The notes beneath the pieces were generated by a model. The model saw nothing but the letters and a program-made list of their open reading frames with translations, did no database searches and was not told where the DNA came from. Both the position numbers and the translations under genes were made by a program. Below, piece after piece: positions 1 to 64,000 of a DNA stretch of 64,000 nt. The stretch lies in assembly GCA_000182565.2 (NCBI GenBank), contig KQ257464.1; one strand, given 5' to 3'. Numbering within the stretch: position 1 is the first letter of the stretch; the number at the start of each line of letters is the position of its first letter. Origin of the DNA: Spizellomyces punctatus DAOM BR117 (Eukaryota).

Positions 1-75
1 ATTCGGTTTGCATTTACAGATGATGTTGCAGATGTGTAATTTTTTTTTTTTTTTTTTTCTTAGAGTAAGAAAACA

Positions 76-624
76 ATGGAAGAGCAAAATCAAAATCATC
101 AAGAATCAAGTGCCATTCCACAAGAGAATGTAGAAACACCCGCTGAACAAGCACCTGTTCAAAAAGCAGAAATTATACCAGAACAGCCTCCAAAGCAAAA
201 GGTGAAGCAACCGATGACAGAAAAACAACGGGCAGCATTGGAGAAGGCGCAAAAAGCACGTGCTGAACAATTGCGTCTAATGCAAGCAAAACGTGAAGAG
301 GAAAGGAAAGAGCAAGAGAAGCAGCGTAAAATCGATGAGGCCAAATGCATCCTTGAAGAGGAGAAGGAACAGAAGTGATTGGCAAGGGAAGAACGACGAA
401 ATGCGAAGCGAGGAAAGAAGGCAACACCAACACCAACACCAACAACAAGTAGGAGCAAGAGAGCCAAACCAGCAGCAAAGGCGCAGCCAGCAGCAATACG
501 CCCATCTAAAAAAAAGAGTGTAATTTTGAAATTCGGTGATGATGAACCATTCTTTGACTCTAGATCACCGTTCTTTGAGGAGGACAATGTTGAGGAGGAC
601 AACTATGGTGGCATTTTCGGCTAA
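76..624 (+). pseudogene. Viral coiled-coil/basic protein with one internal TGA (376-378)
   Basis: ORFs 76..378 and 379..624 share a frame and are separated by a single TGA (probably from CGA). TEKQRAALEKA matches SEKQRAHLEKS in the inner-element ORF at 24475. Confidence 0.65.
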
Positions 625-665
625 AAATCTTCCATTTTTTTTTTCCTGCAACTCAGTAAACAAAC

Positions 666-1919
666 ATGTCAGAAGAAGTTGCAGTACCATGTAACTGGCT
701 GTATAGAACAGGAAGTTTTGCCAAAAGTTACTCAGATCCCCGTGGGGAGGGGGTGTCAATCTATTCTCCGATAGGTCAAAGTACATATACAACAAAGTCA
801 AGAAACCTGACTCTGATTAAGATCACTTGCGACTCAAATTCGGTCTCTTTCATTTTGCAGAAACTAATTCTGTCAATGGATGTTTCTGCATACGATAATG
901 CAGGGAACCTGATAACTCCTGGTACAGGTGTTAAAAACACATATCTTGGCTTGGAATCCATTATTCAATCATTGACCATCAAAGCAGGGGGAGAAACTGT
1001 TGTCAACATACCAAACTATCCTCTTTATCTAGTACAAACGTACCACAATCTATCTGCCGGTAGTAAGAAATTGTTGAGCCAACTTTCCGGACATGGAAAC
1101 ACCAATATCTTTGCAACATCGAGTACCATCTCCATCAACCATCACCCTTTTGTGGGTTTCTTTCATCCAACAAATGACCAGTTCTTCCCTGTTTGGGCAC
1201 TTCCAAATCAAGCACTCGAAATCATAATCACGCTTGCGGATCCTTCAACCATCTTTACATCGGCTGGAGTTGCAGAGATAAGAGTATCGAATATAAGGAC
1301 TTTGATTTCATATGTGACACCACCACCAAGCAGTGTCATTAACTCCACACATGCTATAAGTGATGGAAAGCCAATATTCTATGATTATGTTAGATCAACA
1401 CAGACCGAGAACGCATGTAGTGGTGGAAACCGGAATACATTCTTGCTTCATATGAGTGGTGTAAGGTCACTTCAAGGGATCGAAATGTCATTTGTGGACG
1501 ATGATGTTCTCAATGACCAGACGAAAGATAAGGCGCTAATGTATTCTTCACAAGGGCTTTGCGAGTGGCGAATTCAACTGGGGGCAAATCTTACCATTCC
1601 AAGTGGAATGCAAGGGTTCAGCCATAGCCCATCTGACAATCAGACTTTGCTTGTTTCACAACTCAGTAACAATAACTTTGACCAACTCGGGGAGATGGAT
1701 ATGTCGTTCGCAGATTATGATTCAAAAGCCTTTTCATTTGGATGGAGTTTTGCCAGCAAGGATGAAGGCAGTCAGGCGGCATTGAGTTTTACAGGGACAG
1801 ACAGTTTATTAAGAGTACATATGCAACATGCTGTTGCGCCTACGCAAAAGGTGCGTATGGTAATGTGTTATCATGAAAATGTAACACTTTCAATCGGAGC
1901 AGTGGTAACAGTTGTATGA
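666..1919 (+). CDS. Major capsid protein (double jelly-roll, PLV type), outer element
   Basis: 417-aa beta-rich ORF. ESIIQSLTIKAGGETVVNIPNY parallels DAVWKRQSVLINGRIIEDLNDY of the 462-aa MCP. Viral gene context. Confidence 0.7.
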   Translation: MSEEVAVPCNWLYRTGSFAKSYSDPRGEGVSIYSPIGQSTYTTKSRNLTLIKITCDSNSVSFILQKLILSMDVSAYDNAGNLITPGTGVKNTYLGLESIIQSLTIKAGGETVVNIPNYPLYLVQTYHNLSAGSKKLLSQLSGHGNTNIFATSSTISINHHPFVGFFHPTNDQFFPVWALPNQALEIIITLADPSTIFTSAGVAEIRVSNIRTLISYVTPPPSSVINSTHAISDGKPIFYDYVRSTQTENACSGGNRNTFLLHMSGVRSLQGIEMSFVDDDVLNDQTKDKALMYSSQGLCEWRIQLGANLTIPSGMQGFSHSPSDNQTLLVSQLSNNNFDQLGEMDMSFADYDSKAFSFGWSFASKDEGSQAALSFTGTDSLLRVHMQHAVAPTQKVRMVMCYHENVTLSIGAVVTVV

Positions 1920-2006
1920 TGTAATTCTTTGAATTATTCGATGAACGTACATTTTGTATAAAAGAAAGCTGTTGCTTTTCAAAGAAGAGAAAAAGTGCTT
2001 AGAAAA

Positions 2007-2741
2007 ATGAATCCGCCTGAAATTGTGATTTCAACTGTGGACGGTTTTGATGTATATCCAGAAAGAGGACTTATCATGAACATGAAGAGGGGTGGACTAA
2101 ATAAGACTGGCGAATTCATAGGAGCAAAAAGTCAAGGGTATCTTCATTTTGCATTAAATGGAAAAAACTATCCACTTCACCGATACATCTATGAAACCTA
2201 TCATGGCATAAAACTAAAACCAGATGAGATCATCAACCACATCAATCTCATCACTGATGATAATCAGATTGATAACCTGGAAATCGTCAATCATCAACAA
2301 AATAGCCAGTGGAGAAATAAAAATAAGAATAATTCGAGCAGATTCAAGGGTGTAAGTTGGGATCCGAGTAGGAACAAATGGAAAGCCAGAATAGGATACA
2401 ACACAGAGTTATGGCTTGGATCCTTTAACACAAAGGAGCAAGCGGCTGTGGCTTACAATCGAAAAGCACGTGAATTGAATGAGAAAGAAGGATGCAAGTT
2501 CCTCTTAAACAATGTTGATGAGACAATTGAGATGCCACCAATCCTGCCAGTTAAGGAAACTGTTGGTGTTTCTTGGGATCAAAGCAGGAATAAATGGTCA
2601 GCAAGAATTGGGTATAATAAAAAAGATATTCACTTGGGACGATTTAAAGAGAAAAGAGATGCGCTTCTTGCTTATAATGCGAAGGCACGCGAATTGAATG
2701 AAAAAGAGGGCTGTTCATACAAACTCAATAATGTAGAGTGA
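2007..2741 (+). CDS. HNH endonuclease with two AP2-like DNA-binding domains
   Basis: LHRYI...INHIN...DNQIDNLE...N HNH motif followed by two GVSWDxSRNKWxARI...AYNxKAREL repeats. Confidence 0.85.
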   Translation: MNPPEIVISTVDGFDVYPERGLIMNMKRGGLNKTGEFIGAKSQGYLHFALNGKNYPLHRYIYETYHGIKLKPDEIINHINLITDDNQIDNLEIVNHQQNSQWRNKNKNNSSRFKGVSWDPSRNKWKARIGYNTELWLGSFNTKEQAAVAYNRKARELNEKEGCKFLLNNVDETIEMPPILPVKETVGVSWDQSRNKWSARIGYNKKDIHLGRFKEKRDALLAYNAKARELNEKEGCSYKLNNVE

Positions 2742-2788
2742 GCCTTGTTTCATGTAAAGCTTAATTCTGTTGAAGCGAACAAATATGT

Positions 2789-3088
2789 TCATTCAATTTT
2801 CCCACCAGTCACTTTTTCAACAAAGTCGTCAGCGTTCTTGTGGAGTTCTTGTAACTTTTTCAAACCAGATTCCCCATGACTAGAAATCTTTTGACTTTTC
2901 TCTCGGACTCCTGCTGAGAAAAGCGGTGACTCTTGTACTTGGCGATTTACGTGCTGCACATGTTTATTCAATGTAGTGGCATGCCGGACTGCTTGATTGG
3001 CAAAGTTCCTTGCTTTTGCTACATAGTTAGGCGCATTATTCCACAGAACATTTGCCTTTGCCTTCGCTTTAGAAAACCAATTAGGCAT
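2789..3088 (-). CDS. Small basic amphipathic viral protein (homolog of 22807..23124)
   Basis: 99-aa ORF with an N-terminal amphipathic helix (WFSKAKAKANVLW). The central segment aligns with the 105-aa ORF of the inner element. Confidence 0.55.
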   Translation of the reverse strand: MPNWFSKAKAKANVLWNNAPNYVAKARNFANQAVRHATTLNKHVQHVNRQVQESPLFSAGVREKSQKISSHGESGLKKLQELHKNADDFVEKVTGGKIE

Positions 3089-3152
3089 CTTGATTTATAG
3101 AACAGAAGAGATATTATTTTTTCAGCTCTACATAGCAAAGGAAAAAACTAGT

Positions 3153-4619
3153 ATGGCATATTACCGAGCCAATTACTTGAGTGATACATATGCTATTTCA
3201 CCACCGATTCCAAATCTGCAAAAACGTCAAGTGGGTGTCACACTAGACTATTCAAAGGTTGATATCCTCGGACGACCACAAGTTGTCTATTTGTGGAACT
3301 GCAATGTCCATGAGAAAGACCTAGCAACAAGGACGAACTATGCAGCACCGAAATATGAACCGAGGCTCTCATCTTCTGATGTTCTGAAATTATCGGCTGC
3401 CCAACGAACTACAAAGGCTTACAAGGACAGTCTTGAATATGTTAAAGCAGAGGAAGATTACAGGAAGAAACAGAAGTATCTTGATTCTATTACACCAAGT
3501 CGTTGAGGGAATGCTCTAACTGTTGGAACACAAAATTCCCTTTCAGGATTACCAATTCCTGATGAATCTGGGCATGTGTTTTCCTATCCCACATCAGTGA
3601 CTTCCCAAATGGGCTTAATGTTTGAAGCACCACCTAATGGAAATGAGATTCCAGCACAGTCATGTAATGTAAATTCTACTCCCCTAGAACCTGTAATTCT
3701 AACAAGGGAGATGGAAATTAGACGAGATGCAGTTGGAAATGACCATGTCAATCATGGGACTGGCGCTGCTGTTCCATTGGATGCGATGACAATGGCCGAT
3801 GCTTATATTCCACTGATTCCAGGCAGTTTCCCTGGCTTGACTCCAGAGGTTCATGTGGAATCTCCTCAAATCGATGCCTCCATGGAAACAATGCCTCGTA
3901 GCACCGCACCAATTCCACATGATACAGTACTCCTGAATGACCGCCATGATCCGTCTGGTGTAGCAGATGTTTTAGAGAGAAACTCCATCAATGAAAAATT
4001 TGTCCCGGTACCTGTGAGAACACCATTTCACTTCAAAGGTAAGGAAGCAACCATATTAGCAGGTTCCAAAAGGAAAGCAAATGCACCCCCGCCAATTCCT
4101 CGATTGAATAAAAAGAAGCAAAAAACAGGAGGAGCAGAGCATGATGTTGTAGATGCGATAACTCCACCAGCAACCCCATCACCTGTTGTGATTTTTGCTG
4201 GAGTTGCTCCTCATGGAACTAAAAGAAGACAGTACAAACAACCAGATGATAAGCAGACCACGGTAAAAAGACAAAGAATAGATTCTTCTATACCCGAACG
4301 AGAGGAAGTAGAGGAAATTAGATTAACATCCCCTGAAGAAGTTGAAAAACATATACGAGCCAAAAATAGGAGAAAAGTCAATTTTGCACCAGCACCTCCG
4401 AATGTTGCTGTCAATCCTCCAATGTTAGTTCCACTAACCGCAGACTTGGGAAGCGAAGTATGTCCTCTCACTCATCTAAGAGGACAACGTGAAGTGGAAT
4501 ATGTTGTCCCTGCACAAACACAATCGACACTGCATGTGGAACCTACGGTTCGAAGTAGAAGAAGAAAAGGTGCAGAGGATGTCACACTTCCACCGAGGAA
4601 GAAACAGAGGATAGCATAA
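3153..4619 (+). pseudogene. Viral hypothetical protein, Pro-rich with NLS-like basic tracts, one internal TGA (3504-3506)
   Basis: ORFs 3090..3506 and 3576..4619 are in one frame with no other stop between them. Confidence 0.55.
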
Positions 4620-4716
4620 GGTTTTATTGCCCCATCTTATCGATAAGATGGGCACCGTTGAGTGCTTCGTCTTTTGCCAAGCTCCTCAAATTTTACTTCC
4701 TAGCTACAATATAACC

Positions 4717-7700
4717 ATGAGTGGAATAAACACTAGGAATGCATCTGGGTTGCGCACCATTGATAGTACAAACCTAGTTCAACCATATGTGACAGGAGAG
4801 ATGACTGGATTTGATGAAGGATCAAAGATAAAGAATTTTTCCGTTGGGGAATTCAAAAAGGTATCAAATGAAAATGGTGAACTCAAAGTCAACGAGGTTG
4901 TAACCACCTCTGAATGCTTATCTTCCAATAACGAAAACAGTGTTGTAAGTATCGAATTACTTTACGACAACGAGAGACTTGAGGTTGATGAGGCGAGTCA
5001 TTTAACCACAATTGACATATCTGCGCATCAACCTCTTGTCTACTCGAAAGAGGATCATGATATCCAACTTCAGTTTGATGATTCATCTTTATCTGTAGAA
5101 GAAGAAAAACTGAAAGTGATTCCCGAAAATTATGAGTTCCCAATGTACCGTGATGGTGAATCACGGACGGTTGGTATTCGAGTGGATGAGTCATTATCCA
5201 TTACTGAAAATGGCCTATCCGTAAACTTTCCACCACCTCCGCCTTTAGAAACACTCAAGAAACCATTGTATCGGGATAATGGCCTTGGAATCAAACTCCA
5301 CAAAAGTCTAAAGGTGAACAATGAAGACGAATTGGAAACTAATACTAGTCAACTGTTCAAGGCCTTTGGGGCAATAAAGACCTCTTCAGGGGCCGACTCC
5401 ATTCTTGATATCGGAAGCAGTTGGCTCGATTTCAGCTTCTCATCTCTAACTGAACTAACAGACGTCTTAGGGGAGGTAGATACGACTGCCATTCGACTCA
5501 TGACCGACACTACTATTTTTAGTCAAGCTGGTTCCAAGTTATCTTTGAAGAGTCCAGGATACAAGCAGATACTGTATGGTAACATGACTTATGGATACAG
5601 TGGGAGTCCTTCATTCACCTACTCTAGTACACTTTCGGAGTTGCAAGTACCGAATGTCAAATTAACTGGGGTATTTCCTGCTATTGGAGGAGGCTCGTAT
5701 GCAGTATCAAAAGATTACATGGCCAGTTATTACACAGGCTCTCAAACTGGGGCTGTCTCGGTGGGACCAGAGTTCAGTGGAAGACGCGAAATCGGTGTGC
5801 TCGTTGACAATCAAACAGTTCGGATTGTAGGAAACCAGTTGACAGGTGGCTACATTTTTCAAGACTTTAATGGAGTGACCATTTGCCCAGGGACTACAAA
5901 TGATATTCAACTTTCCCTTAAGTGTGAGGCTGGCAGTTTTCTTCAAATGGTCAAAGCAGATACCATTAAAGACATACTGACTTGCAGCAATGGTATCGAG
6001 AGAGTACAGAATGACCTTCAATTGAGTCTGAAAACCCAAGGCGCTTTGCAGATGGTCAGGAAAGATACGATAAAGGAAGTATTAATGGCTAGCGAAGGCC
6101 TTGTTTGTGTTGGCAATAACATCCAGTTGAGTTTGATAGCCGAGGAACCCGACCTGACAATAGCCGGAGGAGTTATCACCTGCAACATTACATCGGGTAT
6201 AGGCTTGAAGAAAGTTGCTAACATCCTCTCCACTGACCTCAAGGGCATCAATGGAGTGCAAGTTTCGGGAGATTTGATTTCATGTTCTCTTACAGGAAGC
6301 AATACAGTTCTTCGAGTGGGGGATACTCTGAAAGGCAATTACATCGGCTCGACCAATTCATATGGAAGTGTGGTCGTTGTTGGTAATACCATTCAGTATA
6401 ACATGATTCCGCCACAATTCATAAGTAACAGTCCAAACCTTATAATAACAGGTTCGTACCCACTCTACAACTTTACACTCATTGACCCTACGCCACTATT
6501 GAAACAAAGGGATACCAATAATACTGAACAGACTGATACCACAGAAGTGTTAAAAACGGATGTTCCATCAGGCAACACGGTTATTTTGTCCGGAGCAACT
6601 CCATTATCAACCGTACCTTTTCCAGCGATGGTCTCCCCACCCTTGACAGTCCCTATGGCTGTAAACTCCATCCTCCCAATCGTCTCAACGTTCCCTTGGG
6701 GAATGATTTTCGGAGGGTCATGCAAACATAAGGTTCAACAAGATGCGGAAGGCCAACCTATACTCGATGGTGATGGAAACCCTGTTTACGAACCAATAGA
6801 CCCTGTTACCTTCATGCCACCACTTGAAACCAGGAGCAATGTCGCAATTGCTTCGGACCCGATTGGAGGCTGCACTCGATTACTATTTGATGTACTGAGT
6901 TGCTATTGCACCATCAAATACAAATACCCGCAGCAAGCAATCAATCTCTCAATGTTAAGAGATTACGACACCAAAGTTATCAAACCTTGGGTAGGAAGCC
7001 AGATAATGGCTTTAACTTCGAATAATATTACTTTTGGAAGCAATATCTCGGGTAAAGTAATTACAGGAAGCAGAGTTCAAATGACCGCCTCATCAGCAGG
7101 ACAATCATCTGTCTTTATTTCGAACAGTTTTGATTCAACAAAAAGCACCTGGTTCAGGCTCAATGGAACAGGATTCTTAGGATACAACCCCGGGGCTTCA
7201 ACATGGCTTGGTGCTCAGGATTTACCAATGTTCATATATCCTAGGACATCTAGTATGCCTACTCTAGGTCTAAGAGTGGACACAAATGGTTCGTGTGTTG
7301 TAGGGGGTGACCTTACTATCGGATCATCTTCTGTGAGCAGTCTACATTCACTGGTTGTAACCAACCTTTCTTTAGGAACCAATGCATGCAGCATTCTTTA
7401 TCTTACGGCCTCAGGAGGTTCTGGAGTGATGTTTTTGAATGGTGCCTCGCGAACAGTGGATGGAGGAGCCTCGACAATGACATTAAGGAATGATGCAGGC
7501 AGTCTTAGGCTTCAAGCCCAGTCTGCTAAAGGATTAACAATACAGGCAAACACAGGAATCGTTACATTGGATAGCACAACAGTATCAACATCTTCAACAA
7601 CGGGTGCCTTAGTTTGTCCTGGTGGTGTTGGTATTGCAAAGGACATATTCGTTGGTGGTAATATCTACGCCTCCACCAATATGAAAGTAGCAACGGAAAC

Positions 7701-10015
7701 ATTCGTTACAACAGGATTAGCATCGAAGCAAAACTTATCTCCTTTGCTCGACAATATCAGTAGTCTGACCCCGATTGATGGCACTTTTTTGATGGGTGGA
7801 AATGGTGGTTTTTTCTGGATTGTACCTAAAGATGAAATCCTCAGCGCATATCAGCCCCTGATTACACCTGCGAGTTTGCTTAACCTGAGCGGTTTAACGG
7901 TACAAAATTCAAACACCAATGCTTCAGCAATCACACTAGGAAACACTAGTGCTGCACGGACATGGAATATCCATGTGGCTGGTTCATCGAATGGAAACCT
8001 AATTTCTGGAGCATTAGGCTTTTACTCGTCATACCAAGATAAAGGATACGTATTCCGAATTGACCCATCAGGTAATACGGTCGTGAGTGGAGGCCTAGGA
8101 GTATCAACTGATGCATATATCGGTGGAATGGCTTACATCGGAGGTCTCGAAGTTGCATCTCAAAAATTTGTAATTGATAACACTGCTCCAATAAGTCAAT
8201 CCTTGTCTTCATTGACAATGATGGTAACTAATAACAACAATTCCCCCACTACTGCACTCGCATCGAAGCAGCCTATGAACACTACAACTAATAGCCTGTA
8301 CACAATGACGGTGCAGCCAGACAGTTGGCTTTATTCTTCTGCTGGGACTACGTTCGAGAATGTTACTTCCAGTCAAGTGAAAGGCATCCTTGATATTGCT
8401 ACAAATGCTAGCATGAACACACTTCTTTCTGGGAAACAACCCAGTATCACAACATCAACAAATCTGAGTCTTGCTTCTGTTACTGCAAATGGTTATTTGA
8501 GTGTTCAAAATGGCACCAATCCCACCTTTATGTCACTGGTAAATACTTCATCAAACGTGACTTGGGGTATTCGATTTGCAGGTTCAACAGCCGATGGCTC
8601 TAACCCAGCAGGCGGGTTTGGAATCAACTCTTCATATAACAACATTGGCTATGTGTTCAAGATTTCTAATACCGGTATTACACAGATAACAAATACCTCA
8701 CAATCGACTAGTTCGACTACAGGAGCACTTCTAGTAAGTGGTGGTTTAGGTGTTGCCAAGGACTTGTATGCTGGAGGAAATGTAATTGGTAGCACCTCTG
8801 TGGATGCTCCAAACTGGGTGCAATCTAGAAACATTTCATCTGGCATAAACACATACGCTGCTATTGGTTGTTCCAATGATAGCGGAAATGCAGCCTTACT
8901 TTTTCTCAACTCTTCTACAAGGACTGCTGATGGCTCGTCGAATAACGCTACTCTTCATAACAATTGTGGAGACATGAACATCCAAGGGAAATCTGGTCTA
9001 GGATTAGGTCTGCGGATTGTTTCTATTTCGAACGAAGTTAAGGTGTTGACTGCTACAGACTCCTCGTCTGCAACAACAGGGGCTTTACAGGTATTAGGAG
9101 GTGTAGGAATATCGAAGACTCTGTGGGTTGGTAATAAGGTAACAAGTGGGAAAGGAACAGGGTATGGTTTTGGATGGGGTAGCATAGGTGGAAATGTCAA
9201 TACTGGTGACATGACATTCTTCTCCCCATCTTCGAATGGCCAAGCCTTCTTCAATGATCAGATTAACAATGTCTGTCTGCGGGCATGGAATATGAACCTG
9301 AGATTCGGTGTAACAAATAGTTCATCTCAACTAGATATTCTCTCATCTGGGAATGTCATTGTAAATACAAGCACGGATGCTTCATCATCAATCACAGGTG
9401 CATTCCAAGTAAAGGGAGGTGTTGGAATATTGAAGAATCTCTACTGTGGAGGGAGTCTGTACTCCAATAATCTGAAAGTTGCAACCGAGAGTTACGTAGG
9501 GACAGCCATTGCTTCAAAACAGACATCGAGTCCGCTCCTAGATTCTATCAGTGGACTTGCAATATCAGCGAATTCATTTATTGTTGGAAGTTCTGCTACA
9601 GGGTTCTCCACAAAAACCATTGAAGAGGTGAAGTCAATTCTAGGCATTACGAATGTCGACCTCTCAGGGAAGCAAAATGCCTCTCCTTTACTCTCTACTC
9701 TCACTGCGATGAGTCCAATGTCTAACATGTTTCTTATGGGGGATGATGTAACGGGATTTTCCCTTGTGAATGATATTTCCGTTCGAAGTATTTTAAACAT
9801 TGTTGACTATGGACCCAGCATATCAGCACTGCAAACATCGAAACAAGATTTACTCACACCTACCAGCAATCTGTTGGTAAATACAATTCTTGCTAATGAT
9901 ACATCCGAGGCAACAACCATATCAAGTGGGGCTCTACAGGTTAAAGGAGGAATAGGGGTTTCTAAAAGTATCTTCTCAGGTGGAAACATTACTGGAAAAG
10001 TTCTTATAGCCTCCT
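4717..10015 (+). pseudogene. Giant fibre/spike-like protein of the outer element, 5' part (interrupted by the LTR element)
   Basis: Beta-spiral-like shaft repeats followed by repeated SSTTGALxVxGGxGIxKxLxxGG modules. Highly similar to 25334-31808. The frame breaks exactly at the LTR start. Confidence 0.8.
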
Positions 10016-10615
10016 TGTAACGACGAGGACGTCTTCGAGAGATCGCGAGTAAGCCCAAATCGGACGCGGGAAGCACGAATCGCGTGACCAACTCCACCGA
10101 TTGAGTTACCGCGACCGAAAAAACTGGTTCGGAGAATGGCAATTGGCGCATTAGATTTCAGCGTGCCTCGTACAACCTGTGGAGGCCCGAGCCAGTGCGG
10201 AAAAGGAAGAGATCGGTACCGCCACCAATAAATCAGTTGCGGTGCAGCGACACCCATTAGTTTAGTTTAGTTTAACAGTTTATCCAAGAATCTTGTATAA
10301 AAAGGATGTATTCAATAAAATAAGTTGGGGGCAGAAGCCGTAGTGACACAAAATCCCCATAACTCGCTTCTCAACTCCAATCTTAGGTTAACAGGAACCT
10401 AACAGAGCGCTTCAACGGCCTGATCACCCGTACCGAAGCCTCTAAATCCTGCTCGGTTCACAACTAACCGACTCTCCTTGCCTCTCGCCCCCAAGTCGCT
10501 ACCGACGCCCAAAGAAAGGATTCGGAGACTATGATTCCTAGTACGGCCACCCACATAACCTGCTAGGAGACCCAAGTCATCTTTACCGTAGTCTACCAAC
10601 AAAAAATCCGCTACA
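10016..10615 (+). repeat. 5' LTR of Gypsy-B
   Basis: TGTAAC...GCTACA; direct repeat of 33498-34097 with about 10 differences; contains TATAAAAA and AATAAA. Confidence 0.95.
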
Positions 10616-10630
10616 TGGTGGAGAAGCGCG
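10616..10630 (+). promoter_or_regulatory. Primer-binding site (probably tRNA-Ala)
   Basis: TGGTGGAGAAGCGCG directly after the LTR, complementary to a tRNA 3' end ...UCUCCACCA. Confidence 0.75.
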
Positions 10631-10770
10631 ACGAACCGCCTTCCCCTCTCAAATTCAGCTGAAAACCTTATTCGGTTGTACCGAAACTCTTGCGCAAACC
10701 GAGATCCGCTCAGGTAGCTACTCGGAAACCTTTTCTCTCATTTCGGAGACAGAACTTCACGAAACCGAGA

Positions 10771-13700
10771 ATGATGCCGGTCGAACGCTCACCAACGCGA
10801 GGCCGCTCACCTGTGATCCAGACTCGTAGTCAGGGTCCTGCGGAGGACGTCGAAGTCCCTCCCGCAACACGCCCAAGGCGTTCAGGGACCACTTCCGTCG
10901 AACCGGAAGCCCCTAACTTGGCCACGATGGCCTCTGAAGTGGCAGCGTTAAAAGAAGACATTGCCCGCTCGACTGCTGCAACGCAGTTGGCAACTCAAAA
11001 CCTTATGGAACAGCTTCATAGGCTTTCCGAACGTCAGACAGTGGCGGATGAGCGCCTCGCACGAGCCTTAGAAGCCCTAGCGCATTGCCCGCTGCCTGAA
11101 CAACCTCCCATAGCACGAGCTACAAGAGAACGGTCCGCAACCCCGTGGGAAACGGCGGACACACCAAGGGAGCGTACCGAACCAAGTTTTTCAGGTGCGG
11201 TGCCTCCAATCCAAGTGCCAGCGGCCCTGTGGGCCAGCGACACCAAGGTCGATTCCTTGAAAGCAAAGGACGTACCCGAGTTTACGGGCAGAAGAAACCA
11301 AGACGTTGAAGAATGGCTTAACAAAGTCCAACTTCTTCAAAACATTAGTGCAACGTTGGATGCCAGGATGGTACAGCTCCTACCAGCCATGATAGCCGAG
11401 AAAACCCCTGCTGACGCTTGGTTTTACACTCTGGAAGCCCAGGAAACTCGCTCATGGACCTGGAAAAGGTGGAAAGAGGAACTGCTTCGAGAGTTCCGAG
11501 ATCCCCTAACCGAGTCCAAGCGCAAAACCGAATATGTGCGCTGCCATGCGAACCCCAAAGAATTTCGCAGCTTTCTCGCATTCATCGACCACAAAACTCA
11601 TCTCCGGCACCTCGCTTATGGCGACCGGGCAAACATAGAATGTCCCGCTGACCAGCATTTCGACCTAATAGTCGAACAATTGCCCAGCGACATCCAAATC
11701 ATGGTCAAATCCTGTAACGTCACAAATCTGACCAAATTAAAAGACTTCCTGCGCCTTTATTTCGGCTCTGATGACACCAGAAAACGAGACCCTTGCTACA
11801 GCGGTGCTGCAGAAGCTCAGAAGAAGTCACAAAAGACCAGAACCGACAAAGGCCCTAAGCAGACGGCTCCGCATAAAACCGGAAACCCCGAAAAGGGTCG
11901 CAATGGTCCTCAGAAGATGGTTCCGGACCCCAACAAGGAACCACCGGCACCCTGCAAATTCTGTCAGAAAAAGCATTGGAATGTTTTCTGCTGGCAGAAC
12001 CCGAACCGAAAAGATCCTGAAGATGGAAAGAAAGGACCATATGGAGCACCCATGCCCTCAGGTTGGAAACCCAAACAGGAATCGAAGAAGGCGTACATAG
12101 TGGAGCTGGACTCGACATCCGCTACCACCGAGACTCTTTTTTCGGCTTCGGAACTGGAAAGAACGGAAGCCACTAATCAAGGATTCCACACCATCGGGTT
12201 CTTTCATTCACCCAAGCACTCGGAATCAACAATTTTGATGACCGCACCTCTTTCCAAGGTCACGGTGACCAAGGAAGAGGACCCCCGCACGCCCACGCAG
12301 GGCTGGGACCGAGTCTGGGACAACATAGCCATCATCTGGGGCACCCCGCAAGTGGCTCTGATGATGGGCAACAACCCCCGCGCGCTCAGCTTCTTTGCCA
12401 AAGAACCGAAGCGAGGCGCCGGGCACCTCGGGAACGACCCCTATGCAGTCGCGTGGAGTTCCCACCACCTCTACATCGCTGCCGCAGCCGAAGCTGACAA
12501 GGATCGAATCCTGCGAAAGGTCCGAGAAGACGGTACCCCTCGTTTGATTCTCCTTGCCTGGATAAAGCTCGACGAGCGCGAGAAATTCTTGATGTGGAGC
12601 TCTGAAGATCCTGTTATCTTTGATGCGTACGCCAACCTGCAACTGGTGGCATTTCTCCTGACAGGCAATATCATTCGCTCAGACTATTATTATCATCGCG
12701 GAAACCCCAAATTTCGGCACGTTAAAGACCATCCACGTCTCCAAAGACACGAAGAGAGCGAACGGACGCATATAGTCATGCTGGCTATCGAACAAGTTGC
12801 TCGCCAGAATAAAACAACAAAACCACAAAACGACAAAACTAGAGAACACTTTGAGAGTGTGATCAAGGCTACGGAAGCAACAATTAACGACATCGCGCCC
12901 CATTTCGAGATCGCGGTGCCTTCTATCAACGCCTTCTACTCAGTAGATTTAGGCGATGTACTCAAAAGCCAGACTAAGACCCAAACGCAGCCTTGCTGGA
13001 CGCTAGCCGTCATCGCGCAGCTCTGGGCACCTGTGGTACTAGACACAGGGGCCTGCGAGTCTCTGATTTCCGACATGTACCAAGGCCTTCTGTTCTCCGA
13101 AACCGATTTGCAGGATGCGGAAACGATGGCTTTCAACGGCATTGGTGGACGTATCTCATCTACCAAGACAGTATGCCTCGAAACTTCCCTCAGAGGCCGT
13201 GGCGGAGAATACCTGACTTTCCGCGCCTACTTTCGGGTCATCGCGTACGGGAAACCTCTCATCATCCTAGCCAACGACGTTTTGGGACATTTGAAACTCC
13301 AAACCTTGGTTCAGGAACCCCCGTTACCCAGTTTCGCGGTGACGCTCAAGAATCCAGACATCCTTATCCCCTGCTCCATAACGGATGAGCTGGATACCGA
13401 TCACATGCGCGGCACGCCATACAAAACCAAGCAGGGTGAATTCATGAAGGATGTGTCAATGCCACGGCTGACCAAAGCCAAAGCTCAGAAGTCTAGATTA
13501 ACCATGTTAATCACGGGACAGACGCGCGTGGCAGCCCAAACTTTCCTCATCGAAAACCCTCTTGATGCCACCGCAGCTAGCACAACGGCCCCGTTAGGCC
13601 TCAAACTGTCCACCGCGACCCATAATTCGGTCGCGGACCCCGAAGAGAACATTTCCGAAGAAGAATGGCAGACACTTCGGAACAAATGGAACCTCAACTC

Positions 13701-16700
13701 TACAGAGAAGGCTCCAGGGGCCTTCGAAGCCCAATTAAAAGACGCGGAACATTTCCACGTCGATCTCAAATGACCCAAACCCGTGGTCTGGGCCCTAATC
13801 AACATTCTACGACACTTCCATCAAGCCTTCAGCTATGAGGGTCATCTCATAGGGAACTACACCAAGATTCCTTATGCGCCTCGATTTATCTCGGCTCCGC
13901 CACCCCTTTCGAGGCCACGGTCGTACTCTCCGTTGGAGCGGACAGCCCTCGAGACGGAGCGAGACACCATGATGGGGCTTCAGAGGTGGAAACGAACCAC
14001 CGAAGTAACCTTCGCCAGTGATCCTGTTATTATTCGCTACGCAGACAAACCCCCGCGGGTAGCCTTCGACTATCGCCGAGCCAACGACTGCATGGCCTGG
14101 GATCCATATCCCTTTCCCATCATGCTCGACATCCTGAACTGGATCGTCGCAGTCCCATTCCGATACATATCGGGAGGTGACGCAAACAAAGGATTTTACC
14201 AAATCGCCATCACTGATACGTCGGTACGCAAATGGCTTGCGATCAGACTCCACAATGGCATCTACGAACCACTTTTCATGCCCTTCGGACCCAAGACTGC
14301 CCCCTTGCACTTCTGTCGGGTGATGGACGACACCTTGGGTCCCTCCAAATGGCGAAATATCAACAACTTCGTCGACGATATCCATACACGAGCGGAGACA
14401 GCCGCGGAAGCCCTAGATGCCATCGCGGACTGGCTCGACCGCTTTTCCAGGGCCAAACTCACCCTAAGACTCGACAAGTGTCAATGGCTCTTTCACCAGC
14501 TCATGGCCCTCGGTTTCGTTGCCTCTTCCCAGGGCCTCGCTACCGATCCAGACAAGGTCGCAACCATAGTCGATTGGCCACGACCTAAATTTATTGGTGA
14601 CCTATGGTCCTTCATGGGTCTCCTTGGGTTCTATGCCCAATTCATCCCTCGCTACGCAGAACTCGTCCGACCCCTGCAAGACGCTATCCAAGAGGGCGTT
14701 CGTGAATACCGAGACCTTAAAAAGGGTCGCGCTGACCCAAGGAAAGGAGCTGAAAAGCTCAATTCACCGTCCATGCTTGACACGGCAGTGGCCCCAACAA
14801 TCACAGCAACCGGAGCCCGATTTGAGGTTTTGCAACATCTTAAATCTAGCTCCTCAGACCTACCGGCAGTCAATCTATGCCAATCATCGCTGGCCGACTT
14901 GCCCATTGACCCCTTTTGTGTCAGACGCCTTGCTCGCAAGCGCCCCGACCAAGGTCTGCGCAGATTTGTCGTGAAGCGTGAAGTTTCATGGACCGACTCC
15001 CGAAACTCTGCCTTCGCAGCCGCCAAGCAGGCTCTGACAACAGCTCCAGTGCTTGCGGCACCCAGAAAAGGGTTCCCCTACACCCTTCACAGTGACGCTT
15101 CCTACACAGCGTTTAATGTCACGCTCGAACAGTTACAGCCGGATGCTTCTAAACGCCCGCTGTGCTACCATTCCCGAGGCACCACCACCTCGGAAAAGAA
15201 GGCCCCACCTGTCGAACTCGAGGCCGGATGCCTCATTTGGGGCCTCGGAAAACTCTGCCCATACCTCGAAGGCCTGCCTTTCACGGTCATTACCGATCAC
15301 CGAGCTCTTTTGTGGCTCGCCAAATACAAAGGCGAGAACCGAAAGCTCCTCCGCTGGGCCCTCGATCTTAGTTACTGGTCCGAATGGATGACAATCGTAC
15401 ACAAACCAGGACGCTTCCACATAGTCGCTGATACACTTTCGCGGCTACTTGGCGCGGAAACTCTTCTTTGCTCTACCGCGACCGAAATATGGGTGTCGGA
15501 ACGCAAAGGATGACGGCCGCGCACCCCGCCAGCCAGTCCCGCACCCTCCTCAACACTGGCAGATGCCATCTTTCGTTTGGCGTTACAGCCCGCACTCATC
15601 ACCGCCATCCGCGCTGGCCTCACCGGCCCGCTCCACCCCATCGCCCAACAGGCCCGCACCCTTCTATGGGAGACCAGCCCCGACACGTACACTACCGCCG
15701 ACACACACTTTCTTCAGGACTGGCAACGTGCAGATAACCTGCTGTGGCACCGTTTTTCAGTCTCCGAAGACCTTTGGCGCCTTTACGTGCCCCCTGCTTG
15801 CACCCCTGAGGTGCGCAAGCTTTTTCACGAGGGGGGAGGACACTTCGGATTCGAAAGAACCTACGCTAGAGCTGCAGCGCAAGTCTGGTGGCCGAAAATG
15901 GCACAAGATTTCAGAAAACACTGCGCAGGATGTGAAACCTGTCAACGCTCAAAAAGGGTACCGCAACTGATTCCGGGGTTGCTGAAACCCATACCACCAG
16001 CTCCGGGACGCTGGACAGTCATCACGACTGACTTCGTAACCAAGCTCCCACTTACTTCCAGAGGGTACGACGCCTTTTGGTTAATAGCATGTAAATGCTC
16101 AAAGAGGATCCACGTATGGCCCCTCAAGAGCACTGCGACAGCTATTCAGGTCACGGAACTCTTTATAGAGCGCTACGTCCCATTGCACGGCATCCCGGAG
16201 ACCATTATCTCGGACCGCGACTCCAAATTTACGAGTCGATTTTGGCAGGAGGTCTGCAAAAACCTAAAGATTAATCAAGAGCTCACCACAGCCTACCACC
16301 CTCAAGGTGATGGACAATCAGAAAGAGACAACGCAACGGTCTTGCAGGTCCTTACCACAATGGTCAACACCCGATTAGACGACTGGGACACCTTTCTTCT
16401 GGTTGCGGAATTCATTATCAACGATACAGTACACGAGGCGACAAAAATGACGCGATTCAGAATGGACCTAGGCTATGAGCCCCACAATCCACTGGCAGAC
16501 ATCGTCGAAAGGCCGTCGGAAACCAGAAATGCAGATGCGGAAGAGCTCTGTAAACACCTCGGCGACCTAAACATCCTTATCCGAGATCTGATGATCGAAG
16601 CCCAGGATTCGCAGAAAAGATATTACGATTTATCGCGACGACATTTGGAGTTCCGGAGAGGAGATAAGGTGCTTCTGAGCACGAAAAACCTAGCAGGGTA

Positions 16701-18027
16701 TGAGTCCAAGATCGCTCCGAAATGGCTGGGACCAGTCACGGTGACCGACTGTAACCCTCTCCGTGACAACTACGAGTTAAAACTGCCAGACAAGATGAGA
16801 CGACTTCATCCATGGTTTCACATATCGAAATTACGTCCATACCAGAAGCCTGTCGACGCCGAAACTGAGGAAAAGGTCACGGAAGCACAAGCGGAGGATT
16901 CCGATGCTTCAGATGGTGAGTTTGAAGTGGAAGCGATAGTAGACCATCGAACCAGGCGCGGAAAACGTCAATTTCGAATACGTTGGTCCGGATACCCACC
17001 CCATGAGGATACCTGGGAACCAGAGGAAGCCCTAACAGAGGCTTCCAAAGCCTTAGAAGAGTACTGGAGATCCAGAGCTCCCACTAGCGCGCTAGTAGAG
17101 GACTCTTTGGTAGTCAGCCTTGCAGGCGACACCCCGGAAGATACGGCTTATGCTTCCGACCACCAATGCTTCGCGGTTTATCCGGACGATAGCTCACGTG
17201 ATAATCACGCCCTCTCACCAGAAAGAAAACCAGTTTTGCGTGGCTTACCTCACCAGTCGAGAACGCCACACCAAGCCTCCCGATCACGCTTACGCGCGTC
17301 CAAGCTGTCAAAATCAGCCGGCGACGACCTTAAAAGGACGCCCCTGCACGCTCCCCCTCTTTTTTCTTCTTCAACCGCCCACGACCTACTTCCCTTACAC
17401 ACTCACTCTGCTTTGCAAACCCCTTCTATTGACACCGAAACTAAAACTTCCATTTCTAACACAATGAACACCGATCTCAGAGGACAAGCAGGAGTGAGCG
17501 TACCCTCCACGTACATGTCCGGCTACCCTTGGGAGGAAGACTCGGGCGACTTCGAGGCCGAGGGCGTGCTGGATCGCCTTGGGGTTGCGATCGCTACCTG
17601 GGTTCACTCCTGGGTTCATCAGCTTCAGACCAACCCCAACGCGCCGCTGCAGACTCCAGGGCATGAGTTTTGGCTGGGAGTCGACGCTCCGAAACCTTAC
17701 GCAGTGGGCCAGCCCCTCACAAACCACATCGCGGACCCCTACAGCAAGGCCACCGATGGTGGTGAAGCAGCAGTCGGAATAGTTGCCGATGCGAAAAAAC
17801 CCGGAAAAAGAGGGCGCCCAGCTCCGTGCGCCGCTTGGCTCGACCGCGGGGTTCCCCAACACGAGGCGGGAAGCCGAAAAACGGCTCCGTTCACCGATTG
17901 GCCGAACGACGACGCCCACGAGTTTGCGTCCGCCGTCATTGAAGCAGCTAGGACGGTGCTCCTAAGGACGGCGAACGCAGCGGAAGCCTCTGCAAGGCTC
18001 ACCAGACCCCGACATCACGAGCACGCG
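10771..18027 (+). pseudogene. Single-frame Gag-Pol polyprotein (zinc knuckle, protease, RT, RNase H, integrase, chromodomain) with two TGA stops; frame resumes at 33219-33440
   Basis: Motifs CKFCQKKHWNVFC, VLDTGA, FVDDI, LHSDAS, H-H-C-C, TDF/SDRD/SER and FEVEAIVDHR...WSGY...DTWEP. The three ORFs share one frame, with stops at 13771 and 15511. Confidence 0.92.
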
Positions 18028-18322
18028 TGCTGCAAGTGGTCACAGAATGGCGAAGAACGGAAGCTCTTGCTACATGTTCTCCCTACATAGCATTTTTATG
18101 AGAAAAGAGGGGGGACACAAAATACACTCCATGATTTTTGGGAAAAAGCTGTATAAATTTGGTTCAATTGATGAAAAAGATAGAACTAAATAGAAATATG
18201 CATCTGTTTAAATGGCCTCGTTGGTTTCCTGCTGAAAAACTGGTTGCATATTTCATGTAGGCAACTCAGGCGTCAGAACTCATCCCATCTCAACATTACC
18301 TTCGAGGCATACCAGCCGGGAT
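18028..18322 (+). repeat. Left terminal inverted repeat of the inner element
   Basis: Reverse complement of 32918-33212 with 2 mismatches, both at CpG. Confidence 0.95.
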
Positions 18323-18346
18323 CCTCATGTCCGTTCTTCAAACGGA

Positions 18347-19477
18347 CTACATCTGCGCCGGCATCTTCCGCCGCGGGATTTCTATGTGCGAAAATGTACC
18401 CTTCGGATGAACTTTTAACTTTTTCTGCTGCGCACGAGTACGAGCGGGCTGGATTCGGACAGGTATCAAGTCTTCAAGTTCTCTTGCTGCCTGCTTTTGC
18501 AAACGATCCCTTTTTTGTAATGCGGCTGCAACTTTGATTGTAACTGGTTCCTCGGTTTTGATGAGTTCATTATAGTTGAAAATTCGATCGGGAATCCCCT
18601 CTACCACATATCTATATGACCGCAGTTTGTCGAATGGTTTAATGACTTTCCCAATCTGATAAACATTGCTAGAGAAATTTTCTCGATGTGCCTTTTTGAA
18701 CACATTGCCTTCATGTTTGACACGAACATGATCACCGATGGAGAATATTTCAGGTTCTTTCTGATGCATCTTCTCCCAGTATCTTTCCAAGTTTATCAAT
18801 GCCTTATACGGTTTCTCGATTGCTTCATGGGGAGACATCCCAATACCGCGATGTTCTCGCCTGTTAATCATTGATACAAGTTCATTGAGAAAATCCAGCC
18901 ACCGCTTGTCGCCTTTATGAGTAAGAACTCGACCGATGGCTGACTTTACCGTTTTGATCATTCGTTCTGCTTCAAAGGCCATGTATATGATACGATGTTC
19001 TATTGCATAATCCCTCATGAGATCTTTGAATCCCCCTGACATGTATGCTCCACCAGTGTCAGTAACGATTTTGTTGGGTCTCATTTTATAAGTCTTTAGC
19101 GAACGATCGAGAATATATCGCATTGCGGAACATACGGAAGTCTCGTCCAATTTCTTCAATGGTTGTGTAAATACCATCTTTGAAAACTTGTCCACGCATA
19201 CCAAAATATGAGAACATCCTTTATTCTGACGAGGGTAAGCGTCCGATCCTAAAGCGAGACAATCGCTTTCCCAAACATCAAATGGTGCATATGTACGCTG
19301 AACGTTCAGGTTCAGCCTCTTCTTTTTTCGATGTATTTGATGAGTACGTTCTTTCTCCAGAAATGACTTTATGTCTTTCAAGGACAAGTCTGTCCCTTGT
19401 CTCTTCAGCATATTCTTCAAGCCGGATGCTCCTACCGGAGCTCCAGGCGTGTAATACAACTTCCGGAGTTCCTCCAT
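18347..19477 (-). CDS. Retroviral-like DDE integrase (Polinton type)
   Basis: WESD...LVCVDKFSK...IVTDTG...AERMIKTVK...INRREHRGIGMSP...FSIGDHVRV. Confidence 0.9.
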   Translation of the reverse strand: MEELRKLYYTPGAPVGASGLKNMLKRQGTDLSLKDIKSFLEKERTHQIHRKKKRLNLNVQRTYAPFDVWESDCLALGSDAYPRQNKGCSHILVCVDKFSKMVFTQPLKKLDETSVCSAMRYILDRSLKTYKMRPNKIVTDTGGAYMSGGFKDLMRDYAIEHRIIYMAFEAERMIKTVKSAIGRVLTHKGDKRWLDFLNELVSMINRREHRGIGMSPHEAIEKPYKALINLERYWEKMHQKEPEIFSIGDHVRVKHEGNVFKKAHRENFSSNVYQIGKVIKPFDKLRSYRYVVEGIPDRIFNYNELIKTEEPVTIKVAAALQKRDRLQKQAARELEDLIPVRIQPARTRAQQKKLKVHPKGTFSHIEIPRRKMPAQM

Positions 19478-19746
19478 ATTTGTATGTAACGCTTAATTTA
19501 TTTCATATAGAATTGTTTTACAGCATCGTTCGTTCTTTTTTGTTTTCGTCTATTCTCTGAAATGTCTAATGGTGCAAGATTTTCATAGTGATTTGATCCG
19601 CCTGTTTCTTGCACGAGCAGCCGCTCTAAGTCCTTTATTCGGCATGGCCGATACGTTGACGAGTTTTCGATGTGTTTTTGTCATATTCTTCTTGAGGCTT
19701 ACCTAACCAAAGCTTAGAAAAAATCATCGTGGTTCCTGTTGTTGAA

Positions 19747-21135
19747 CTATGCTGGTAACAAGCGAACACCATCACGGTCGATGCGCATCTCATGGTCAGT
19801 TGTCCAGAAAACATGGAATGTCTTGTCCTTGAATGTCTGAATATAATCAGGGTTAGCCGTAGTACCATCCGCTAGAGTAGGGCTTGGAAAATCGGCTACT
19901 TCCGGAGGGTTGGGATATTGACTCACATTGATGAGAATATGCCCATCGGCTAGAGTATTCAAACCACCGCCGATCATATCTGGACTTTGCTTGAAATTTT
20001 GCCTCCATGACCAATGCTGTATCTTTTTGCCTGCTAGTGCCCATCCTTCCAAATCGGACATAGTGGGGGCAAATCGCACATCATTGAAATCTTTATTACG
20101 TTGGCTTAATGCATACATTTCAGGATCTACAGTAGGTATAATATTAGTACCAGCACGAGCGGAACCGTTGGCAATCGCTTTTCCCTCAGGGAACCGCTGC
20201 GTACCCACCTGGATACTAACTGTTCTAATCCCAGCATCTTCACTGAAATTCAATTTGTCTACATCAGTTCGAACATTGTCAGTTGTCACCAACATCAATG
20301 ACGAAACAGAGGACTGCTCACCAGTCACAAGTGACAATTGCTGTACGCGACTGGCTTGCCCAGCAAACTCCTGACTCCACACAACTTGCATGGGGATGGT
20401 CAAGTATTCGTTGCTCTCCATTAGGCTAAGGATCTTGTTGTAGTATTCGGGTATGGGCTCGGCGAACTGGCAAATGAGTTCGTTCTGGACAATCTTGAAT
20501 GAATCTATTCCTGTGGATGTGGGGAAAATTTTGGCAAGTTCACTCTCTGCGGTCATCTCGACCTGGACACCACCTTTGACAAGACAGAGAGGGAAAGCCA
20601 CTTCATTTTGAAAGAATGACAGCGATGAGCCAGTGACAGTGTATGCCCTGTTTTTAGCAACCACTGCTGAACAGTCGTTAGCCACATCACTCGAATAATA
20701 TTCACATTGCCCAAGATGTTGTTTGGTTTCCCACGATGTTAGAGCGTTTTCATGTGCGGTGAACAAATTATAATCATTGAGATCTTCGATGATCCTTCCA
20801 TTAATAAGAACACTTTGGCGTTTCCATACAGCATCTGTTCCTGATTGACATAGCCTGTGGGTTGCAGTGGCAGAAACGATTTCCTGTCTATTTGCATCAA
20901 GCCCTACGACACGATATTTATGTAAGGTTTCATTCACAAGCCAAAAATGCTTGTCATCGGCTATTTTAAAAGTGATTTTGCTGCCAAAGTTACAGTCACC
21001 CGATCCGTTGGTAGGCTCGAAGCGAACCTGACTAGATGGCTGAAAATTCAGCACAACCCCGTTCTTGGCATTGCGCTTATACGTAAAGACGTTTGGGACT
21101 CGTCGAACCTCAGTTACCTGAATTCCTGAAGACAT
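19747..21135 (-). CDS. Major capsid protein (double jelly-roll, PLV type), inner element
   Basis: 462-aa beta-rich ORF next to the ATPase and minor capsid genes; motifs FGSKITFKI, INGRIIEDLNDY, FPLCLVKGGVQVEM. Confidence 0.8.
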   Translation of the reverse strand: MSSGIQVTEVRRVPNVFTYKRNAKNGVVLNFQPSSQVRFEPTNGSGDCNFGSKITFKIADDKHFWLVNETLHKYRVVGLDANRQEIVSATATHRLCQSGTDAVWKRQSVLINGRIIEDLNDYNLFTAHENALTSWETKQHLGQCEYYSSDVANDCSAVVAKNRAYTVTGSSLSFFQNEVAFPLCLVKGGVQVEMTAESELAKIFPTSTGIDSFKIVQNELICQFAEPIPEYYNKILSLMESNEYLTIPMQVVWSQEFAGQASRVQQLSLVTGEQSSVSSLMLVTTDNVRTDVDKLNFSEDAGIRTVSIQVGTQRFPEGKAIANGSARAGTNIIPTVDPEMYALSQRNKDFNDVRFAPTMSDLEGWALAGKKIQHWSWRQNFKQSPDMIGGGLNTLADGHILINVSQYPNPPEVADFPSPTLADGTTANPDYIQTFKDKTFHVFWTTDHEMRIDRDGVRLLPA

Positions 21136-21315
21136 TGTGGTTTAACTTACACATCTAGAAAAAAAAAACGTCACTTTTTAAGAAAAAGTGACATCAAAAA
21201 TTGTGCCTTTCGGAAAGGAGTTTGCTGTCCTAAATAGCCTGAACTCAGTCGGTGTAGCTTAACAAGTTACAATGGTTGTCAAAGCGAGGGGGTCAAAGGG
21301 GGACAGCCTATCCCC

Positions 21316-21987
21316 CTACGAAAAACCAACTCTAAACGGTCTTTTCGAACTTTGTAGATTTATGTGCACAAAATGAAATGGTTTCTTTGTATTATCCATA
21401 ATGAACTTTTCAAATACATCTTCAGGTAAAGCGAGAGATAAGCCTGATTCGATCATTTTCTTAAGTTCGCTTTTCAAAGGTCTAAAAATGATCCAGTTCG
21501 TCACATTGCTACGGACAGCGGGACTATTGTGATAAAAATATTGACTCGACAGGATGCAGGTGATTCCAGCGTGTCTACCCCGTGTAGCCAACTCATCGAG
21601 TGACTTCTTATGTCCTTTCTGCATATTGTAGTCATCTATGATAAGAAGTAAATCTCGTTTTCTTCCGCTTCGAACAAATTCATAAAGTTGCTCTTCGTGT
21701 ATAAAATTGAGTATTTCATTGGAAATCTTGTCAAATATATGAACCTTTTTGCTCGTTCTTAAAGGGTTCCAATTGGTGTCATGCGGATTTGGTGTGAATA
21801 TTATGATATTCGAATACTGCTTCTTCAAGAACAATTTGCATATCACAGCAATGTTTAGCGTTTTACCGCTAAATCGAGCGCCATTGTATACGATAAAACC
21901 ATACTTTCTAGGAAGCCGTGGATCTGTATTATCCTTTATTCGTCCAGAGACTTGACTAGGTAAGGGGGCAATTGTGATTGGCTTCAT
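21316..21987 (-). CDS. A32/FtsK-HerA-type genome packaging ATPase
   Basis: Walker A GARFSGKT, Walker B LLIIDD, RGRH arginine motif, SSQY, VRSN. Confidence 0.92.
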   Translation of the reverse strand: MKPITIAPLPSQVSGRIKDNTDPRLPRKYGFIVYNGARFSGKTLNIAVICKLFLKKQYSNIIIFTPNPHDTNWNPLRTSKKVHIFDKISNEILNFIHEEQLYEFVRSGRKRDLLLIIDDYNMQKGHKKSLDELATRGRHAGITCILSSQYFYHNSPAVRSNVTNWIIFRPLKSELKKMIESGLSLALPEDVFEKFIMDNTKKPFHFVHINLQSSKRPFRVGFS

Positions 21988-22035
21988 TGCACTTGTTTTT
22001 TATTTGCTCTCTGTATCTATAATACATTAGAAGAA

Positions 22036-22779
22036 ATGAAAAAGTTGATTCTCGATAGCAACAGAGCGACGAACGGAAACAGGAATGAACCTAAATGGAC
22101 TCTAGCCGAACCCATTGCATGTGATAAAATTCGATACAATTCGATCATTTTGCCCCTTTCGTGGGACATAGTAAACGACAAGAACAATATTGTCTCCTTT
22201 TATGATGCTGGGATGGGTAATGCTGCAAGGACTTTCGTTATACCTCCTGGTACTTACTCTCCAGATGATTTAGTGGATGCACTGACTGCTGGATTCAACT
22301 CTACAGGGACGCAAGCATACACTGTAGAATACAATCATATAAACAATCAAATCACAGTGACCGCGGGTACAACACCATTCAAAGTTCTCTACCCTCAAAC
22401 CACAGCAAGCAAACTGCTCGGATTAGTTCAGACGCAGCAATCTGACCCTGGGAGATCAATAACTTTTGCAAATCCAATCGATTTGACAGGTGTTAAGATG
22501 GTGCTCGTAGCCTCATCTAACATAAGGTCAAATGATGTCATTTATGCAGGCGCAGATGATTTAAATATCATTGCCTCTATTCCGGTGTCGCAAGAAATTG
22601 AAACTGTCCTATGTGCGCAGAATTATTTTGACACCGACTTCATTGACACAGAGTCTGGCCTTGTTAGTACGATCGACATCCGTTTGCTTGATGCAGAAAC
22701 ATTGCTACCCTTGGATCTACAGGGCAAAGGGTTCACTTTAGTTCTCGATTGTCATTCCTCCGGCTTTCCAGATGATTAA
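22036..22779 (+). CDS. Minor capsid (penton, single jelly-roll) protein
   Basis: N-terminal LILDS, IPPGTYS and C-terminal IDIRLLD...LDLQG...FTLVL pattern typical of PLV/virophage pentons. Confidence 0.8.
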   Translation: MKKLILDSNRATNGNRNEPKWTLAEPIACDKIRYNSIILPLSWDIVNDKNNIVSFYDAGMGNAARTFVIPPGTYSPDDLVDALTAGFNSTGTQAYTVEYNHINNQITVTAGTTPFKVLYPQTTASKLLGLVQTQQSDPGRSITFANPIDLTGVKMVLVASSNIRSNDVIYAGADDLNIIASIPVSQEIETVLCAQNYFDTDFIDTESGLVSTIDIRLLDAETLLPLDLQGKGFTLVLDCHSSGFPDD

Positions 22780-22806
22780 TTTTTTTTCATTTGGAACATG
22801 TAAAAG

Positions 22807-23124
22807 ATGTTGCATCAAAAATTCGCAAACTTTCTCTCAAGTGCAAAAAACTTTGGTCTTAGAGCGCTGAACAGTTATAACAAAGTTAACAATGGTATTA
22901 GACAATTTGTTGCCCATGCTGGACAAGCCAAAGATATCTATGGGAAAGTTCATCAATCTCTTGTCCATGACGAATCTGTACCCATCAAAGTAAGAGAGAC
23001 AATTTCACGAGGACGAGGCTATATCGATGATCTCCATAAAGGTCTAGGGCGGGGCTATGAGATTCAACAAAATTTTGATTCAGCCTTAAGGAAATCGCTT
23101 CCTGTTGAATTAGCGGGGTATTAA
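22807..23124 (+). CDS. Small amphipathic virion-protein candidate
   Basis: 105 aa with FANFLSSAKNFGLRALNSY amphipathic helix; lies directly after the penton; homolog at 2789..3088. Confidence 0.6.
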   Translation: MLHQKFANFLSSAKNFGLRALNSYNKVNNGIRQFVAHAGQAKDIYGKVHQSLVHDESVPIKVRETISRGRGYIDDLHKGLGRGYEIQQNFDSALRKSLPVELAGY

Positions 23125-23147
23125 TGCTACTTTTAGAAAAAGTAGCG

Positions 23148-23408
23148 TCAAATGATTTCATTCAAGTCATCACTGTAAAGAGGATTTTCATGAATAATAA
23201 CATATTCGTTCCAGTTAATACCCCCCGCATCAGCGTCTGGGATGATGGTTTCCTTACTGTATGCCAATGCCGGCTCAGGCATGCGAGGTTCCTCCAGTTC
23301 TCTTATAATTCGAGAAAGAACTGTTTCCATTTCTTGCCCTTCATTCCTTTCAGCCAACTTCTTCCTCAAACGCTCTTGTATCCGTTCCTTCCTTTGCTGA
23401 GACGACAT
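23148..23408 (-). CDS. Viral hypothetical protein (86 aa)
   Basis: ATG at 23408 after an AT-rich leader; fills the gap between neighbouring viral genes. Confidence 0.45.
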   Translation of the reverse strand: MSSQQRKERIQERLRKKLAERNEGQEMETVLSRIIRELEEPRMPEPALAYSKETIIPDADAGGINWNEYVIIHENPLYSDDLNEII

Positions 23409-23457
23409 TCTTCTTTTTTTTAATAATACTATATAGTAAAATACAGAATAGAACGAT

Positions 23458-24435
23458 ATGTCTGTTGCCGAATTAGTAAAACTACTACAGCAAGGTAACA
23501 CTGATGTAACTGCTTACAACTCTGAGCAGGTTGAACGTGATGTGTTCTGGAAAGAAAAAAGAAAATGGGTTGACTCAAAGTTACCTACAGGCTATTTCAA
23601 GCACCCGCTGTTAAACAAGTATCGTTCATTTGGTAAGGTTGATACACAATTCATCAGTGACCCATACTATATTGAAATTGATAATAGACGTTTTGGTGAA
23701 CTGAGAGATGAAAATGGACGCTCTTTGAATCCTGATACATTTCGTCCTGTTGTGTCTGATGCAGAACTCAAACAGATGCGGGAGGGTCGTACCCGGATGA
23801 ATGCTCCAAGTGCTAATCAAGAAACTAGGTATCCGATAAACCACGGTAGTGAAGGATACAAAAATGACATAGATTTGATTGCACGCATCCGACGAATGCG
23901 CGAAGGTTATGAAGAGTTTATAAAAGAGGAAAAACGTAAGGAATTGGCTGACATACAGCGTTTCCGCTCTTCACATGGTATTCACAATCCTGGGGAGAGT
24001 TTGCTAGAAACAACTGGCTTGGGCACTAGGGGTACTGATATTTCTGCCTCAAGAGATGAATACAACATGCAACGTGGCGTGATACGACCTACTCCTGCTT
24101 TGTCTGAGAACATCTTTTATGAGGAAGGAGGCACGCCACCTACACAATTAGTTCTACATAGGCAATCTGAATCACCAACCTCAGGCTTACCATCACTAGC
24201 GCCGATGGATGACTCACCATCTCCATCATCATCTGCATTTGACTTCACAACAATGCAGCCATCGCCAAGGCTTCACGAGAGGAGAAACCCGAGAGAATCA
24301 TCCTTGCAGGAAGTTTACAATCCAAGAACCGGTAATTGGATTAGAAAAAATGGTAAGGTACACAAGGAACTTAAGAAAGAGTGGGCAAGTAATTCTTATA
24401 AGATACCATCATCATGGACAAAAGAACCTCGCTAA
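23458..24435 (+). CDS. Viral hypothetical protein with C-terminal NPxTG motif
   Basis: 325-aa ORF ending VYNPRTGNWIRKNGKVHKELKK. Confidence 0.6.
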   Translation: MSVAELVKLLQQGNTDVTAYNSEQVERDVFWKEKRKWVDSKLPTGYFKHPLLNKYRSFGKVDTQFISDPYYIEIDNRRFGELRDENGRSLNPDTFRPVVSDAELKQMREGRTRMNAPSANQETRYPINHGSEGYKNDIDLIARIRRMREGYEEFIKEEKRKELADIQRFRSSHGIHNPGESLLETTGLGTRGTDISASRDEYNMQRGVIRPTPALSENIFYEEGGTPPTQLVLHRQSESPTSGLPSLAPMDDSPSPSSSAFDFTTMQPSPRLHERRNPRESSLQEVYNPRTGNWIRKNGKVHKELKKEWASNSYKIPSSWTKEPR

Positions 24436-24474
24436 GCGTATTTGGGTTTTTTTATTTTCTATTTACAAGCTAAA

Positions 24475-25275
24475 ATGCCTAAAAAAAAGGAATCTATGCC
24501 GGCGCAGAGCCAAATGCCGGCAGGCATGCCTGACATTACAGATGAAGAACAAAGTTTGAATGATGATGATGAAACTAATGACGATGATCATCAAGACTAT
24601 GTTCAAGAACTTGTAAACAAATATGCCGGGCCCGGAGCGGCCAATCCCGGCAGGGATGCCGGCGCAGAGCCTAATACCGGAGAGGTCAATGCCAGCGCTC
24701 CCAAAAAACAAACTGCATCAGAGAAGCAGCGAGCACATTTAGAAAAATCCCGAGAAAAGGCTCTTCAGGTTAGACGAGAACTCGCCGCCAAGAGAAAAGA
24801 AGAGAGAGAACTAGAAAAGAAGAGAAAAGAGGAGGAGAGGATTCTTGCTAAGGCCGAGGCTCTTAGGGTGGAACAGGAAAAACGTGTCGAGGCTAGGCTC
24901 CGCGCTGAGGAGGACTTACAAAATACTTCATATAGTCACAAGACTAAAAAAAGAATTAAAATGCCGATACCAAAAAAAAGACGGAAGATTGTAGTTGAGG
25001 AATCGTCAGACTAAGAAGAAGATGATTCTTCAGATGATTATGAGGAAGTTGTCAAAGTCATCAAGAAAAAGAGAAATCGCCCCGTTCACCACACTCGCGC
25101 AGATGTAGTCCGTTTTAAAAATGGACATGAGTATGTCGGGCACGGAGTGGCCAATCCCGGCAGGGATCCCGGCACAGAGCCATATGCCGGCAGGCATGCC
25201 GGGCACGGAGTGGCCTATCCCGGCAGGGATATCATGCATACCAAACCACCATCGATCTTTGATGACATTGTATAG
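24475..25275 (+). pseudogene. Viral coiled-coil/basic protein with one internal TAA (25012-25014)
   Basis: The frame stays open after the TAA (EEDDSSDDYEEVV...SIFDDIV*). Homologous to 76..624. Confidence 0.55.
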
Positions 25276-25333
25276 ACCAAATGTCGGCATGCAATTCATT
25301 TTCTAAGCTATGATGATATAAAGGAATAAGAAG

Positions 25334-28300
25334 ATGCCTTTGCCTAATAGCATTCAAGGCACATATACGGTTCGAAGAAATTTAGAAGTCCTAGATAATT
25401 TCAAGTCCAGAAAAGTTAAAGCCAATTCTATCTATGGAGAGAGCCTACGGAATAAAGATGGTATAGTCACTATACTCGATTTGGATAGTCAAACGCCTAG
25501 TCTCTCCATTCAGAAAAATAAAGGTAAATATACCATCTCTCTTGCCGAGACAACTTATGTTTTTCCATTAATTGATGATGAACATGATGTCAGGCTTGTA
25601 ACAGACGATACTCTGCTTATAACAGAAGACGGCTTATCTGTTAAACCAGAGACACTCCTGCAACCTCTCTATAGGGCTCCCGACTCACGAACAGTAAGCC
25701 TAAACATTGATGATGATGAACTAAAAGTTGAGGATGAAAAATTAACAGTCATTCCTTATAACTATGATTTTCCACTCTACAGGGATGCCGAATCATGTAC
25801 GGTTGGTTTACAAGCAGATGATACTTTGCTTATAACTGAAAACGGTCTATCGGTTAATTTTCCTGATCCTGAGACGCTGAAAAAGCCGTTGTATCGTGAC
25901 CAGAGCGGCCTTGGAATCAAACTTCATAAAAGTCTAAAGGTGAACAATAATGACGAATTGGAAACTAACATTCAGTCGGTACTAAAAGCATTTGGCGCTC
26001 TGAAATCGAGTTCAGGTGCGGATACGTTGTTAGACATCGGGTCTTCATGGCTCGACTTTGGATTCGATAGTTTGACCGAAATGACTGATGTGTTAGGAGA
26101 AGTAGATACCACAGCCATTCGCCTAATGGTAGATAGTTCCACATTCAGTCAAGCGGGTTCGAGATTGTCCCTGAAATCACCCGGATATGAACAAATCATG
26201 TATGGGAACCTTACTTATGGCTACTCGGGAAGTTCTTCATTCACCTATTCGTCCACGCTTCAGGAGTTGCGTGTACCCAATGTAAAGTTAAGCGGAACAT
26301 TGCCTGCGATTGGAGGTGGCTCGTATGCTGTAAGTAAAGACTATCTTTCGCAATTTTATCAAGGCTCTCAAACTGGAGCGATTGCAGTGGGACCCGAGTT
26401 TAGTGGAAGACGTGAAATCGGTGTGCTCGTTGATAACCAAACAGTTCGAGTTGTAGGTAACCAGTTAACAGGTGGCTACATTTTTCAGGACTTTAATGGA
26501 GTGGCGGTTCGTCCTGGCACTACAAACGATATTATGCTGTCTCTCAAATGTGAGGCTGGCAGTTGTCTCCAAATGGTCAAAGCAGATACCATTAAAGACG
26601 TACTGACTTGCAGCAATGGTATCGAGAGAGTACAGAATGACCTTCAACTCGATCTAAAAGTTGATGCTAACAGCGGTTTGGCTATGGTCAACAGGGGTAC
26701 CATACGGGATATCTTTACAGCCTCCCAAGGGGTCACCAGGATGGGGAACGACTTCAGACTGAGTTTAACAGCACAGTCACCCGATCTTACTCTAAACAAT
26801 GGTGTTCTGAGTTCAAACATCGCTGCGGGAATTGGACTGCAAAAAAATGGTGCGATTTTGTCAACAAACCTAAGAGGTATCAATGGAGTGCAAGTTAGCG
26901 GCGATTTGATTTCATGTTCGATTTCAGGAAGTGATACTATTCTTCGCGTAGGCAATTCCTTAAGAGGTAATTATGTGGGCAGTACCAACTCATATGGAAG
27001 TATTATTGTTGTTGGAAATACGATTCAGTATAACATGATTCCTCCTCAATTCGTAAGTAACAGTCCAAATCTCATCATTACAGGTTCGTATCCGCTTTAT
27101 AACTTTACCCTCATTGACCCTACGCCACTATCGAAACAAAGGGATACCGATAATACTGAACAGACTGATACCGCAGAAGTGTTGAAAACGGATGTTCCTG
27201 GAGGCAACGTAGTTGTCCTTAGTGGCTTAACACCGCTTACAGCAATACCTTTCCCAGCGATGGTATCGCCGCCCTTGACAGTCCCTATGGCTGTAAACTC
27301 CATCCTCCCAATCGTCTCAACGTTCCCTTGGGGAATGATTTTCGGAGGGTCACGCAAACGTAAGGTTCAACGAGATGCGGAAGGCCAACCTATACTCGAT
27401 GGCGATGGAAATAGACCCTGTTACCTTCATGCCACCATTGGAGCCAGGCTCTAACATTGCAATTGCTTCAGACCCTATTGGAGGTTGTACTCGTCTCTTG
27501 TTTGATACGCCTTCATGTTATCGAGGCATCAAATACGAATACCCTCAGCAAGCAATTAATCTCTCGATGTTAAGAGATTACGACAATGATGTTATCAAAC
27601 CTTGGGTCGGAAGCCAGATAACTAATCTAACTTCAAATAATGTTACATTTGGCGGCAATATCTCAGGGAAAGTCATTACAGGAAGCAGAGTTCAAACGAC
27701 CGCCTCTGTAGCAGGAGGCTCGTCTGTCTTTATTTCAAATAGTTTTGACGGTACAAAATCGTCTTGGCTGGGTCTGGATGGTTCTGGTTTTTTAGGGTAC
27801 GCTAGTGATGCTGCTACGTGGTTAGGAGCACAAGACAAGCCGATTTACATTTACGGACGGACATCTAGTGCAGTATCTCTGGGTCTAAGAGTGGACACAA
27901 ATGGTTCATGCCTTGTTGGTAGTGACCTAACTGTCGGAGCCTCTTCTGTAAATGGGTTACGTGCCCTTACCGTAAGCAATGCAAGTACAGGGACGAATGG
28001 ATGTAGTATTCTTTATCTTACGGCCTCAGGAGGTTCTGGAGTGATGTTTTTGAACGGAAACAATAGGAGTGTGGACGGAGGCATTAACGCAATGACGTTG
28101 AGAAATGATATTGGTAACCTTCGGCTTCAAGCACAGACCGCTAGAGGACTGACAATACTCGCGAACACTGGAATTGTTACACTGGATGCTACAAATGATG
28201 CATCCTCTACAACAACAGGTGCATTACAGGTTGCTGGTGGATTAGGAGTCCAAGGCACAGTGTACATGGGAAAATATGCTATTATATCTACTACAGCGGC

Positions 28301-31300
28301 TGCTGCCTTTCAAATAAACAATGGATCATTCGGATATACAGCAACAGCAGGTCAATGGGTAACAAATTCAGTTGCTGGAGACTACATCATTCGAGCCTCC
28401 GCTAGTAATTTGCGTATCGGTACAAATAATGCAACGGCTTCGAATTTGGATATTCTCTCATCTGGGAATGTTATTATCAATATGACAACTGATGCTACTT
28501 CCTCAACATCCGGCTCGTTCCAGGTGAAAGGCGGTGTAGGCATCGCTAAATCACTGTACGTTGGAGGGGATGTATACACAAACGGAGTGAAAGTAGCCAC
28601 GGAATCCTTTGTAACAACAGGATATCAGCCCCTGATTACACCTGCGAGTTCGCTTAACCTGAGCGGTTTAACGGTACAAAATTCAAACACCAATGCTTCA
28701 GCGATCACACTAGGGAACACTAGTGCTGCACAGACATGGAATATCCATGTGGCTGGTTCTGCAAACTCGAATCTGCTAACTGGAACACTCGGTTTCTACT
28801 CTTCCCTTCAAGATAAGGGGTATGTTTTCCAAATTGACCCATCAGGTAATACGGTCATGAGTGGCGGCCTAGGAGTATCAACTGATGCATATATTGGTGG
28901 AATGGCTTACATTGGTGGTATTGAAGTTGCAACTCAGAAATTTGTAATTGATAACACCGCTCCAATAAGTCAATCCTTGTCTTCATTGACAACCACAGTT
29001 AATAATAACAATAATACCGTTACTACTGCACTCGCATCGAAGCAAACAATGAACAGTGCTACCAACTCCATCTATAGTATGACGGTACAACCTGATAGTT
29101 GGCTATATTCTTCTGCTGGAACTACGTTCGAGAATGTTACTTCCACTCAAGTGAAAGGCATCCTCGATATAGCAACCAACGCTAATGTGAATACACTCCT
29201 TTCTGGTAAACAGAACAACATAACTACATCAACTAATTTGAGTCTTGCCTCAGTTACGGCTAGTGGTTATGTAACAGTAATTAATGGTGCCAATCCAACA
29301 TATATGTCCCTGGTCAACACTTCGTCAAATATCACTTGGGGTCTTCGAGTAGCAGGTTCAACAGCCGATGGCTCTAACCCTGCAGGTGGGTTCGGAATCA
29401 ACTGTTCATACAACAACATCGGCTATGTCTTCAAAATTTCCAACACCGGTATTACACAGATAACAAATACCTCACAATCGACTAGTTCAACTACAGGAGC
29501 ACTTCTAGTAAGCGGGGGTTTAGGTGTTGCAAAGGACTTATATGCGGGAGGAAATGTGATTAGTAGCACCTCTGTGGATGCTCCAAACTGGGTGCAATCT
29601 AGAAACGTTTCGTCTGGCGTTAATGCCTATTCAGCCGTTGGTTGTGCCAATGATAGCGGAAATGGAGCCTTACTCTTTCTCAACTCTTCTACAAGGACTG
29701 CTGATGGCTCGTCGAATAACGCTACACTTAGGAATGACTGCGGGGACATGAACATCCAAGGAAAATCAGGTCTCGGATTGGGTCTACGGATTGTATCCAT
29801 TTCAAATGAAGTGAAAGTCTTGACCGCTACAGACTCCTCATCTGTGACATCAGGAGCCTTGCAGGTATCTGGGGGTGTTGGAATTGCGAAGACTCTGTGG
29901 GTTGGTAATAAGGTAACCAGTGGAAAAGGGACTGGCTATGGTTTTGGATGGGGTAGCATCGGTGGAAATGTCAATACTGGTGACATGACATTCTTCTCCC
30001 CATCTTCGAATGGCCAAGCCTTCTTCAACGATCAGATTAACGATGTCTGCCTGTGGGCATGGAATACTAACCTGAGATTTGGTGTTACAAATAGTTCATC
30101 TCAACTAGATATTCTCTCATCTGGGAATGTCGTTATCAATACAACCACAGATGCTTCATCCTCAATCACAGGTGCATTCCAAGTAAGGGGAGGTGTTGGA
30201 ATATCTAAGAATCTCTACTGTGGAGGGAGTCTGTACTCCAATAATCTGAAAGTTGCAACCGAGAGTTATGTAGGGGCAGCCATTGCTTCAAAACAGACAT
30301 CGAGTCCGCTCCTAGATTCCATTAGTGGAGTCACACTATCTGCAAATTCTTTCATTTTAGGGAGTTCTGCAACGACATTCGCGGTGAAAACTCCTGAAGA
30401 GGTGAAGACAATATTAGGCATTACAAATGTCGATCTCTCAGTGAAGCAAAATGCATCACCCTTACTCTCTACTCTCGCTGCGATGTCACCAATGAGCAAT
30501 ATGTTTCTCATGGGAGATGATGTCCAAGGATTCACTCTCGCAAATGACATCGCTGTGCGAAGTATTTTAAACATTGTTGACTATGCCCCCAGCATATCAG
30601 CACTGCAAACATCGAAACAAGATTTACTCACACCTACCAGCAATCTGTCGGTAAATACAATTCTTGCTAATGATACATCCGAGGCAACAACCGTATCAAG
30701 TGGGGCTCTACAGGTTAAAGGAGGAATAGGGGTTTCTAAAAGTATCTTCTCAGGTGGAAACATTACTGGAAAAGTTCTTATAGCAGCCTCTACAGGTGGA
30801 TATTTCAAGTTGAGAAGCGACACTCCCTCTACGAAAGGAGACTATACTATTTCCTACAACAACTCCAGAGATGCCCTTCACGTCCACCTCGCCAGCTCGT
30901 CTGATAGCGTAGACCAACGTCGTTATGAATTCGGTCATTATTCCAGTGATACCTTTGGAACATGGAATAGCCGATTCTCGGTTAACACCTACACCGGAGA
31001 CCTCATCTCATCCGGTAATCTAACTATCGGTTTGCCACTTAACGGGCTACGGGCTATTATTCTTAAAAACCTCGACTCTGGTAGCAATAGTTGTGCCATC
31101 CAATACTTCCAGAATGCAGCAGGTTCTGCTGTTATGTTTTTGAATGGAAACAACCGGAGTGTCGATGGAGGTCAAAACGCGATGACGTTGAGAAATGATA
31201 TTGGAAATCTTCGGCTCCAAGCACAGACTGCTAAAGGACTAATGATACAGGCAAACACCGGAAATGTCACAATTGATTCTACAACACCAGCATTGAGTTC

Positions 31301-31808
31301 TTCCACAGGAGCATTGGTCATTTCAGGAGGTGTCGCGGTTGCTGCACATGTTGTTGCAGGAGGGAATCTGTATTCGAACGGTGCTGTCTATAGCAATGGT
31401 CAGGTTTGTGCTACTCAACCATGGGTTGCCAGTCAAACATTTCTAAGAAATGTTCAAGTTATCAAACTTTTGACTAAAGACGTGTGGCAATCCAACAATG
31501 CCTCGAAGGTCTTCTATGTTTCGACACCTGGCAAGGTACTTATGGAGTGGACGCTCAACCTCCATGGCACAGCAAACTCAAATGGTACATTGTCAATATT
31601 TCTTGGCCAAAGTGCTGGGTCGATGCCTCTTGTGTACTCGAGCGACTTTAACTTTAATTCGGGAGTCAATCGTACAATCACAGCAGCCTTTGTTGTTACA
31701 GGGATGTCCGATAACGTTGCTTACTTCACAAATTTTAGTATCAGTCAGGCTGCTCCCGATAACACAACTGATGTTACCCTCATTAAAATCACTGAACTCG
31801 GACAATAG
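25334..31808 (+). pseudogene. Giant fibre/spike-like protein of the inner element, frameshifted by a 17-bp deletion near 27410
   Basis: Compared with the outer copy (GATGGAAACCCTGTTTACGAACCAATAGAC), this copy reads GATGGAAATAGAC. Restoring the deleted bases joins ORFs 25334..27454 and 27375..31808. Confidence 0.85.
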
Positions 31809-31863
31809 ATTACGCGCGCTCTACCGTTATTAAAAAAAATTGAGCAAGATAAGAATGCGACGC

Positions 31864-32318
31864 NNNNNNNNNNNNNNNNNNNNNNNNNNNNNNNNNNNNN
31901 NNNNNNNNNNNNNNNNNNNNNNNNNNNNNNNNNNNNNNNNNNNNNNNNNNNNNNNNNNNNNNNNNNNNNNNNNNNNNNNNNNNNNNNNNNNNNNNNNNNN
32001 NNNNNNNNNNNNNNNNNNNNNNNNNNNNNNNNNNNNNNNNNNNNNNNNNNNNNNNNNNNNNNNNNNNNNNNNNNNNNNNNNNNNNNNNNNNNNNNNNNNN
32101 NNNNNNNNNNNNNNNNNNNNNNNNNNNNNNNNNNNNNNNNNNNNNNNNNNNNNNNNNNNNNNNNNNNNNNNNNNNNNNNNNNNNNNNNNNNNNNNNNNNN
32201 NNNNNNNNNNNNNNNNNNNNNNNNNNNNNNNNNNNNNNNNNNNNNNNNNNNNNNNNNNNNNNNNNNNNNNNNNNNNNNNNNNNNNNNNNNNNNNNNNNNN
32301 NNNNNNNNNNNNNNNNNN
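31864..32318. other. Assembly gap (455 N)
   Basis: Run of N. Confidence 1.
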
Positions 32319-32320
32319 AT

Positions 32321-32560
32321 ACAAACCATAATGGCTTCATAAATTATTCGTCTATAGCATTTTTCAGAAATCGAAAGCATCTTATCACCATAAACCTGAA
32401 AACCCTAATGCCTGTCATCAAGGATCCTACGCTAGATAAAAGGGCGATCTGCAAATGCATATTGCAGCATCAGGAAACTCTATTGGACATGGATGACCAC
32501 ATTATGAATGTGGGGAAAGAATATGCTCAGTTGAAGAATATTGCTTCTAAAGGTACTTAA
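32321..32560 (+). CDS. 3' part of a viral hypothetical ORF that starts in the gap
   Basis: Open frame from the gap edge (TNHNGFINYSSIAFF...NIASKGT*). Confidence 0.4.
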   Translation, partial: TNHNGFINYSSIAFFRNRKHLITINLKTLMPVIKDPTLDKRAICKCILQHQETLLDMDDHIMNVGKEYAQLKNIASKGT

Positions 32561-32598
32561 AACGCACGCTGAATAATCTTCCACTCATGATAATAAAA

Positions 32599-32967
32599 AT
32601 GCGCATTTCGATGCGTTGCGATACTTGTACAGGCTTTAGAGAATATCAACTCTGCATATGTCTGAAATGCGCTGTGTATTCCTGCTATGAATGTTTGGAT
32701 AAACTAAAAAACTATTCGCATGGTCGAAATCATGCTATCGTTCATCATGATTGTCAACAGTACATATCTACCGCTTTCGCCGCTCGCCGTGCCGGCATCC
32801 CTGCCGGGATTGGACGCTCCGCGCCCGGCATGCATGAAGAAAGAAAACGAAAGCCCAGGGCTACATGTAAAAAAGTAGCATCAAAAGCGGCGGAAGATGC
32901 CAGGCGCGGAGCGGCCAATCCCGGCTGGTATGCCTTGAAGGTAATGTTGAGATGGGATGAGTTCTGA
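32599..32967 (+). CDS. Cys-rich zinc-finger-like viral protein running into the right TIR
   Basis: CDTC...CICLKC...CYEC...HHDC. Confidence 0.5.
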   Translation: MRISMRCDTCTGFREYQLCICLKCAVYSCYECLDKLKNYSHGRNHAIVHHDCQQYISTAFAARRAGIPAGIGRSAPGMHEERKRKPRATCKKVASKAAEDARRGAANPGWYALKVMLRWDEF

Positions 32968-33212
32968 CGCCTGAGTTGCCTACATGAAATATGCAACCAG
33001 TTTTTCAGCAGGAAACCAACGAGGCCATTTAAACAGATGCATATTTCTATTTAGTTCTATCTTTTTCATCAATTGAACCAAATTTATACAGCTTTTTCCC
33101 AAAAATCATGGAGTGTATTTTGTGTCCCCCCTCTTTTCTCATAAAAATGCTATGTAGGGAGAACATGTAGCAAGAGCTTCCGTTCTTCGCCGTTCTGTGA
33201 CCACTTGCAGCA
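32918..33212 (-). repeat. Right terminal inverted repeat of the inner element
   Basis: Ends ...CCACTTGCAGCA, followed by TSD CACGCG. Confidence 0.95.
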
Positions 33213-33487
33213 CACGCGGAGTACCATTTCCGCGCGACAAACCTGAAAAGGGCCACGGAGACCTTTACGGCCCTCTACATAACCAGAACTGGCCCCGACG
33301 TGACCCCGGGTACCATCGTTCATACCGCAACAGATCAAATCTGGTTTTGTTGCAACGTCGGTGGCCGTGCCAGTATCATCTGGGTCGTGAACCAAGATGC
33401 AGATGAAGCGGACCCCACAGATCCGGTACCGACCTGGTAATTGACGTCCCAACACCCCCGCTCGGAGCGCCGGTGCGTTGGCTCTTC

Positions 33488-33497
33488 AAAGGGGGGA
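33488..33497 (+). promoter_or_regulatory. Polypurine tract of Gypsy-B
   Basis: AAAGGGGGGA immediately before the 3' LTR. Confidence 0.85.
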
Positions 33498-34097
33498 TGT
33501 AACGATGAGGACATCTTCGAGAGATCGCGAGTAAGCCCAAATCGGACGCGGGAAGCACGAATCGCGTGACCAACTCCACCAATTGAGTTACCGCGACCGA
33601 AAAAACCGGTTCGGAGAATGGCAATTGGCGCATTAGATTTCAGCGTGCCTCGTACAACCTGTGGAGGCCCGAGCCAGTGCGGAAAAGGAAGAGATCGGTA
33701 CTGCCACCAATAAATCAGTTGCGGTGCAGCAACACCCATTAGTTTAGTTTAGTTTAACAGTTTATCCAAGAATCTTGTATAAAAAGGATGTATTCAATAA
33801 AATAAGTCGGGGGCAGAAGCCGTAGCGACACAAAATCCCCATAACTCGCTTCTCAACTCCAATCTTAGGTTAACAGGAACCTAACAGAGCGCTTCAACGG
33901 CCTGATCACCTGTACCGAAGCCTCTAAATCCTGCTCGGTTCACAACTAACCGACTCTCCTTGCCTCTCGCCCCCAAGTCGCTACCGACGCCCAAAGAAAG
34001 GATTCGGAGACTATGATTCCTAGTACGGCCACCCACATAACCTGCTAGGAGACCCAAGTCGTCTTTACCGTAGTCTACCAACAAAAAATCCGCTACA
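33498..34097 (+). repeat. 3' LTR of Gypsy-B
   Basis: 600-bp direct repeat of 10016-10615. Confidence 0.95.
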
Positions 34098-34101
34098 TCC
34101 T

Positions 34102-35115
34102 CCACGGGCGGTTATTTCAAGTTGAGAAGCGACACTCCCTCTACGAAAGGTGACTACACTATCTCCTACAACAACTCCGGAGACACCCTTCATGTCCACC
34201 TCGCCGGCTCATCTGATAGTGTAGACCAATGTCATTATGAATTCGGTCATTATTCCAGTGATATCTTTGGAACATGGAATAGCCGATTCTCTGTCAACAC
34301 ATACAATGGAGACCTCATCTCGTCCAGTAATCTAACTATTGGTTCGCCACTTAATGGGTTATGGGCTATTATTCTTAAAAATCTCGACCCAGGGACCAAC
34401 GCTTGCTCTATTCAGTACTTCCAGAATGCTATTGGTTCTGCTGTTATGTTTCTAAATGGAAACAATAGGAGCGTTGATGGAGGCGCATCGACATTTACGG
34501 TGAGGAATGATGCAGGTTCAGTGCAACTGCAAGCGCAGGGAGCAAAGGGTTATCGCATCGTTGACAGGAAATGTCATTGTTGAAATCACCACTCCAGCTT
34601 TATCGAGTACAACTGGTGCATTGGTGGTGTATGGAGGTGTTGCTGTTGGAGCCCATGTAGTGGCAGGAGGGAATCTTTATAGCAATGGCCCAGTTTACTC
34701 GAATGGTCAGGTTTGTGCTACTCAACCATGGGTTGCCAGTCAAACATTTCTTAGAAATGTTCAAGTTTTCAAACTTTTGACTAAAGACATGTGGCAATCC
34801 AACAATGCCTCGAAGGTCTTCTATGTTTCAACACCTGGCAAGGTACTTATGGAGTGGATGCTCAACCTCCATGGCACAGCAAACTCAAATGGTACATTGT
34901 CAATATTTCTCGGCCAAAGCGCTGGGTCGATGCCTCTCGTGTACTCGAGCGACTTTAACTTTAATTCGGGGGTCAATCGTACAATCACTGCAGCCTTCAT
35001 TGTTACAGGGATGGCCAATAACGTTGCCTACTTCACAAATTTTAGTATCAGTCAGGCTGCTCCTGATACCACCACAGATGTTACCCTTATTAAAATCACT
35101 GAACTCGGACAATAG
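34102..35115 (+). pseudogene. Outer fibre gene, 3' part (frameshift near 34550)
   Basis: Removing the LTR element gives KVLIASSTGGYFKLRSD, matching KVLIAASTGGYFKLRSD of the inner fibre. Same C-terminus ...KITELGQ*. Confidence 0.9.
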
Positions 35116-35168
35116 ATTACACGCACTATTGCTATTATTAAAAATTGAGGAAGCTATACAAAGATAGA

Positions 35169-35483
35169 ATGCAATGTGTGGACGTTCTAGGTCATTCAGT
35201 CTTCAATATCAAAGACGCCGTGAAGGGTGACATCGATAACTTCTGGAGATATTGTCAAGGTATGCTGACAGGAGATAAAAAATGTATCATATTGTATCTT
35301 CCGAAAACAGACCAGAACGAACACATCTTCAAAGATATTATGTCAATCATTCACTTGAAGAAACTGGATGAAATCTGTTTTCGAAATTCTGGCTACTTGG
35401 CCATTCTGCAGGATTGTGTTCTCTTAGGACACAATCATAATGAAAGGCTCTTTGTTCTAGAAATGCAGATGGAAAGTGCATGA
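35169..35483 (+). CDS. Viral hypothetical protein (104 aa)
   Basis: Intronless ORF directly after the fibre gene. Confidence 0.4.
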   Translation: MQCVDVLGHSVFNIKDAVKGDIDNFWRYCQGMLTGDKKCIILYLPKTDQNEHIFKDIMSIIHLKKLDEICFRNSGYLAILQDCVLLGHNHNERLFVLEMQMESA

Positions 35484-36521
35484 ACATGGCTTCCCTTTTT
35501 TTTCTCTATAAAAGATGGGGATGCAGATGGAGAACTGTATCCCCATTGGGTCATACAGTCCTTTCCTTTTCATGGCTTCTTTCATTGGACTGACCACAAA
35601 AAGAAACAAAAAAGAAACCACATGCATCTGAAACACAGATGCCAACACAGCTTTTCGACGATGAGGAGTAACGAATCCCTCAAGCCCACCTAGCCAGTTT
35701 AACCCATTTTTTATAAGCTTTTTCATTTTCGATTTCAATTTACTTTTCTCAAAAAGTTTTTTCATTTTGATATTACACATATATCCTAAAAAAAGTGGAT
35801 AGATTGGCTAGGATACATAAGGAGAGAGAAAACACTTACATCTATGAAAATGTTTAATTCTAAACCACCTACATGAATGTAGACAAGAGAAGTCTAGCAG
35901 ATGAGAAAATAGGATAAACTAGGACACGAGAGGATGGCAGCTAATAAGACTTGGTCCATGCAGGATGGCAGTTTTGCACCTACATACCCATTGTTCACAT
36001 TTAGGAAAAAGGCACATTCAAACAGATAAGAGTAACCAGGCTTTTTCCTTATGAAACCACTGTTGTCAAAAAAATAGGCCTAGCTTGTCCTATTTTTTTG
36101 TCTGCTAGACTCCTTTTGTCTACATTCATGTAGGGAGTAAAGAAACACATTTATATATATATGGAAGAAAAAAACACTCCATATATATTCTAGCCACTCT
36201 AACCACTAATTTAGGGGTAATGTGTAATATCAAATGAAAAAAACATTTTGAAAAAAGTAAAATTGAAATTGAAAATGAAGAAGCTTGTAAAAACAGTGTT
36301 AAAATGGCTAGGTGGGCTTGAGGGAAGATGGCATCCCACTTTGTCAATGAGAGATTGAACATGTTATATTGATAGGATGAGAGAACATCTATTGAACCAT
36401 TTTATCGATAAGATGGGAGAGTTCCTTTTCCATTTATAAAAGAGGGTCGCCAGTCTCCCCCCAGTCCCTCCCCAGCTCGAAGCCTTCTTTTCAAAAATGA
36501 TTCCATATACAACAATTAACA

Positions 36522-36725
36522 ATGGACTATGCAAATGATTGTGTGCTGGTGCCGAGATGGATATTGGAATGGTTGCTTTCAGGGAACAATGGACACCAAA
36601 GTCTAGAGCAAATCTGCATGGATTGTGGAAGGAGGTTTCAATTGCGAAGAATTGGACAGAAAGGATACAAGTTTCGATGCTATCCTTGTTGGAAGAGATA
36701 TGTGGAGAGACGAGTCCACAGATGA
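36522..36725 (+). CDS. Small CxxC...CxxC zinc-ribbon-like protein
   Basis: 67 aa, CMDC...CYPC, with an A-rich leader. Confidence 0.4.
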   Translation: MDYANDCVLVPRWILEWLLSGNNGHQSLEQICMDCGRRFQLRRIGQKGYKFRCYPCWKRYVERRVHR

Positions 36726-36931
36726 GTCCACAAGCTATGATGTCGAAGGCTGAGAGATGGAGTCCCAAGATGAAGTGATATCATGGAGTCTTGAGAAGAA
36801 GCAAATGTCAAGTTAGAACCAGTGTTGACTTTGAATTAGGTGGAGTTTGGACACGTGAAATATTAGATGCATAAAATTTTATGTGTAAGTGCACTATACT
36901 GCATATCATCCCTTCATCAATAGTCCCGGAC

Positions 36932-37043
36932 TTGGACAAACACCTTGGATGACTCGAAACACTTTGAAACACTCCAATGCATTGGGCAAACACCTTGGAA
37001 GACTCAAAACACTTTGAAACACTCCAATGCATTGGCAAAACAC
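36932..37043. repeat. 50-bp tandem repeat (about 2.2 copies)
   Basis: TTGGACAAACACCTTGGATGACTCGAAACACTTTGAAACACTCCAATGCA-like units at 36932 and 36982, partial at 37032. Confidence 0.9.
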
Positions 37044-37048
37044 TTCTG

Positions 37049-37278
37049 TACTATGGGTTTTGCAACATACCTCCGTACTATGGGTTTTGCAACATACCTC
37101 CATACTATGGGTTTTGCAACATACCTCCATACTATGGGTTTTGCAACATACCTCCATACTATGGGTTTTGCAACATACCTCTGTACTATGGGTTTTGCGA
37201 CATACCTCCGTACTATGGGTTTTGCAACATACCTCTGTACTATGGGTTTTGCGACATACCTCCATACTATGGGTTTTG
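37049..37278. repeat. 27-bp tandem repeat (8.5 copies)
   Basis: TACTATGGGTTTTGC(A/G)ACATACCTC(CG/CA/TG); variants occur only at CpG positions. Confidence 0.95.
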
Positions 37279-37303
37279 GTACAGCGATGTTGACTATGGG
37301 CAC

Positions 37304-37351
37304 TGTGGTAGTGCATGCCTGTGGTATATACCACAGGCATGCACTACCACA
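37304..37351. repeat. Perfect 48-bp palindrome at the inferred right terminus of the outer element
   Basis: TGTGGTAGTGCATGCCTGTGGTAT|ATACCACAGGCATGCACTACCACA. Confidence 0.95.
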
Positions 37352-40300
37352 TCATTGGCTAGGATGATGAGAGGTTTCCTGTATGCAATGACTCGGAAAT
37401 AGGTGCAGAAAGTCGGGTATTCTCCTCTGTGGCCTCTGAGGGAAGTTTCGAGGCATACTGTCTTGGTAGATGAGATACATCCACCAATGCCATTGAAAGC
37501 CATCATTTCCGCATCCTGCAAATTGGTTTCAGAGAACAGAAGGCCCTGGTACATGTCGGAAACCAGAGACTTGCAGGCTCCTGTGTCTAGTACCACAGGT
37601 GCCCAGAGCTGAGCGATGATGCCTAGCGTCCAGCAAGGCTGTGTTTGGGTCTTGGTCTCGCTTTTGAGTACATTGCCTAAATCTACTGAGTAGAAGGCAT
37701 TGATGGAAGGCACCGCGACCTCGAAATGGGGCACGATGTCGTTAATTGTTGCTTCCATAGCCTTGATCACACTCTCAAAGTGCTCTCTAGATTTGTCATT
37801 TTGTGGTTTTGTTGTTTTATTCTGGCGAGCAACTTGTTCAATAGCCAGCATGACTATATGCATCCGTTCGCTCTCTTTGTGTCTTTGGAGATGTGGATGG
37901 TCTTTAATGTGCAGAAATTTGGGGTTTCCGCAATGATAATAATAGTCTGAGTGAACGATATTGCCTGTCAGGAGAAATGCCACCAGTTGCAGGTTGGCAT
38001 AAGAATCAAAGATAACAGGATCTTCAGAGCTCCACATCAAGAATTTCTCATGCTCATCAAGCCTTATCCAGGCAAGGAGGATCAAACGAGGGGTACCATC
38101 TTCTCGGACCTTTCGCAGGATTTGATCCTTGTCAGCTTCAGCTGTGGCAGTGATGTAGAGGTGGTGGGAACTCCATGCGACTGTGTAGGGGTTGTTCCCG
38201 AGGTGCCCGGTGCCTTGCTTTGGTTCTTTGGCGAAGAAGCTGAGTGTGCGGGGGTTGTTGCCCATCATCAGAGCCACTTGCGGGGTGCCCCAGATGATGG
38301 CTATGTTGTCCCAGACTCGGTCCCAGCCCTGCGTGGGTGTGCAGGGGTCCTCTTCCTTAGTCTCCATGACCTCAGAAAGAGGTGCAGTCATCAAAATTGT
38401 TGATTCCGAGTGCTTGGGTGAATGAAAGAATCCAATGGTGTGGAATCCTTGATTAGCGGCGGCTGTCCTTTCCAGTTCCGAAGCTGAAAAAAGAGTCTTG
38501 GTGGTAGTGGATGTCAAGTCCAGCTCCACTATGTAAGACTTCTTGGACTCCTGTTTGGGTTTCCAACCTGCGGGCATGGGTGCTCCATATGGTCCTTTCT
38601 TTCCATCTTCAGGATCTTTTCGGTTCGGGTTCTGCCAGCAGAAAACATTCCAATGCCTTTTCTGACAGAATTTGCAGGGTGCCGGGGGTTCCTTGTTGGG
38701 GTCCGGAACCATCTTCTGAGGACCATTGCGACCCTTTTTGGGGTTTCCGGTTTTATGTTGAGCCATCTGCTTAGGGCCTCTGTCAGTTCTGGTCTTTTGT
38801 GACTTCTTCTGAGCTTCTGCAGCACCGCTGTAGCAGGGGTCTCATCTTCTGGTGTCATCAGAGCCGAAATAAAGGCGCAGGAAGTCTTTTAATTTGGTCA
38901 GGTTCATGACGTTACAGGATTTGACCATGATTTGGATGTCGCTGGGCAATTGTTCAACTATTAGGTCGAAATGCTGGTCAGCGGGACATTCTATGTTTGC
39001 CCGGTCGCCATAAGTGAGGCGCCGGAGATGAGTTTTGTGGTCGATGAATGCAAGAAAGCTGCGAAATTCTTTGGGGTTTGCATGACAGCGCACATATTCA
39101 GCTTTGCGCTTGGACTTGGTTAGGGGGTCTCAGAACTCTTGAAGCAGTTCTTCCTTCCACCTTTTCCAGGTCCACGAGCGAGTTTCCTGGGCTTCCAGAG
39201 TGTAAAACCAGGCATTGGCAGGGGTTTTCTCAGCTATCATGGCTGGTAGGAGCTGTACCATCCTGGCATCTGATGTTGCGCTAACATTTTGAAGAAGTTG
39301 GACTTTGTTAAGCCATTCTTCAACGTCTTGGTTTCTTTTGCCCATAAACTCAGGCACGTCCTTTGCTTTCAAGGAATTGACCTTGGTGTCACTGGCCCAC
39401 GGGGCCACTGGCACTTGGATTGGAGGCACTGCACCTGAAAAACTTGGTTTGGTATGCTCCCTGGGTGTGTCCGACATTTCCCACAGGGTTGTGGACCATT
39501 CTCTTGTAGCTCATGCTATGAGAGGTTGTTCAGGCAGCAGGTGATGTGCTAGGGCTTCTAAGGCTCGTGCAAGGCACTCATCTGCCGCTGTCTGACATTT
39601 GGAAAGCCTATGAAGCTGTTCCATAAGATTTTGAGTTGCCAACTGCATTGCAGCAGTCGAGCGGGCAATGTCTTCTTTTAATGCTGCCACTTCAGAGGCC
39701 ATCATGGCCAAGTTAGGGGCTTCTGGTTTGACGGAAGTGGTCCCTGAATGCCTTGGGCATGTTGCGGGAGGGACTTTGACGTCCTCTGCAGGACCCTGAC
39801 TATGAGTCTGGATCACAGGTGAGCGGCCTCACGTTGGTGAGTGTTTGACTGGCATCATTCTCAGTTTCATGAAGTTCTGTCTCCGAAACAAGAGAAAAAG
39901 TTTCCAAGTAGCTACCTGAGCAGATCTCAGTTTGCGCAAGAGTTTCAGTACAACCGAATAAGGTTTTCAGCTGAATTTGAGAGGGGAAGGTGGTTCATCA
40001 TGCTTCTCCACCATGTAATGGATTTTTTGTAGGTAGACTATGGTAAAGACAACTTGGGTCTCCTAGCAGGTTATGTGGGTGTCCATACTAGGAATCGTAG
40101 TCTCCGAATCCTTTCTTTGGGCATTGGTAGCGAATTGGGGGCGAGAGGCAAGGAGAGTCAGTTAGTTGTGAACCGAGCAGGATTTAGAGGCTTCAGTGCA
40201 GGTGATCAGGCTGTTGAAGCGCTCTGTTAGGTTCCTGGTAACCTAAGATTGGAGTTGAGAAGCTAGTTGTGGGGATTTAGTGTTGCTACGGCTTCTGCCT

Positions 40301-40585
40301 GCTGACTTATTTTATTGAATTTGTCTTTTTATACAAGAATATGCTACGGTAATGTCTACACTAGTTTCTGTAGCCTTCATTAGGGTGGCGGCATCCGATC
40401 TTCCCATCTCGGACCATTGCCATGATCGATCATGGCTGCATAATGTATCCTTCATGCTGCGCTGGTGTAGCCCAGAACCGAGCTTGATCTTAGGGGTTTC
40501 AAAGCTTAGGTTACAATTGCGGAAACCTCAATCATGGTCACCTGATGCCTTTGAGCGAACCGGTTTATCAGAGTCATTTGCTACA
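37352..40585 (-). mobile_element. Older degenerate Gypsy copy (Gypsy-A): 5' LTR, PBS and gag-protease, cut off at 37352
   Basis: 37352-~40340 is the reverse complement of ~10290-13277 with many CpG transitions and stops. PBS TGGTGGAGAAGC runs downward from 40013; gag ATG at 39858. Confidence 0.9.
40014..40585 (-). repeat. 5' LTR of Gypsy-A (about 572 bp; distal part differs from Gypsy-B)
   Basis: 40014-~40340 matches the Gypsy-B LTR from the TATA box on. The minus strand starts TGTAGC at 40585, exactly where Fanzor coding sequence begins. Confidence 0.65.
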
Positions 40586-41778
40586 CAATGTCCTTCTTGC
40601 CTGCTTACTGTCAGTTGTCAAGACTATATGAAAAGCATGGATTTCGATGGTTCAGCGCCATCCCACTTCGCCGCTCCCTCATCCAAAGCCATATCCGCAT
40701 CGACATGGTCATCCTGTACCAGCATATTCTTTGCATCATGCGACAAGAAGCAGAAACTGTTGAAAAGGTCGATTTATGGTTGCACATCTGTAATCTGCAG
40801 AACAAGGCTTTTAGATCTCATCGTGGAATGTGTTTTGAAGGCTCGATCATGATGGATGGTACCTCGGTGTCAGTTTACTTGAAACATCCTGAAGCTGACA
40901 AGTATGGAAAGTGCGGCGGTGGGAAAAAGTCGGCAAAGACCTTAGAAGCTGAGGTGAAGGCAGTATATGTGGAGAACAACTTGCCTGCTTGTCGAGCAGC
41001 AGAGAACTTTGTCATTATCGACACAAACAAGCATGATCTTCTCTACTGCCAAGACAGCAATGGTATGACATTCCACTACACCACCAACCAGTGAGCCGTG
41101 GAGACAGGTAGCTGGCGATTTGCAAAGAGACGAGAAGCAATGAAAGCCGGCAGCATTGATCTCATAGAATCACATATCCCAAGCCACAAGATGATGAATC
41201 TCATGGACTTTACTCGCTACCTTCTCATTCGCTGCGCTGATTGGGATTGTCGCAAGGAGTTCTACTCCCACCCTGCCCACATGCAATGGAAGTGGCATGC
41301 ATTTATAAACTGTCAGAAGAACGAATCAGACCTCATAAGTGCCATGCACAACAAATACAGTGAAAACTTTACTGTTGTGATGGGTGATTGGAGCGACGCT
41401 GGTCAAACTGTGAGATTTCAGACCTCATCAAAGACAAAAGGTTGGTGCACCCTCTTTAAGCAGAACAGGATCAACTGCTTCCTTCTCGACAAGTACAAGA
41501 CCTCATCTGTCTGCCCTCACTGTTCCTCTGACATTGAAAAAGGCTTCAAAACATGACCTCATTCAAAACCTTGGCACCGTCACGAAGGCAAGATTGAAAA
41601 AGTCCACAGATTGCTGGGTTGTACCAACCCTAACTGTTTGCAGCAAGCCTGGACAATGCGCTACTGGAATCGAGATATGCTGAGCACCTGCAATATGCTA
41701 ATGATTGTGAGATCAATGTTGGATGGACACGGTAGACCAGAGGTGTTCAGCAGGAGGAGTGTTCCAGCGGTAGCGTAG
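40586..41778 (+). pseudogene. Fanzor1: Fanzor1 (TnpB-family RNA-guided RuvC nuclease), C-terminal ~400 codons, inactivated
   Basis: RuvC-I VIID(T)NK, GDWS, RuvC-II LLD(K)YKTSSVCPHC, CTNPNC zinc finger, RuvC-III WNRD...CN...RPEVF. One frame with TGA stops at 41092 and 41554. Confidence 0.9.
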
Positions 41779-41850
41779 CGTAGATTAGTTAGATTAAGGT
41801 TTCCGAACCGGTTGTCGCGCGGTTCAATCCCTGGTGTGGAGGCACTGACA
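41779..41850 (+). ncRNA. Fanzor omegaRNA scaffold remnant
   Basis: GGTTTCCGAACCGGTTGTCGCGCGGTTCAATCCCTGGTG directly after the stop codon, with stem GAACCG/CGGTTC. Resembles the SpuFz omegaRNA 5' half as recalled; the 3' half appears absent. Confidence 0.6.
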
Positions 41851-42153
41851 TTTGTTTTTGCTAATACACTAAGCATACCATTAACTTCGAACAATCCATG
41901 CCGTTATCTGAACCCATGCAGCCTAGATACTTTGACATACACGATTGTGACGTAATCAAATGGCTTTACAAAACATACATAGTAAAAAACGATATGGAAC
42001 ACTATTTTACAAATCAACCTCCCAACCGAATCACTCTAATTCCTACATGGCATGTAACATCCGAGTCCATCTTCAATTTCTAACCACCATTACATCTATA
42101 GACAAGGTAGCATTCCGTATCAGCCTCGTCGAAATCCAACTACTTGACTTCCC

Positions 42154-43900
42154 TTATCGGTAACCATTGTCATCCCGTCGATACCGATCACTCGGCATCC
42201 TTGGCGGCGGTTGACTGTACTCACTGCCACCTCCGCCATAATTTGAGCCACTATCCGAATATTGCGCCACAAAGCCACTATAGTCAGATTCTACAGTCGA
42301 GTCGCGCGGTCGTTGAGGTGGGGGCTGCTGGTAACCGTAGGCTGACCGCATGCCAGCCTGGCTACCGTAATTTGATTGACCATCATAATCATACGACATG
42401 GGAGGTGGACTCGCTACCATTCTCATATCGGGTACTCCCGGTGGCGTGGCACGACCGCTCGGGTGAACCAGGGCACGAACATACGGATTCGGAAGCGGTG
42501 GTTGCGGCCCATAGCCACTACCGCCGTACGCAGATCCAGGCCCCGTCGGATAGTATTCTGACCCAGGTCCGTAAAGGGCCGCAGTTTCCCTGCCATAGTT
42601 ATTGTCCTCGTAATATGCATACTGTTCGGCTGGCTGGCTTATCAAGTCTACATCGACACTTGGTAGTGTAGGTGCGGGACGGGAGCTCTTTCCATACTTT
42701 GCAATCTCTTTGAGCTCCTTCTTTCGCGCCTGCTCTGCTCGTTTTCTCGACTTTTTGCGCAAGACTTCCGCGATACTAAATTTGTTCACTGTCAATAGGA
42801 CAATTCTCGAAAAACAAACACGCATGAATTCCCTACCGTTTGTCGACCTTGTGACAACAATATTCTTTTAAATTGCCTCGAATATTGAACAATAGAGGAA
42901 CATATATGAAGAAGGCAGCCACAAGTTGAATCGCCGAAATACCCCAAATGGCCACCGTAAGCGTCGAAAGCCAAATTTGGGCGGCTGGAACCTTTTGTGG
43001 CTGATTGATCATCAAATATCCCGCTGCTTCGAAGACATTGACGTCCGTCGGGGCATTACACAAGCCTCCTGATGATGTCGTATTAATGCTTGGTGCCCCG
43101 TTACTATCGGTTAAACAGAACCCTGGCGGATTGTTTCTCGGGCCGCCCGGTGGAGGATTATTCATGGTATCCTTGTACACGTCAAAGAGGAGGAAAAAGT
43201 TGAGTAGCTGACGTGGGAAGTCGGCAAGGAAAAGACGTTTCCATCCTAGCAAGAGAGCGATGATGAATACGACTTCAAAGCACATCTGCGAGAGCCGAAA
43301 CACACCTCTAAAGGTGAAGAACACCCAGAAAGCCAGTCGATCAATCGGCTTCCTAGATCCCTCGATTTTGTCAAACAAGCAAAAGTGCGGATATGATCGG
43401 ATGACATAGTATCTGTAGTTGACAAAAGCACCATCAGTATTTGAGTTCTACAAATCCAACCTGGGACAATGAATCACATACCGATAGGCCACAGTATTGG
43501 TAAAAGCGTAAGAAATGTCCCGAGACTTGACAATCGCCATGGCTTTTTTCCATTCAACGACCAATAAAACGTACGATAAAACTACAGTGGCCATGATGAG
43601 CCAAAAGCGGACTTGATTCGACAACGGCAGCGTGGACTCTTTGGTGGAATTTTCGTTCCCAACCAGCTGTTGCGGACTGACTTTGTCCAGCCCCTTGTCC
43701 ACAGCGGTGATGATGAGCAACAAAACGACACCCAAATCGGCCATGTATACAAGGACAGACTTGAGTGTCATGACAAAAACCCATATGTACTCTAGTTGAG
43801 TAAAGCATGAGTTGTCCACAAAGTCCTCCACATCAATGAGGTCAAATTTGTGGTCTTCAATGTGCTCTCGCTTCCATTTTGCGGCGCCGCAACAAGACAT
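42154..43900 (-). CDS. KCH1: KCH-family fungal potassium channel/transporter (spliced)
   Basis: MSCCGAAKWKREHIEDHKFDLIDVEDF, DRLAFWVFFTFRG, LADFPRQLLN, IRGNLKEYCCHKVDKR; GT-AG introns. Confidence 0.8.
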
Positions 43901-44872
43901 TCTGCGTCAACGTCTCAAGGATAAACCGGGCCGGGCTCGTCCACACGGCGACTGGAGGAGAGGGGAAAGGGCACAAGCGGCCGCGTGTATGAGAGTCGGT
44001 GTGCAGAACCGGGTGAAGTTGACGCTGTCGAAGAAGATACGTGTTGGGAGTTTGCCAAAATGCAAAAAGTGTAGGTGATGTCCAATGGCGAAATCAACGA
44101 CCTAGCATTTCCAATGTAAACGAGGCGCTGACAGCTCGTTCAAACGGACGGCCGCTTTTTCCCAACCTTTTTCCCCAACCTGGCCGCAAATCGGATAGAA
44201 TGCATTGGAATGGCTTGTACAATGTGGATTGCATTTTATATTTGGCATTTTTGGAGACTTGGCACCAAAGCCATATGCGCAAAAGATGCTTGTTTGATCT
44301 TGTTTGATTTCTGTAGCAAGTCTTCTGATCACCCTCCAAATGCCATTCAACAATTCTTGATGCAAGAAACCAACGGACGGCTGCAACTCTTTTTTTTGTT
44401 TTCTTGCTGGCTGTCGGCTTCCCCAAAGGCCCTTGACGAGCTTTTTGCCGGTTGAATGCGTGGCCATATTGCCGTTTGAAACTAGGTTTCATAAAGTGAC
44501 TTTCCAAGAATGTCCCTTCCATACAAGAACCTTGGAGATGGCCTTTTTTACCCCATCCGCCATTGCAAACAGTCTCCGAACAATGTCTCCAATCCGTCCA
44601 GTCCTTTAAGCAAGTGCGCCATGCAGGGCTTTAAACCCTTTGCCCAAAACGTCCCCCACATTGTGGTTTCCGGATGGGGGCGACAGGTTGGTCACGCGGG
44701 TCACAAGACTGTTATCTGTCCATAAATGGTCATATTGTTGCATTTACCGGCAGAATTGGCCCAAAACAGCCGGTCGCAGATGTTGAATAAAACTCGCCGA
44801 AGATGCCCATCCGTCCATCGTGCCTAGCCAGTTCTGTTCCTAAAGGTCCGCGATACATTGCGACAAGTCAAT

Positions 44873-46006
44873 ATGCCCGCTGTACAAGACACTGAAATCT
44901 TGGTGGAGGCGAGTGATGTCTCCAAGACGCTCGTTCGCACCAAGCAACTGCCAGACCTGACCGACAATGACCTGTTGGTGCGCATTGACAGATTCGGCCT
45001 GTCCGCCAACAACATTACATACTCCATGTTGGGAAGGTCGTACCAGTATTTTGACTTCTTTCCCACTGAAGACGCAAAATACGGTAAACCTCCGGTCTGG
45101 GCGTCGGCAACCATTGTTGACTCACGCCACCATCAGTTCAAAGCGGGTGATCGCATCTACGGATACTTTCCCCTGGCAAAGTACACGATTCTCCCCGTTT
45201 CAACGCGCGGTTTAACACCAGCATGGTTCTACGTCCACAGACCGCAACTTCCGGAAGACCGAAAGGTCTACAATCAGTACTTTGTCTGCGAAAAGGATCC
45301 TTTGTATCTTCCGAACAAGGAGCGGGAGATGATGCTCTTTAGGCCCTTGTACTGGACTAGCTACTTTTTGGATGATTACATGAATGAGTTCCAATACTTT
45401 GGTGCCAAGCGGATTATTGTCTCGAGCGCGAGCAGCAAGACTGCTTTTTGTTATGCATTTTTGGCAAAGAAACGAGGTGGAACCGAGATCATCGGTGTAA
45501 CGTCCAAATCAAATGTGGAGTACTGCAAGAGCTTGGGCTTCTACGACTCCATTGTCACATATGACCAGGTCGACACGCTAAAGAGCAACGTTTCCACTGT
45601 CTACGTTGACGTTTCCGGAAACGCCGACCTTGGGCGGCAAATTCACGCGACGGTCGGAAGTGCGTTAAAAAAGTCATTGAGCGTCGGCATGTCTCATGCT
45701 CAAGAATCCCAGGGTGAATTTCCTGAAGGTGTGGAAGTCTTCTTTGCCCCTCCTTGGATGAAGAGGCGGCAGGAAGAATTACGCGGTCGGTTGCTTGGAA
45801 TGATGGTCGCATCATGGAAGGATGCCATGGCCAACGTCCACAAATGGATCAAAATTACTGAAGTTGTCGGCCCCGAAGAGGTCGAAAAGACTTGGCAACG
45901 CTTGGCAAAGGGCGGGTTGAGTCCCGACGTTGGTCTGATTGGATACATGTGGAAGGACGGTGAAAAGGGCGGACCTGAAGTGTGGAGCAGAAAGAGCAAG
46001 CTCTAA
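44873..46006 (+). CDS. DUF2855 family protein (intronless)
   Basis: IDRFGLSANNITY...YFDFFP...PVW...RIYGYFP...LFRPL..TS...SSASSKTA...FFAP. Confidence 0.8.
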   Translation: MPAVQDTEILVEASDVSKTLVRTKQLPDLTDNDLLVRIDRFGLSANNITYSMLGRSYQYFDFFPTEDAKYGKPPVWASATIVDSRHHQFKAGDRIYGYFPLAKYTILPVSTRGLTPAWFYVHRPQLPEDRKVYNQYFVCEKDPLYLPNKEREMMLFRPLYWTSYFLDDYMNEFQYFGAKRIIVSSASSKTAFCYAFLAKKRGGTEIIGVTSKSNVEYCKSLGFYDSIVTYDQVDTLKSNVSTVYVDVSGNADLGRQIHATVGSALKKSLSVGMSHAQESQGEFPEGVEVFFAPPWMKRRQEELRGRLLGMMVASWKDAMANVHKWIKITEVVGPEEVEKTWQRLAKGGLSPDVGLIGYMWKDGEKGGPEVWSRKSKL

Positions 46007-46281
46007 CTTGCAGATGGAACTATTGCATTGCAAAGATTTTCTGAGGCCGCTTAGGATTTATAAGGACATCATCGAATATATTGTACATACACCCAACGAT
46101 GATCCTTTCTCATTTCAGTTGGATATCCAAATGCTTTATATTATGTTCAAGAAAAGAATCTAAAAAATAACAGTGAAACTAGGCAAACTACATCTCTAAA
46201 CTCATCAACATGCAAAATATCAAGAACAAGCGGAAAACGTAACATTTACAGGGAAAAGGTAACAACCCAGCTATGGCATTC

Positions 46282-46821
46282 TCAAGAGACCAGTATGGGC
46301 TGGGGAACGGTATATGGCGCTGCAGACGGCGTATTGCCTTTTGATGAGGTCGACAAGCGCTCCACAGCGGGTTGCGGCTGTGAAGTAGGCGCTTGGGGAG
46401 GTGCTTTAATGGTCACGGTCACAGGACTTGTTCGCCCACCTTTTCTTGCGTCTGAGCTTTGGCTCACGCCCTTGTCTTCCCAAACTGTGACAGGATATGC
46501 TCTCTCACCGACTCTGTAAGACACAGACCCAGGGTCAGTCCACAGTACAAACTCATCTGGAAAAGCCTTGTCGAGAGAGTGCTGCTGTACACCCGCGTCC
46601 TCAGCAGCGTCGACAATTAGAGCATCGACGCGTCCACCGAGAATCGAAATGGCGCGGAACCCATTTCCTCGCAATGGATGCGACGGGTCCCAATGCTGAG
46701 AAAATTTCGATTGCATTCTTGAGGACAGGACGGATTGGAAACGTGCCCGAGTCGCAGCGGGAGTTGACGATGGCAGATGTGATGCGAGAAACGTCGATGC
46801 GGCTGATAGCTCGTTTAGCAT
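46282..46821 (-). CDS. BTG/Tob antiproliferative family protein
   Basis: Box A HWDPSHPLRGNGFRAISI and box B FPDEFVLWTDPGSVSYRVGE. Confidence 0.85.
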   Translation of the reverse strand: MLNELSAASTFLASHLPSSTPAATRARFQSVLSSRMQSKFSQHWDPSHPLRGNGFRAISILGGRVDALIVDAAEDAGVQQHSLDKAFPDEFVLWTDPGSVSYRVGERAYPVTVWEDKGVSQSSDARKGGRTSPVTVTIKAPPQAPTSQPQPAVERLSTSSKGNTPSAAPYTVPQPILVS

Positions 46822-47342
46822 CCTTTTTTCCCTTTGTAATATGCAAATGTAGGAAGGAAAGCCGTGAATCGAAACGAGGCTTTTATAGTCAGAAAATAGA
46901 TTTGATGAACACGGTTGTTGTTGGGATGCGTTTGATTGTGTATGTTTAGCGTTTCAATCGTCAATCAACAGATATCCCCAAAATCAAAAGGCCGTTCGAG
47001 GCGTCTGCTTTGTTTTTATCCTCAAAAGTTCTTTTGGAAAAACGACAGCAACAAAGGGAGGAGAGCGATAAGCAACTCTTTGAAAAGGAACGCCTCCCCT
47101 CCGCTGTGGTCATGAGGGTTGTCATCCATTGGATAAGCGGCGCCTCAGGTGCCGCAACCTCCATTTAACCAAATATAGTTATATGGCTGCACTCGTTGTT
47201 GCCATGTTCGGTTGCTAGCGTATGGTTGGATCGGGTTCCCATGTCAACCCCGTGTATCACTTGAACTGTGTGACGCGGGCCGCAGAAATGCCTCACTCAG
47301 CTCCGACCTCTGCCTTTTCCTCATCTCGTTGATTTCTGCACC

Positions 47343-49166
47343 ATGACACCTTCTATGCTCCTTTTTGATGGGGATCACTACAGCGCTGGACAATGGTACT
47401 TGATATGTCTTGTCATTTTAGTCGCAATACAGAGCATCCCGCGACTCTGGAGGAGCTTGCGCCATTTGCTTTGCAGACAGCGCAAAACAGTGGATGGTTT
47501 GTAGCCGATACTTGCCAGAAAGTCAGGTCTTGATAGGTTCCTAAATTGCGCTTTCCTTTGTCGTATTCTCTAGATGGTCAGCAAGCCACGACGCACAATC
47601 CCATTCTAGTGTTTTTCCATCGCTTGACCTATTTTCATCTCCCGTTCTATCCCTACTATCCGACCCGTCTCATCATTTTCCTTGTCCTCTACATACTCAT
47701 TTCCGTGTTATTTGCTACGGGATCCATTACTTTGGAGAAGGATGTAGGATATCCACGTTATGGATACATGGCCCTTGCAAATCTATGCGCTGCAACCATC
47801 TTCGCCCTCAGAAACTCTCCAGCCTACTACCTTTTGGCCTTGCCATTTGAGCGGACAATCGAATTCCACAAGTGGTTTGGAATTGGGGCTATGGTTTTTG
47901 CATGGGTTCACGGTGGACTGTATCTACGACAGTGGGAAGCGCAGGATGTGACCGCTCTCATGTTCAACATGAGATCGAGGTTGGCCTTTGGCGCCGCGGT
48001 AGCTGCTCTAGTTGCGTTCGTGGTGCTGGCAGCTCAACGTCCCATCCGACGCAGAATGTGGGAGCTCTTTTGGGCCATTCATATATTTGGGTACGCTCCC
48101 GCACAACGTTGTTTGAAAGTGGTAGATCCTGCATGATTGCTCAAACATTTGCCTTTCCCATCAGTTTCCTCGCCATATTTGTTCTCGTAAATTTTCATAC
48201 GACAAAAGGATTTGAATTCACACTACCACCGCTTCTCCTTTGGGGCTTGGACCGCGTTATCCGATTCACACGCGGATGGCTCAGACCTGCTGTTGCGGAG
48301 ACCTCTGACTGCAACGGCCAGGTTACGCGTCTTGTGGTCCACCAAAACCCGCTGTGGGGACGCGCGTATCAAGCAGGACAGTACGTGTTCCTTAACGTTC
48401 CCCGTGCTGGCATGATCGAGTGGCATCCCGCCAGTATTGTGTCTGGTGCGCCATTGAAAAACGATCTGGAAGGTGCTGATGGCGCTTTCCCACCGACGCA
48501 GAATCAATACACGTTAGTGCTTCGCAACGTGGGCTCCTTCACTCGCCGATTGACGCAAGTCGGAGCAAGCCAAGAGAAACTTAAAGTGCGCATAGATGGT
48601 CCTTACGGAAAATGGGATCTCGTCGCGAAGAATTACAATCTTATTGTTCTTGTTGCCGGCGGAATAGGTGCAACGCCTATCCTGTCAGTTCTATTAACGG
48701 TTCTTCGCAAATCTTCAAAGACAGGATTCAATCGCAAAGTAGAGTTCATTTGGGCGGTGCAAACGGAGAATCAAATCATGTGGTTTGCCGATGAGCTTGC
48801 CCAAGCATCTGCCCTTGGTGCACGCATTCGGATCTTTGTGACGCAAACTTCCGAAACAACATCATCTACTGCGATGGTAACGCATACAGAAGACGGTGTC
48901 AAGATGTTTGCCGGATGTGAGATCTTGTACTTCCGACCCCATATCGAGGATGTGTGCCAAGACATCAAGAACAATTTTCCTGGAATTGAGACTGCTGTTG
49001 GAGGTGGGGTCTTATCACCTGTGTCTTTGATGGTTCATAGCTAATGGTTCTATACTTTCTAGTTTGCGGTCCTCCTGGAATGGTACGCTCTACTCGAGAT
49101 GCAGTCCGAAAGTGCTCCGATGTGCGCTCTTTATGGCATCTACATGCCGAGGCATTTGATTTGTAG
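47343..49166 (+). CDS. Ferric reductase-like transmembrane oxidoreductase (FRE/NOX family, spliced)
   Basis: Heme histidines (FHKWFG, VHG, IH, FH), FAD motif EWHPASI, IDGPYG, LVAGGIGATP, VCGP, HAEAF. The start codon is inferred. Confidence 0.85.
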
Positions 49167-49563
49167 TACTCGCCGATGGACGGCACGACTATAGACAGTT
49201 TTGAATGGCTCGTCTAGGAAGAGGACCCTTTATAAGTTTGGATGAGTTTGTGAACGGCTGTACATAGTGTCTGTAACCGCAGGATGTATATATTTGATCT
49301 GTAAGGGTGGTAATCCCGATAGGACTGTATGCGCAGAATGTTCATGTAATCATGATCAGCCACATTGGAATGCGGGTGGAATGTAGTTGCACTTGATCGG
49401 GACTCGCACGGCGCGGCTGACGGTGGTTGACGGCCAACTCCAACACGCTCATCACATCTAGTGGACGCACGTAGTCGCGTTATATCACCGTATCATACAA
49501 TAGACCTCCCCCCTCCCATCCGCGTCCCACGTTTCATATCCTGCTGTATTCCCAGCCGATACC

Positions 49564-51261
49564 ATGAGCTTTTTGTTTAAAGCACGACCGCGGACGCCAG
49601 CCGAGTTGGTGAAGGGAACTAAGGACTCGGTGCAGAAATTGGACGCTGGAGATCGGAAAAAGGTAGGTAAGAGTAAGCGGTGCGGATCTGGCTAGCGAAA
49701 ATGGCAGTCATGTGGCGGGAGACAGTGGATCCGAGACTCTCTGGATTTGACGTGGAGGCAGATTTTAGGCTCTGTTTGGACACTGGAAAATGGGCATTGA
49801 AGAAGAGGAGGATATGGAGAAAGACGTGGACTGGGAAAAAGTAACGAGTTGAAAGCAATCGGGATGCTAATAATCTAACATATCAGGCAAATGAAGAAAT
49901 ATCAAAAAATCTTATTTCCATGAAGACCATTTTGTATGGGGACGGTGGTAGGTACCTTAGACCACTTGCGAGGCTTTGTAGATGTGAGGTTGATCCGATG
50001 ATTTGGGGTATAGAAAATGATCCAGTACCAGAGCAAGTCGCACAACTTTCGCAGGAGGTATATAACAACGATCTATTGCCATCACTCGTGCAGAATATAG
50101 CAAAGTTTGAGTTTGAGGTATTGTCCGTCATAATATATCACGTACGACACAACCCGTTAATCGTACTTCTCAATCCCTTCTGTAGGCAAAAAAAGATGTT
50201 GCACAGATATTTAACAACCTGCTTCGGAGACAAATCGGAACCCGGTTCCCCACTTCGGAGTACATCGGCACTCGAGAAGAGATATTGGTTGCCCTAATTC
50301 ATGGGTTAGTACATCGCTGTAGATACTTCTAAAACATATTTCTCACAATGTTTTTCAGATATGAAAACCAAGAAATTGCTTTAAACTGTGGAATGATTCT
50401 TCGAGAATGCATTAGGCACGAATCGCTCGCAAAGTCCATCCTTGAAGGACCCCATTTCTGGAAATTCTTCAGTTACGTGGAACTATCGACTTTCGATGTA
50501 GCGTCGGATGCATTCGCAACCTTCAAAGTACGCTATGCAATTTGTTTTGCAACGGCTGCAAGATTGCTGATGGTGTTCATGTCAATGGTGTGCAGGACCT
50601 CCTTACAAAACACAAGCCCCTTGTTGCCGAGTTCCTTGCCAAAAATTACGACGAGGTAGGCGAAAGTTGTGAGACTGTTCGTCGCAATCGAAACTCACCC
50701 ATCTTCGGTTACAGTTTTTTGACAAATATACACAACTTTTAAACTCGAACAACTATGTCACGAAACGCCAGTCGCTCAAGGTAGGAAGATGATAATACGC
50801 GAGTAACACACTTCGGTGTACTAATGGTGTACCAGCTCCTGGGAGAACTACTATTAGATCGGACAAATTTCACAATAATGACAAAGTACATTAGTAACGC
50901 GGAGAACCTCAAGCTTATGATGAACCTGTTGAGAGATAAAAGCCGCAATATTCAATTTGAAGCCTTTCATGTCTTCAAGGTGAGCAAGTGGGATATGCTA
51001 GGTGAAAGTGGCCAATGCTCACTTTCAATGCTTCCTTTAGGTCTTTGTGGCGAATCCAAATAAAGCAAAGCCAATATTGGACATATTGCAGAAAAATCGG
51101 GATAAACTGATCACATTTTTGAGCAACTTCCATAATGACCGAACAGGTATGTTGCGCCCGTTTCTCTCACCCGACGAGTATTGAACTTCATGATCAACGT
51201 AGACGACGAACAATTTAATGATGAGAAAGCATTCCTCATCAAGCAAATACATGAGCTTTGA
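49564..51261 (+). CDS. MO25: MO25/Hym1/CAB39 kinase scaffold (multi-exon)
   Basis: [78 protein letters not shown]. Confidence 0.95.
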
Positions 51262-51795
51262 CAACTATACTCCGCAGGCTTCCTTGCTTGCGGGTGATGA
51301 GCACCTTTTCATCTTCGGACCGCCCGGACTTACCGGGGTGTTTATTGTATCTTTTTTGTGCTTTATTCTATTTCTGTAGCGAAACCGAATTGGCTTTTCA
51401 AGGCGTTGAAGGCGTAGCGACGCTGGAGAATGCACGGCTTTCTTTACTGTATACTGATAATATCCCCTAACATAAATGTGTTCAAACCAGTTGGACTGAC
51501 TCATTCGAATGTGGATGGTTGTACCCACTCGCTGACGAAGCCGCACTCCGTTGGCCATCGAACAGCAACTCGCGTGGAATCTCGATAGGAACGGTCGCCG
51601 TTTGTTCGACTGTTTTGCATTCAGTTCAACAGGAACTGCTTGTAAGAAGCGACAGGGCGGATGAGGCTTTCAGTGGCTATCGTCAAACTGCAAGAATTTG
51701 GCCACGATCTCTGTCTGGGTTGTGCATCCCGTCCTCGAAGCTTTGTAGGCAGTTCCCCGCGGACAACCCCATTATTAACTTGAGAAACAGCCACC

Positions 51796-54700
51796 ATGCC
51801 TAGAGAACCGCCCTTCGACCTCCTGAAATTCGCGCGAATGCGAATTCTCTTGGTACCTGTCCACCCCATCCGCCGCGATACGTTCCGCAAATATGTAGAT
51901 AGTCTTTCGCAATTCGATGTCGTGTCCCTAATGGATTTGACACCACCCGACTCAAGCCGCTCCCAGTGTAAGTTCTTCTTTGCAATAAACGTTTACACGC
52001 AAAACTCGCATCTTTGTATGCCTCTCGGTTCTCACGCATTATTTGCTCAACTTCTCTTGACACAGCAAAGTTTACAGAACAAATGTATCACCATGAAGGT
52101 TATTTACACATAAATTATGTTACGAGTTATAATAAAGAGCATCTACCATTTGAGGAATTTCAACTGTATCGGCAAATTGTCGGGGTACGTCTCAGGTACC
52201 GCAGTAAAGTTGAGCTGGGCGAATTCACATGTTTACTTGCGAGAATAGGTGATTGGAATCATGCATTGTCAACAGGTTGACAGTATAGGGGAGGGATACA
52301 AGCGTTTTCAAAACATCCTGTCACGGGTATTGCTGCCTTTAATGCTGATCGGTACGAAAACTTGCTGATAAATATTATGTGATCTCTAGTACCCATCAGT
52401 GCTTGCATCGCGATGCTTTGCGTTCGAGCCAACTGAACAGCAAGCTGACGATACGAGAGGATGCATCATGATTCCCGATGATCCCAAAAAGCTGTCATTT
52501 TATCTAATGACGCAGATCAATGACTTGGCCAATGAGCTACTGGTCGCATTTGGAAACTTGGTCAGTGATACGCCCACCATAATCACATATGCCCGGACCG
52601 CGTCTGAAGTTTGTGCACATTAAACTTCCGTAGGCTGCCCATTTTGACAAGCGCCCGATGATTAGTGGGCCGCTGATGCCTTCCTCGATTGCATCAACTC
52701 CCATTAGTGCACACGCGACAACACTCCCCGCGTCTCCCGCTTCATTTACTCCGACTATGCAATCGCTCCCATCATCTGCATCCATCGTCCAATCTCCAAG
52801 TGTATCTGCGTCTCTTCCATTGAGCGGAGTATCTACTCCTATACGTGAAGGATCTGCCCCGCTTTTATCCGCTCAAGATTCAACTGCATCAATGCTGGGA
52901 TTGGGCAATTTGTTTACGCCGGATAAGACAAAGAAACGGACGCCTGCACGTGCCCAAAAGCTGATTGCGGACTTATTTTTAATGGCTGGGAGGGTAGACC
53001 TGGCGATCAGTAGGTGCGGACCGGATTATGGGAGAGGATGATCTCGGTGAGACGTGCGTAACCTTACCAATCTTTTGGTTGCAGTTATTCCGCTGCGATT
53101 GAGGCTATGAAAGCTACTGGCGATTATCAATGGCTGGCGGCTGCCATGGAAGCGTACTATTGCGCGCTGATACTTTCTCTGTTGCCAAAGACAGGGCTAT
53201 GGGTAAGGAACGGCAGTTGTCGTCAGGCTTACTCCGTCTTGCGTTGACGACATTGCGGTTCTACAGCCAAATACGGAAGATAGCCCTTCCTCTGAAACCG
53301 CCTCCCCAACTGGAAGTACCGGCACTCTCGGGCGGCAACCTTTGCGATCACCAACCTATTCCATCATCTTCGCAGCAGCTCAATCCCACCCGCAATTCCG
53401 CATGCTAATCTGTGATATACCCGACCGATACCGTGAAATTGCTTCTTTATACGAACGATCGTTCCAACCTGGACAGCCCGGTTTCTATCCACTGCTCCAC
53501 ATACATGCTTGCCTTGACATGGCGAGGTACCTTGCTGCAATGTGGGTCGCTAAATTCAACGGCCCAGTAACGAATGGAGCTGGTGTCATGCTGGTGGTGT
53601 CAGAAAGCAAAGGTATCGCGGATATTGCCTCCAACATCGGTCTCTCTGGATCTGGTGCTCGCGCTGCAAATACAGCGGGCACTGCAACGACAGTCGGACC
53701 AGCTTTCGACAAGGATCGCATCATCTTGAATGGCGGTTTAGGAGCCTCAAAAGTGGACGTATCGACGTGGGTAATGAAAGCTTGGGCATCTGGAGTAGAA
53801 TATTTGACGCTGTCAGATCAGATTGGCTGTGTGACAAGCATCGCAACGGCATACGCTCAGATAGGGTACAAGAAGAAGCATGCATTCTTTTTGAGGCAAA
53901 CGGCTCTCCTCCTGTTAGCAACTTTAAAAGGGAACAGGAAAGCGAGGGTGTCGATGTCGGATGTATCTGAAATTGGCGGTGAACGTGGAAGGAGTGCACA
54001 ATTGACACATACTAGAGGTCTTTTTGAATGCATGCGGAGAGTTTGCGAGACGTTTGGCGTAGGTGATACAAGTGAGTACGAATCCTGCGTTTTCCACGAT
54101 GGCACCGTTTAAATTTCTGTCACAGGTGCAGTTGAGGGCAGAGAAACTGCTGACGGAACAACCAGTCTAGAAGAAGACGACAACGAATGGTTAGACTTAT
54201 ATTTTGACGAAGATGATTTGGATATGGACGAACTGGACGCACATGACATCATGTCAAAGAAAATCCAAATTTCTCGGTTGCGGTATGGATGGCCGGAATT
54301 GCAGATTGATGTTTTGAAGGAGTGCATGGAAATATCAGAGGCAGCGGATAGTACGTTCTGCTGACTTGTTAGTCTACGAGAAAATTTTTGTGTTCACGCT
54401 TCGTGTGTGTTTTCGCATTAGGTCACGTCACCTATATCACATACGCTCTTCGCCTCCTGAACAGGCTCTATAAACACCTTAGCGAGCAAGAGCAAGTTGA
54501 GCACTTAGAGGCGATGCATACCGCTGCTGCACGTAGCAAAGCCCTGGAAGTGGCCATTGGGCCGAACAACAATCCCTTGAAGTCGCCGTGCGCTTTGGTG
54601 AAAGGCGCCAGTAAAGTTCCGGTCTTGCGAAGGCTGCGATTCGTGCGGTAAGAGCGAGTGTTGCAAGTTTGCGATGGGGGTAATAGATTTGTAATCTGTG

Positions 54701-57619
54701 TCCTGCAGACAACTGGCTACTGGGATTCCATATCCACACCCGCGGTCGTCACTTGACGGGACCTTGACTGCGGCAGCAAAGGCCGCGGATCCATTTTTAT
54801 ATAATCCTTTTGCGGCCAAGACGATTGCAGCCAAAGGGAACAAGGATCTTGGACGGGATGTAAGCCCCTTATATCCGGTCGTGATAGCGTCGAGCCCTCC
54901 ATGTTCACATTGTTTTTCTCGTCGGTCATCAGGTTATTTTGATTGTGAATGAGCCTGCCTACTTTGATGTGACGTTGGCGAACCCATTTTCTTTCGACTT
55001 GGAGGTTCAAAGCCTGCTTATAAAGTGAGATTACGAACATCTTCTCAACTGTACTCCTACTTTAACAAGTTTCGTTGTATCTGACATGCTCTCTCAAAGC
55101 ACAACTGGTATCCCGTTCAAACCCCGCCCAATTTCAATTGTCATTCCTGCGGAATCCCGATCGTTCACTGTCCGGCTTTCCGGAATCCCGCTTGCACCAG
55201 GAACACTTCTGATCAAAGGGTGTACTGTTCGATTATTTGCTGGAGCTGTGGAGGAGGATATTGCGCCCTTACAGCGGCTGCTGGATGATCCACGACAGAA
55301 AACCAAAGATGGGAGACGGAAACGGCAGGATGAGCGGGAGCGTTTTGGGAAGAAGAGGATTGAGTTCGCGGAGAAGAGAAAAGAGGCTGGCACTGTGGGA
55401 CCTAAGGTTGAAAGGTAGGCTTTGTGTCTTGTATCCTTAGGCATCAGGGAATGGAGCGCTAATCGTCGTTACCTTTCACTTCTTGGGTTAAATTGATTGA
55501 GTTTAGAGAGGTGCCAGAGTGGTCTTTGCCGATTAAAGTCATTCCCGAGCAGCCCTTGGTTCAAGTTGTGCGAGACAGCCTTTTGTCTACCGGACCAATG
55601 ATGCTCTTTGAAGGGGAGAGGTAAGGGCTGAACAAAACGTAATCAAAGTTAAAATTTGCTCTGATCAGTGGTCCCACTCTAGAACCACTTTTCCTATTCA
55701 TTTGGTGAATAAGGGCACAACTCCAGTGGATTTTCTAACTATCGGTTTCGCTGAATCGTACCTTCCTGAAGCGGCCGGTGCAGAACCTATAGACGGAGCC
55801 GCGGAGGAACCGGAAGATGTGTACGAGCGCGACGTTCATGATCGCAGTATACGGGTCTTTTGGTTGGAGAAGGAGATTGGAGAGAGGATTCCCATTGCTA
55901 AGGTGGCAGATACAGGAGTGGAGAGAATTCCGGTCGCGTTAGCTCCAGGAGAACAGGTTACTATTGTTATTGGAGCGTTCGGAAAGAAGTGGAGGTATGG
56001 CGATGTGCGCGTTTGTTGAAAAGTTACATCGTTGGGAGAAAGATTGACTGTCTATTTCGTCTCTAGTACTGGTGGAACCATCAAACTAGATTATGGGCAC
56101 GTGGGCTCATCAAAAACGCCTTCCAAAAACCAACCAATAGAAGATGCCCAGTCCAGTCCGACAGAAGGCATCCAAACGCCCACTTCACCACCAGATGACC
56201 ACTTTTATACCCGTCAGATACTTATCCCTATCCTGATGACTGTTCAACCCGCCCTCCAACCGCTCAACATGGATATCCTCCTGCTGAGCGATGCATCTTC
56301 ATCTTCCTCTATTCTCATGAGTGCTACACCGAACGGCGCCATGATCAATGGGACACAAAGAAATTTATCAATGGAAGAGATGACACTGGATGCAGAGTTG
56401 GCTTTACTACAGCAGGAAGGGCTCCCTGAGGAGGATCGGAAACGTGACCATTGCTTGTTCACCTTTGATTTGAGGAATGTGTGGAGGAGTCCCTTTGAAG
56501 TTGTCTTTGAGGTTTTTGATGGTAAGATATACAAAAGGACTCGGTGATCTGAGATTCAACTCTCAGACTCTGACTTGATTGTAGGTGCTGAGGACATAAC
56601 TCCTAGCCATTCTACTAAAACTATCGTTCATGCTGGAATGACCAAACGGTTTGTGCTCTTTTGTAGTGTTTTATCATCTGGTCCTAGATTCATATCGTTT
56701 CCTTACGTATTTAGCATTCTCCTTCCCATCAAGCGCATTCATCTTCCATCGGCGACTACAACGCTCCCTATCCCCCAGCCAGATTGGAAACAATTCGTAG
56801 TTGGTAAAACCCGCAGACTTTCACCTTCAGAAGACCGAGAACGTCGCACGCTGTTCTGGTATCGTGAAGCACTTGTTGGTGGGGTAACACCCCTCCAACA
56901 TTCCCAACAGCCGAGCATGGCACGAGGACGGATTGTGGCCACTTGGTATTATTCACAAGCTCGAGTGGGGAGCTTGTCATTGCGCGGATTACGATTAAGA
57001 CGAGGATTGTTGAGCGTGTTGAAAAGGGAGGAAGTGAGGATCGAAGTGAAGGTTGTGCCCTTCACTGACTACAAAGGCGGTCAGGCAGAGGTGACAGGTG
57101 ACGCCGATCATGTTTTGGCGGTGAAGAAGATGAAGAAAGGAAGCTTTCAAATTGGCCTGTGGGAAACAGCGGTCATTGAATGGAGCGTGTGGAATTTGAA
57201 AGGTAAGGACTTAGGCATCTTCATCGTCGCGAAATCGGCGCCTAAACTGTAGTGTAACAGACCGACCCTTTCAACCCCTCCTCCGAATTCTCCCTCACCC
57301 TGACCCGCCACCGACATCTCTTCCTATAACCATCCACACTCCAACCGATGACCGATCCGTTACATTTCATAGCGTACCGAATATACAATTCGGTGGCCCA
57401 TTGCAAACCCCACTCTCTCCACTTGCCCCGTCCGAAAAAACAACCTATGCTTTGCCCGTGGTACCAACCGGCCAAGGGCGTATAAGGATATTATGGCATT
57501 TAGAGGACATCACTAGCATAACACCAACCAAGGCGTCTCGAGGCACTGTGTGGGAAGAGGATACATATTGGGGGGGTGATGGGATCCTGTTGGATATCGT
57601 CGACAAGGTCGAGCGATGA
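51796..57619 (+). CDS. TRS120: TRAPPII subunit Trs120/TRAPPC9 (multi-exon)
   Basis: RILLVPVHPI, RAQKLIADLFLMAGR, GDYQWLAAAME, IGYKKKHAFFLRQ, YGWPELQIDVLKE, DPFLYNPF, VTLANPFSFDLEV, MLFEGE. Confidence 0.88.
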
Positions 57620-57824
57620 TTGTGTAAATGTAGATGATGAAGAATGTATATGATGAAACCACCAATTCAGAGCACAGGGCGGACGCTAGTAGAATGCCCT
57701 TTATCATTGACGCTTCACAATTGACGCGTAGTTTCACTCGTTTCGCTTAGCTCTTTTATTGTGCCTTATTTACCAATCGTGCATGTTTTACTCCTGAGTA
57801 TGCTCCATGGACGTTCCACAGCGC

Positions 57825-59572
57825 TCAACCTTGCCCACCCTGTTCTGCTTCTTTCTTCAACAGTCGGAACAGCCCAGCCGCTTCTCTAATTCTCGAAAAT
57901 TGTATGCAAAACGCTTGAATCTCCACAAAGAAATCAGTAATAGATATCGTCCGATTGCGAATCAGGGACTGTAGAAAAACGCACACCTGTTGACGGACGT
58001 AATGGTGACAGTGAGATGACCATAACGTAATAACGTCGTAAGGTGCAACATACCAATCTCACTTGCCGATTTTGCATATATCTATCGCGAATAGACTCGC
58101 ATGTTCCAATGCAATGTACAATATACATGTGTAAGAAATCCGGGGGAAGTGTCACGGCATTGGCTAGTCGGTTAACAACTTCCAATGAATGGAGGGACAT
58201 GTTGATCGTGACTAGAACTTTCAAGTACCTAATTTGTTCAAAAGCGCCAATTAATGAAAGCCCGAATTGACAAAAATGCCCCCGCTCCTACTAACTCTTG
58301 CTGCCTTGGTGTCCCCATTAATCGAAGCAATGACTCCACAGCAAGATTTGGATTGTTTTCCACAAGATCTGGAAGATTTTGTGGAGAAAGTCCACAAGAG
58401 TTGACCATGTTTGGATCCGCTTCCAGAGCGCCAATCACGGACTAGAAAAAGAGACATGAACATCTCTTTCCACAGGGACGCTAGCAGTAACCACTGTGCC
58501 ACCGTAAGCTTACCTGCAGTTGTACTAATGAAAGCGGTCCTTTGAGTGCCATAGACATCAATCTCCGCACTTCATCTTTTCGAGCTACAGTTTGGCACAT
58601 GCTGAAATCCCACTCAATTCGGTGCATCACCTCCGGAGGGTCAAGCCACAGTACCTAAAATATTCAAGAGCAATCAACTACTGCCGCATAAACGCTAACA
58701 GAGGAAGGGGATTTCTAACTTCTTCCAAAGCTGGCAGGAGAATGCCTGGTGGCGGCACGGAAAAAGGCGGCGCAAAGCCAAGCAGGTCCAATTGTTCCCC
58801 ATCCGTGCGAGCTCCCGAAAATAGATCCTTTGCGGCTACCAACGCTTCTTCTACCGTGGGGTCCGCCGGGTCCTCGCTCATCGGGATGGCAAAAACGCCG
58901 TCGGTGGTTGCTGCTGCTGCGTAGAACTTGTCAGCGCATTGCCTCAGACTAGTCAAGGCCGCTAGCACTTGCTGATCGCTCAGCGTTTGCGAAATTCGGG
59001 AAACATCTAGCTGCATCAGCAATTGTTTCGGGGAGCAACGCGAGAGCTACAAGTTGACTTGGTGTTAGTCAAATTCAGTGTACAAAGTTGAGACTGCCTT
59101 GAGAGAAACCTGGCACGGTACCTCTTCTCTGGCGCCTTTCGGTTCCACCAAAAGCCGCGACACTAGATATCGTTCACAATTCGTCACATCCAACCCTCTG
59201 GTCCCTTCCCCGGTTCGGCTCGGTCCCTTCATGTCCGGCGTGATATAATCCAAAAACGTTGACAAGAAGGGATGAGCATCGGCAGGAACTGACTCATACA
59301 AATCGTGGAGTATGTACAGAGCGGACAACCGAATTGCAGGCTACGAAAAGAGATCGAGTTAACCCACAACCGTCTCAAGATAAGGCCCGGAAAATCCTTA
59401 CATTCGGAAGTAGCGTTCTCTCGCTAAGCAGCACACTAAGAGCACATGCGAAGTCAAACCGCCGGACGCTAGAGGAGAAAGAGTCTCGAAGTGCCAGGGC
59501 GGCTGTATCGAGGGGAAGTTCCACACGAGCAAGAACGGAATACAATAGATCGAGATCTGTTCCGTCTATCAT
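57825..59572 (-). CDS. CNOT11: CCR4-NOT subunit CNOT11 (DUF2363, multi-exon)
   Basis: [71 protein letters not shown]. Confidence 0.92.
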
Positions 59573-60213
59573 TGCGAGCAACCTAATCGGAAACAGATGA
59601 AAGAGGGAGGATAGCAACAGTGACAGGAACCTGCCAAGGCGCTGATGTTGCGGGAGGGAGGCATGCAGACGGGAGCTCCGGATCTGCAGCACCTGCTCGA
59701 TGCAAACCAGGAAAGCGCCAATAGTCATGCCTTTCGATAGCCAGTTGCTATGGCAACATTCGTATGTACACTAGCTCCCCCGATCAAACAGGCAGCCCTG
59801 AACAGTTATCGCAAGTCGATCAAAAACATTCTTGGACGTCATGTTCTTGTTTTACAGCACCTTTGAATGTGATCAATATCTTTGGCCTTTTGCAACATCG
59901 CAGTTCTTTAAAGCGCAGTGACTCTTTGGCGGTTGCTTCAGATCTTGCAGCATTTTGTTAATTCAACCCAAGCAGATCATGTCACCTTGACAAGGGCACA
60001 GCGCTGTTGATAGTTTCTCACCCGAATTGTTCAACTTTTTTGTTATCCCGTCTTCATCGATCCCAGGAATATCGTTGATTAGCGTCGTCAAGTTCGGTTA
60101 TTGTCTCCCACTTCGATTTGTTTGCTTACGTGAACCGCGTTTGGAACACTTGGTGCATCTTTGCAAACTCTTTAAAGATGCCGTGAACCTTTGCACCAAG
60201 CGCTGCTAATCCA

Positions 60214-63200
60214 ATGTTCACCAAATCAAGGAGATGGACAGTTTCGCAAAAGAACAAGAAGGGCGATAGGTATTTGTAGGCATTGGTCTTGATCCGCTAA
60301 CCGCTTTCTTACCACCTACCACTACTGGCGAAACTCCAGCAAGAGTGTCGAACAGACCGCAACACATTTGCCGTCATCACAGTCATCTTCAGCGCCAATA
60401 GATATTGCATCAACATCAAATTCACCGGGGGACGCAGCTCAAAATGTCAGCACAGAAATATTGAAGCGGCATCCAGTAGGAGAGACATCCCCTGGCGCCC
60501 TTCCGGCAGATGACGAGACAGGACAAAGGTCCTTACTGGATCTGTGCCAGGTAAGCTCTTGGAAGAACTTCAGTTTTCTGAGATTTTTGAGGTGTTGATT
60601 CAGAACCAATCACATACAATCAAAAGGAAGGCAGCGAAAAGGCTGTTCATCAATACTGCATTGCCAATGCCCGCCAGATCCTTCAATTCGTCAATGTTTC
60701 CATGGATAGCTTGGGGAACAGTGTTCTTCACCTCTCTGTATCTATGAACGACTTTACCTTGACCTCCCTACTATTGCTCAAAGGGGCCGATCCCAACATC
60801 GCGAACCGAGCAGGCATCACGCCGACCATTATCGCAAAGCGAATGGGATTCCATGCTCTGCTCAAAATCTTAAAAAAGCACGGAGGTGTGATTCCGTCAG
60901 AGGAGGAGCGGGTGACTACGCAAGTTGGCACGTTAAAACGCAAAAGCAGCAAAATGGAGAATAGCGATGCTCCGGAAATACCTACCGCCGATTCGGATCG
61001 GACCGGCCCCCCGCGTTCAACTAACGCAGATAGTCCGAGGAAAGGAGTAAGTGAGACCTCCTCTTTGACTCTAGAGCATGAGGGTGGCTCTGGGCAATGC
61101 AACTTTCCCACCTACGACCTTCCCGTCTACGATGCGAGCTATTTGGGCCTTGCTGAAGATATCATCTCCATTGCCCCCCTCCATGTTCTTACCGCAGCTG
61201 ATGCCAACGGATGTACCCCACTCATGAAAGCATCATACAAAGGGCAGCATTCGATAGTCGCAGCTATCGTCGCGCGGAACATCGATTTGAACGCCACGGA
61301 CAATCAGGGACATACCGCTCTGGTATGGGCTTCATTGGGTGGGAGGCTTGACGTTGTCCGTCTCTTGGCAGAGCAGCGTGCAGTCAATATTGATGGGGCG
61401 GTGAATCATAGGCCGGACCGGCACGCAGCGACACCACTGGTGGCTGCGGCGTTCGCCGGACACACCGCAATAGTGGAGCACCTACTGGATAAGGGCGCGG
61501 ATATTAACCTTAAAGTGGGAGTGGGTAAGCGTCGAACAGCAGTGATGATAGCCGCCTGGATGCGACGCGAGGAGATAGTTCGATTACTAGTAGCTCGTGG
61601 AGCGCAAATCGAGCGGGCCACAGACCAATGGCTAAAAAACGGCTTCATTTACCTAAAGCGCTCTGCATTAGACTACAATGCGTGGACCGGCAGCCCTGGC
61701 TCTTTTCATCGACTAATATTGTCCGCTGGGGGTAGTGTAAATGCCGCACCTCAATCGCGACGGATGAGTCTGAAAGAGAAAGTCTCTTACTTTTCCTCGG
61801 AGGAAAACCAGGCGATGAAGATGCTGGAATTCATCATGACGGGGTCAGGGGGCAAAGACTCTCATGTGTCAAAAAGCGACCCGAACTTGGCTACCTTACA
61901 CGAAAGTGTAGGTGATAGACAAGAGATTGCTGCTCCGAAACCACGAGTTCAGAGAGGGCGGGCGCGCAACCGATTCAGACAGGGTATGAATCTGGATGTA
62001 GGTTTTGCAATTGCTTATCGATCGTTCCGATTTACCTCGTATATTTGGTCACCATCTCACACTGTTCTCTACCAATGTATAGAAGCTTATTGGGCACAAT
62101 CCGGAAGTCATTATGGAGCTTACCGAACGCCTTCCGGAACGGGGAACCGAACTTGATGCCATATGGGTCCAAGTATTTCAAGTCGTAATCCAACTCCTGA
62201 TGGCCGCCAACCAAAACAAAAAGGCCGGGTACATCCTCATCTCCGCCAAAGCTATTCACTACGCTGGTGAAATTGGTCGCGCTGTGGAAGCCATTGACAA
62301 GGTGCCCGCACCTGTGCTAAAGCCTTCCTCAACGATGGGACCAGCACCATCGCTTCCAGCACAGACAACAGAACATTCCCTATTTGCACAGAGCAAAATA
62401 CGAATAAAAATTCGTGAGCTGGCAAGGACGGTGAACAATGATCTACCGAAGCAGCTGATGTTGACAACTAGGATTGCAATCGGAGTTTGGCCACCTCAAC
62501 ATGCAATGTCCGATATGATTAAAGCCGCTACCGATTTGGCGAGGACGTGCAGGGAATTAACGGATGTAGCGAATATGACCGGTGTTTTCCCAGTGCTGGA
62601 CAAGACGCTAGAAGTCAACGTGAGTCGGTCAGCTCGCTTGCGGTTACCTTACATGGCTAACAGCTGTATTGCTCCAGTTCGATCCTTACGAAGACGAGAC
62701 GTTGACTGCCAACGCGGTATCAGAGCCCAATAAAGCCGTTCCAGCATCCGGTTTAACCTATGAGGAATACAAGCGCCGAAACGATCTCAAAGTTCTTGAA
62801 GAAATTTCTAAACAAAGCACTGGCCGTTCGCGTCCTTCCTCATCGGTCGAAAATATGTCGTTAGTGGAAGACCGCGACGCCCAATTCTTTTCAAAATTGG
62901 ACGATCTTCTTCGTCAGTTCGTCGGATCTGTCAAAGAGATACAAAGCGCTTGCAGCAATCACTTGAAAGACTTGTATGTCAGTTTGACAAGTACAGCGGC
63001 TCACACTGCTGAGCTTTTGATTGATGAGATTAAAGGCTATGAGCTGCTTTCCGACTTTCCGGAGGATCTTCCTTTCGATCAAGAGGATGCCAAAGTTCTC
63101 GCTGCCAAAGGCGTCAACGTAGGTGATAACTTTCCAGTTGCAATTGCCGATGTATGGTACGCTGTTCTGGATGAAGTTCGACAAACCGCACGGACTATAA

Positions 63201-64000
63201 CTATGCGCGGAAAGCTCGCGTCGGGTGTCATGCCACCTCCCAACGCGGGTTTAGAGATGCTCAATTCTACAATACCATGTGTAATAGCGGTCAAAAAGCT
63301 GGTAACCATTTCCAAAGAGTGTACAGCCAAAATCCGGCGGACAACCTATGAAGACCGAAAAAAGAAGGATCAACTGAGGAAGGATGTCCTTCAGAACGAG
63401 CATGTGAAGAACTTGTTCAAATTATGGGAGAGTCAAGTCTTGTTGCCACAAACGGAAGCTGCCCCCGCAGCTGAGGCAGAACTGCCCAGTACGGAGGATT
63501 TAGAATTCCTTCAGGATGACTTGGAAGGATTGCAATTGGACATGTCGAATAATCCACCCATTGTCAAGGGTGGAAAGTTGACAAAGTTGGTAGAATGGAT
63601 GACATCCCATACTCAATATGGTACGACTTCATCATATTGCTCTCTGAAAAAGGTCCTTGGTCCTTGGATAACCTTATTATTGTGTATGGTAGACAAGGAA
63701 TTTATTTCCGCCTTCATTTTAACACACCACTCCTTCACCACGTCTCTCGAACTTCTCGAATTCCTCAGCAAACGGTATACCATCAATCTCCCACCAGCAC
63801 TGAGTCGTCAGCAATATGATCTCTTTCTTCGATGCAAAGTTCTGCCTGTGAAGCAGAGAGTGTGTGGCGTCATCAAGTACTGGATGGAAACGCACTTTGA
63901 AGAAGACTTTTCGCAGTGTGATCTGGTCGTTTTCAAGTTGCGTGATTTTGTTGAGAGTGTGGTTACCTTAGATTCAGAGGCATTGGCCAAAGATCTCATG
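60214..64000 (+). CDS. Ankyrin-repeat RasGEF (REM domain at the window edge; continues beyond the window)
   Basis: Ankyrin repeats (GNSVLHLS, GCTPLMKAS, GHTALVWAS, TPLVAAA), helical bundles, then KGGKLTKLVEWMTSH...FILTHHSFTTS...RVCGVIKYWMETHF. The start codon is inferred. Confidence 0.8.

Follow-up and report, generated by a model that had tools for sequence, protein, structure and literature searches.

A 64,000-nt stretch of the Spizellomyces punctatus DAOM BR117 assembly (contig KQ257464.1; hereafter the window) carries within its first 41,850 positions five mobile elements that were most probably integrated successively, each into the one before: from outermost to innermost, a Fanzor, a Gypsy retrotransposon (Gypsy-A), an outer Polinton-like virus (PLV), a second Gypsy copy (Gypsy-B) and an inner PLV. 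The two innermost layers, Gypsy-B and the inner PLV, were directly demonstrated by target-site duplications, restored reading frames, an unbroken fibre gene elsewhere in the locus and reads that show an empty site. The three outer ones are deduced from exact junctions, because their left halves fall upstream of the window and the portion within it shows neither duplication nor second end; the inner stack very probably lies within an earlier Gypsy insertion that had broken a Fanzor gene. Three features support the outer layers: a terminal palindrome ending exactly at 37351, a Fanzor codon context that fits a CAAT duplication, and a gradient of CpG decay that parallels the nesting order. Such a nest had been proposed in a preliminary description made from the letters alone, and every one of its coordinates that could be tested in the window was borne out (Table 1).

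Table 1. Features of the nested elements, in window positions.
Feature	Position	Strand	Remarks
Outer PLV, left segment	1-10015	+	runs off window start
Outer PLV major capsid protein (double jelly-roll)	666-1919	+	417 aa; AlphaFold2 model and Foldseek
Outer PLV HNH-AP2 endonuclease gene	2007-2741	+	Pfam HNH_3 1.9e-9, AP2 2.3e-13; PHROG 99 (HNH endonuclease) 1.7e-52
Outer PLV fibre-like gene, 5' part	4648-10015	+	1790-codon ORF running into LTR; cut by Gypsy-B
TCCT target-site duplication of Gypsy-B	10012-10015 and 34098-34101	.	both copies exact
Gypsy-B, chromodomain Ty3/Gypsy LTR retrotransposon	10016-34097	+	TG..CA ends; Pfam domains
Gypsy-B LTRs	10016-10615 and 33498-34097	+	600 nt each
Gypsy-B coding frame	10690-18027 and 33219-33440	+	joined after removal of inner PLV
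CACGCG target-site duplication of inner PLV	18022-18027 and 33213-33218	.	6 bp, both copies exact
Inner PLV	18028-33212	+	15,185 bp; TIRs 18028-18322 and 32918-33212
Inner PLV rve integrase	18347-19477	-	376 aa; Pfam rve 3.5e-8, 34.1 bits (cut-off 32.6)
Inner PLV capsid protein homologue	19747-21135	-	462 aa; hhalign to outer capsid family
Inner PLV A32-type packaging ATPase	21316-21987	-	Pfam Pox_A32 2.7e-7, 30.8 bits (cut-off 22.8)
Inner PLV fibre-like gene	25334-31808	+	two overlapping ORFs, 25334-27454 and 27375-31808
Outer PLV, right segment	34098-37351	+	fibre 3' part, tandem repeats, terminal palindrome
Gypsy-A, 5' part of older copy of Gypsy-B's family	37352-40585	-	5' LTR ~40014-40585
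SPu-1 / Fanzor1 remnant	40586-41836	+	residues ~240-638 of SpuFz1-type protein; frame 40588-41778; right end approximate

Gypsy-B and the inner virus are demonstrated insertions

The inner PLV, bounded by TGCTGC at 18028 and GCAGCA at 33212, splits the Gypsy-B integrase frame. By direct count its terminal inverted repeats (TIRs) differ at 2 of 295 positions, just as first described (a repeat search returned 299 nt at 99%). After 18028-33218 was cut out, a single Gypsy frame stayed open for 890 codons, beginning at 15577 and closed by the TAA at 33438-33440, which upheld the claim that removal of the virus restores the retrotransposon. The empty site was also found: the letters before 33213 correspond to window positions 17992-18021 in 126 X9 reads, and in X2 and X3 contigs as well; this sequence, an uninterrupted Gypsy with one CACGCG, comes from other Gypsy copies.

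Gypsy-B itself shows the features of a Ty3/Gypsy chromovirus, namely TG..CA LTRs, a 4-bp duplication, the domain order of reverse transcriptase, RNase H and integrase, and a C-terminal chromodomain (Pfam RVT_1, RT_RNaseH, Integrase_H2C2, rve and Chromo). Compared with known chromoviruses it has nothing unusual; two in-frame TGA codons are present, at 13771 and 15511. Its LTRs differ at a counted 10 of 600 positions, in line with the earlier estimate. Once Gypsy-B was removed, the fibre frame of the outer PLV was rejoined as had been proposed, reading VLIASSTGGYFKL across the junction. Outer positions 10010 and 34096 both align to inner position 30784, and the uninterrupted fibre gene of the inner PLV thus serves as reference for the pre-insertion state.

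Two Polinton-like viruses with a common fibre-like gene

The earlier label 'virus' was correct: a double jelly-roll capsid protein, an A32-type ATPase, an rve integrase, TIRs and a 6-bp duplication together identify the inner element as a Polinton-like virus. Its capsid assignment is one of profile homology, as hhalign linked it to the outer capsid family (probability 99.9%, E 2.6e-35, 375 columns, 14% identity) and the fold model built from 8 sequences was unusable (pLDDT 31.6). The region 22036-22779 gave only a sub-threshold match to DUF5901 (E 0.0027), yet by size and by its place beside the ATPase it may encode a penton protein. The frames of its integrase, capsid protein and ATPase, and most of the others, are open; with these and with TIRs that are nearly identical, the inner PLV looks young. 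Compared with the outer copy, its fibre-like gene is frameshifted near 27400.

For the outer PLV, the capsid protein was modelled by AlphaFold2 at a mean pLDDT of 87.2, and Foldseek matched this model to PBCV-1 Vp54 (E 7.6e-18, TM 0.61-0.66) and to capsid proteins in BFVD (E 3.6e-24). The protein has 54 relatives at E<=0.001 and none in the IMG/VR scan. Neither the capsid profiles of the two viruses nor a 1477-aa fibre sequence found a match among PDB sequences. The 3' part of the outer fibre gene ends at ~35115, with a frame break and stop at 34581; further right, 50-bp and 27-bp tandem repeats (36932-37278) are followed by a perfect 48-nt palindrome at 37304-37351, whose fold z-score of -9.03 was matched by 0 of 200 shuffles.

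No A32-type ATPase was seen in the in-window part of the outer PLV, and no replication gene was found in the inner PLV, which contains an assembly gap of 455 N (31864-32318). Among ORFs of at least 150 aa and the smaller scanned ORFs, Pfam gave no match to a protein-primed family B DNA polymerase or an adenain-type protease; nor was any chitinase, polymerase or helicase detected by Pfam in the in-window ORFs of either virus. By these results the two elements would fall outside the Polinton/Maverick class in its strict sense, though genes could be hidden in the 455-N gap or in the outer PLV's left part. With replication genes missing, an active inner PLV would have to rely on the host or a helper virus.

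The two viruses share a fibre-like gene of ~6.4 kb (up to the Gypsy-B insertion, outer 5095-10010 aligned to inner 25727-30784) at 74-87% nucleotide identity, whereas their capsid proteins, linked by profile comparison only, are 14% identical. Outside the fibre region no nucleotide similarity between the two PLVs was detectable, and BLASTP between their left-hand genes (the capsid, 99/105-aa and 336/325-aa pairs) gave no significant match. A tentative reading, which we hold at somewhat less than even chances, is that the fibre gene is a host-attachment cassette recently exchanged between deeply divergent fungal PLVs, that the inner PLV is possibly still, or was recently, active as a chytrid dsDNA virus, and that the palindrome and 27-bp repeats of the outer PLV form a real genome end. 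Such mosaicism, in which the fibre gene is common and the capsid modules are unrelated, bears on the exchange of host-recognition genes in little-known fungal viruses.

Pfam Av_adeno_fibre matched the gene marginally (24.3 and 22.6 bits in the outer copy and 14.2 bits in the inner, against a cut-off of 22.7). As this is a single marginal match, homology to the adenovirus fibre is not claimed and the gene is named 'fibre-like'. In the ESM Atlas, a 706-aa part of the fibre reached a best score of 0.85 with unnamed viral clusters, which is taken as a lead.

Junctions of the outer layers

Of the two ends of the outer PLV, only the right one lies within the window. It was found as described, with ...CCACA ending at 37351 and TCATTG following. 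Gypsy-A aligns to Gypsy-B 10291-13280 with 222 mismatches over 2,989 aligned nucleotides (about 92.5-92.6% identity), and this homology stops at 37349-37351, where three nucleotides (ACA) fit both the viral end and Gypsy-A, so the junction is ambiguous over these positions. A contig of another Gypsy copy runs on past 37349 with sequence like Gypsy-B 13281-13310. In translation, the gag-protease part of Gypsy-A is cut ~75 codons past the DTGA motif. The element is heavily mutated, as had been noted, with 5 in-frame stops and 123 CpG sites lost, against 10 lost in Gypsy-B.

At the other side of Gypsy-A, the LTR edge was likewise confirmed as ...CTACA at 40585, with CAATG next. Since the outer ~270 nt of this LTR align poorly to Gypsy-B (22% mismatch, many gaps), the edge was placed solely by the CA end and the start of Fanzor homology. 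The Fanzor label proved right: the frame 40588-41775 matched S. punctatus Fanzor 1 (PDB 8gkh; phmmer E 1.3e-216, query residues 1-396), the match beginning at ~residue 240 of the 638-aa protein. By tblastn, the N-terminal 239 residues are absent from the whole window, and four intact Fanzors each gave one match, starting at residue 227-235 and adjoining 40585. The CAATG at 40586 fits Pro239-Met240 of SPPG_07727. Seven S. punctatus DAOM BR117 proteins share 75-83% identity with the remnant, and 58 matches reached E<=1e-10. The remnant still shares about 80% of its residues with SpuFz1 (PDB 8gkh) across positions ~240-638, zinc-finger and RuvC-like motifs included, but is a dead copy, with the N-terminal 239 residues split off and two in-frame TGA codons, in agreement with the heavy mutation first reported. 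In the alignment, the Glu of the SpuFz1 LLDEYKTSS motif, which by analogy with TnpB we take to be catalytic, is Lys in the remnant. Pfam-A gave no family for the Fanzor pieces, P0001 or intact SPPG_07727, while precomputed tables list PF26935. The right end of the remnant (~41836) was set by a fall in multi-copy read depth, and a tRNA scan of the tRNA-like letters past the Fanzor stop found 0 genes.

Could the true nest consist of the three inner layers only, with the outer junction or junctions formed by deletion, ectopic recombination or integration beside a truncated element, and the missing halves not upstream at all? The left halves of the outer PLV, Gypsy-A and Fanzor do lie outside the window, beyond which their duplications would have to be sought, and Gypsy-A and Gypsy-B, as inverted copies at about 92.5% identity, offer a substrate for rearrangement. 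We nevertheless consider this unlikely, as each of the two junctions coincides exactly with a canonical element end (the palindrome with CA at 37351, and the LTR CA at 40585 where the Fanzor frame resumes) and a deletion that stops at an element's last base twice would be rare. The divergence of Gypsy-A from Gypsy-B, even along its length at 4-9% per 300 nt, also argues against rearrangement.

The five-layer order was set against the mapping of 38-51-nt reads and fragmentary contigs from the runs with larger shares, X1 and X11 being set aside for their small ones. Bridging of 37351 or 40585 was seen in none of the records listed, which is evidence neither way; in the bin 37076-37409 read depth is low, at about 1-7. 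An assembly chimera, in which the parts of Gypsy-A beside the virus and beside Fanzor would stem from different loci misjoined at repeats, is very improbable: exact duplications mark the inner junctions and two reading frames are regained there, the CpG decay of Gypsy-A is uniform and heavy over its full length, and X8 and X9 reads at 97% likeness cover 30 of 30 bins. Such an error could have arisen in that all elements are multi-copy, with a join inside Gypsy-A possible, that the scaffold contains the 455-N gap, and that reads linking 34097 with 40821 hint at other Gypsy-in-Fanzor insertions able to confuse an assembler.

CpG decay and the proposed order of integration

The three outer layers have lost many of their CpG sites and the two inner ones few, a gradient that fits the nesting order. 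The observed/expected ratio is 0.99-1.08 in Gypsy-B and 0.83 in the inner PLV, with 0.95 in host DNA, and falls to 0.46-0.58 in the outer PLV (0.58 in its left segment), 0.48 in Gypsy-A and 0.59 in Fanzor. All 10 LTR mismatches of Gypsy-B and both TIR mismatches of the inner PLV are CpG transitions. Between the fibre copies the CpG asymmetry is mild (82 vs 50), and the viruses may have entered with differing CpG contents. GC content steps at the element borders, from 0.42 in virus segments to 0.52-0.56 in Gypsy-B. In Spizellomyces, 5mC is reported as confined to transposons (PMC12695648, which also mentions Nanopore data for S. punctatus).

The locus is best explained as a heterochromatic site in the genome of a chytrid of the S. 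punctatus type where mobile elements piled up, each integrating into its predecessor. A SPu-1 transposon with a Fanzor1 gene would have landed beside host genes, after which an antisense chromodomain Ty3/Gypsy (Gypsy-A) would have entered Fanzor at codon ~239/240, with CAAT as the predicted 4-bp duplication. A PLV would then have integrated into the protease region of Gypsy-A via its CA-3' end. The fibre gene of that PLV in turn received Gypsy-B, a younger copy of Gypsy-A's family, with duplication of TCCT. Finally, a second, different PLV used its rve integrase to enter the integrase-chromodomain region of Gypsy-B, duplicating CACGCG. Chromodomains steer chromoviruses to silent chromatin, and the nesting was likely favoured by the chromodomain on the Gypsy integrase. 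CpG methylation of the inserted layers, followed by decay through C-to-T deamination, is proposed to account for the stops in Fanzor, Gypsy-A and Gypsy-B and for the graded CpG loss. In this early-diverging fungus the locus would record five integrations as a clean relative time series, with CpG decay as a built-in clock. It also shows integration in both directions, of a PLV into a retrotransposon and of a retrotransposon into a PLV.

As such, it is a tidy but ordinary transposon pile-up, which represents no new kind of system and settles no open question. Retrotransposons nested in PLVs and virophages have already been described; less usual is the fibre gene shared between viruses with divergent capsid proteins. 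The summary of PMC12220804 gives Ngaro in Cafeteria virophage-like elements, Copia in a Guillardia theta PLV and RT elements in cryptophyte PLVs. In those cases too a GC-richer LTR element breaks a PLV gene (here the fibre) and composition jumps at the borders; unlike them, a PLV also sits inside a retrotransposon here, five elements are stacked and the host is fungal. An integrated PLV of S. punctatus and an 'S. punctatus group' of PLVs were reported by Bellas & Sommaruga 2021 (PMC7805220). As far as the available portion of that paper describes it, their element agrees with those here in host species, integrated dsDNA, double jelly-roll capsid gene, A32-type ATPase, rve integrase, TIRs and short duplication, but it is a single element, whereas two different PLVs with capsids 14% identical occur in one locus here. 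The supplement names SPPG_00926 and SPPG_00927, which are not window proteins, and the published element is probably another locus; the two PLVs here would then be additional to the one reported from the species. SPu-1/Fanzor1 of S. punctatus has 33-bp TIRs and a TA duplication, according to Bao & Jurka 2013 (PMC3627910).

A few weak joints, with sides of 22-25 nt, were also recorded among the reads: the Gypsy LTR end at 34097 was joined to 40821, 37975 and 32552, and one contig joined 32985 to 37716. The joint to Fanzor position 40821 was seen in 9 X9 reads (side 22 nt). All are regarded as hints. Read depth over the multi-copy elements was 50-380, compared with 5-35 in the unique virus parts.

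Block structure of the first 42 kb

The first 42 kb were split into blocks by base composition alone, with GC of ~0.42 at 1-10000, 18000-33000 and 34000-37400, 0.52-0.56 at 10000-18000 and ~0.50 at 38000-40000, and the block borders were reproduced by comparing the window with itself (Table). Beyond ~42.1 kb lie ordinary host genes. From outermost to innermost, the blocks comprise a remnant of the Fanzor1 element SPu-1, an older, antisense Gypsy copy (Gypsy-A), an outer Polinton-like virus (PLV), a younger copy of the same Gypsy family (Gypsy-B) and an inner PLV. The nest is real, with the two innermost insertions directly demonstrated; the three outer layers, whose left halves fall outside the window, are probable, and the five-layer stack as a whole is quite likely to be correct.

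As a structure the nest is of an ordinary kind; what is unusual is its host. The literature already contains PLVs and virophages with retrotransposons nested inside them (PMC12220804), one integrated PLV from S. punctatus along with an 'S. punctatus group' (PMC7805220), and a 2026 preprint in which the ATPases of chytrid PLVs fall in two places (10.64898/2026.06.19.733378). A literature search of incomplete coverage returned no description of the present nest or of the fibre-like gene shared by its two viruses.

Positions of features in the window, with CpG o/e where determined
Feature	Position	Properties	CpG o/e
Outer virus	1-10015, 34098-37351		0.46-0.58
Outer virus capsid protein	666-1919	double jelly-roll, 417 aa	
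Outer virus tandem repeats, right end	36932-37278	27 bp x 8.6 copies, 50 bp x 2.2 copies	
Outer virus palindrome, right end	37304-37351	perfect, 48 nt	
Gypsy-B	10016-34097	ends TG..CA, TCCT duplication	0.99-1.08
Inner virus	18028-33212	15,185 bp, CACGCG directly flanking both sides	0.83
Gypsy-A	37352-40585	antisense, LTR ends CA at 40585	0.48
Fanzor remnant frame	40588-41775	two in-frame TGA (41092, 41554)	0.59
Inverted repeat (self-comparison)	18024-18322, 32918-33216	299 nt, 99%	
Direct repeat (self-comparison)	10016-10616, 33498-34098	601 nt, 98.3%	
Inverted match (self-comparison)	10291-13280, 40338-37349	2991 nt, 92.5%	
Collinear match (self-comparison)	5095-10010, 25727-30784	74-87%	
Collinear match (self-comparison)	34096-35156, 30784-31851	84%	
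Host genes	~42.1 kb onward	KCH potassium channel, DUF2855, BTG, ferric reductase, TRAPPC9, ankyrin, RasGEF	0.95

Gypsy-B and the inner virus

As the preliminary description had proposed, scripted removal of the inner virus with one CACGCG copy left Gypsy-B with a single open frame that runs from 15577 up to a TAA stop at 33438-33440. The empty site was also found in independent reads: ahead of 33213, other Gypsy copies carry the sequence of 17992-18021, as seen in 126 reads of run X9 and in contigs of runs X2 and X3. The viral TIRs differ at 2 of 295 nt and the Gypsy-B LTRs at 10 of 600 nt, in agreement with the counts given earlier. Cutting out Gypsy-B, which is flanked by the TCCT duplication, likewise repaired the fibre frame of the outer virus, which reads VLIASSTGGYFKL across the healed junction. 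Since the inner fibre-like gene is free of any interrupting element, it gives the pre-insertion order of the outer one; outer positions 10010 and 34096 both align to inner 30784.

Pfam identified an rve integrase and a Pox_A32-type ATPase in the inner virus, which also carries a 462-aa capsid homologue, with relatives confined to Spizellomycetales, and a very large fibre-like gene in two overlapping ORFs; one of its proteins is possibly a penton protein. No gene for a polymerase, a helicase or a protease was detected in the inner virus, where a 455-N gap (31864-32318) may hide sequence. In Gypsy-B, Pfam recognised RVT_1, RT_RNaseH, Integrase_H2C2, rve, SH3 and Chromo domains. Two TGA codons, at 13771 and 15511, interrupt the Gypsy-B frame; all four in-frame stops of Gypsy-B and the Fanzor remnant are TGA, which is consistent with CGA-to-TGA or TGG-to-TGA transitions in methylated DNA. 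5mC in Spizellomyces has been reported to be restricted to transposons (PMC12695648). The stop at 13771, positioned between protease and RT, may instead be a site of programmed read-through rather than decay.

The outer virus, Gypsy-A and the Fanzor remnant

The structure model of the outer capsid protein (pLDDT 87.2) matches PBCV-1 Vp54 (E 7.6e-18) and many BFVD capsid proteins. Directly after this gene lies a free-standing HNH-AP2 endonuclease gene (2007-2741), with no counterpart in the inner virus. The palindrome (folding z-score -9.03; 0 of 200 shuffles equally good) ends exactly at 37351, where the virus had been said to terminate; neither a terminal palindrome nor the 27-/50-bp repeats are present in the inner virus TIR. 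Similarity of Gypsy-A to Gypsy-B extends to 37349, thus ACA is common to the virus end and Gypsy-A, and the palindrome argues that it belongs to the virus. In a contig from another Gypsy copy the Gypsy sequence goes on beyond 37349, so the break is specific to this copy.

Gypsy-A breaks off ~75 codons past its DTGA protease motif and is indeed heavily mutated: across 2989 aligned nt it differs from Gypsy-B at 222 positions (194 transitions, 159 in CpG context), and it has five in-frame stops. The U3-side ~270 nt of the LTRs are barely alignable (10016-10290 versus 40339-40585) and across the remainder of the two elements identity is 92.6%; the family may have two variants of the LTR.

With its TGA codons entered as X, the Fanzor remnant matches Spizellomyces punctatus Fanzor 1 (PDB 8gkh, E 1.3e-216, chain residues 634-1032) and shares 75-83% identity with seven S. 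punctatus DAOM BR117 proteins (58 matches at E<=1e-10); the longer length class contained only three Fimicolochytrium proteins. Together with the Spizellomycetales relatives of the 462-aa protein, these matches identify the host as S. punctatus or a very near relative. In tblastn, four intact Fanzors each gave one match, from residues 227-235 next to 40585, and no further match anywhere in the window, which supports the claim that the Gypsy-A LTR edge lies inside the Fanzor ORF. CAATG at this junction fits Pro239-Met240. According to a published description (PMC3627910), SPu-1 measures ~2.1 kb, carries 33-bp TIRs and has a TA duplication; its right end here is approximate (~41836), placed by a fall in read depth. 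We infer that Gypsy-A was inserted into this Fanzor. The Fanzor 3' part (41418-41751) shows a depth of ~280 in ChIP-seq run X8 versus 1-50 in adjacent bins, which could reflect copy number or enrichment.

An assembly join inside a multi-copy element is a possible rival for these outer layers. Divergence is even along Gypsy-A, a mild argument against such a join; among the short-read matches listed, no bridging record spans 37351 or 40585. A few short X9 reads connect the Gypsy LTR end at 34097 to 40821, 37975 and 32552 (Fanzor, Gypsy and PLV sequence), a weak hint, with flanking matches of 22-25 nt, that these families form additional nests at other loci.

CpG loss and the shared fibre-like gene

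CpG depletion (Table) was taken as a gauge of the age order of the layers. Gypsy-A has lost 123 CpG sites versus 10 in Gypsy-B, and between the fibre copies the difference is mild (outer 82 versus inner 50). The inner and outer capsid proteins, which gave no BLASTP match to each other, are homologous at the profile level only (99.9%, E 2.6e-35, 14% identity). The sole nucleotide-level similarity between the PLVs within the window is the fibre-like gene (5095-10010 plus 34096-35156 versus 25727-31851, 74-87%), with none detectable outside it; the pattern suggests that divergent viruses have exchanged a fibre module. The ORFs of the inner copy overlap at 27375-27454, where the outer copy is read in a single unbroken frame; either a frameshift or an error in sequencing this youngest element could account for the split.

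Follow-up and report, generated by a model that had tools for sequence, protein, structure and literature searches.

Double-stranded DNA viruses of fungi are scarce, and the way in which polinton-like viruses (PLVs) copy their genomes is unsettled. A 64,000-nt stretch of Spizellomyces punctatus DAOM BR117 (contig KQ257464.1; hereafter the window) bears on both matters, as an earlier note had described within it a complete integrated virus with integrase and virion genes and no visible replication gene, and had suggested a minimal satellite class that borrows its replication. The question is whether this TIR-bounded element, here called A (window 18028-33212; 15,185 bp), is truly without means of replicating its DNA and, if so, how that state arose. 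The explanation favoured here, with moderate confidence, is that A is a young endogenous chytrid PLV (MELD) of the Spizellomyces/Powellomyces lineage, reduced and unable to replicate its own DNA. The features on which the argument draws are collected in Table 1.

Table 1. Features of element A, of the retroelement hosting it and of element B, in window coordinates
Feature	Position	Strand	Basis or remark
Element B, left part	1-10015	+	Left end beyond the window
B MCP, type 2	666-1919		In left part of B
B HNH-AP2 ORF	2007-2741		In left part of B
B fibre ORF	4648-10020		Single 1790-aa ORF
Ty3/gypsy LTR retroelement hosting A	10016-34098	+	RT, RNase H, integrase and chromodomain ORFs
Left TSD, CACGCG, 6 bp	18022-18027		Sequence and empty-site joint
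Left TIR	18028-18322	+	295 nt; repeat search, arm comparison
rve (DDE) integrase, 376 aa	18347-19477	-	Pfam rve
Double-jelly-roll (DJR) MCP, 462 aa	19747-21135	-	Predicted fold
A32-type genome-packaging ATPase, 223 aa	21316-21987	-	Pfam Pox_A32
Probable penton / minor capsid protein, 247 aa	22036-22779	+	DUF5901 below cut-off; ESM Atlas
ORF, 105 aa	22807-23124	+	No family
ORF, 86 aa	23148-23408	-	No family; overlapped by 99-aa ORF 23124-23423 (+); either may be the real one
ORF, 325 aa	23458-24435	+	Homologues; 2C_adapt below cut-off
ORF, 179 aa, K- and E-rich	24475-25014	+	No family
Repeat of ~33 nt, x3	25133-25230		Upstream of fibre gene; core ATCCC-GGCA-GGGAT
Fibre 5' ORF, 706 aa	25334-27454	+	Identity to B fibre ORF
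Fibre 3' ORF, 1477 aa	27375-31808	+	Other frame; identity to B fibre
First 9 nt of small ORF, then gap	31855-31863	+	Placed like start of B 104-aa ORF
Assembly gap, 455 N	31864-32318		Only N run in window
ORF, 126 aa, Cys/His-rich	32587-32967	+	No family; enters right TIR
Right TIR	32918-33212	-	295 nt; repeat search, arm comparison
Right TSD, CACGCG, 6 bp	33213-33218		Sequence and empty-site joint
Element B, right part	34099-36900	+	Fibre 3' end and small ORFs; right end undefined
B ORF, 104 aa	35169-35483		Right part of B
B imperfect palindrome, ~650 bp	35676-36325		Right part of B

The TIR arms of A differ at only two positions (18048 and 18304; 99.3% alike). The raw repeat arms measure 299 nt (18024-18322 and 32918-33216, 99%), their four outer bases being part of a partly palindromic target site, which leaves 295 nt as the TIR proper. 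An empty site is found in another sample, the source of both runs X1 and X3: one contig in each run joins 18021 to 33213, omitting 15,191 bases, with six letters matching both flanks. The 295-bp TIRs and 6-bp TSD of the earlier note are borne out exactly. Variant copies are represented by contigs that have the end of A's MCP gene but whose match to A breaks off at the integrase/MCP junction (19594-19600). A is a recent insertion and a young endogenous copy, and since all ORFs outside the fibre region are open and the TIRs so alike, it is not a decayed relic. Calling it complete is doubtful because the fibre is split and the 455 N of the assembly gap probably understate its length. In a single RNA run, of which 6% of the reads were read and whose strain may not carry A, the adjacent LTR reached a depth of about 340 and A stayed at or below 0.15.

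Most of the integrase and virion genes previously named could be confirmed. The integrase exceeds the Pfam rve cut-off (E 3.5e-8; 34.1 bits against 32.6) and its D72, D140 and E169/E171 are invariant in 6/6 aligned homologues; the six homologues found include one from Powellomyces hirtus, 55% identical and on a separate 6.4-kb contig. The MCP has no Pfam match and is confirmed as a double-jelly-roll capsid protein by its predicted fold: an AlphaFold2 model from 47 sequences (pLDDT 80.7, pTM 0.82) has its best Foldseek match in BFVD at E 4.7e-21 (TM 0.65), with NCLDV, ascovirus and virophage capsid proteins as neighbours, and among PDB structures the grouper iridovirus MCP (9.5e-17) and PBCV-1 Vp54 (1.4e-16) resemble it more closely than does the Sputnik MCP (5.2e-12, rank 46). 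Homologues within the Spizellomycetales are 45-81% identical, among them S. punctatus SPPG_05487 (67%) and those encoded by six 10.6-16.4-kb contigs of P. hirtus (45-72%), and a profile of the MCP connects it with 74 proteins, mostly of about 410 aa and metagenomic, with which BLASTP links concur. The ATPase passes the Pox_A32 cut-off (E 2.7e-7; 30.8 bits against 22.8) and weakly matches the packaging NTPase B204 of STIV (E 0.017). The penton stands only as probable: DUF5901 is reached at 17.1 bits, under the cut-off of 26.4, and nothing in the PDB matches by sequence, but in ESM Atlas the product scores 0.98 against clusters of proteins that resemble it in length (253-310 aa) and are 94-100% viral in membership, suggesting a penton or minor capsid protein.

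The fibre region (25334-31808; 6,475 nt) covers 42.6% of A, in keeping with the roughly 40% first estimated, but it holds two ORFs in different frames and not one gene. Relative to the second element, B, there is a 17-nt frameshifting deletion at about 27410, and the 5' ORF stops 45 nt past it. This ORF is 73% identical to residues 105-714 of the 1790-aa ORF of B, while the 3' ORF is 80% identical to residues 946-1789 of the same ORF and 89% to 34507-35115. Between A and B the fibre halves have a dN/dS of 0.15-0.24, showing that both were under purifying selection before the split; the two ORFs might work as two proteins. Residues 122-157 of the B ORF match Pfam Av_adeno_fibre (24.4 bits, cut-off 22.7), and no Pfam match is found in A's own fibre ORFs; through the match in B and the 73% identity there, the fibre of A is identified as a very large, adenovirus-like one.

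A is inserted in a gypsy retroelement with 601-bp LTRs (10016-10616 and 33498-34098; 98.3%), which in turn interrupts the PLV-like element B, and this nesting gives the relative order of insertion as B, retroelement, A. In the right part of B, which also holds a 67-aa Cys-rich ORF, the 3' end of the fibre reaches 35115, with five in-frame stops between 34102 and 34506. The capsid genes of A and B are different and their fibre genes are 74-87% identical, with divergence unequal along the gene. Two PLVs with different capsid genes and one common fibre gene provide a concrete case of module exchange.

Family profiles identified no polymerase, helicase, primase, Rep or protease in any of the ten main ORFs of A, nor, at E <= 1, in any of the 77 stop-to-stop segments (55 aa or longer) from its six reading frames, in a search whose HMMER filters discard most matches above about 0.1. 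The reported absence of pPolB, primase-helicase and adenain-type protease is upheld by both searches. Chitinase, DNA methyltransferase and Tlr6F families were likewise absent from A in profile searches, the latter two in all frames. Scans of IMG/VR and of one metagenome returned no relative, and no replicase-bearing sister copy was seen.

In the favoured explanation, A entered the gypsy retroelement by means of its own rve integrase, giving the 295-bp TIRs and the 6-bp duplication, and carries a virion module composed of the DJR capsid protein, the probable penton, the A32 ATPase and the very large fibre. It would have arisen by reduction within a lineage in which one or another of several interchangeable replicase modules is normally present. 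Such a copy would persist through replication of the host chromosome, and for packaged genomes to arise it would have to be replicated in trans by a giant virus or by a relative with a replicase; the 33-nt repeats at the inner edges of the TIRs and before the fibre are candidate cis sites for an integrase, replication or packaging factor. Loss is the simpler reading because MELD relatives carry replication modules.

The replicase-less layout could instead be A's normal, selected state, placing it in a dedicated helper-dependent lineage in which integrase and virion genes form a stable set and the means of replication would come either from a co-resident PLV that has a replicase or from a zoosporic-fungus giant virus. 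Every non-fibre ORF is intact in a young insertion, no replicase appears in any frame, and diverged S. punctatus paralogues of the 325-aa ORF (67% and 49% identity) imply that the lineage has multiplied. Precedents are also described: PLVs such as Gezel-14T and Tsv-S2/S3 depend on a giant virus (PMC10120064; 10.64898/2026.06.19.733378), giant viruses of zoosporic fungi exist, with a giant-virus-type MCP in Gaertneriomyces semiglobifer (PMC13533422), and VC40 PLVs of 15-20 kb are reported in a preprint to have no detectable replication genes (10.64898/2026.06.19.733378). However, this gene set is read from a single copy whose fibre frameshift speaks against selective upkeep, the giant-virus-dependent PLVs, as described, still encode replication proteins, and no helper has been identified, all of which leaves a dedicated lineage of this kind rather unlikely. 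The minimal integrase-plus-virion class of the earlier note keeps its observational part, the lack of any recognisable replication gene in view, but a separate class does not follow from it, because the chytrid PLVs, to which A belongs, are already published, PLVs as a norm have neither pPolB nor protease, relatives bear replicases, replicase-less PLVs are in print, and A has a frameshifted fibre and was silent in the one RNA run. A bolder version is similarly doubtful. In it, a chytrid virus lineage with only integrase and virion module would replicate as a parasite on a helper, be it a Mycodnaviridae-type giant virus or a sibling PLV that has a replicase; the repeats would be cis sites for the helper, and the fibre would act as a host-range cassette that passes between PLVs whose capsid genes are unrelated.

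There is also a small chance that A encodes an unrecognised initiator of its own, with the 33-nt repeats serving as the sites at which the host replisome would be recruited; candidates are the 325-aa, the K/E-rich 179-aa and the Cys-rich 126-aa ORFs. The first, the sole unassigned ORF of middling size, has a conserved N-terminal 230 residues, a P/S-rich linker and a small C-terminal domain resembling 2C_adapt (19.1 bits, under cut-off), with six homologues in all, including S. punctatus SPPG_05631 (99% identity). Its conservation over residues 1-230 in six sequences, in the absence of any PDB or ESM Atlas match, would suit a novel initiator, but its AlphaFold2 model, built from a six-row alignment, consists for the most part of coil and helix of low confidence (pLDDT 47.4), unlike an enzyme, and is reliable only around residues 270-320. 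The 179-aa ORF, which shares a 16-residue match with the element B ORF at 76-378 (E 0.003), is at a guess a core or DNA-binding protein. Further repeat copies lie at 24514, 24644 and 32797 and at the inner edges of the TIRs (18312 and 32918), and the concentration of the core, with 16 matches against 2.74 expected, all within A and at both of these edges, would befit sites of initiation. Against this, the repeats also occur within coding sequence and their number varies between copies, with joints omitting 33 nt at 25195 to 25229 and at 32791 to 32825, as in a minisatellite, and no Walker-type or polymerase family signal was obtained in any frame even at E <= 1.

The assembly gap is, as had been stated, the sole unread part of A. 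A 1,079-nt contig from run X1 covers 32319-32935 and continues leftward for another 493 nt that do not join up with the sequence on the far side of the gap, which is probably 490 nt long or more (at least about 0.5 kb). That the gap spans several kb and contains the replication gene is nevertheless highly improbable, as it makes a poor hiding place: a small ORF opens 9 nt before it in the position of B's 104-aa ORF, in B no more than 1.4 kb separates the fibre stop and the Cys-rich ORF, a stretch that includes a palindrome of a type on which assemblies break, and 455 N reads as a size estimate and not as a placeholder. A polymerase is unlikely to lie there; a small initiator could.

Since A is nearly intact, its ends are exact and its chytrid host can be cultured, this provirus would make excision, replication and particle formation testable, along with the need for a helper and the roles of the unassigned ORFs, five small ones and that of 325 aa. 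Chytrid PLVs, MELD viruses and replicase-less PLVs are already known, and A is of a described kind. What is new is the nesting of A within a gypsy element within B, the fibre common to A and B, the 17-nt deletion, the context of the gap and the lack of RNA signal in one run.

Among known systems, virophages (Maveriviricetes, e.g. mavirus and Sputnik) resemble A as small integrating DJR viruses, and helper dependence is a possible shared lifestyle, but neither their cysteine protease nor their replicase (pPolB or PolA-S3H) is found in A, whose nearest MCP folds are of NCLDV type. Polintons/Mavericks share long TIRs, a 6-bp TSD, an rve integrase, a DJR MCP, a probable penton and an A32/IVa2-type ATPase with A, and adintoviruses also have fibre-like genes; by contrast, the pPolB and adenain/Ulp1-type protease of Polintons/Mavericks are not found in A's visible sequence, and its MCP is not similar in sequence to those of Polintons, Mavericks or adintoviruses. 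The VC40 PLVs are close to A in size and in having no detectable replication gene, but are defined by an NCLDV/Yaravirus-like MCP, Tlr6F and DNA methyltransferase, the latter two of which were not found in A, and their preprint description mentions no rve integrase, which A has. PLVs are described as normally having no pPolB or protease (PMC7805220; PMC11161782), and integrated PLV-type elements are reported to carry TIRs and an rve integrase and to have a TSD of 5-7 bp (PMC7805220). An integrated PLV of S. punctatus, published in 2021, founds the S. punctatus group (SP group; Bellas & Sommaruga, PMC7805220), and A may be this element itself or a second one. As that group is described, A shares its chromosomal integration, TIRs, TSD, rve integrase and lack of a protease, has the DJR MCP and A32-like ATPase of its core trio, with the minor capsid protein only probable, and at 15,185 bp with TIRs fits its range of 10-41 kb, TIR-bounded or circular; A has no chitinase, a gene that 52% of the group carry, and the main text of that paper makes no mention of a missing replicase, a giant fibre, nesting or a second MCP type. 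Six Powellomyces MELD viruses (1-6), also of 2021, are described with adenovirus-like fibres and either a Beta PolB or varied non-PolB replicases (Starrett et al., PMC8502044), and we infer that the six P. hirtus contigs with A-like MCPs are these published genomes. While they carry a replicase (Beta PolB, S1H or other) and none is detectable in A, they share with it hosts that are chytrids of the same order, a similar genome size and an adenovirus-like vertex fibre.

The integrated polinton-like virus (PLV) at 18028-33212, here termed element A, is 15,185 bp long. A repeat search of the window identified inverted arms at 18024-18322 and 32918-33216 that are 99% alike; their outermost four bases are part of the target site, which is partly palindromic, and the terminal inverted repeat (TIR) proper is 295 nt in length, its two copies differing at 18048 and 18304 only. 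The sequence CACGCG is found on either flank as the target duplication. In two public runs from another sample, one contig each joins 18021 directly to 33213, skipping 15,191 bases, with six letters fitting both sides. These contigs represent the retroelement, itself multi-copy, without the insertion, and are independent proof of the boundaries of element A. The features named in an earlier note, made from the sequence alone, are real: the repeat search, flanking hexamers and empty-site contigs all agree on its 295 bp TIRs and 6 bp target site duplication, and the sole run of Ns in the window (31864-32318) is the single unread part it described.

The DDE integrase, major capsid protein (MCP) and packaging ATPase listed in that note are also present, as judged by Pfam rve, the capsid fold and Pox_A32, respectively (see table). 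An AF2 model of the MCP, based on a 47-sequence alignment (pLDDT 80.7, pTM 0.82), gave 124 matches at E <= 0.001 in BFVD (best 4.7e-21), and in the PDB matched the capsid proteins of grouper iridovirus and PBCV-1 (approximately 1e-16, TM 0.56-0.60). Because of these structural matches, the model leaves no doubt that this is a double-jelly-roll capsid protein. Sequence searches of the PDB found no match for the MCP alignment or the integrase, and only four for the penton candidate (E 0.55-1.5), which were taken as chance. The penton of the earlier note can be called probable at most: the candidate resembles ESM Atlas clusters of 253-310 aa with 94-100% viral members, but its Pfam hit does not reach threshold. 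A complex prediction of two copies of this candidate with fibre residues 1-110 scored 0.00, and was counted neither for nor against binding. A degenerate nucleotide pattern for the conserved motif of the MCP was rejected as too uninformative, with tens of thousands of chance matches estimated, as were runs of at least seven Ts as a promoter motif, these being too weakly represented (6 of 21 regions upstream of start codons).

Features of element A, of the retroelement that carries it and of element B
Feature	Position	Strand	Remarks
A integrase, 376 aa	18347-19477	-	Pfam rve above cut-off; D72, D140, E169/E171 invariant in 6/6 aligned homologues
A MCP, 462 aa	19747-21135	-	No Pfam match; AF2 fold and structure matches
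A packaging ATPase, 223 aa	21316-21987	-	Pox_A32 above cut-off; weak match to STIV B204 packaging NTPase
A penton candidate, 247 aa	22036-22779	+	Probable; DUF5901 below threshold; ESM Atlas 0.98
Ty3/gypsy element	10016-34098		LTRs 601 bp, 98.3% alike; RT, RNase H, integrase and chromodomain ORFs
Element B	1-10015 and 34099 to ~36900		Left end beyond window; no integrase, ATPase or replicase seen in the part inside it
B HNH-AP2 ORF	2007-2741		Pfam AP2 2.2e-13, HNH_3 1.9e-9
B capsid ORF, 417 aa	666-1919		Metagenome proteins of ~410 aa at 1e-27 to 1e-22

The fibre region of A (25334-31808) occupies 42.6% of the element, close to the 40% first estimated, but is not a single gene, being split by a frameshift into ORFs of 706 aa and 1477 aa that lie in different frames. 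These have 73% and 80% identity, respectively, to a single 1790 aa ORF (4648-10020) in element B, a second PLV-like element, in which the Pfam motif of the avian adenovirus fibre N-terminus scores above cut-off. DNA alignment reveals that 17 nt are missing from A at ~27410 relative to the fibre of B, shifting the frame; as the raw DNA reads of another study contain no insertion or deletion at this point, the deletion is not an assembly slip. Comparing the two fibres gives dN/dS values of 0.19, 0.24 and 0.15 over 601, 309 and 720 codons, respectively, with dS falling from ~1.1 in the 5' part to 0.44 in the 3' part, implying that the sequence evolved as a coding gene, parts of which have different histories. 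When the 706 aa ORF was used in a sequence search of the PDB, only a capsid decoration protein was found (E 0.052).

The elements of the window are nested at three levels: A sits in the pol region of the gypsy element, which in turn splits B exactly within its fibre gene. B is older and decaying, and its fibre frame has five stops between 34102 and 34506. The DNA of the two fibres is 74-87% identical, whereas no DNA similarity between A and B is detectable outside the fibre; the only other protein sequence in common is a 16-residue motif, and the 105 aa and 325 aa ORFs of A show no similarity to the 99 aa and 336 aa ORFs of B. The 417 aa ORF of B is, judging by sequence relatives, a capsid protein of another type than that of A: it has no direct match to the A-type MCP by hhalign against the profile or by sequence search, and the two are linked only via common metagenome relatives, the ~410 aa proteins having been retrieved with the MCP profile of A and some being matched by both. 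Given the common fibre and differing capsid genes, the same fibre occurs in two PLV lineages. Its N-terminal 80-100 residues, which differ between A and B, may provide the attachment to the capsid.

In the gypsy pol region (16518-17790), 16 of 17 listed differences are A or T in the window and G or C in reads of other copies; the G>A and C>T changes thus arose in the copy in the window, a pattern expected from cytosine deamination. The gypsy family has another, incomplete copy at 37294-39477(-), with 88-89% protein identity to 10771-13773, preceded by ~30 nt tandem repeats (roughly 37040-37290). Ordinary fungal genes are found from 42 kb onward.

Profiles of polymerase, helicase, primase, Rep and protease families matched none of the ten main ORFs of A, nor any of its 77 six-frame stop-to-stop segments of at least 55 aa even at E <= 1, a limit tempered by the HMMER filters dropping most matches above ~0.1. 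Hence the earlier reading that no PolB, primase-helicase or protease is visible holds, and the missing replicase is real as far as profiles see. The idea built upon it, of a minimal satellite class, fares less well: no replicase is detectable, but A is a member of a published kind, and a reduced or defective derivative is a better reading than a new class. The prospects that A is such a derivative, its lineage being one in which replicase modules are exchanged, are about even. The missing replicase could otherwise mean that A belongs to a selected, helper-dependent lineage, which seems unlikely.

It is similarly doubtful that A encodes a cryptic replication initiator. The sole mid-size ORF of unassigned function, of 325 aa (23458-24435(+)), has six homologues, conserved over the N-terminal 230 residues. 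It shares 99% identity with SPPG_05631 of S. punctatus, and 67% and 49% with paralogues there, so the host is S. punctatus or a very near relative. Its AF2 model is mostly of low confidence (pLDDT 47.4), the exception being a small C-terminal domain in which Pfam hints at a 2-cysteine adaptor domain. It had no PDB match in a sequence search with its alignment and no usable ESM Atlas match, and does not look like an enzyme as far as its shallow alignment can show. In all, the ORFs of 105, 86 or 99, 325, 179 and 126 aa match no family above threshold.

Far less probable is a replication gene in the assembly gap, which is probably at least 0.5 kb in true length, because a 1,079 nt contig from another sample, placed on 32319-32935, extends 493 nt leftward without fitting the left flank, but which opens 9 nt into a small ORF, where the equivalent stretch of B, from fibre stop to a small Cys-rich ORF, spans 1.4 kb in all, palindrome included. 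Sequence after the fibre stop is conserved between A and B up to the ATG of this ORF (31855), whose equivalent in B starts a 104 aa ORF. A polymerase inside the gap is unlikely; a small initiator is possible. In B, an imperfect palindrome of ~650 bp (35676-36325; arms of 87 and 89 nt, 76-83% complementary) sits between the 104 aa and Cys-rich ORFs. Such palindromes break assemblies, and a similar one may have broken that of A.

In one raw RNA run labelled as the same species, of which 6% of reads were used, A reaches a depth of no more than 0.15, compared with ~340 for the LTR beside it. The 3' LTR of the gypsy element (33496-34102) has strong RNA on both strands (depth ~177 and 165), and a run of untemplated A terminates 53 reads at 33835, pointing to a polyadenylation site in this LTR. 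Coverage of A by ChIP DNA reads from another study is even, with a summed depth of ~4-16 (mostly 8-12; unique flank 4.3), which is not a copy count but fits a low copy number. Contigs sharing sequence with A depart from it at 19594-19600, 28592-28759, 30481 and 32985, implying variant copies that differ from A in the left arm and in parts of the fibre. At 19594-19600, the 3' end of the MCP gene, contigs from another sample match A rightward but are unrelated to it leftward, on the integrase side, and there must thus be a sister copy whose left arm differs. A ~33 nt repeat with the core ATCCC-GGCA-GGGAT is found at 24514-25230, 32789-32836, 18312-18322 and 32918-32928 (16 core matches, all within A, against 2.74 expected by shuffling). 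It marks the inner edge of each TIR, occurs within two ORFs and forms a three-unit array ahead of the fibre gene; the number of units varies among copies, with joints skipping 33 and 119 nt.

The MCP of A has 12 protein matches at E <= 0.001, one being the window's own and nine from Spizellomycetales (six from Powellomyces hirtus and one each from S. punctatus, Gaertneriomyces semiglobifer and Geranomyces variabilis). The six P. hirtus homologues lie on contigs of 10.6-16.4 kb. One P. hirtus gene model (P0011) fuses an ATPase fragment, 75% identical to residues 56-140 of A's ATPase, to an MCP fragment, and the adjacency of the two genes has therefore been kept in that species. The integrase has only six homologues, none from the S. 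punctatus reference. No relative was found in IMG/VR with the MCP alignment (A1), alignment A5 or proteins P0015, P0016 and P0033, nor in one JGI metagenome with alignment A5, and tblastn of the MCP against a phage collection gave no match.

A literature search found no account of the nesting, the shared fibre or a replicase-less chytrid PLV, although supplements may hold one. Bellas & Sommaruga 2021 (PMC7805220) describe one integrated PLV in S. punctatus, which founds a group of 27 genomes, and state that PLVs lack a protease and rarely have pPolB or rve. Starrett et al. 2021 (PMC8502044) report six Powellomyces MELD virus genomes with adenovirus-like vertex fibres and either Beta PolB or varied non-PolB replicases. 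Many endogenous elements had no detectable polymerase in Bellas et al. 2023 (PMC10120064), a study that excluded fungi. Reduced PLVs of the cluster VC40, with genomes of 15-20 kb, are described as "lacking any detectable replication genes" in a 2026 preprint (10.64898/2026.06.19.733378). The same preprint places chytrid ATPases at two positions in the tree, which fits the two PLV types in this window.
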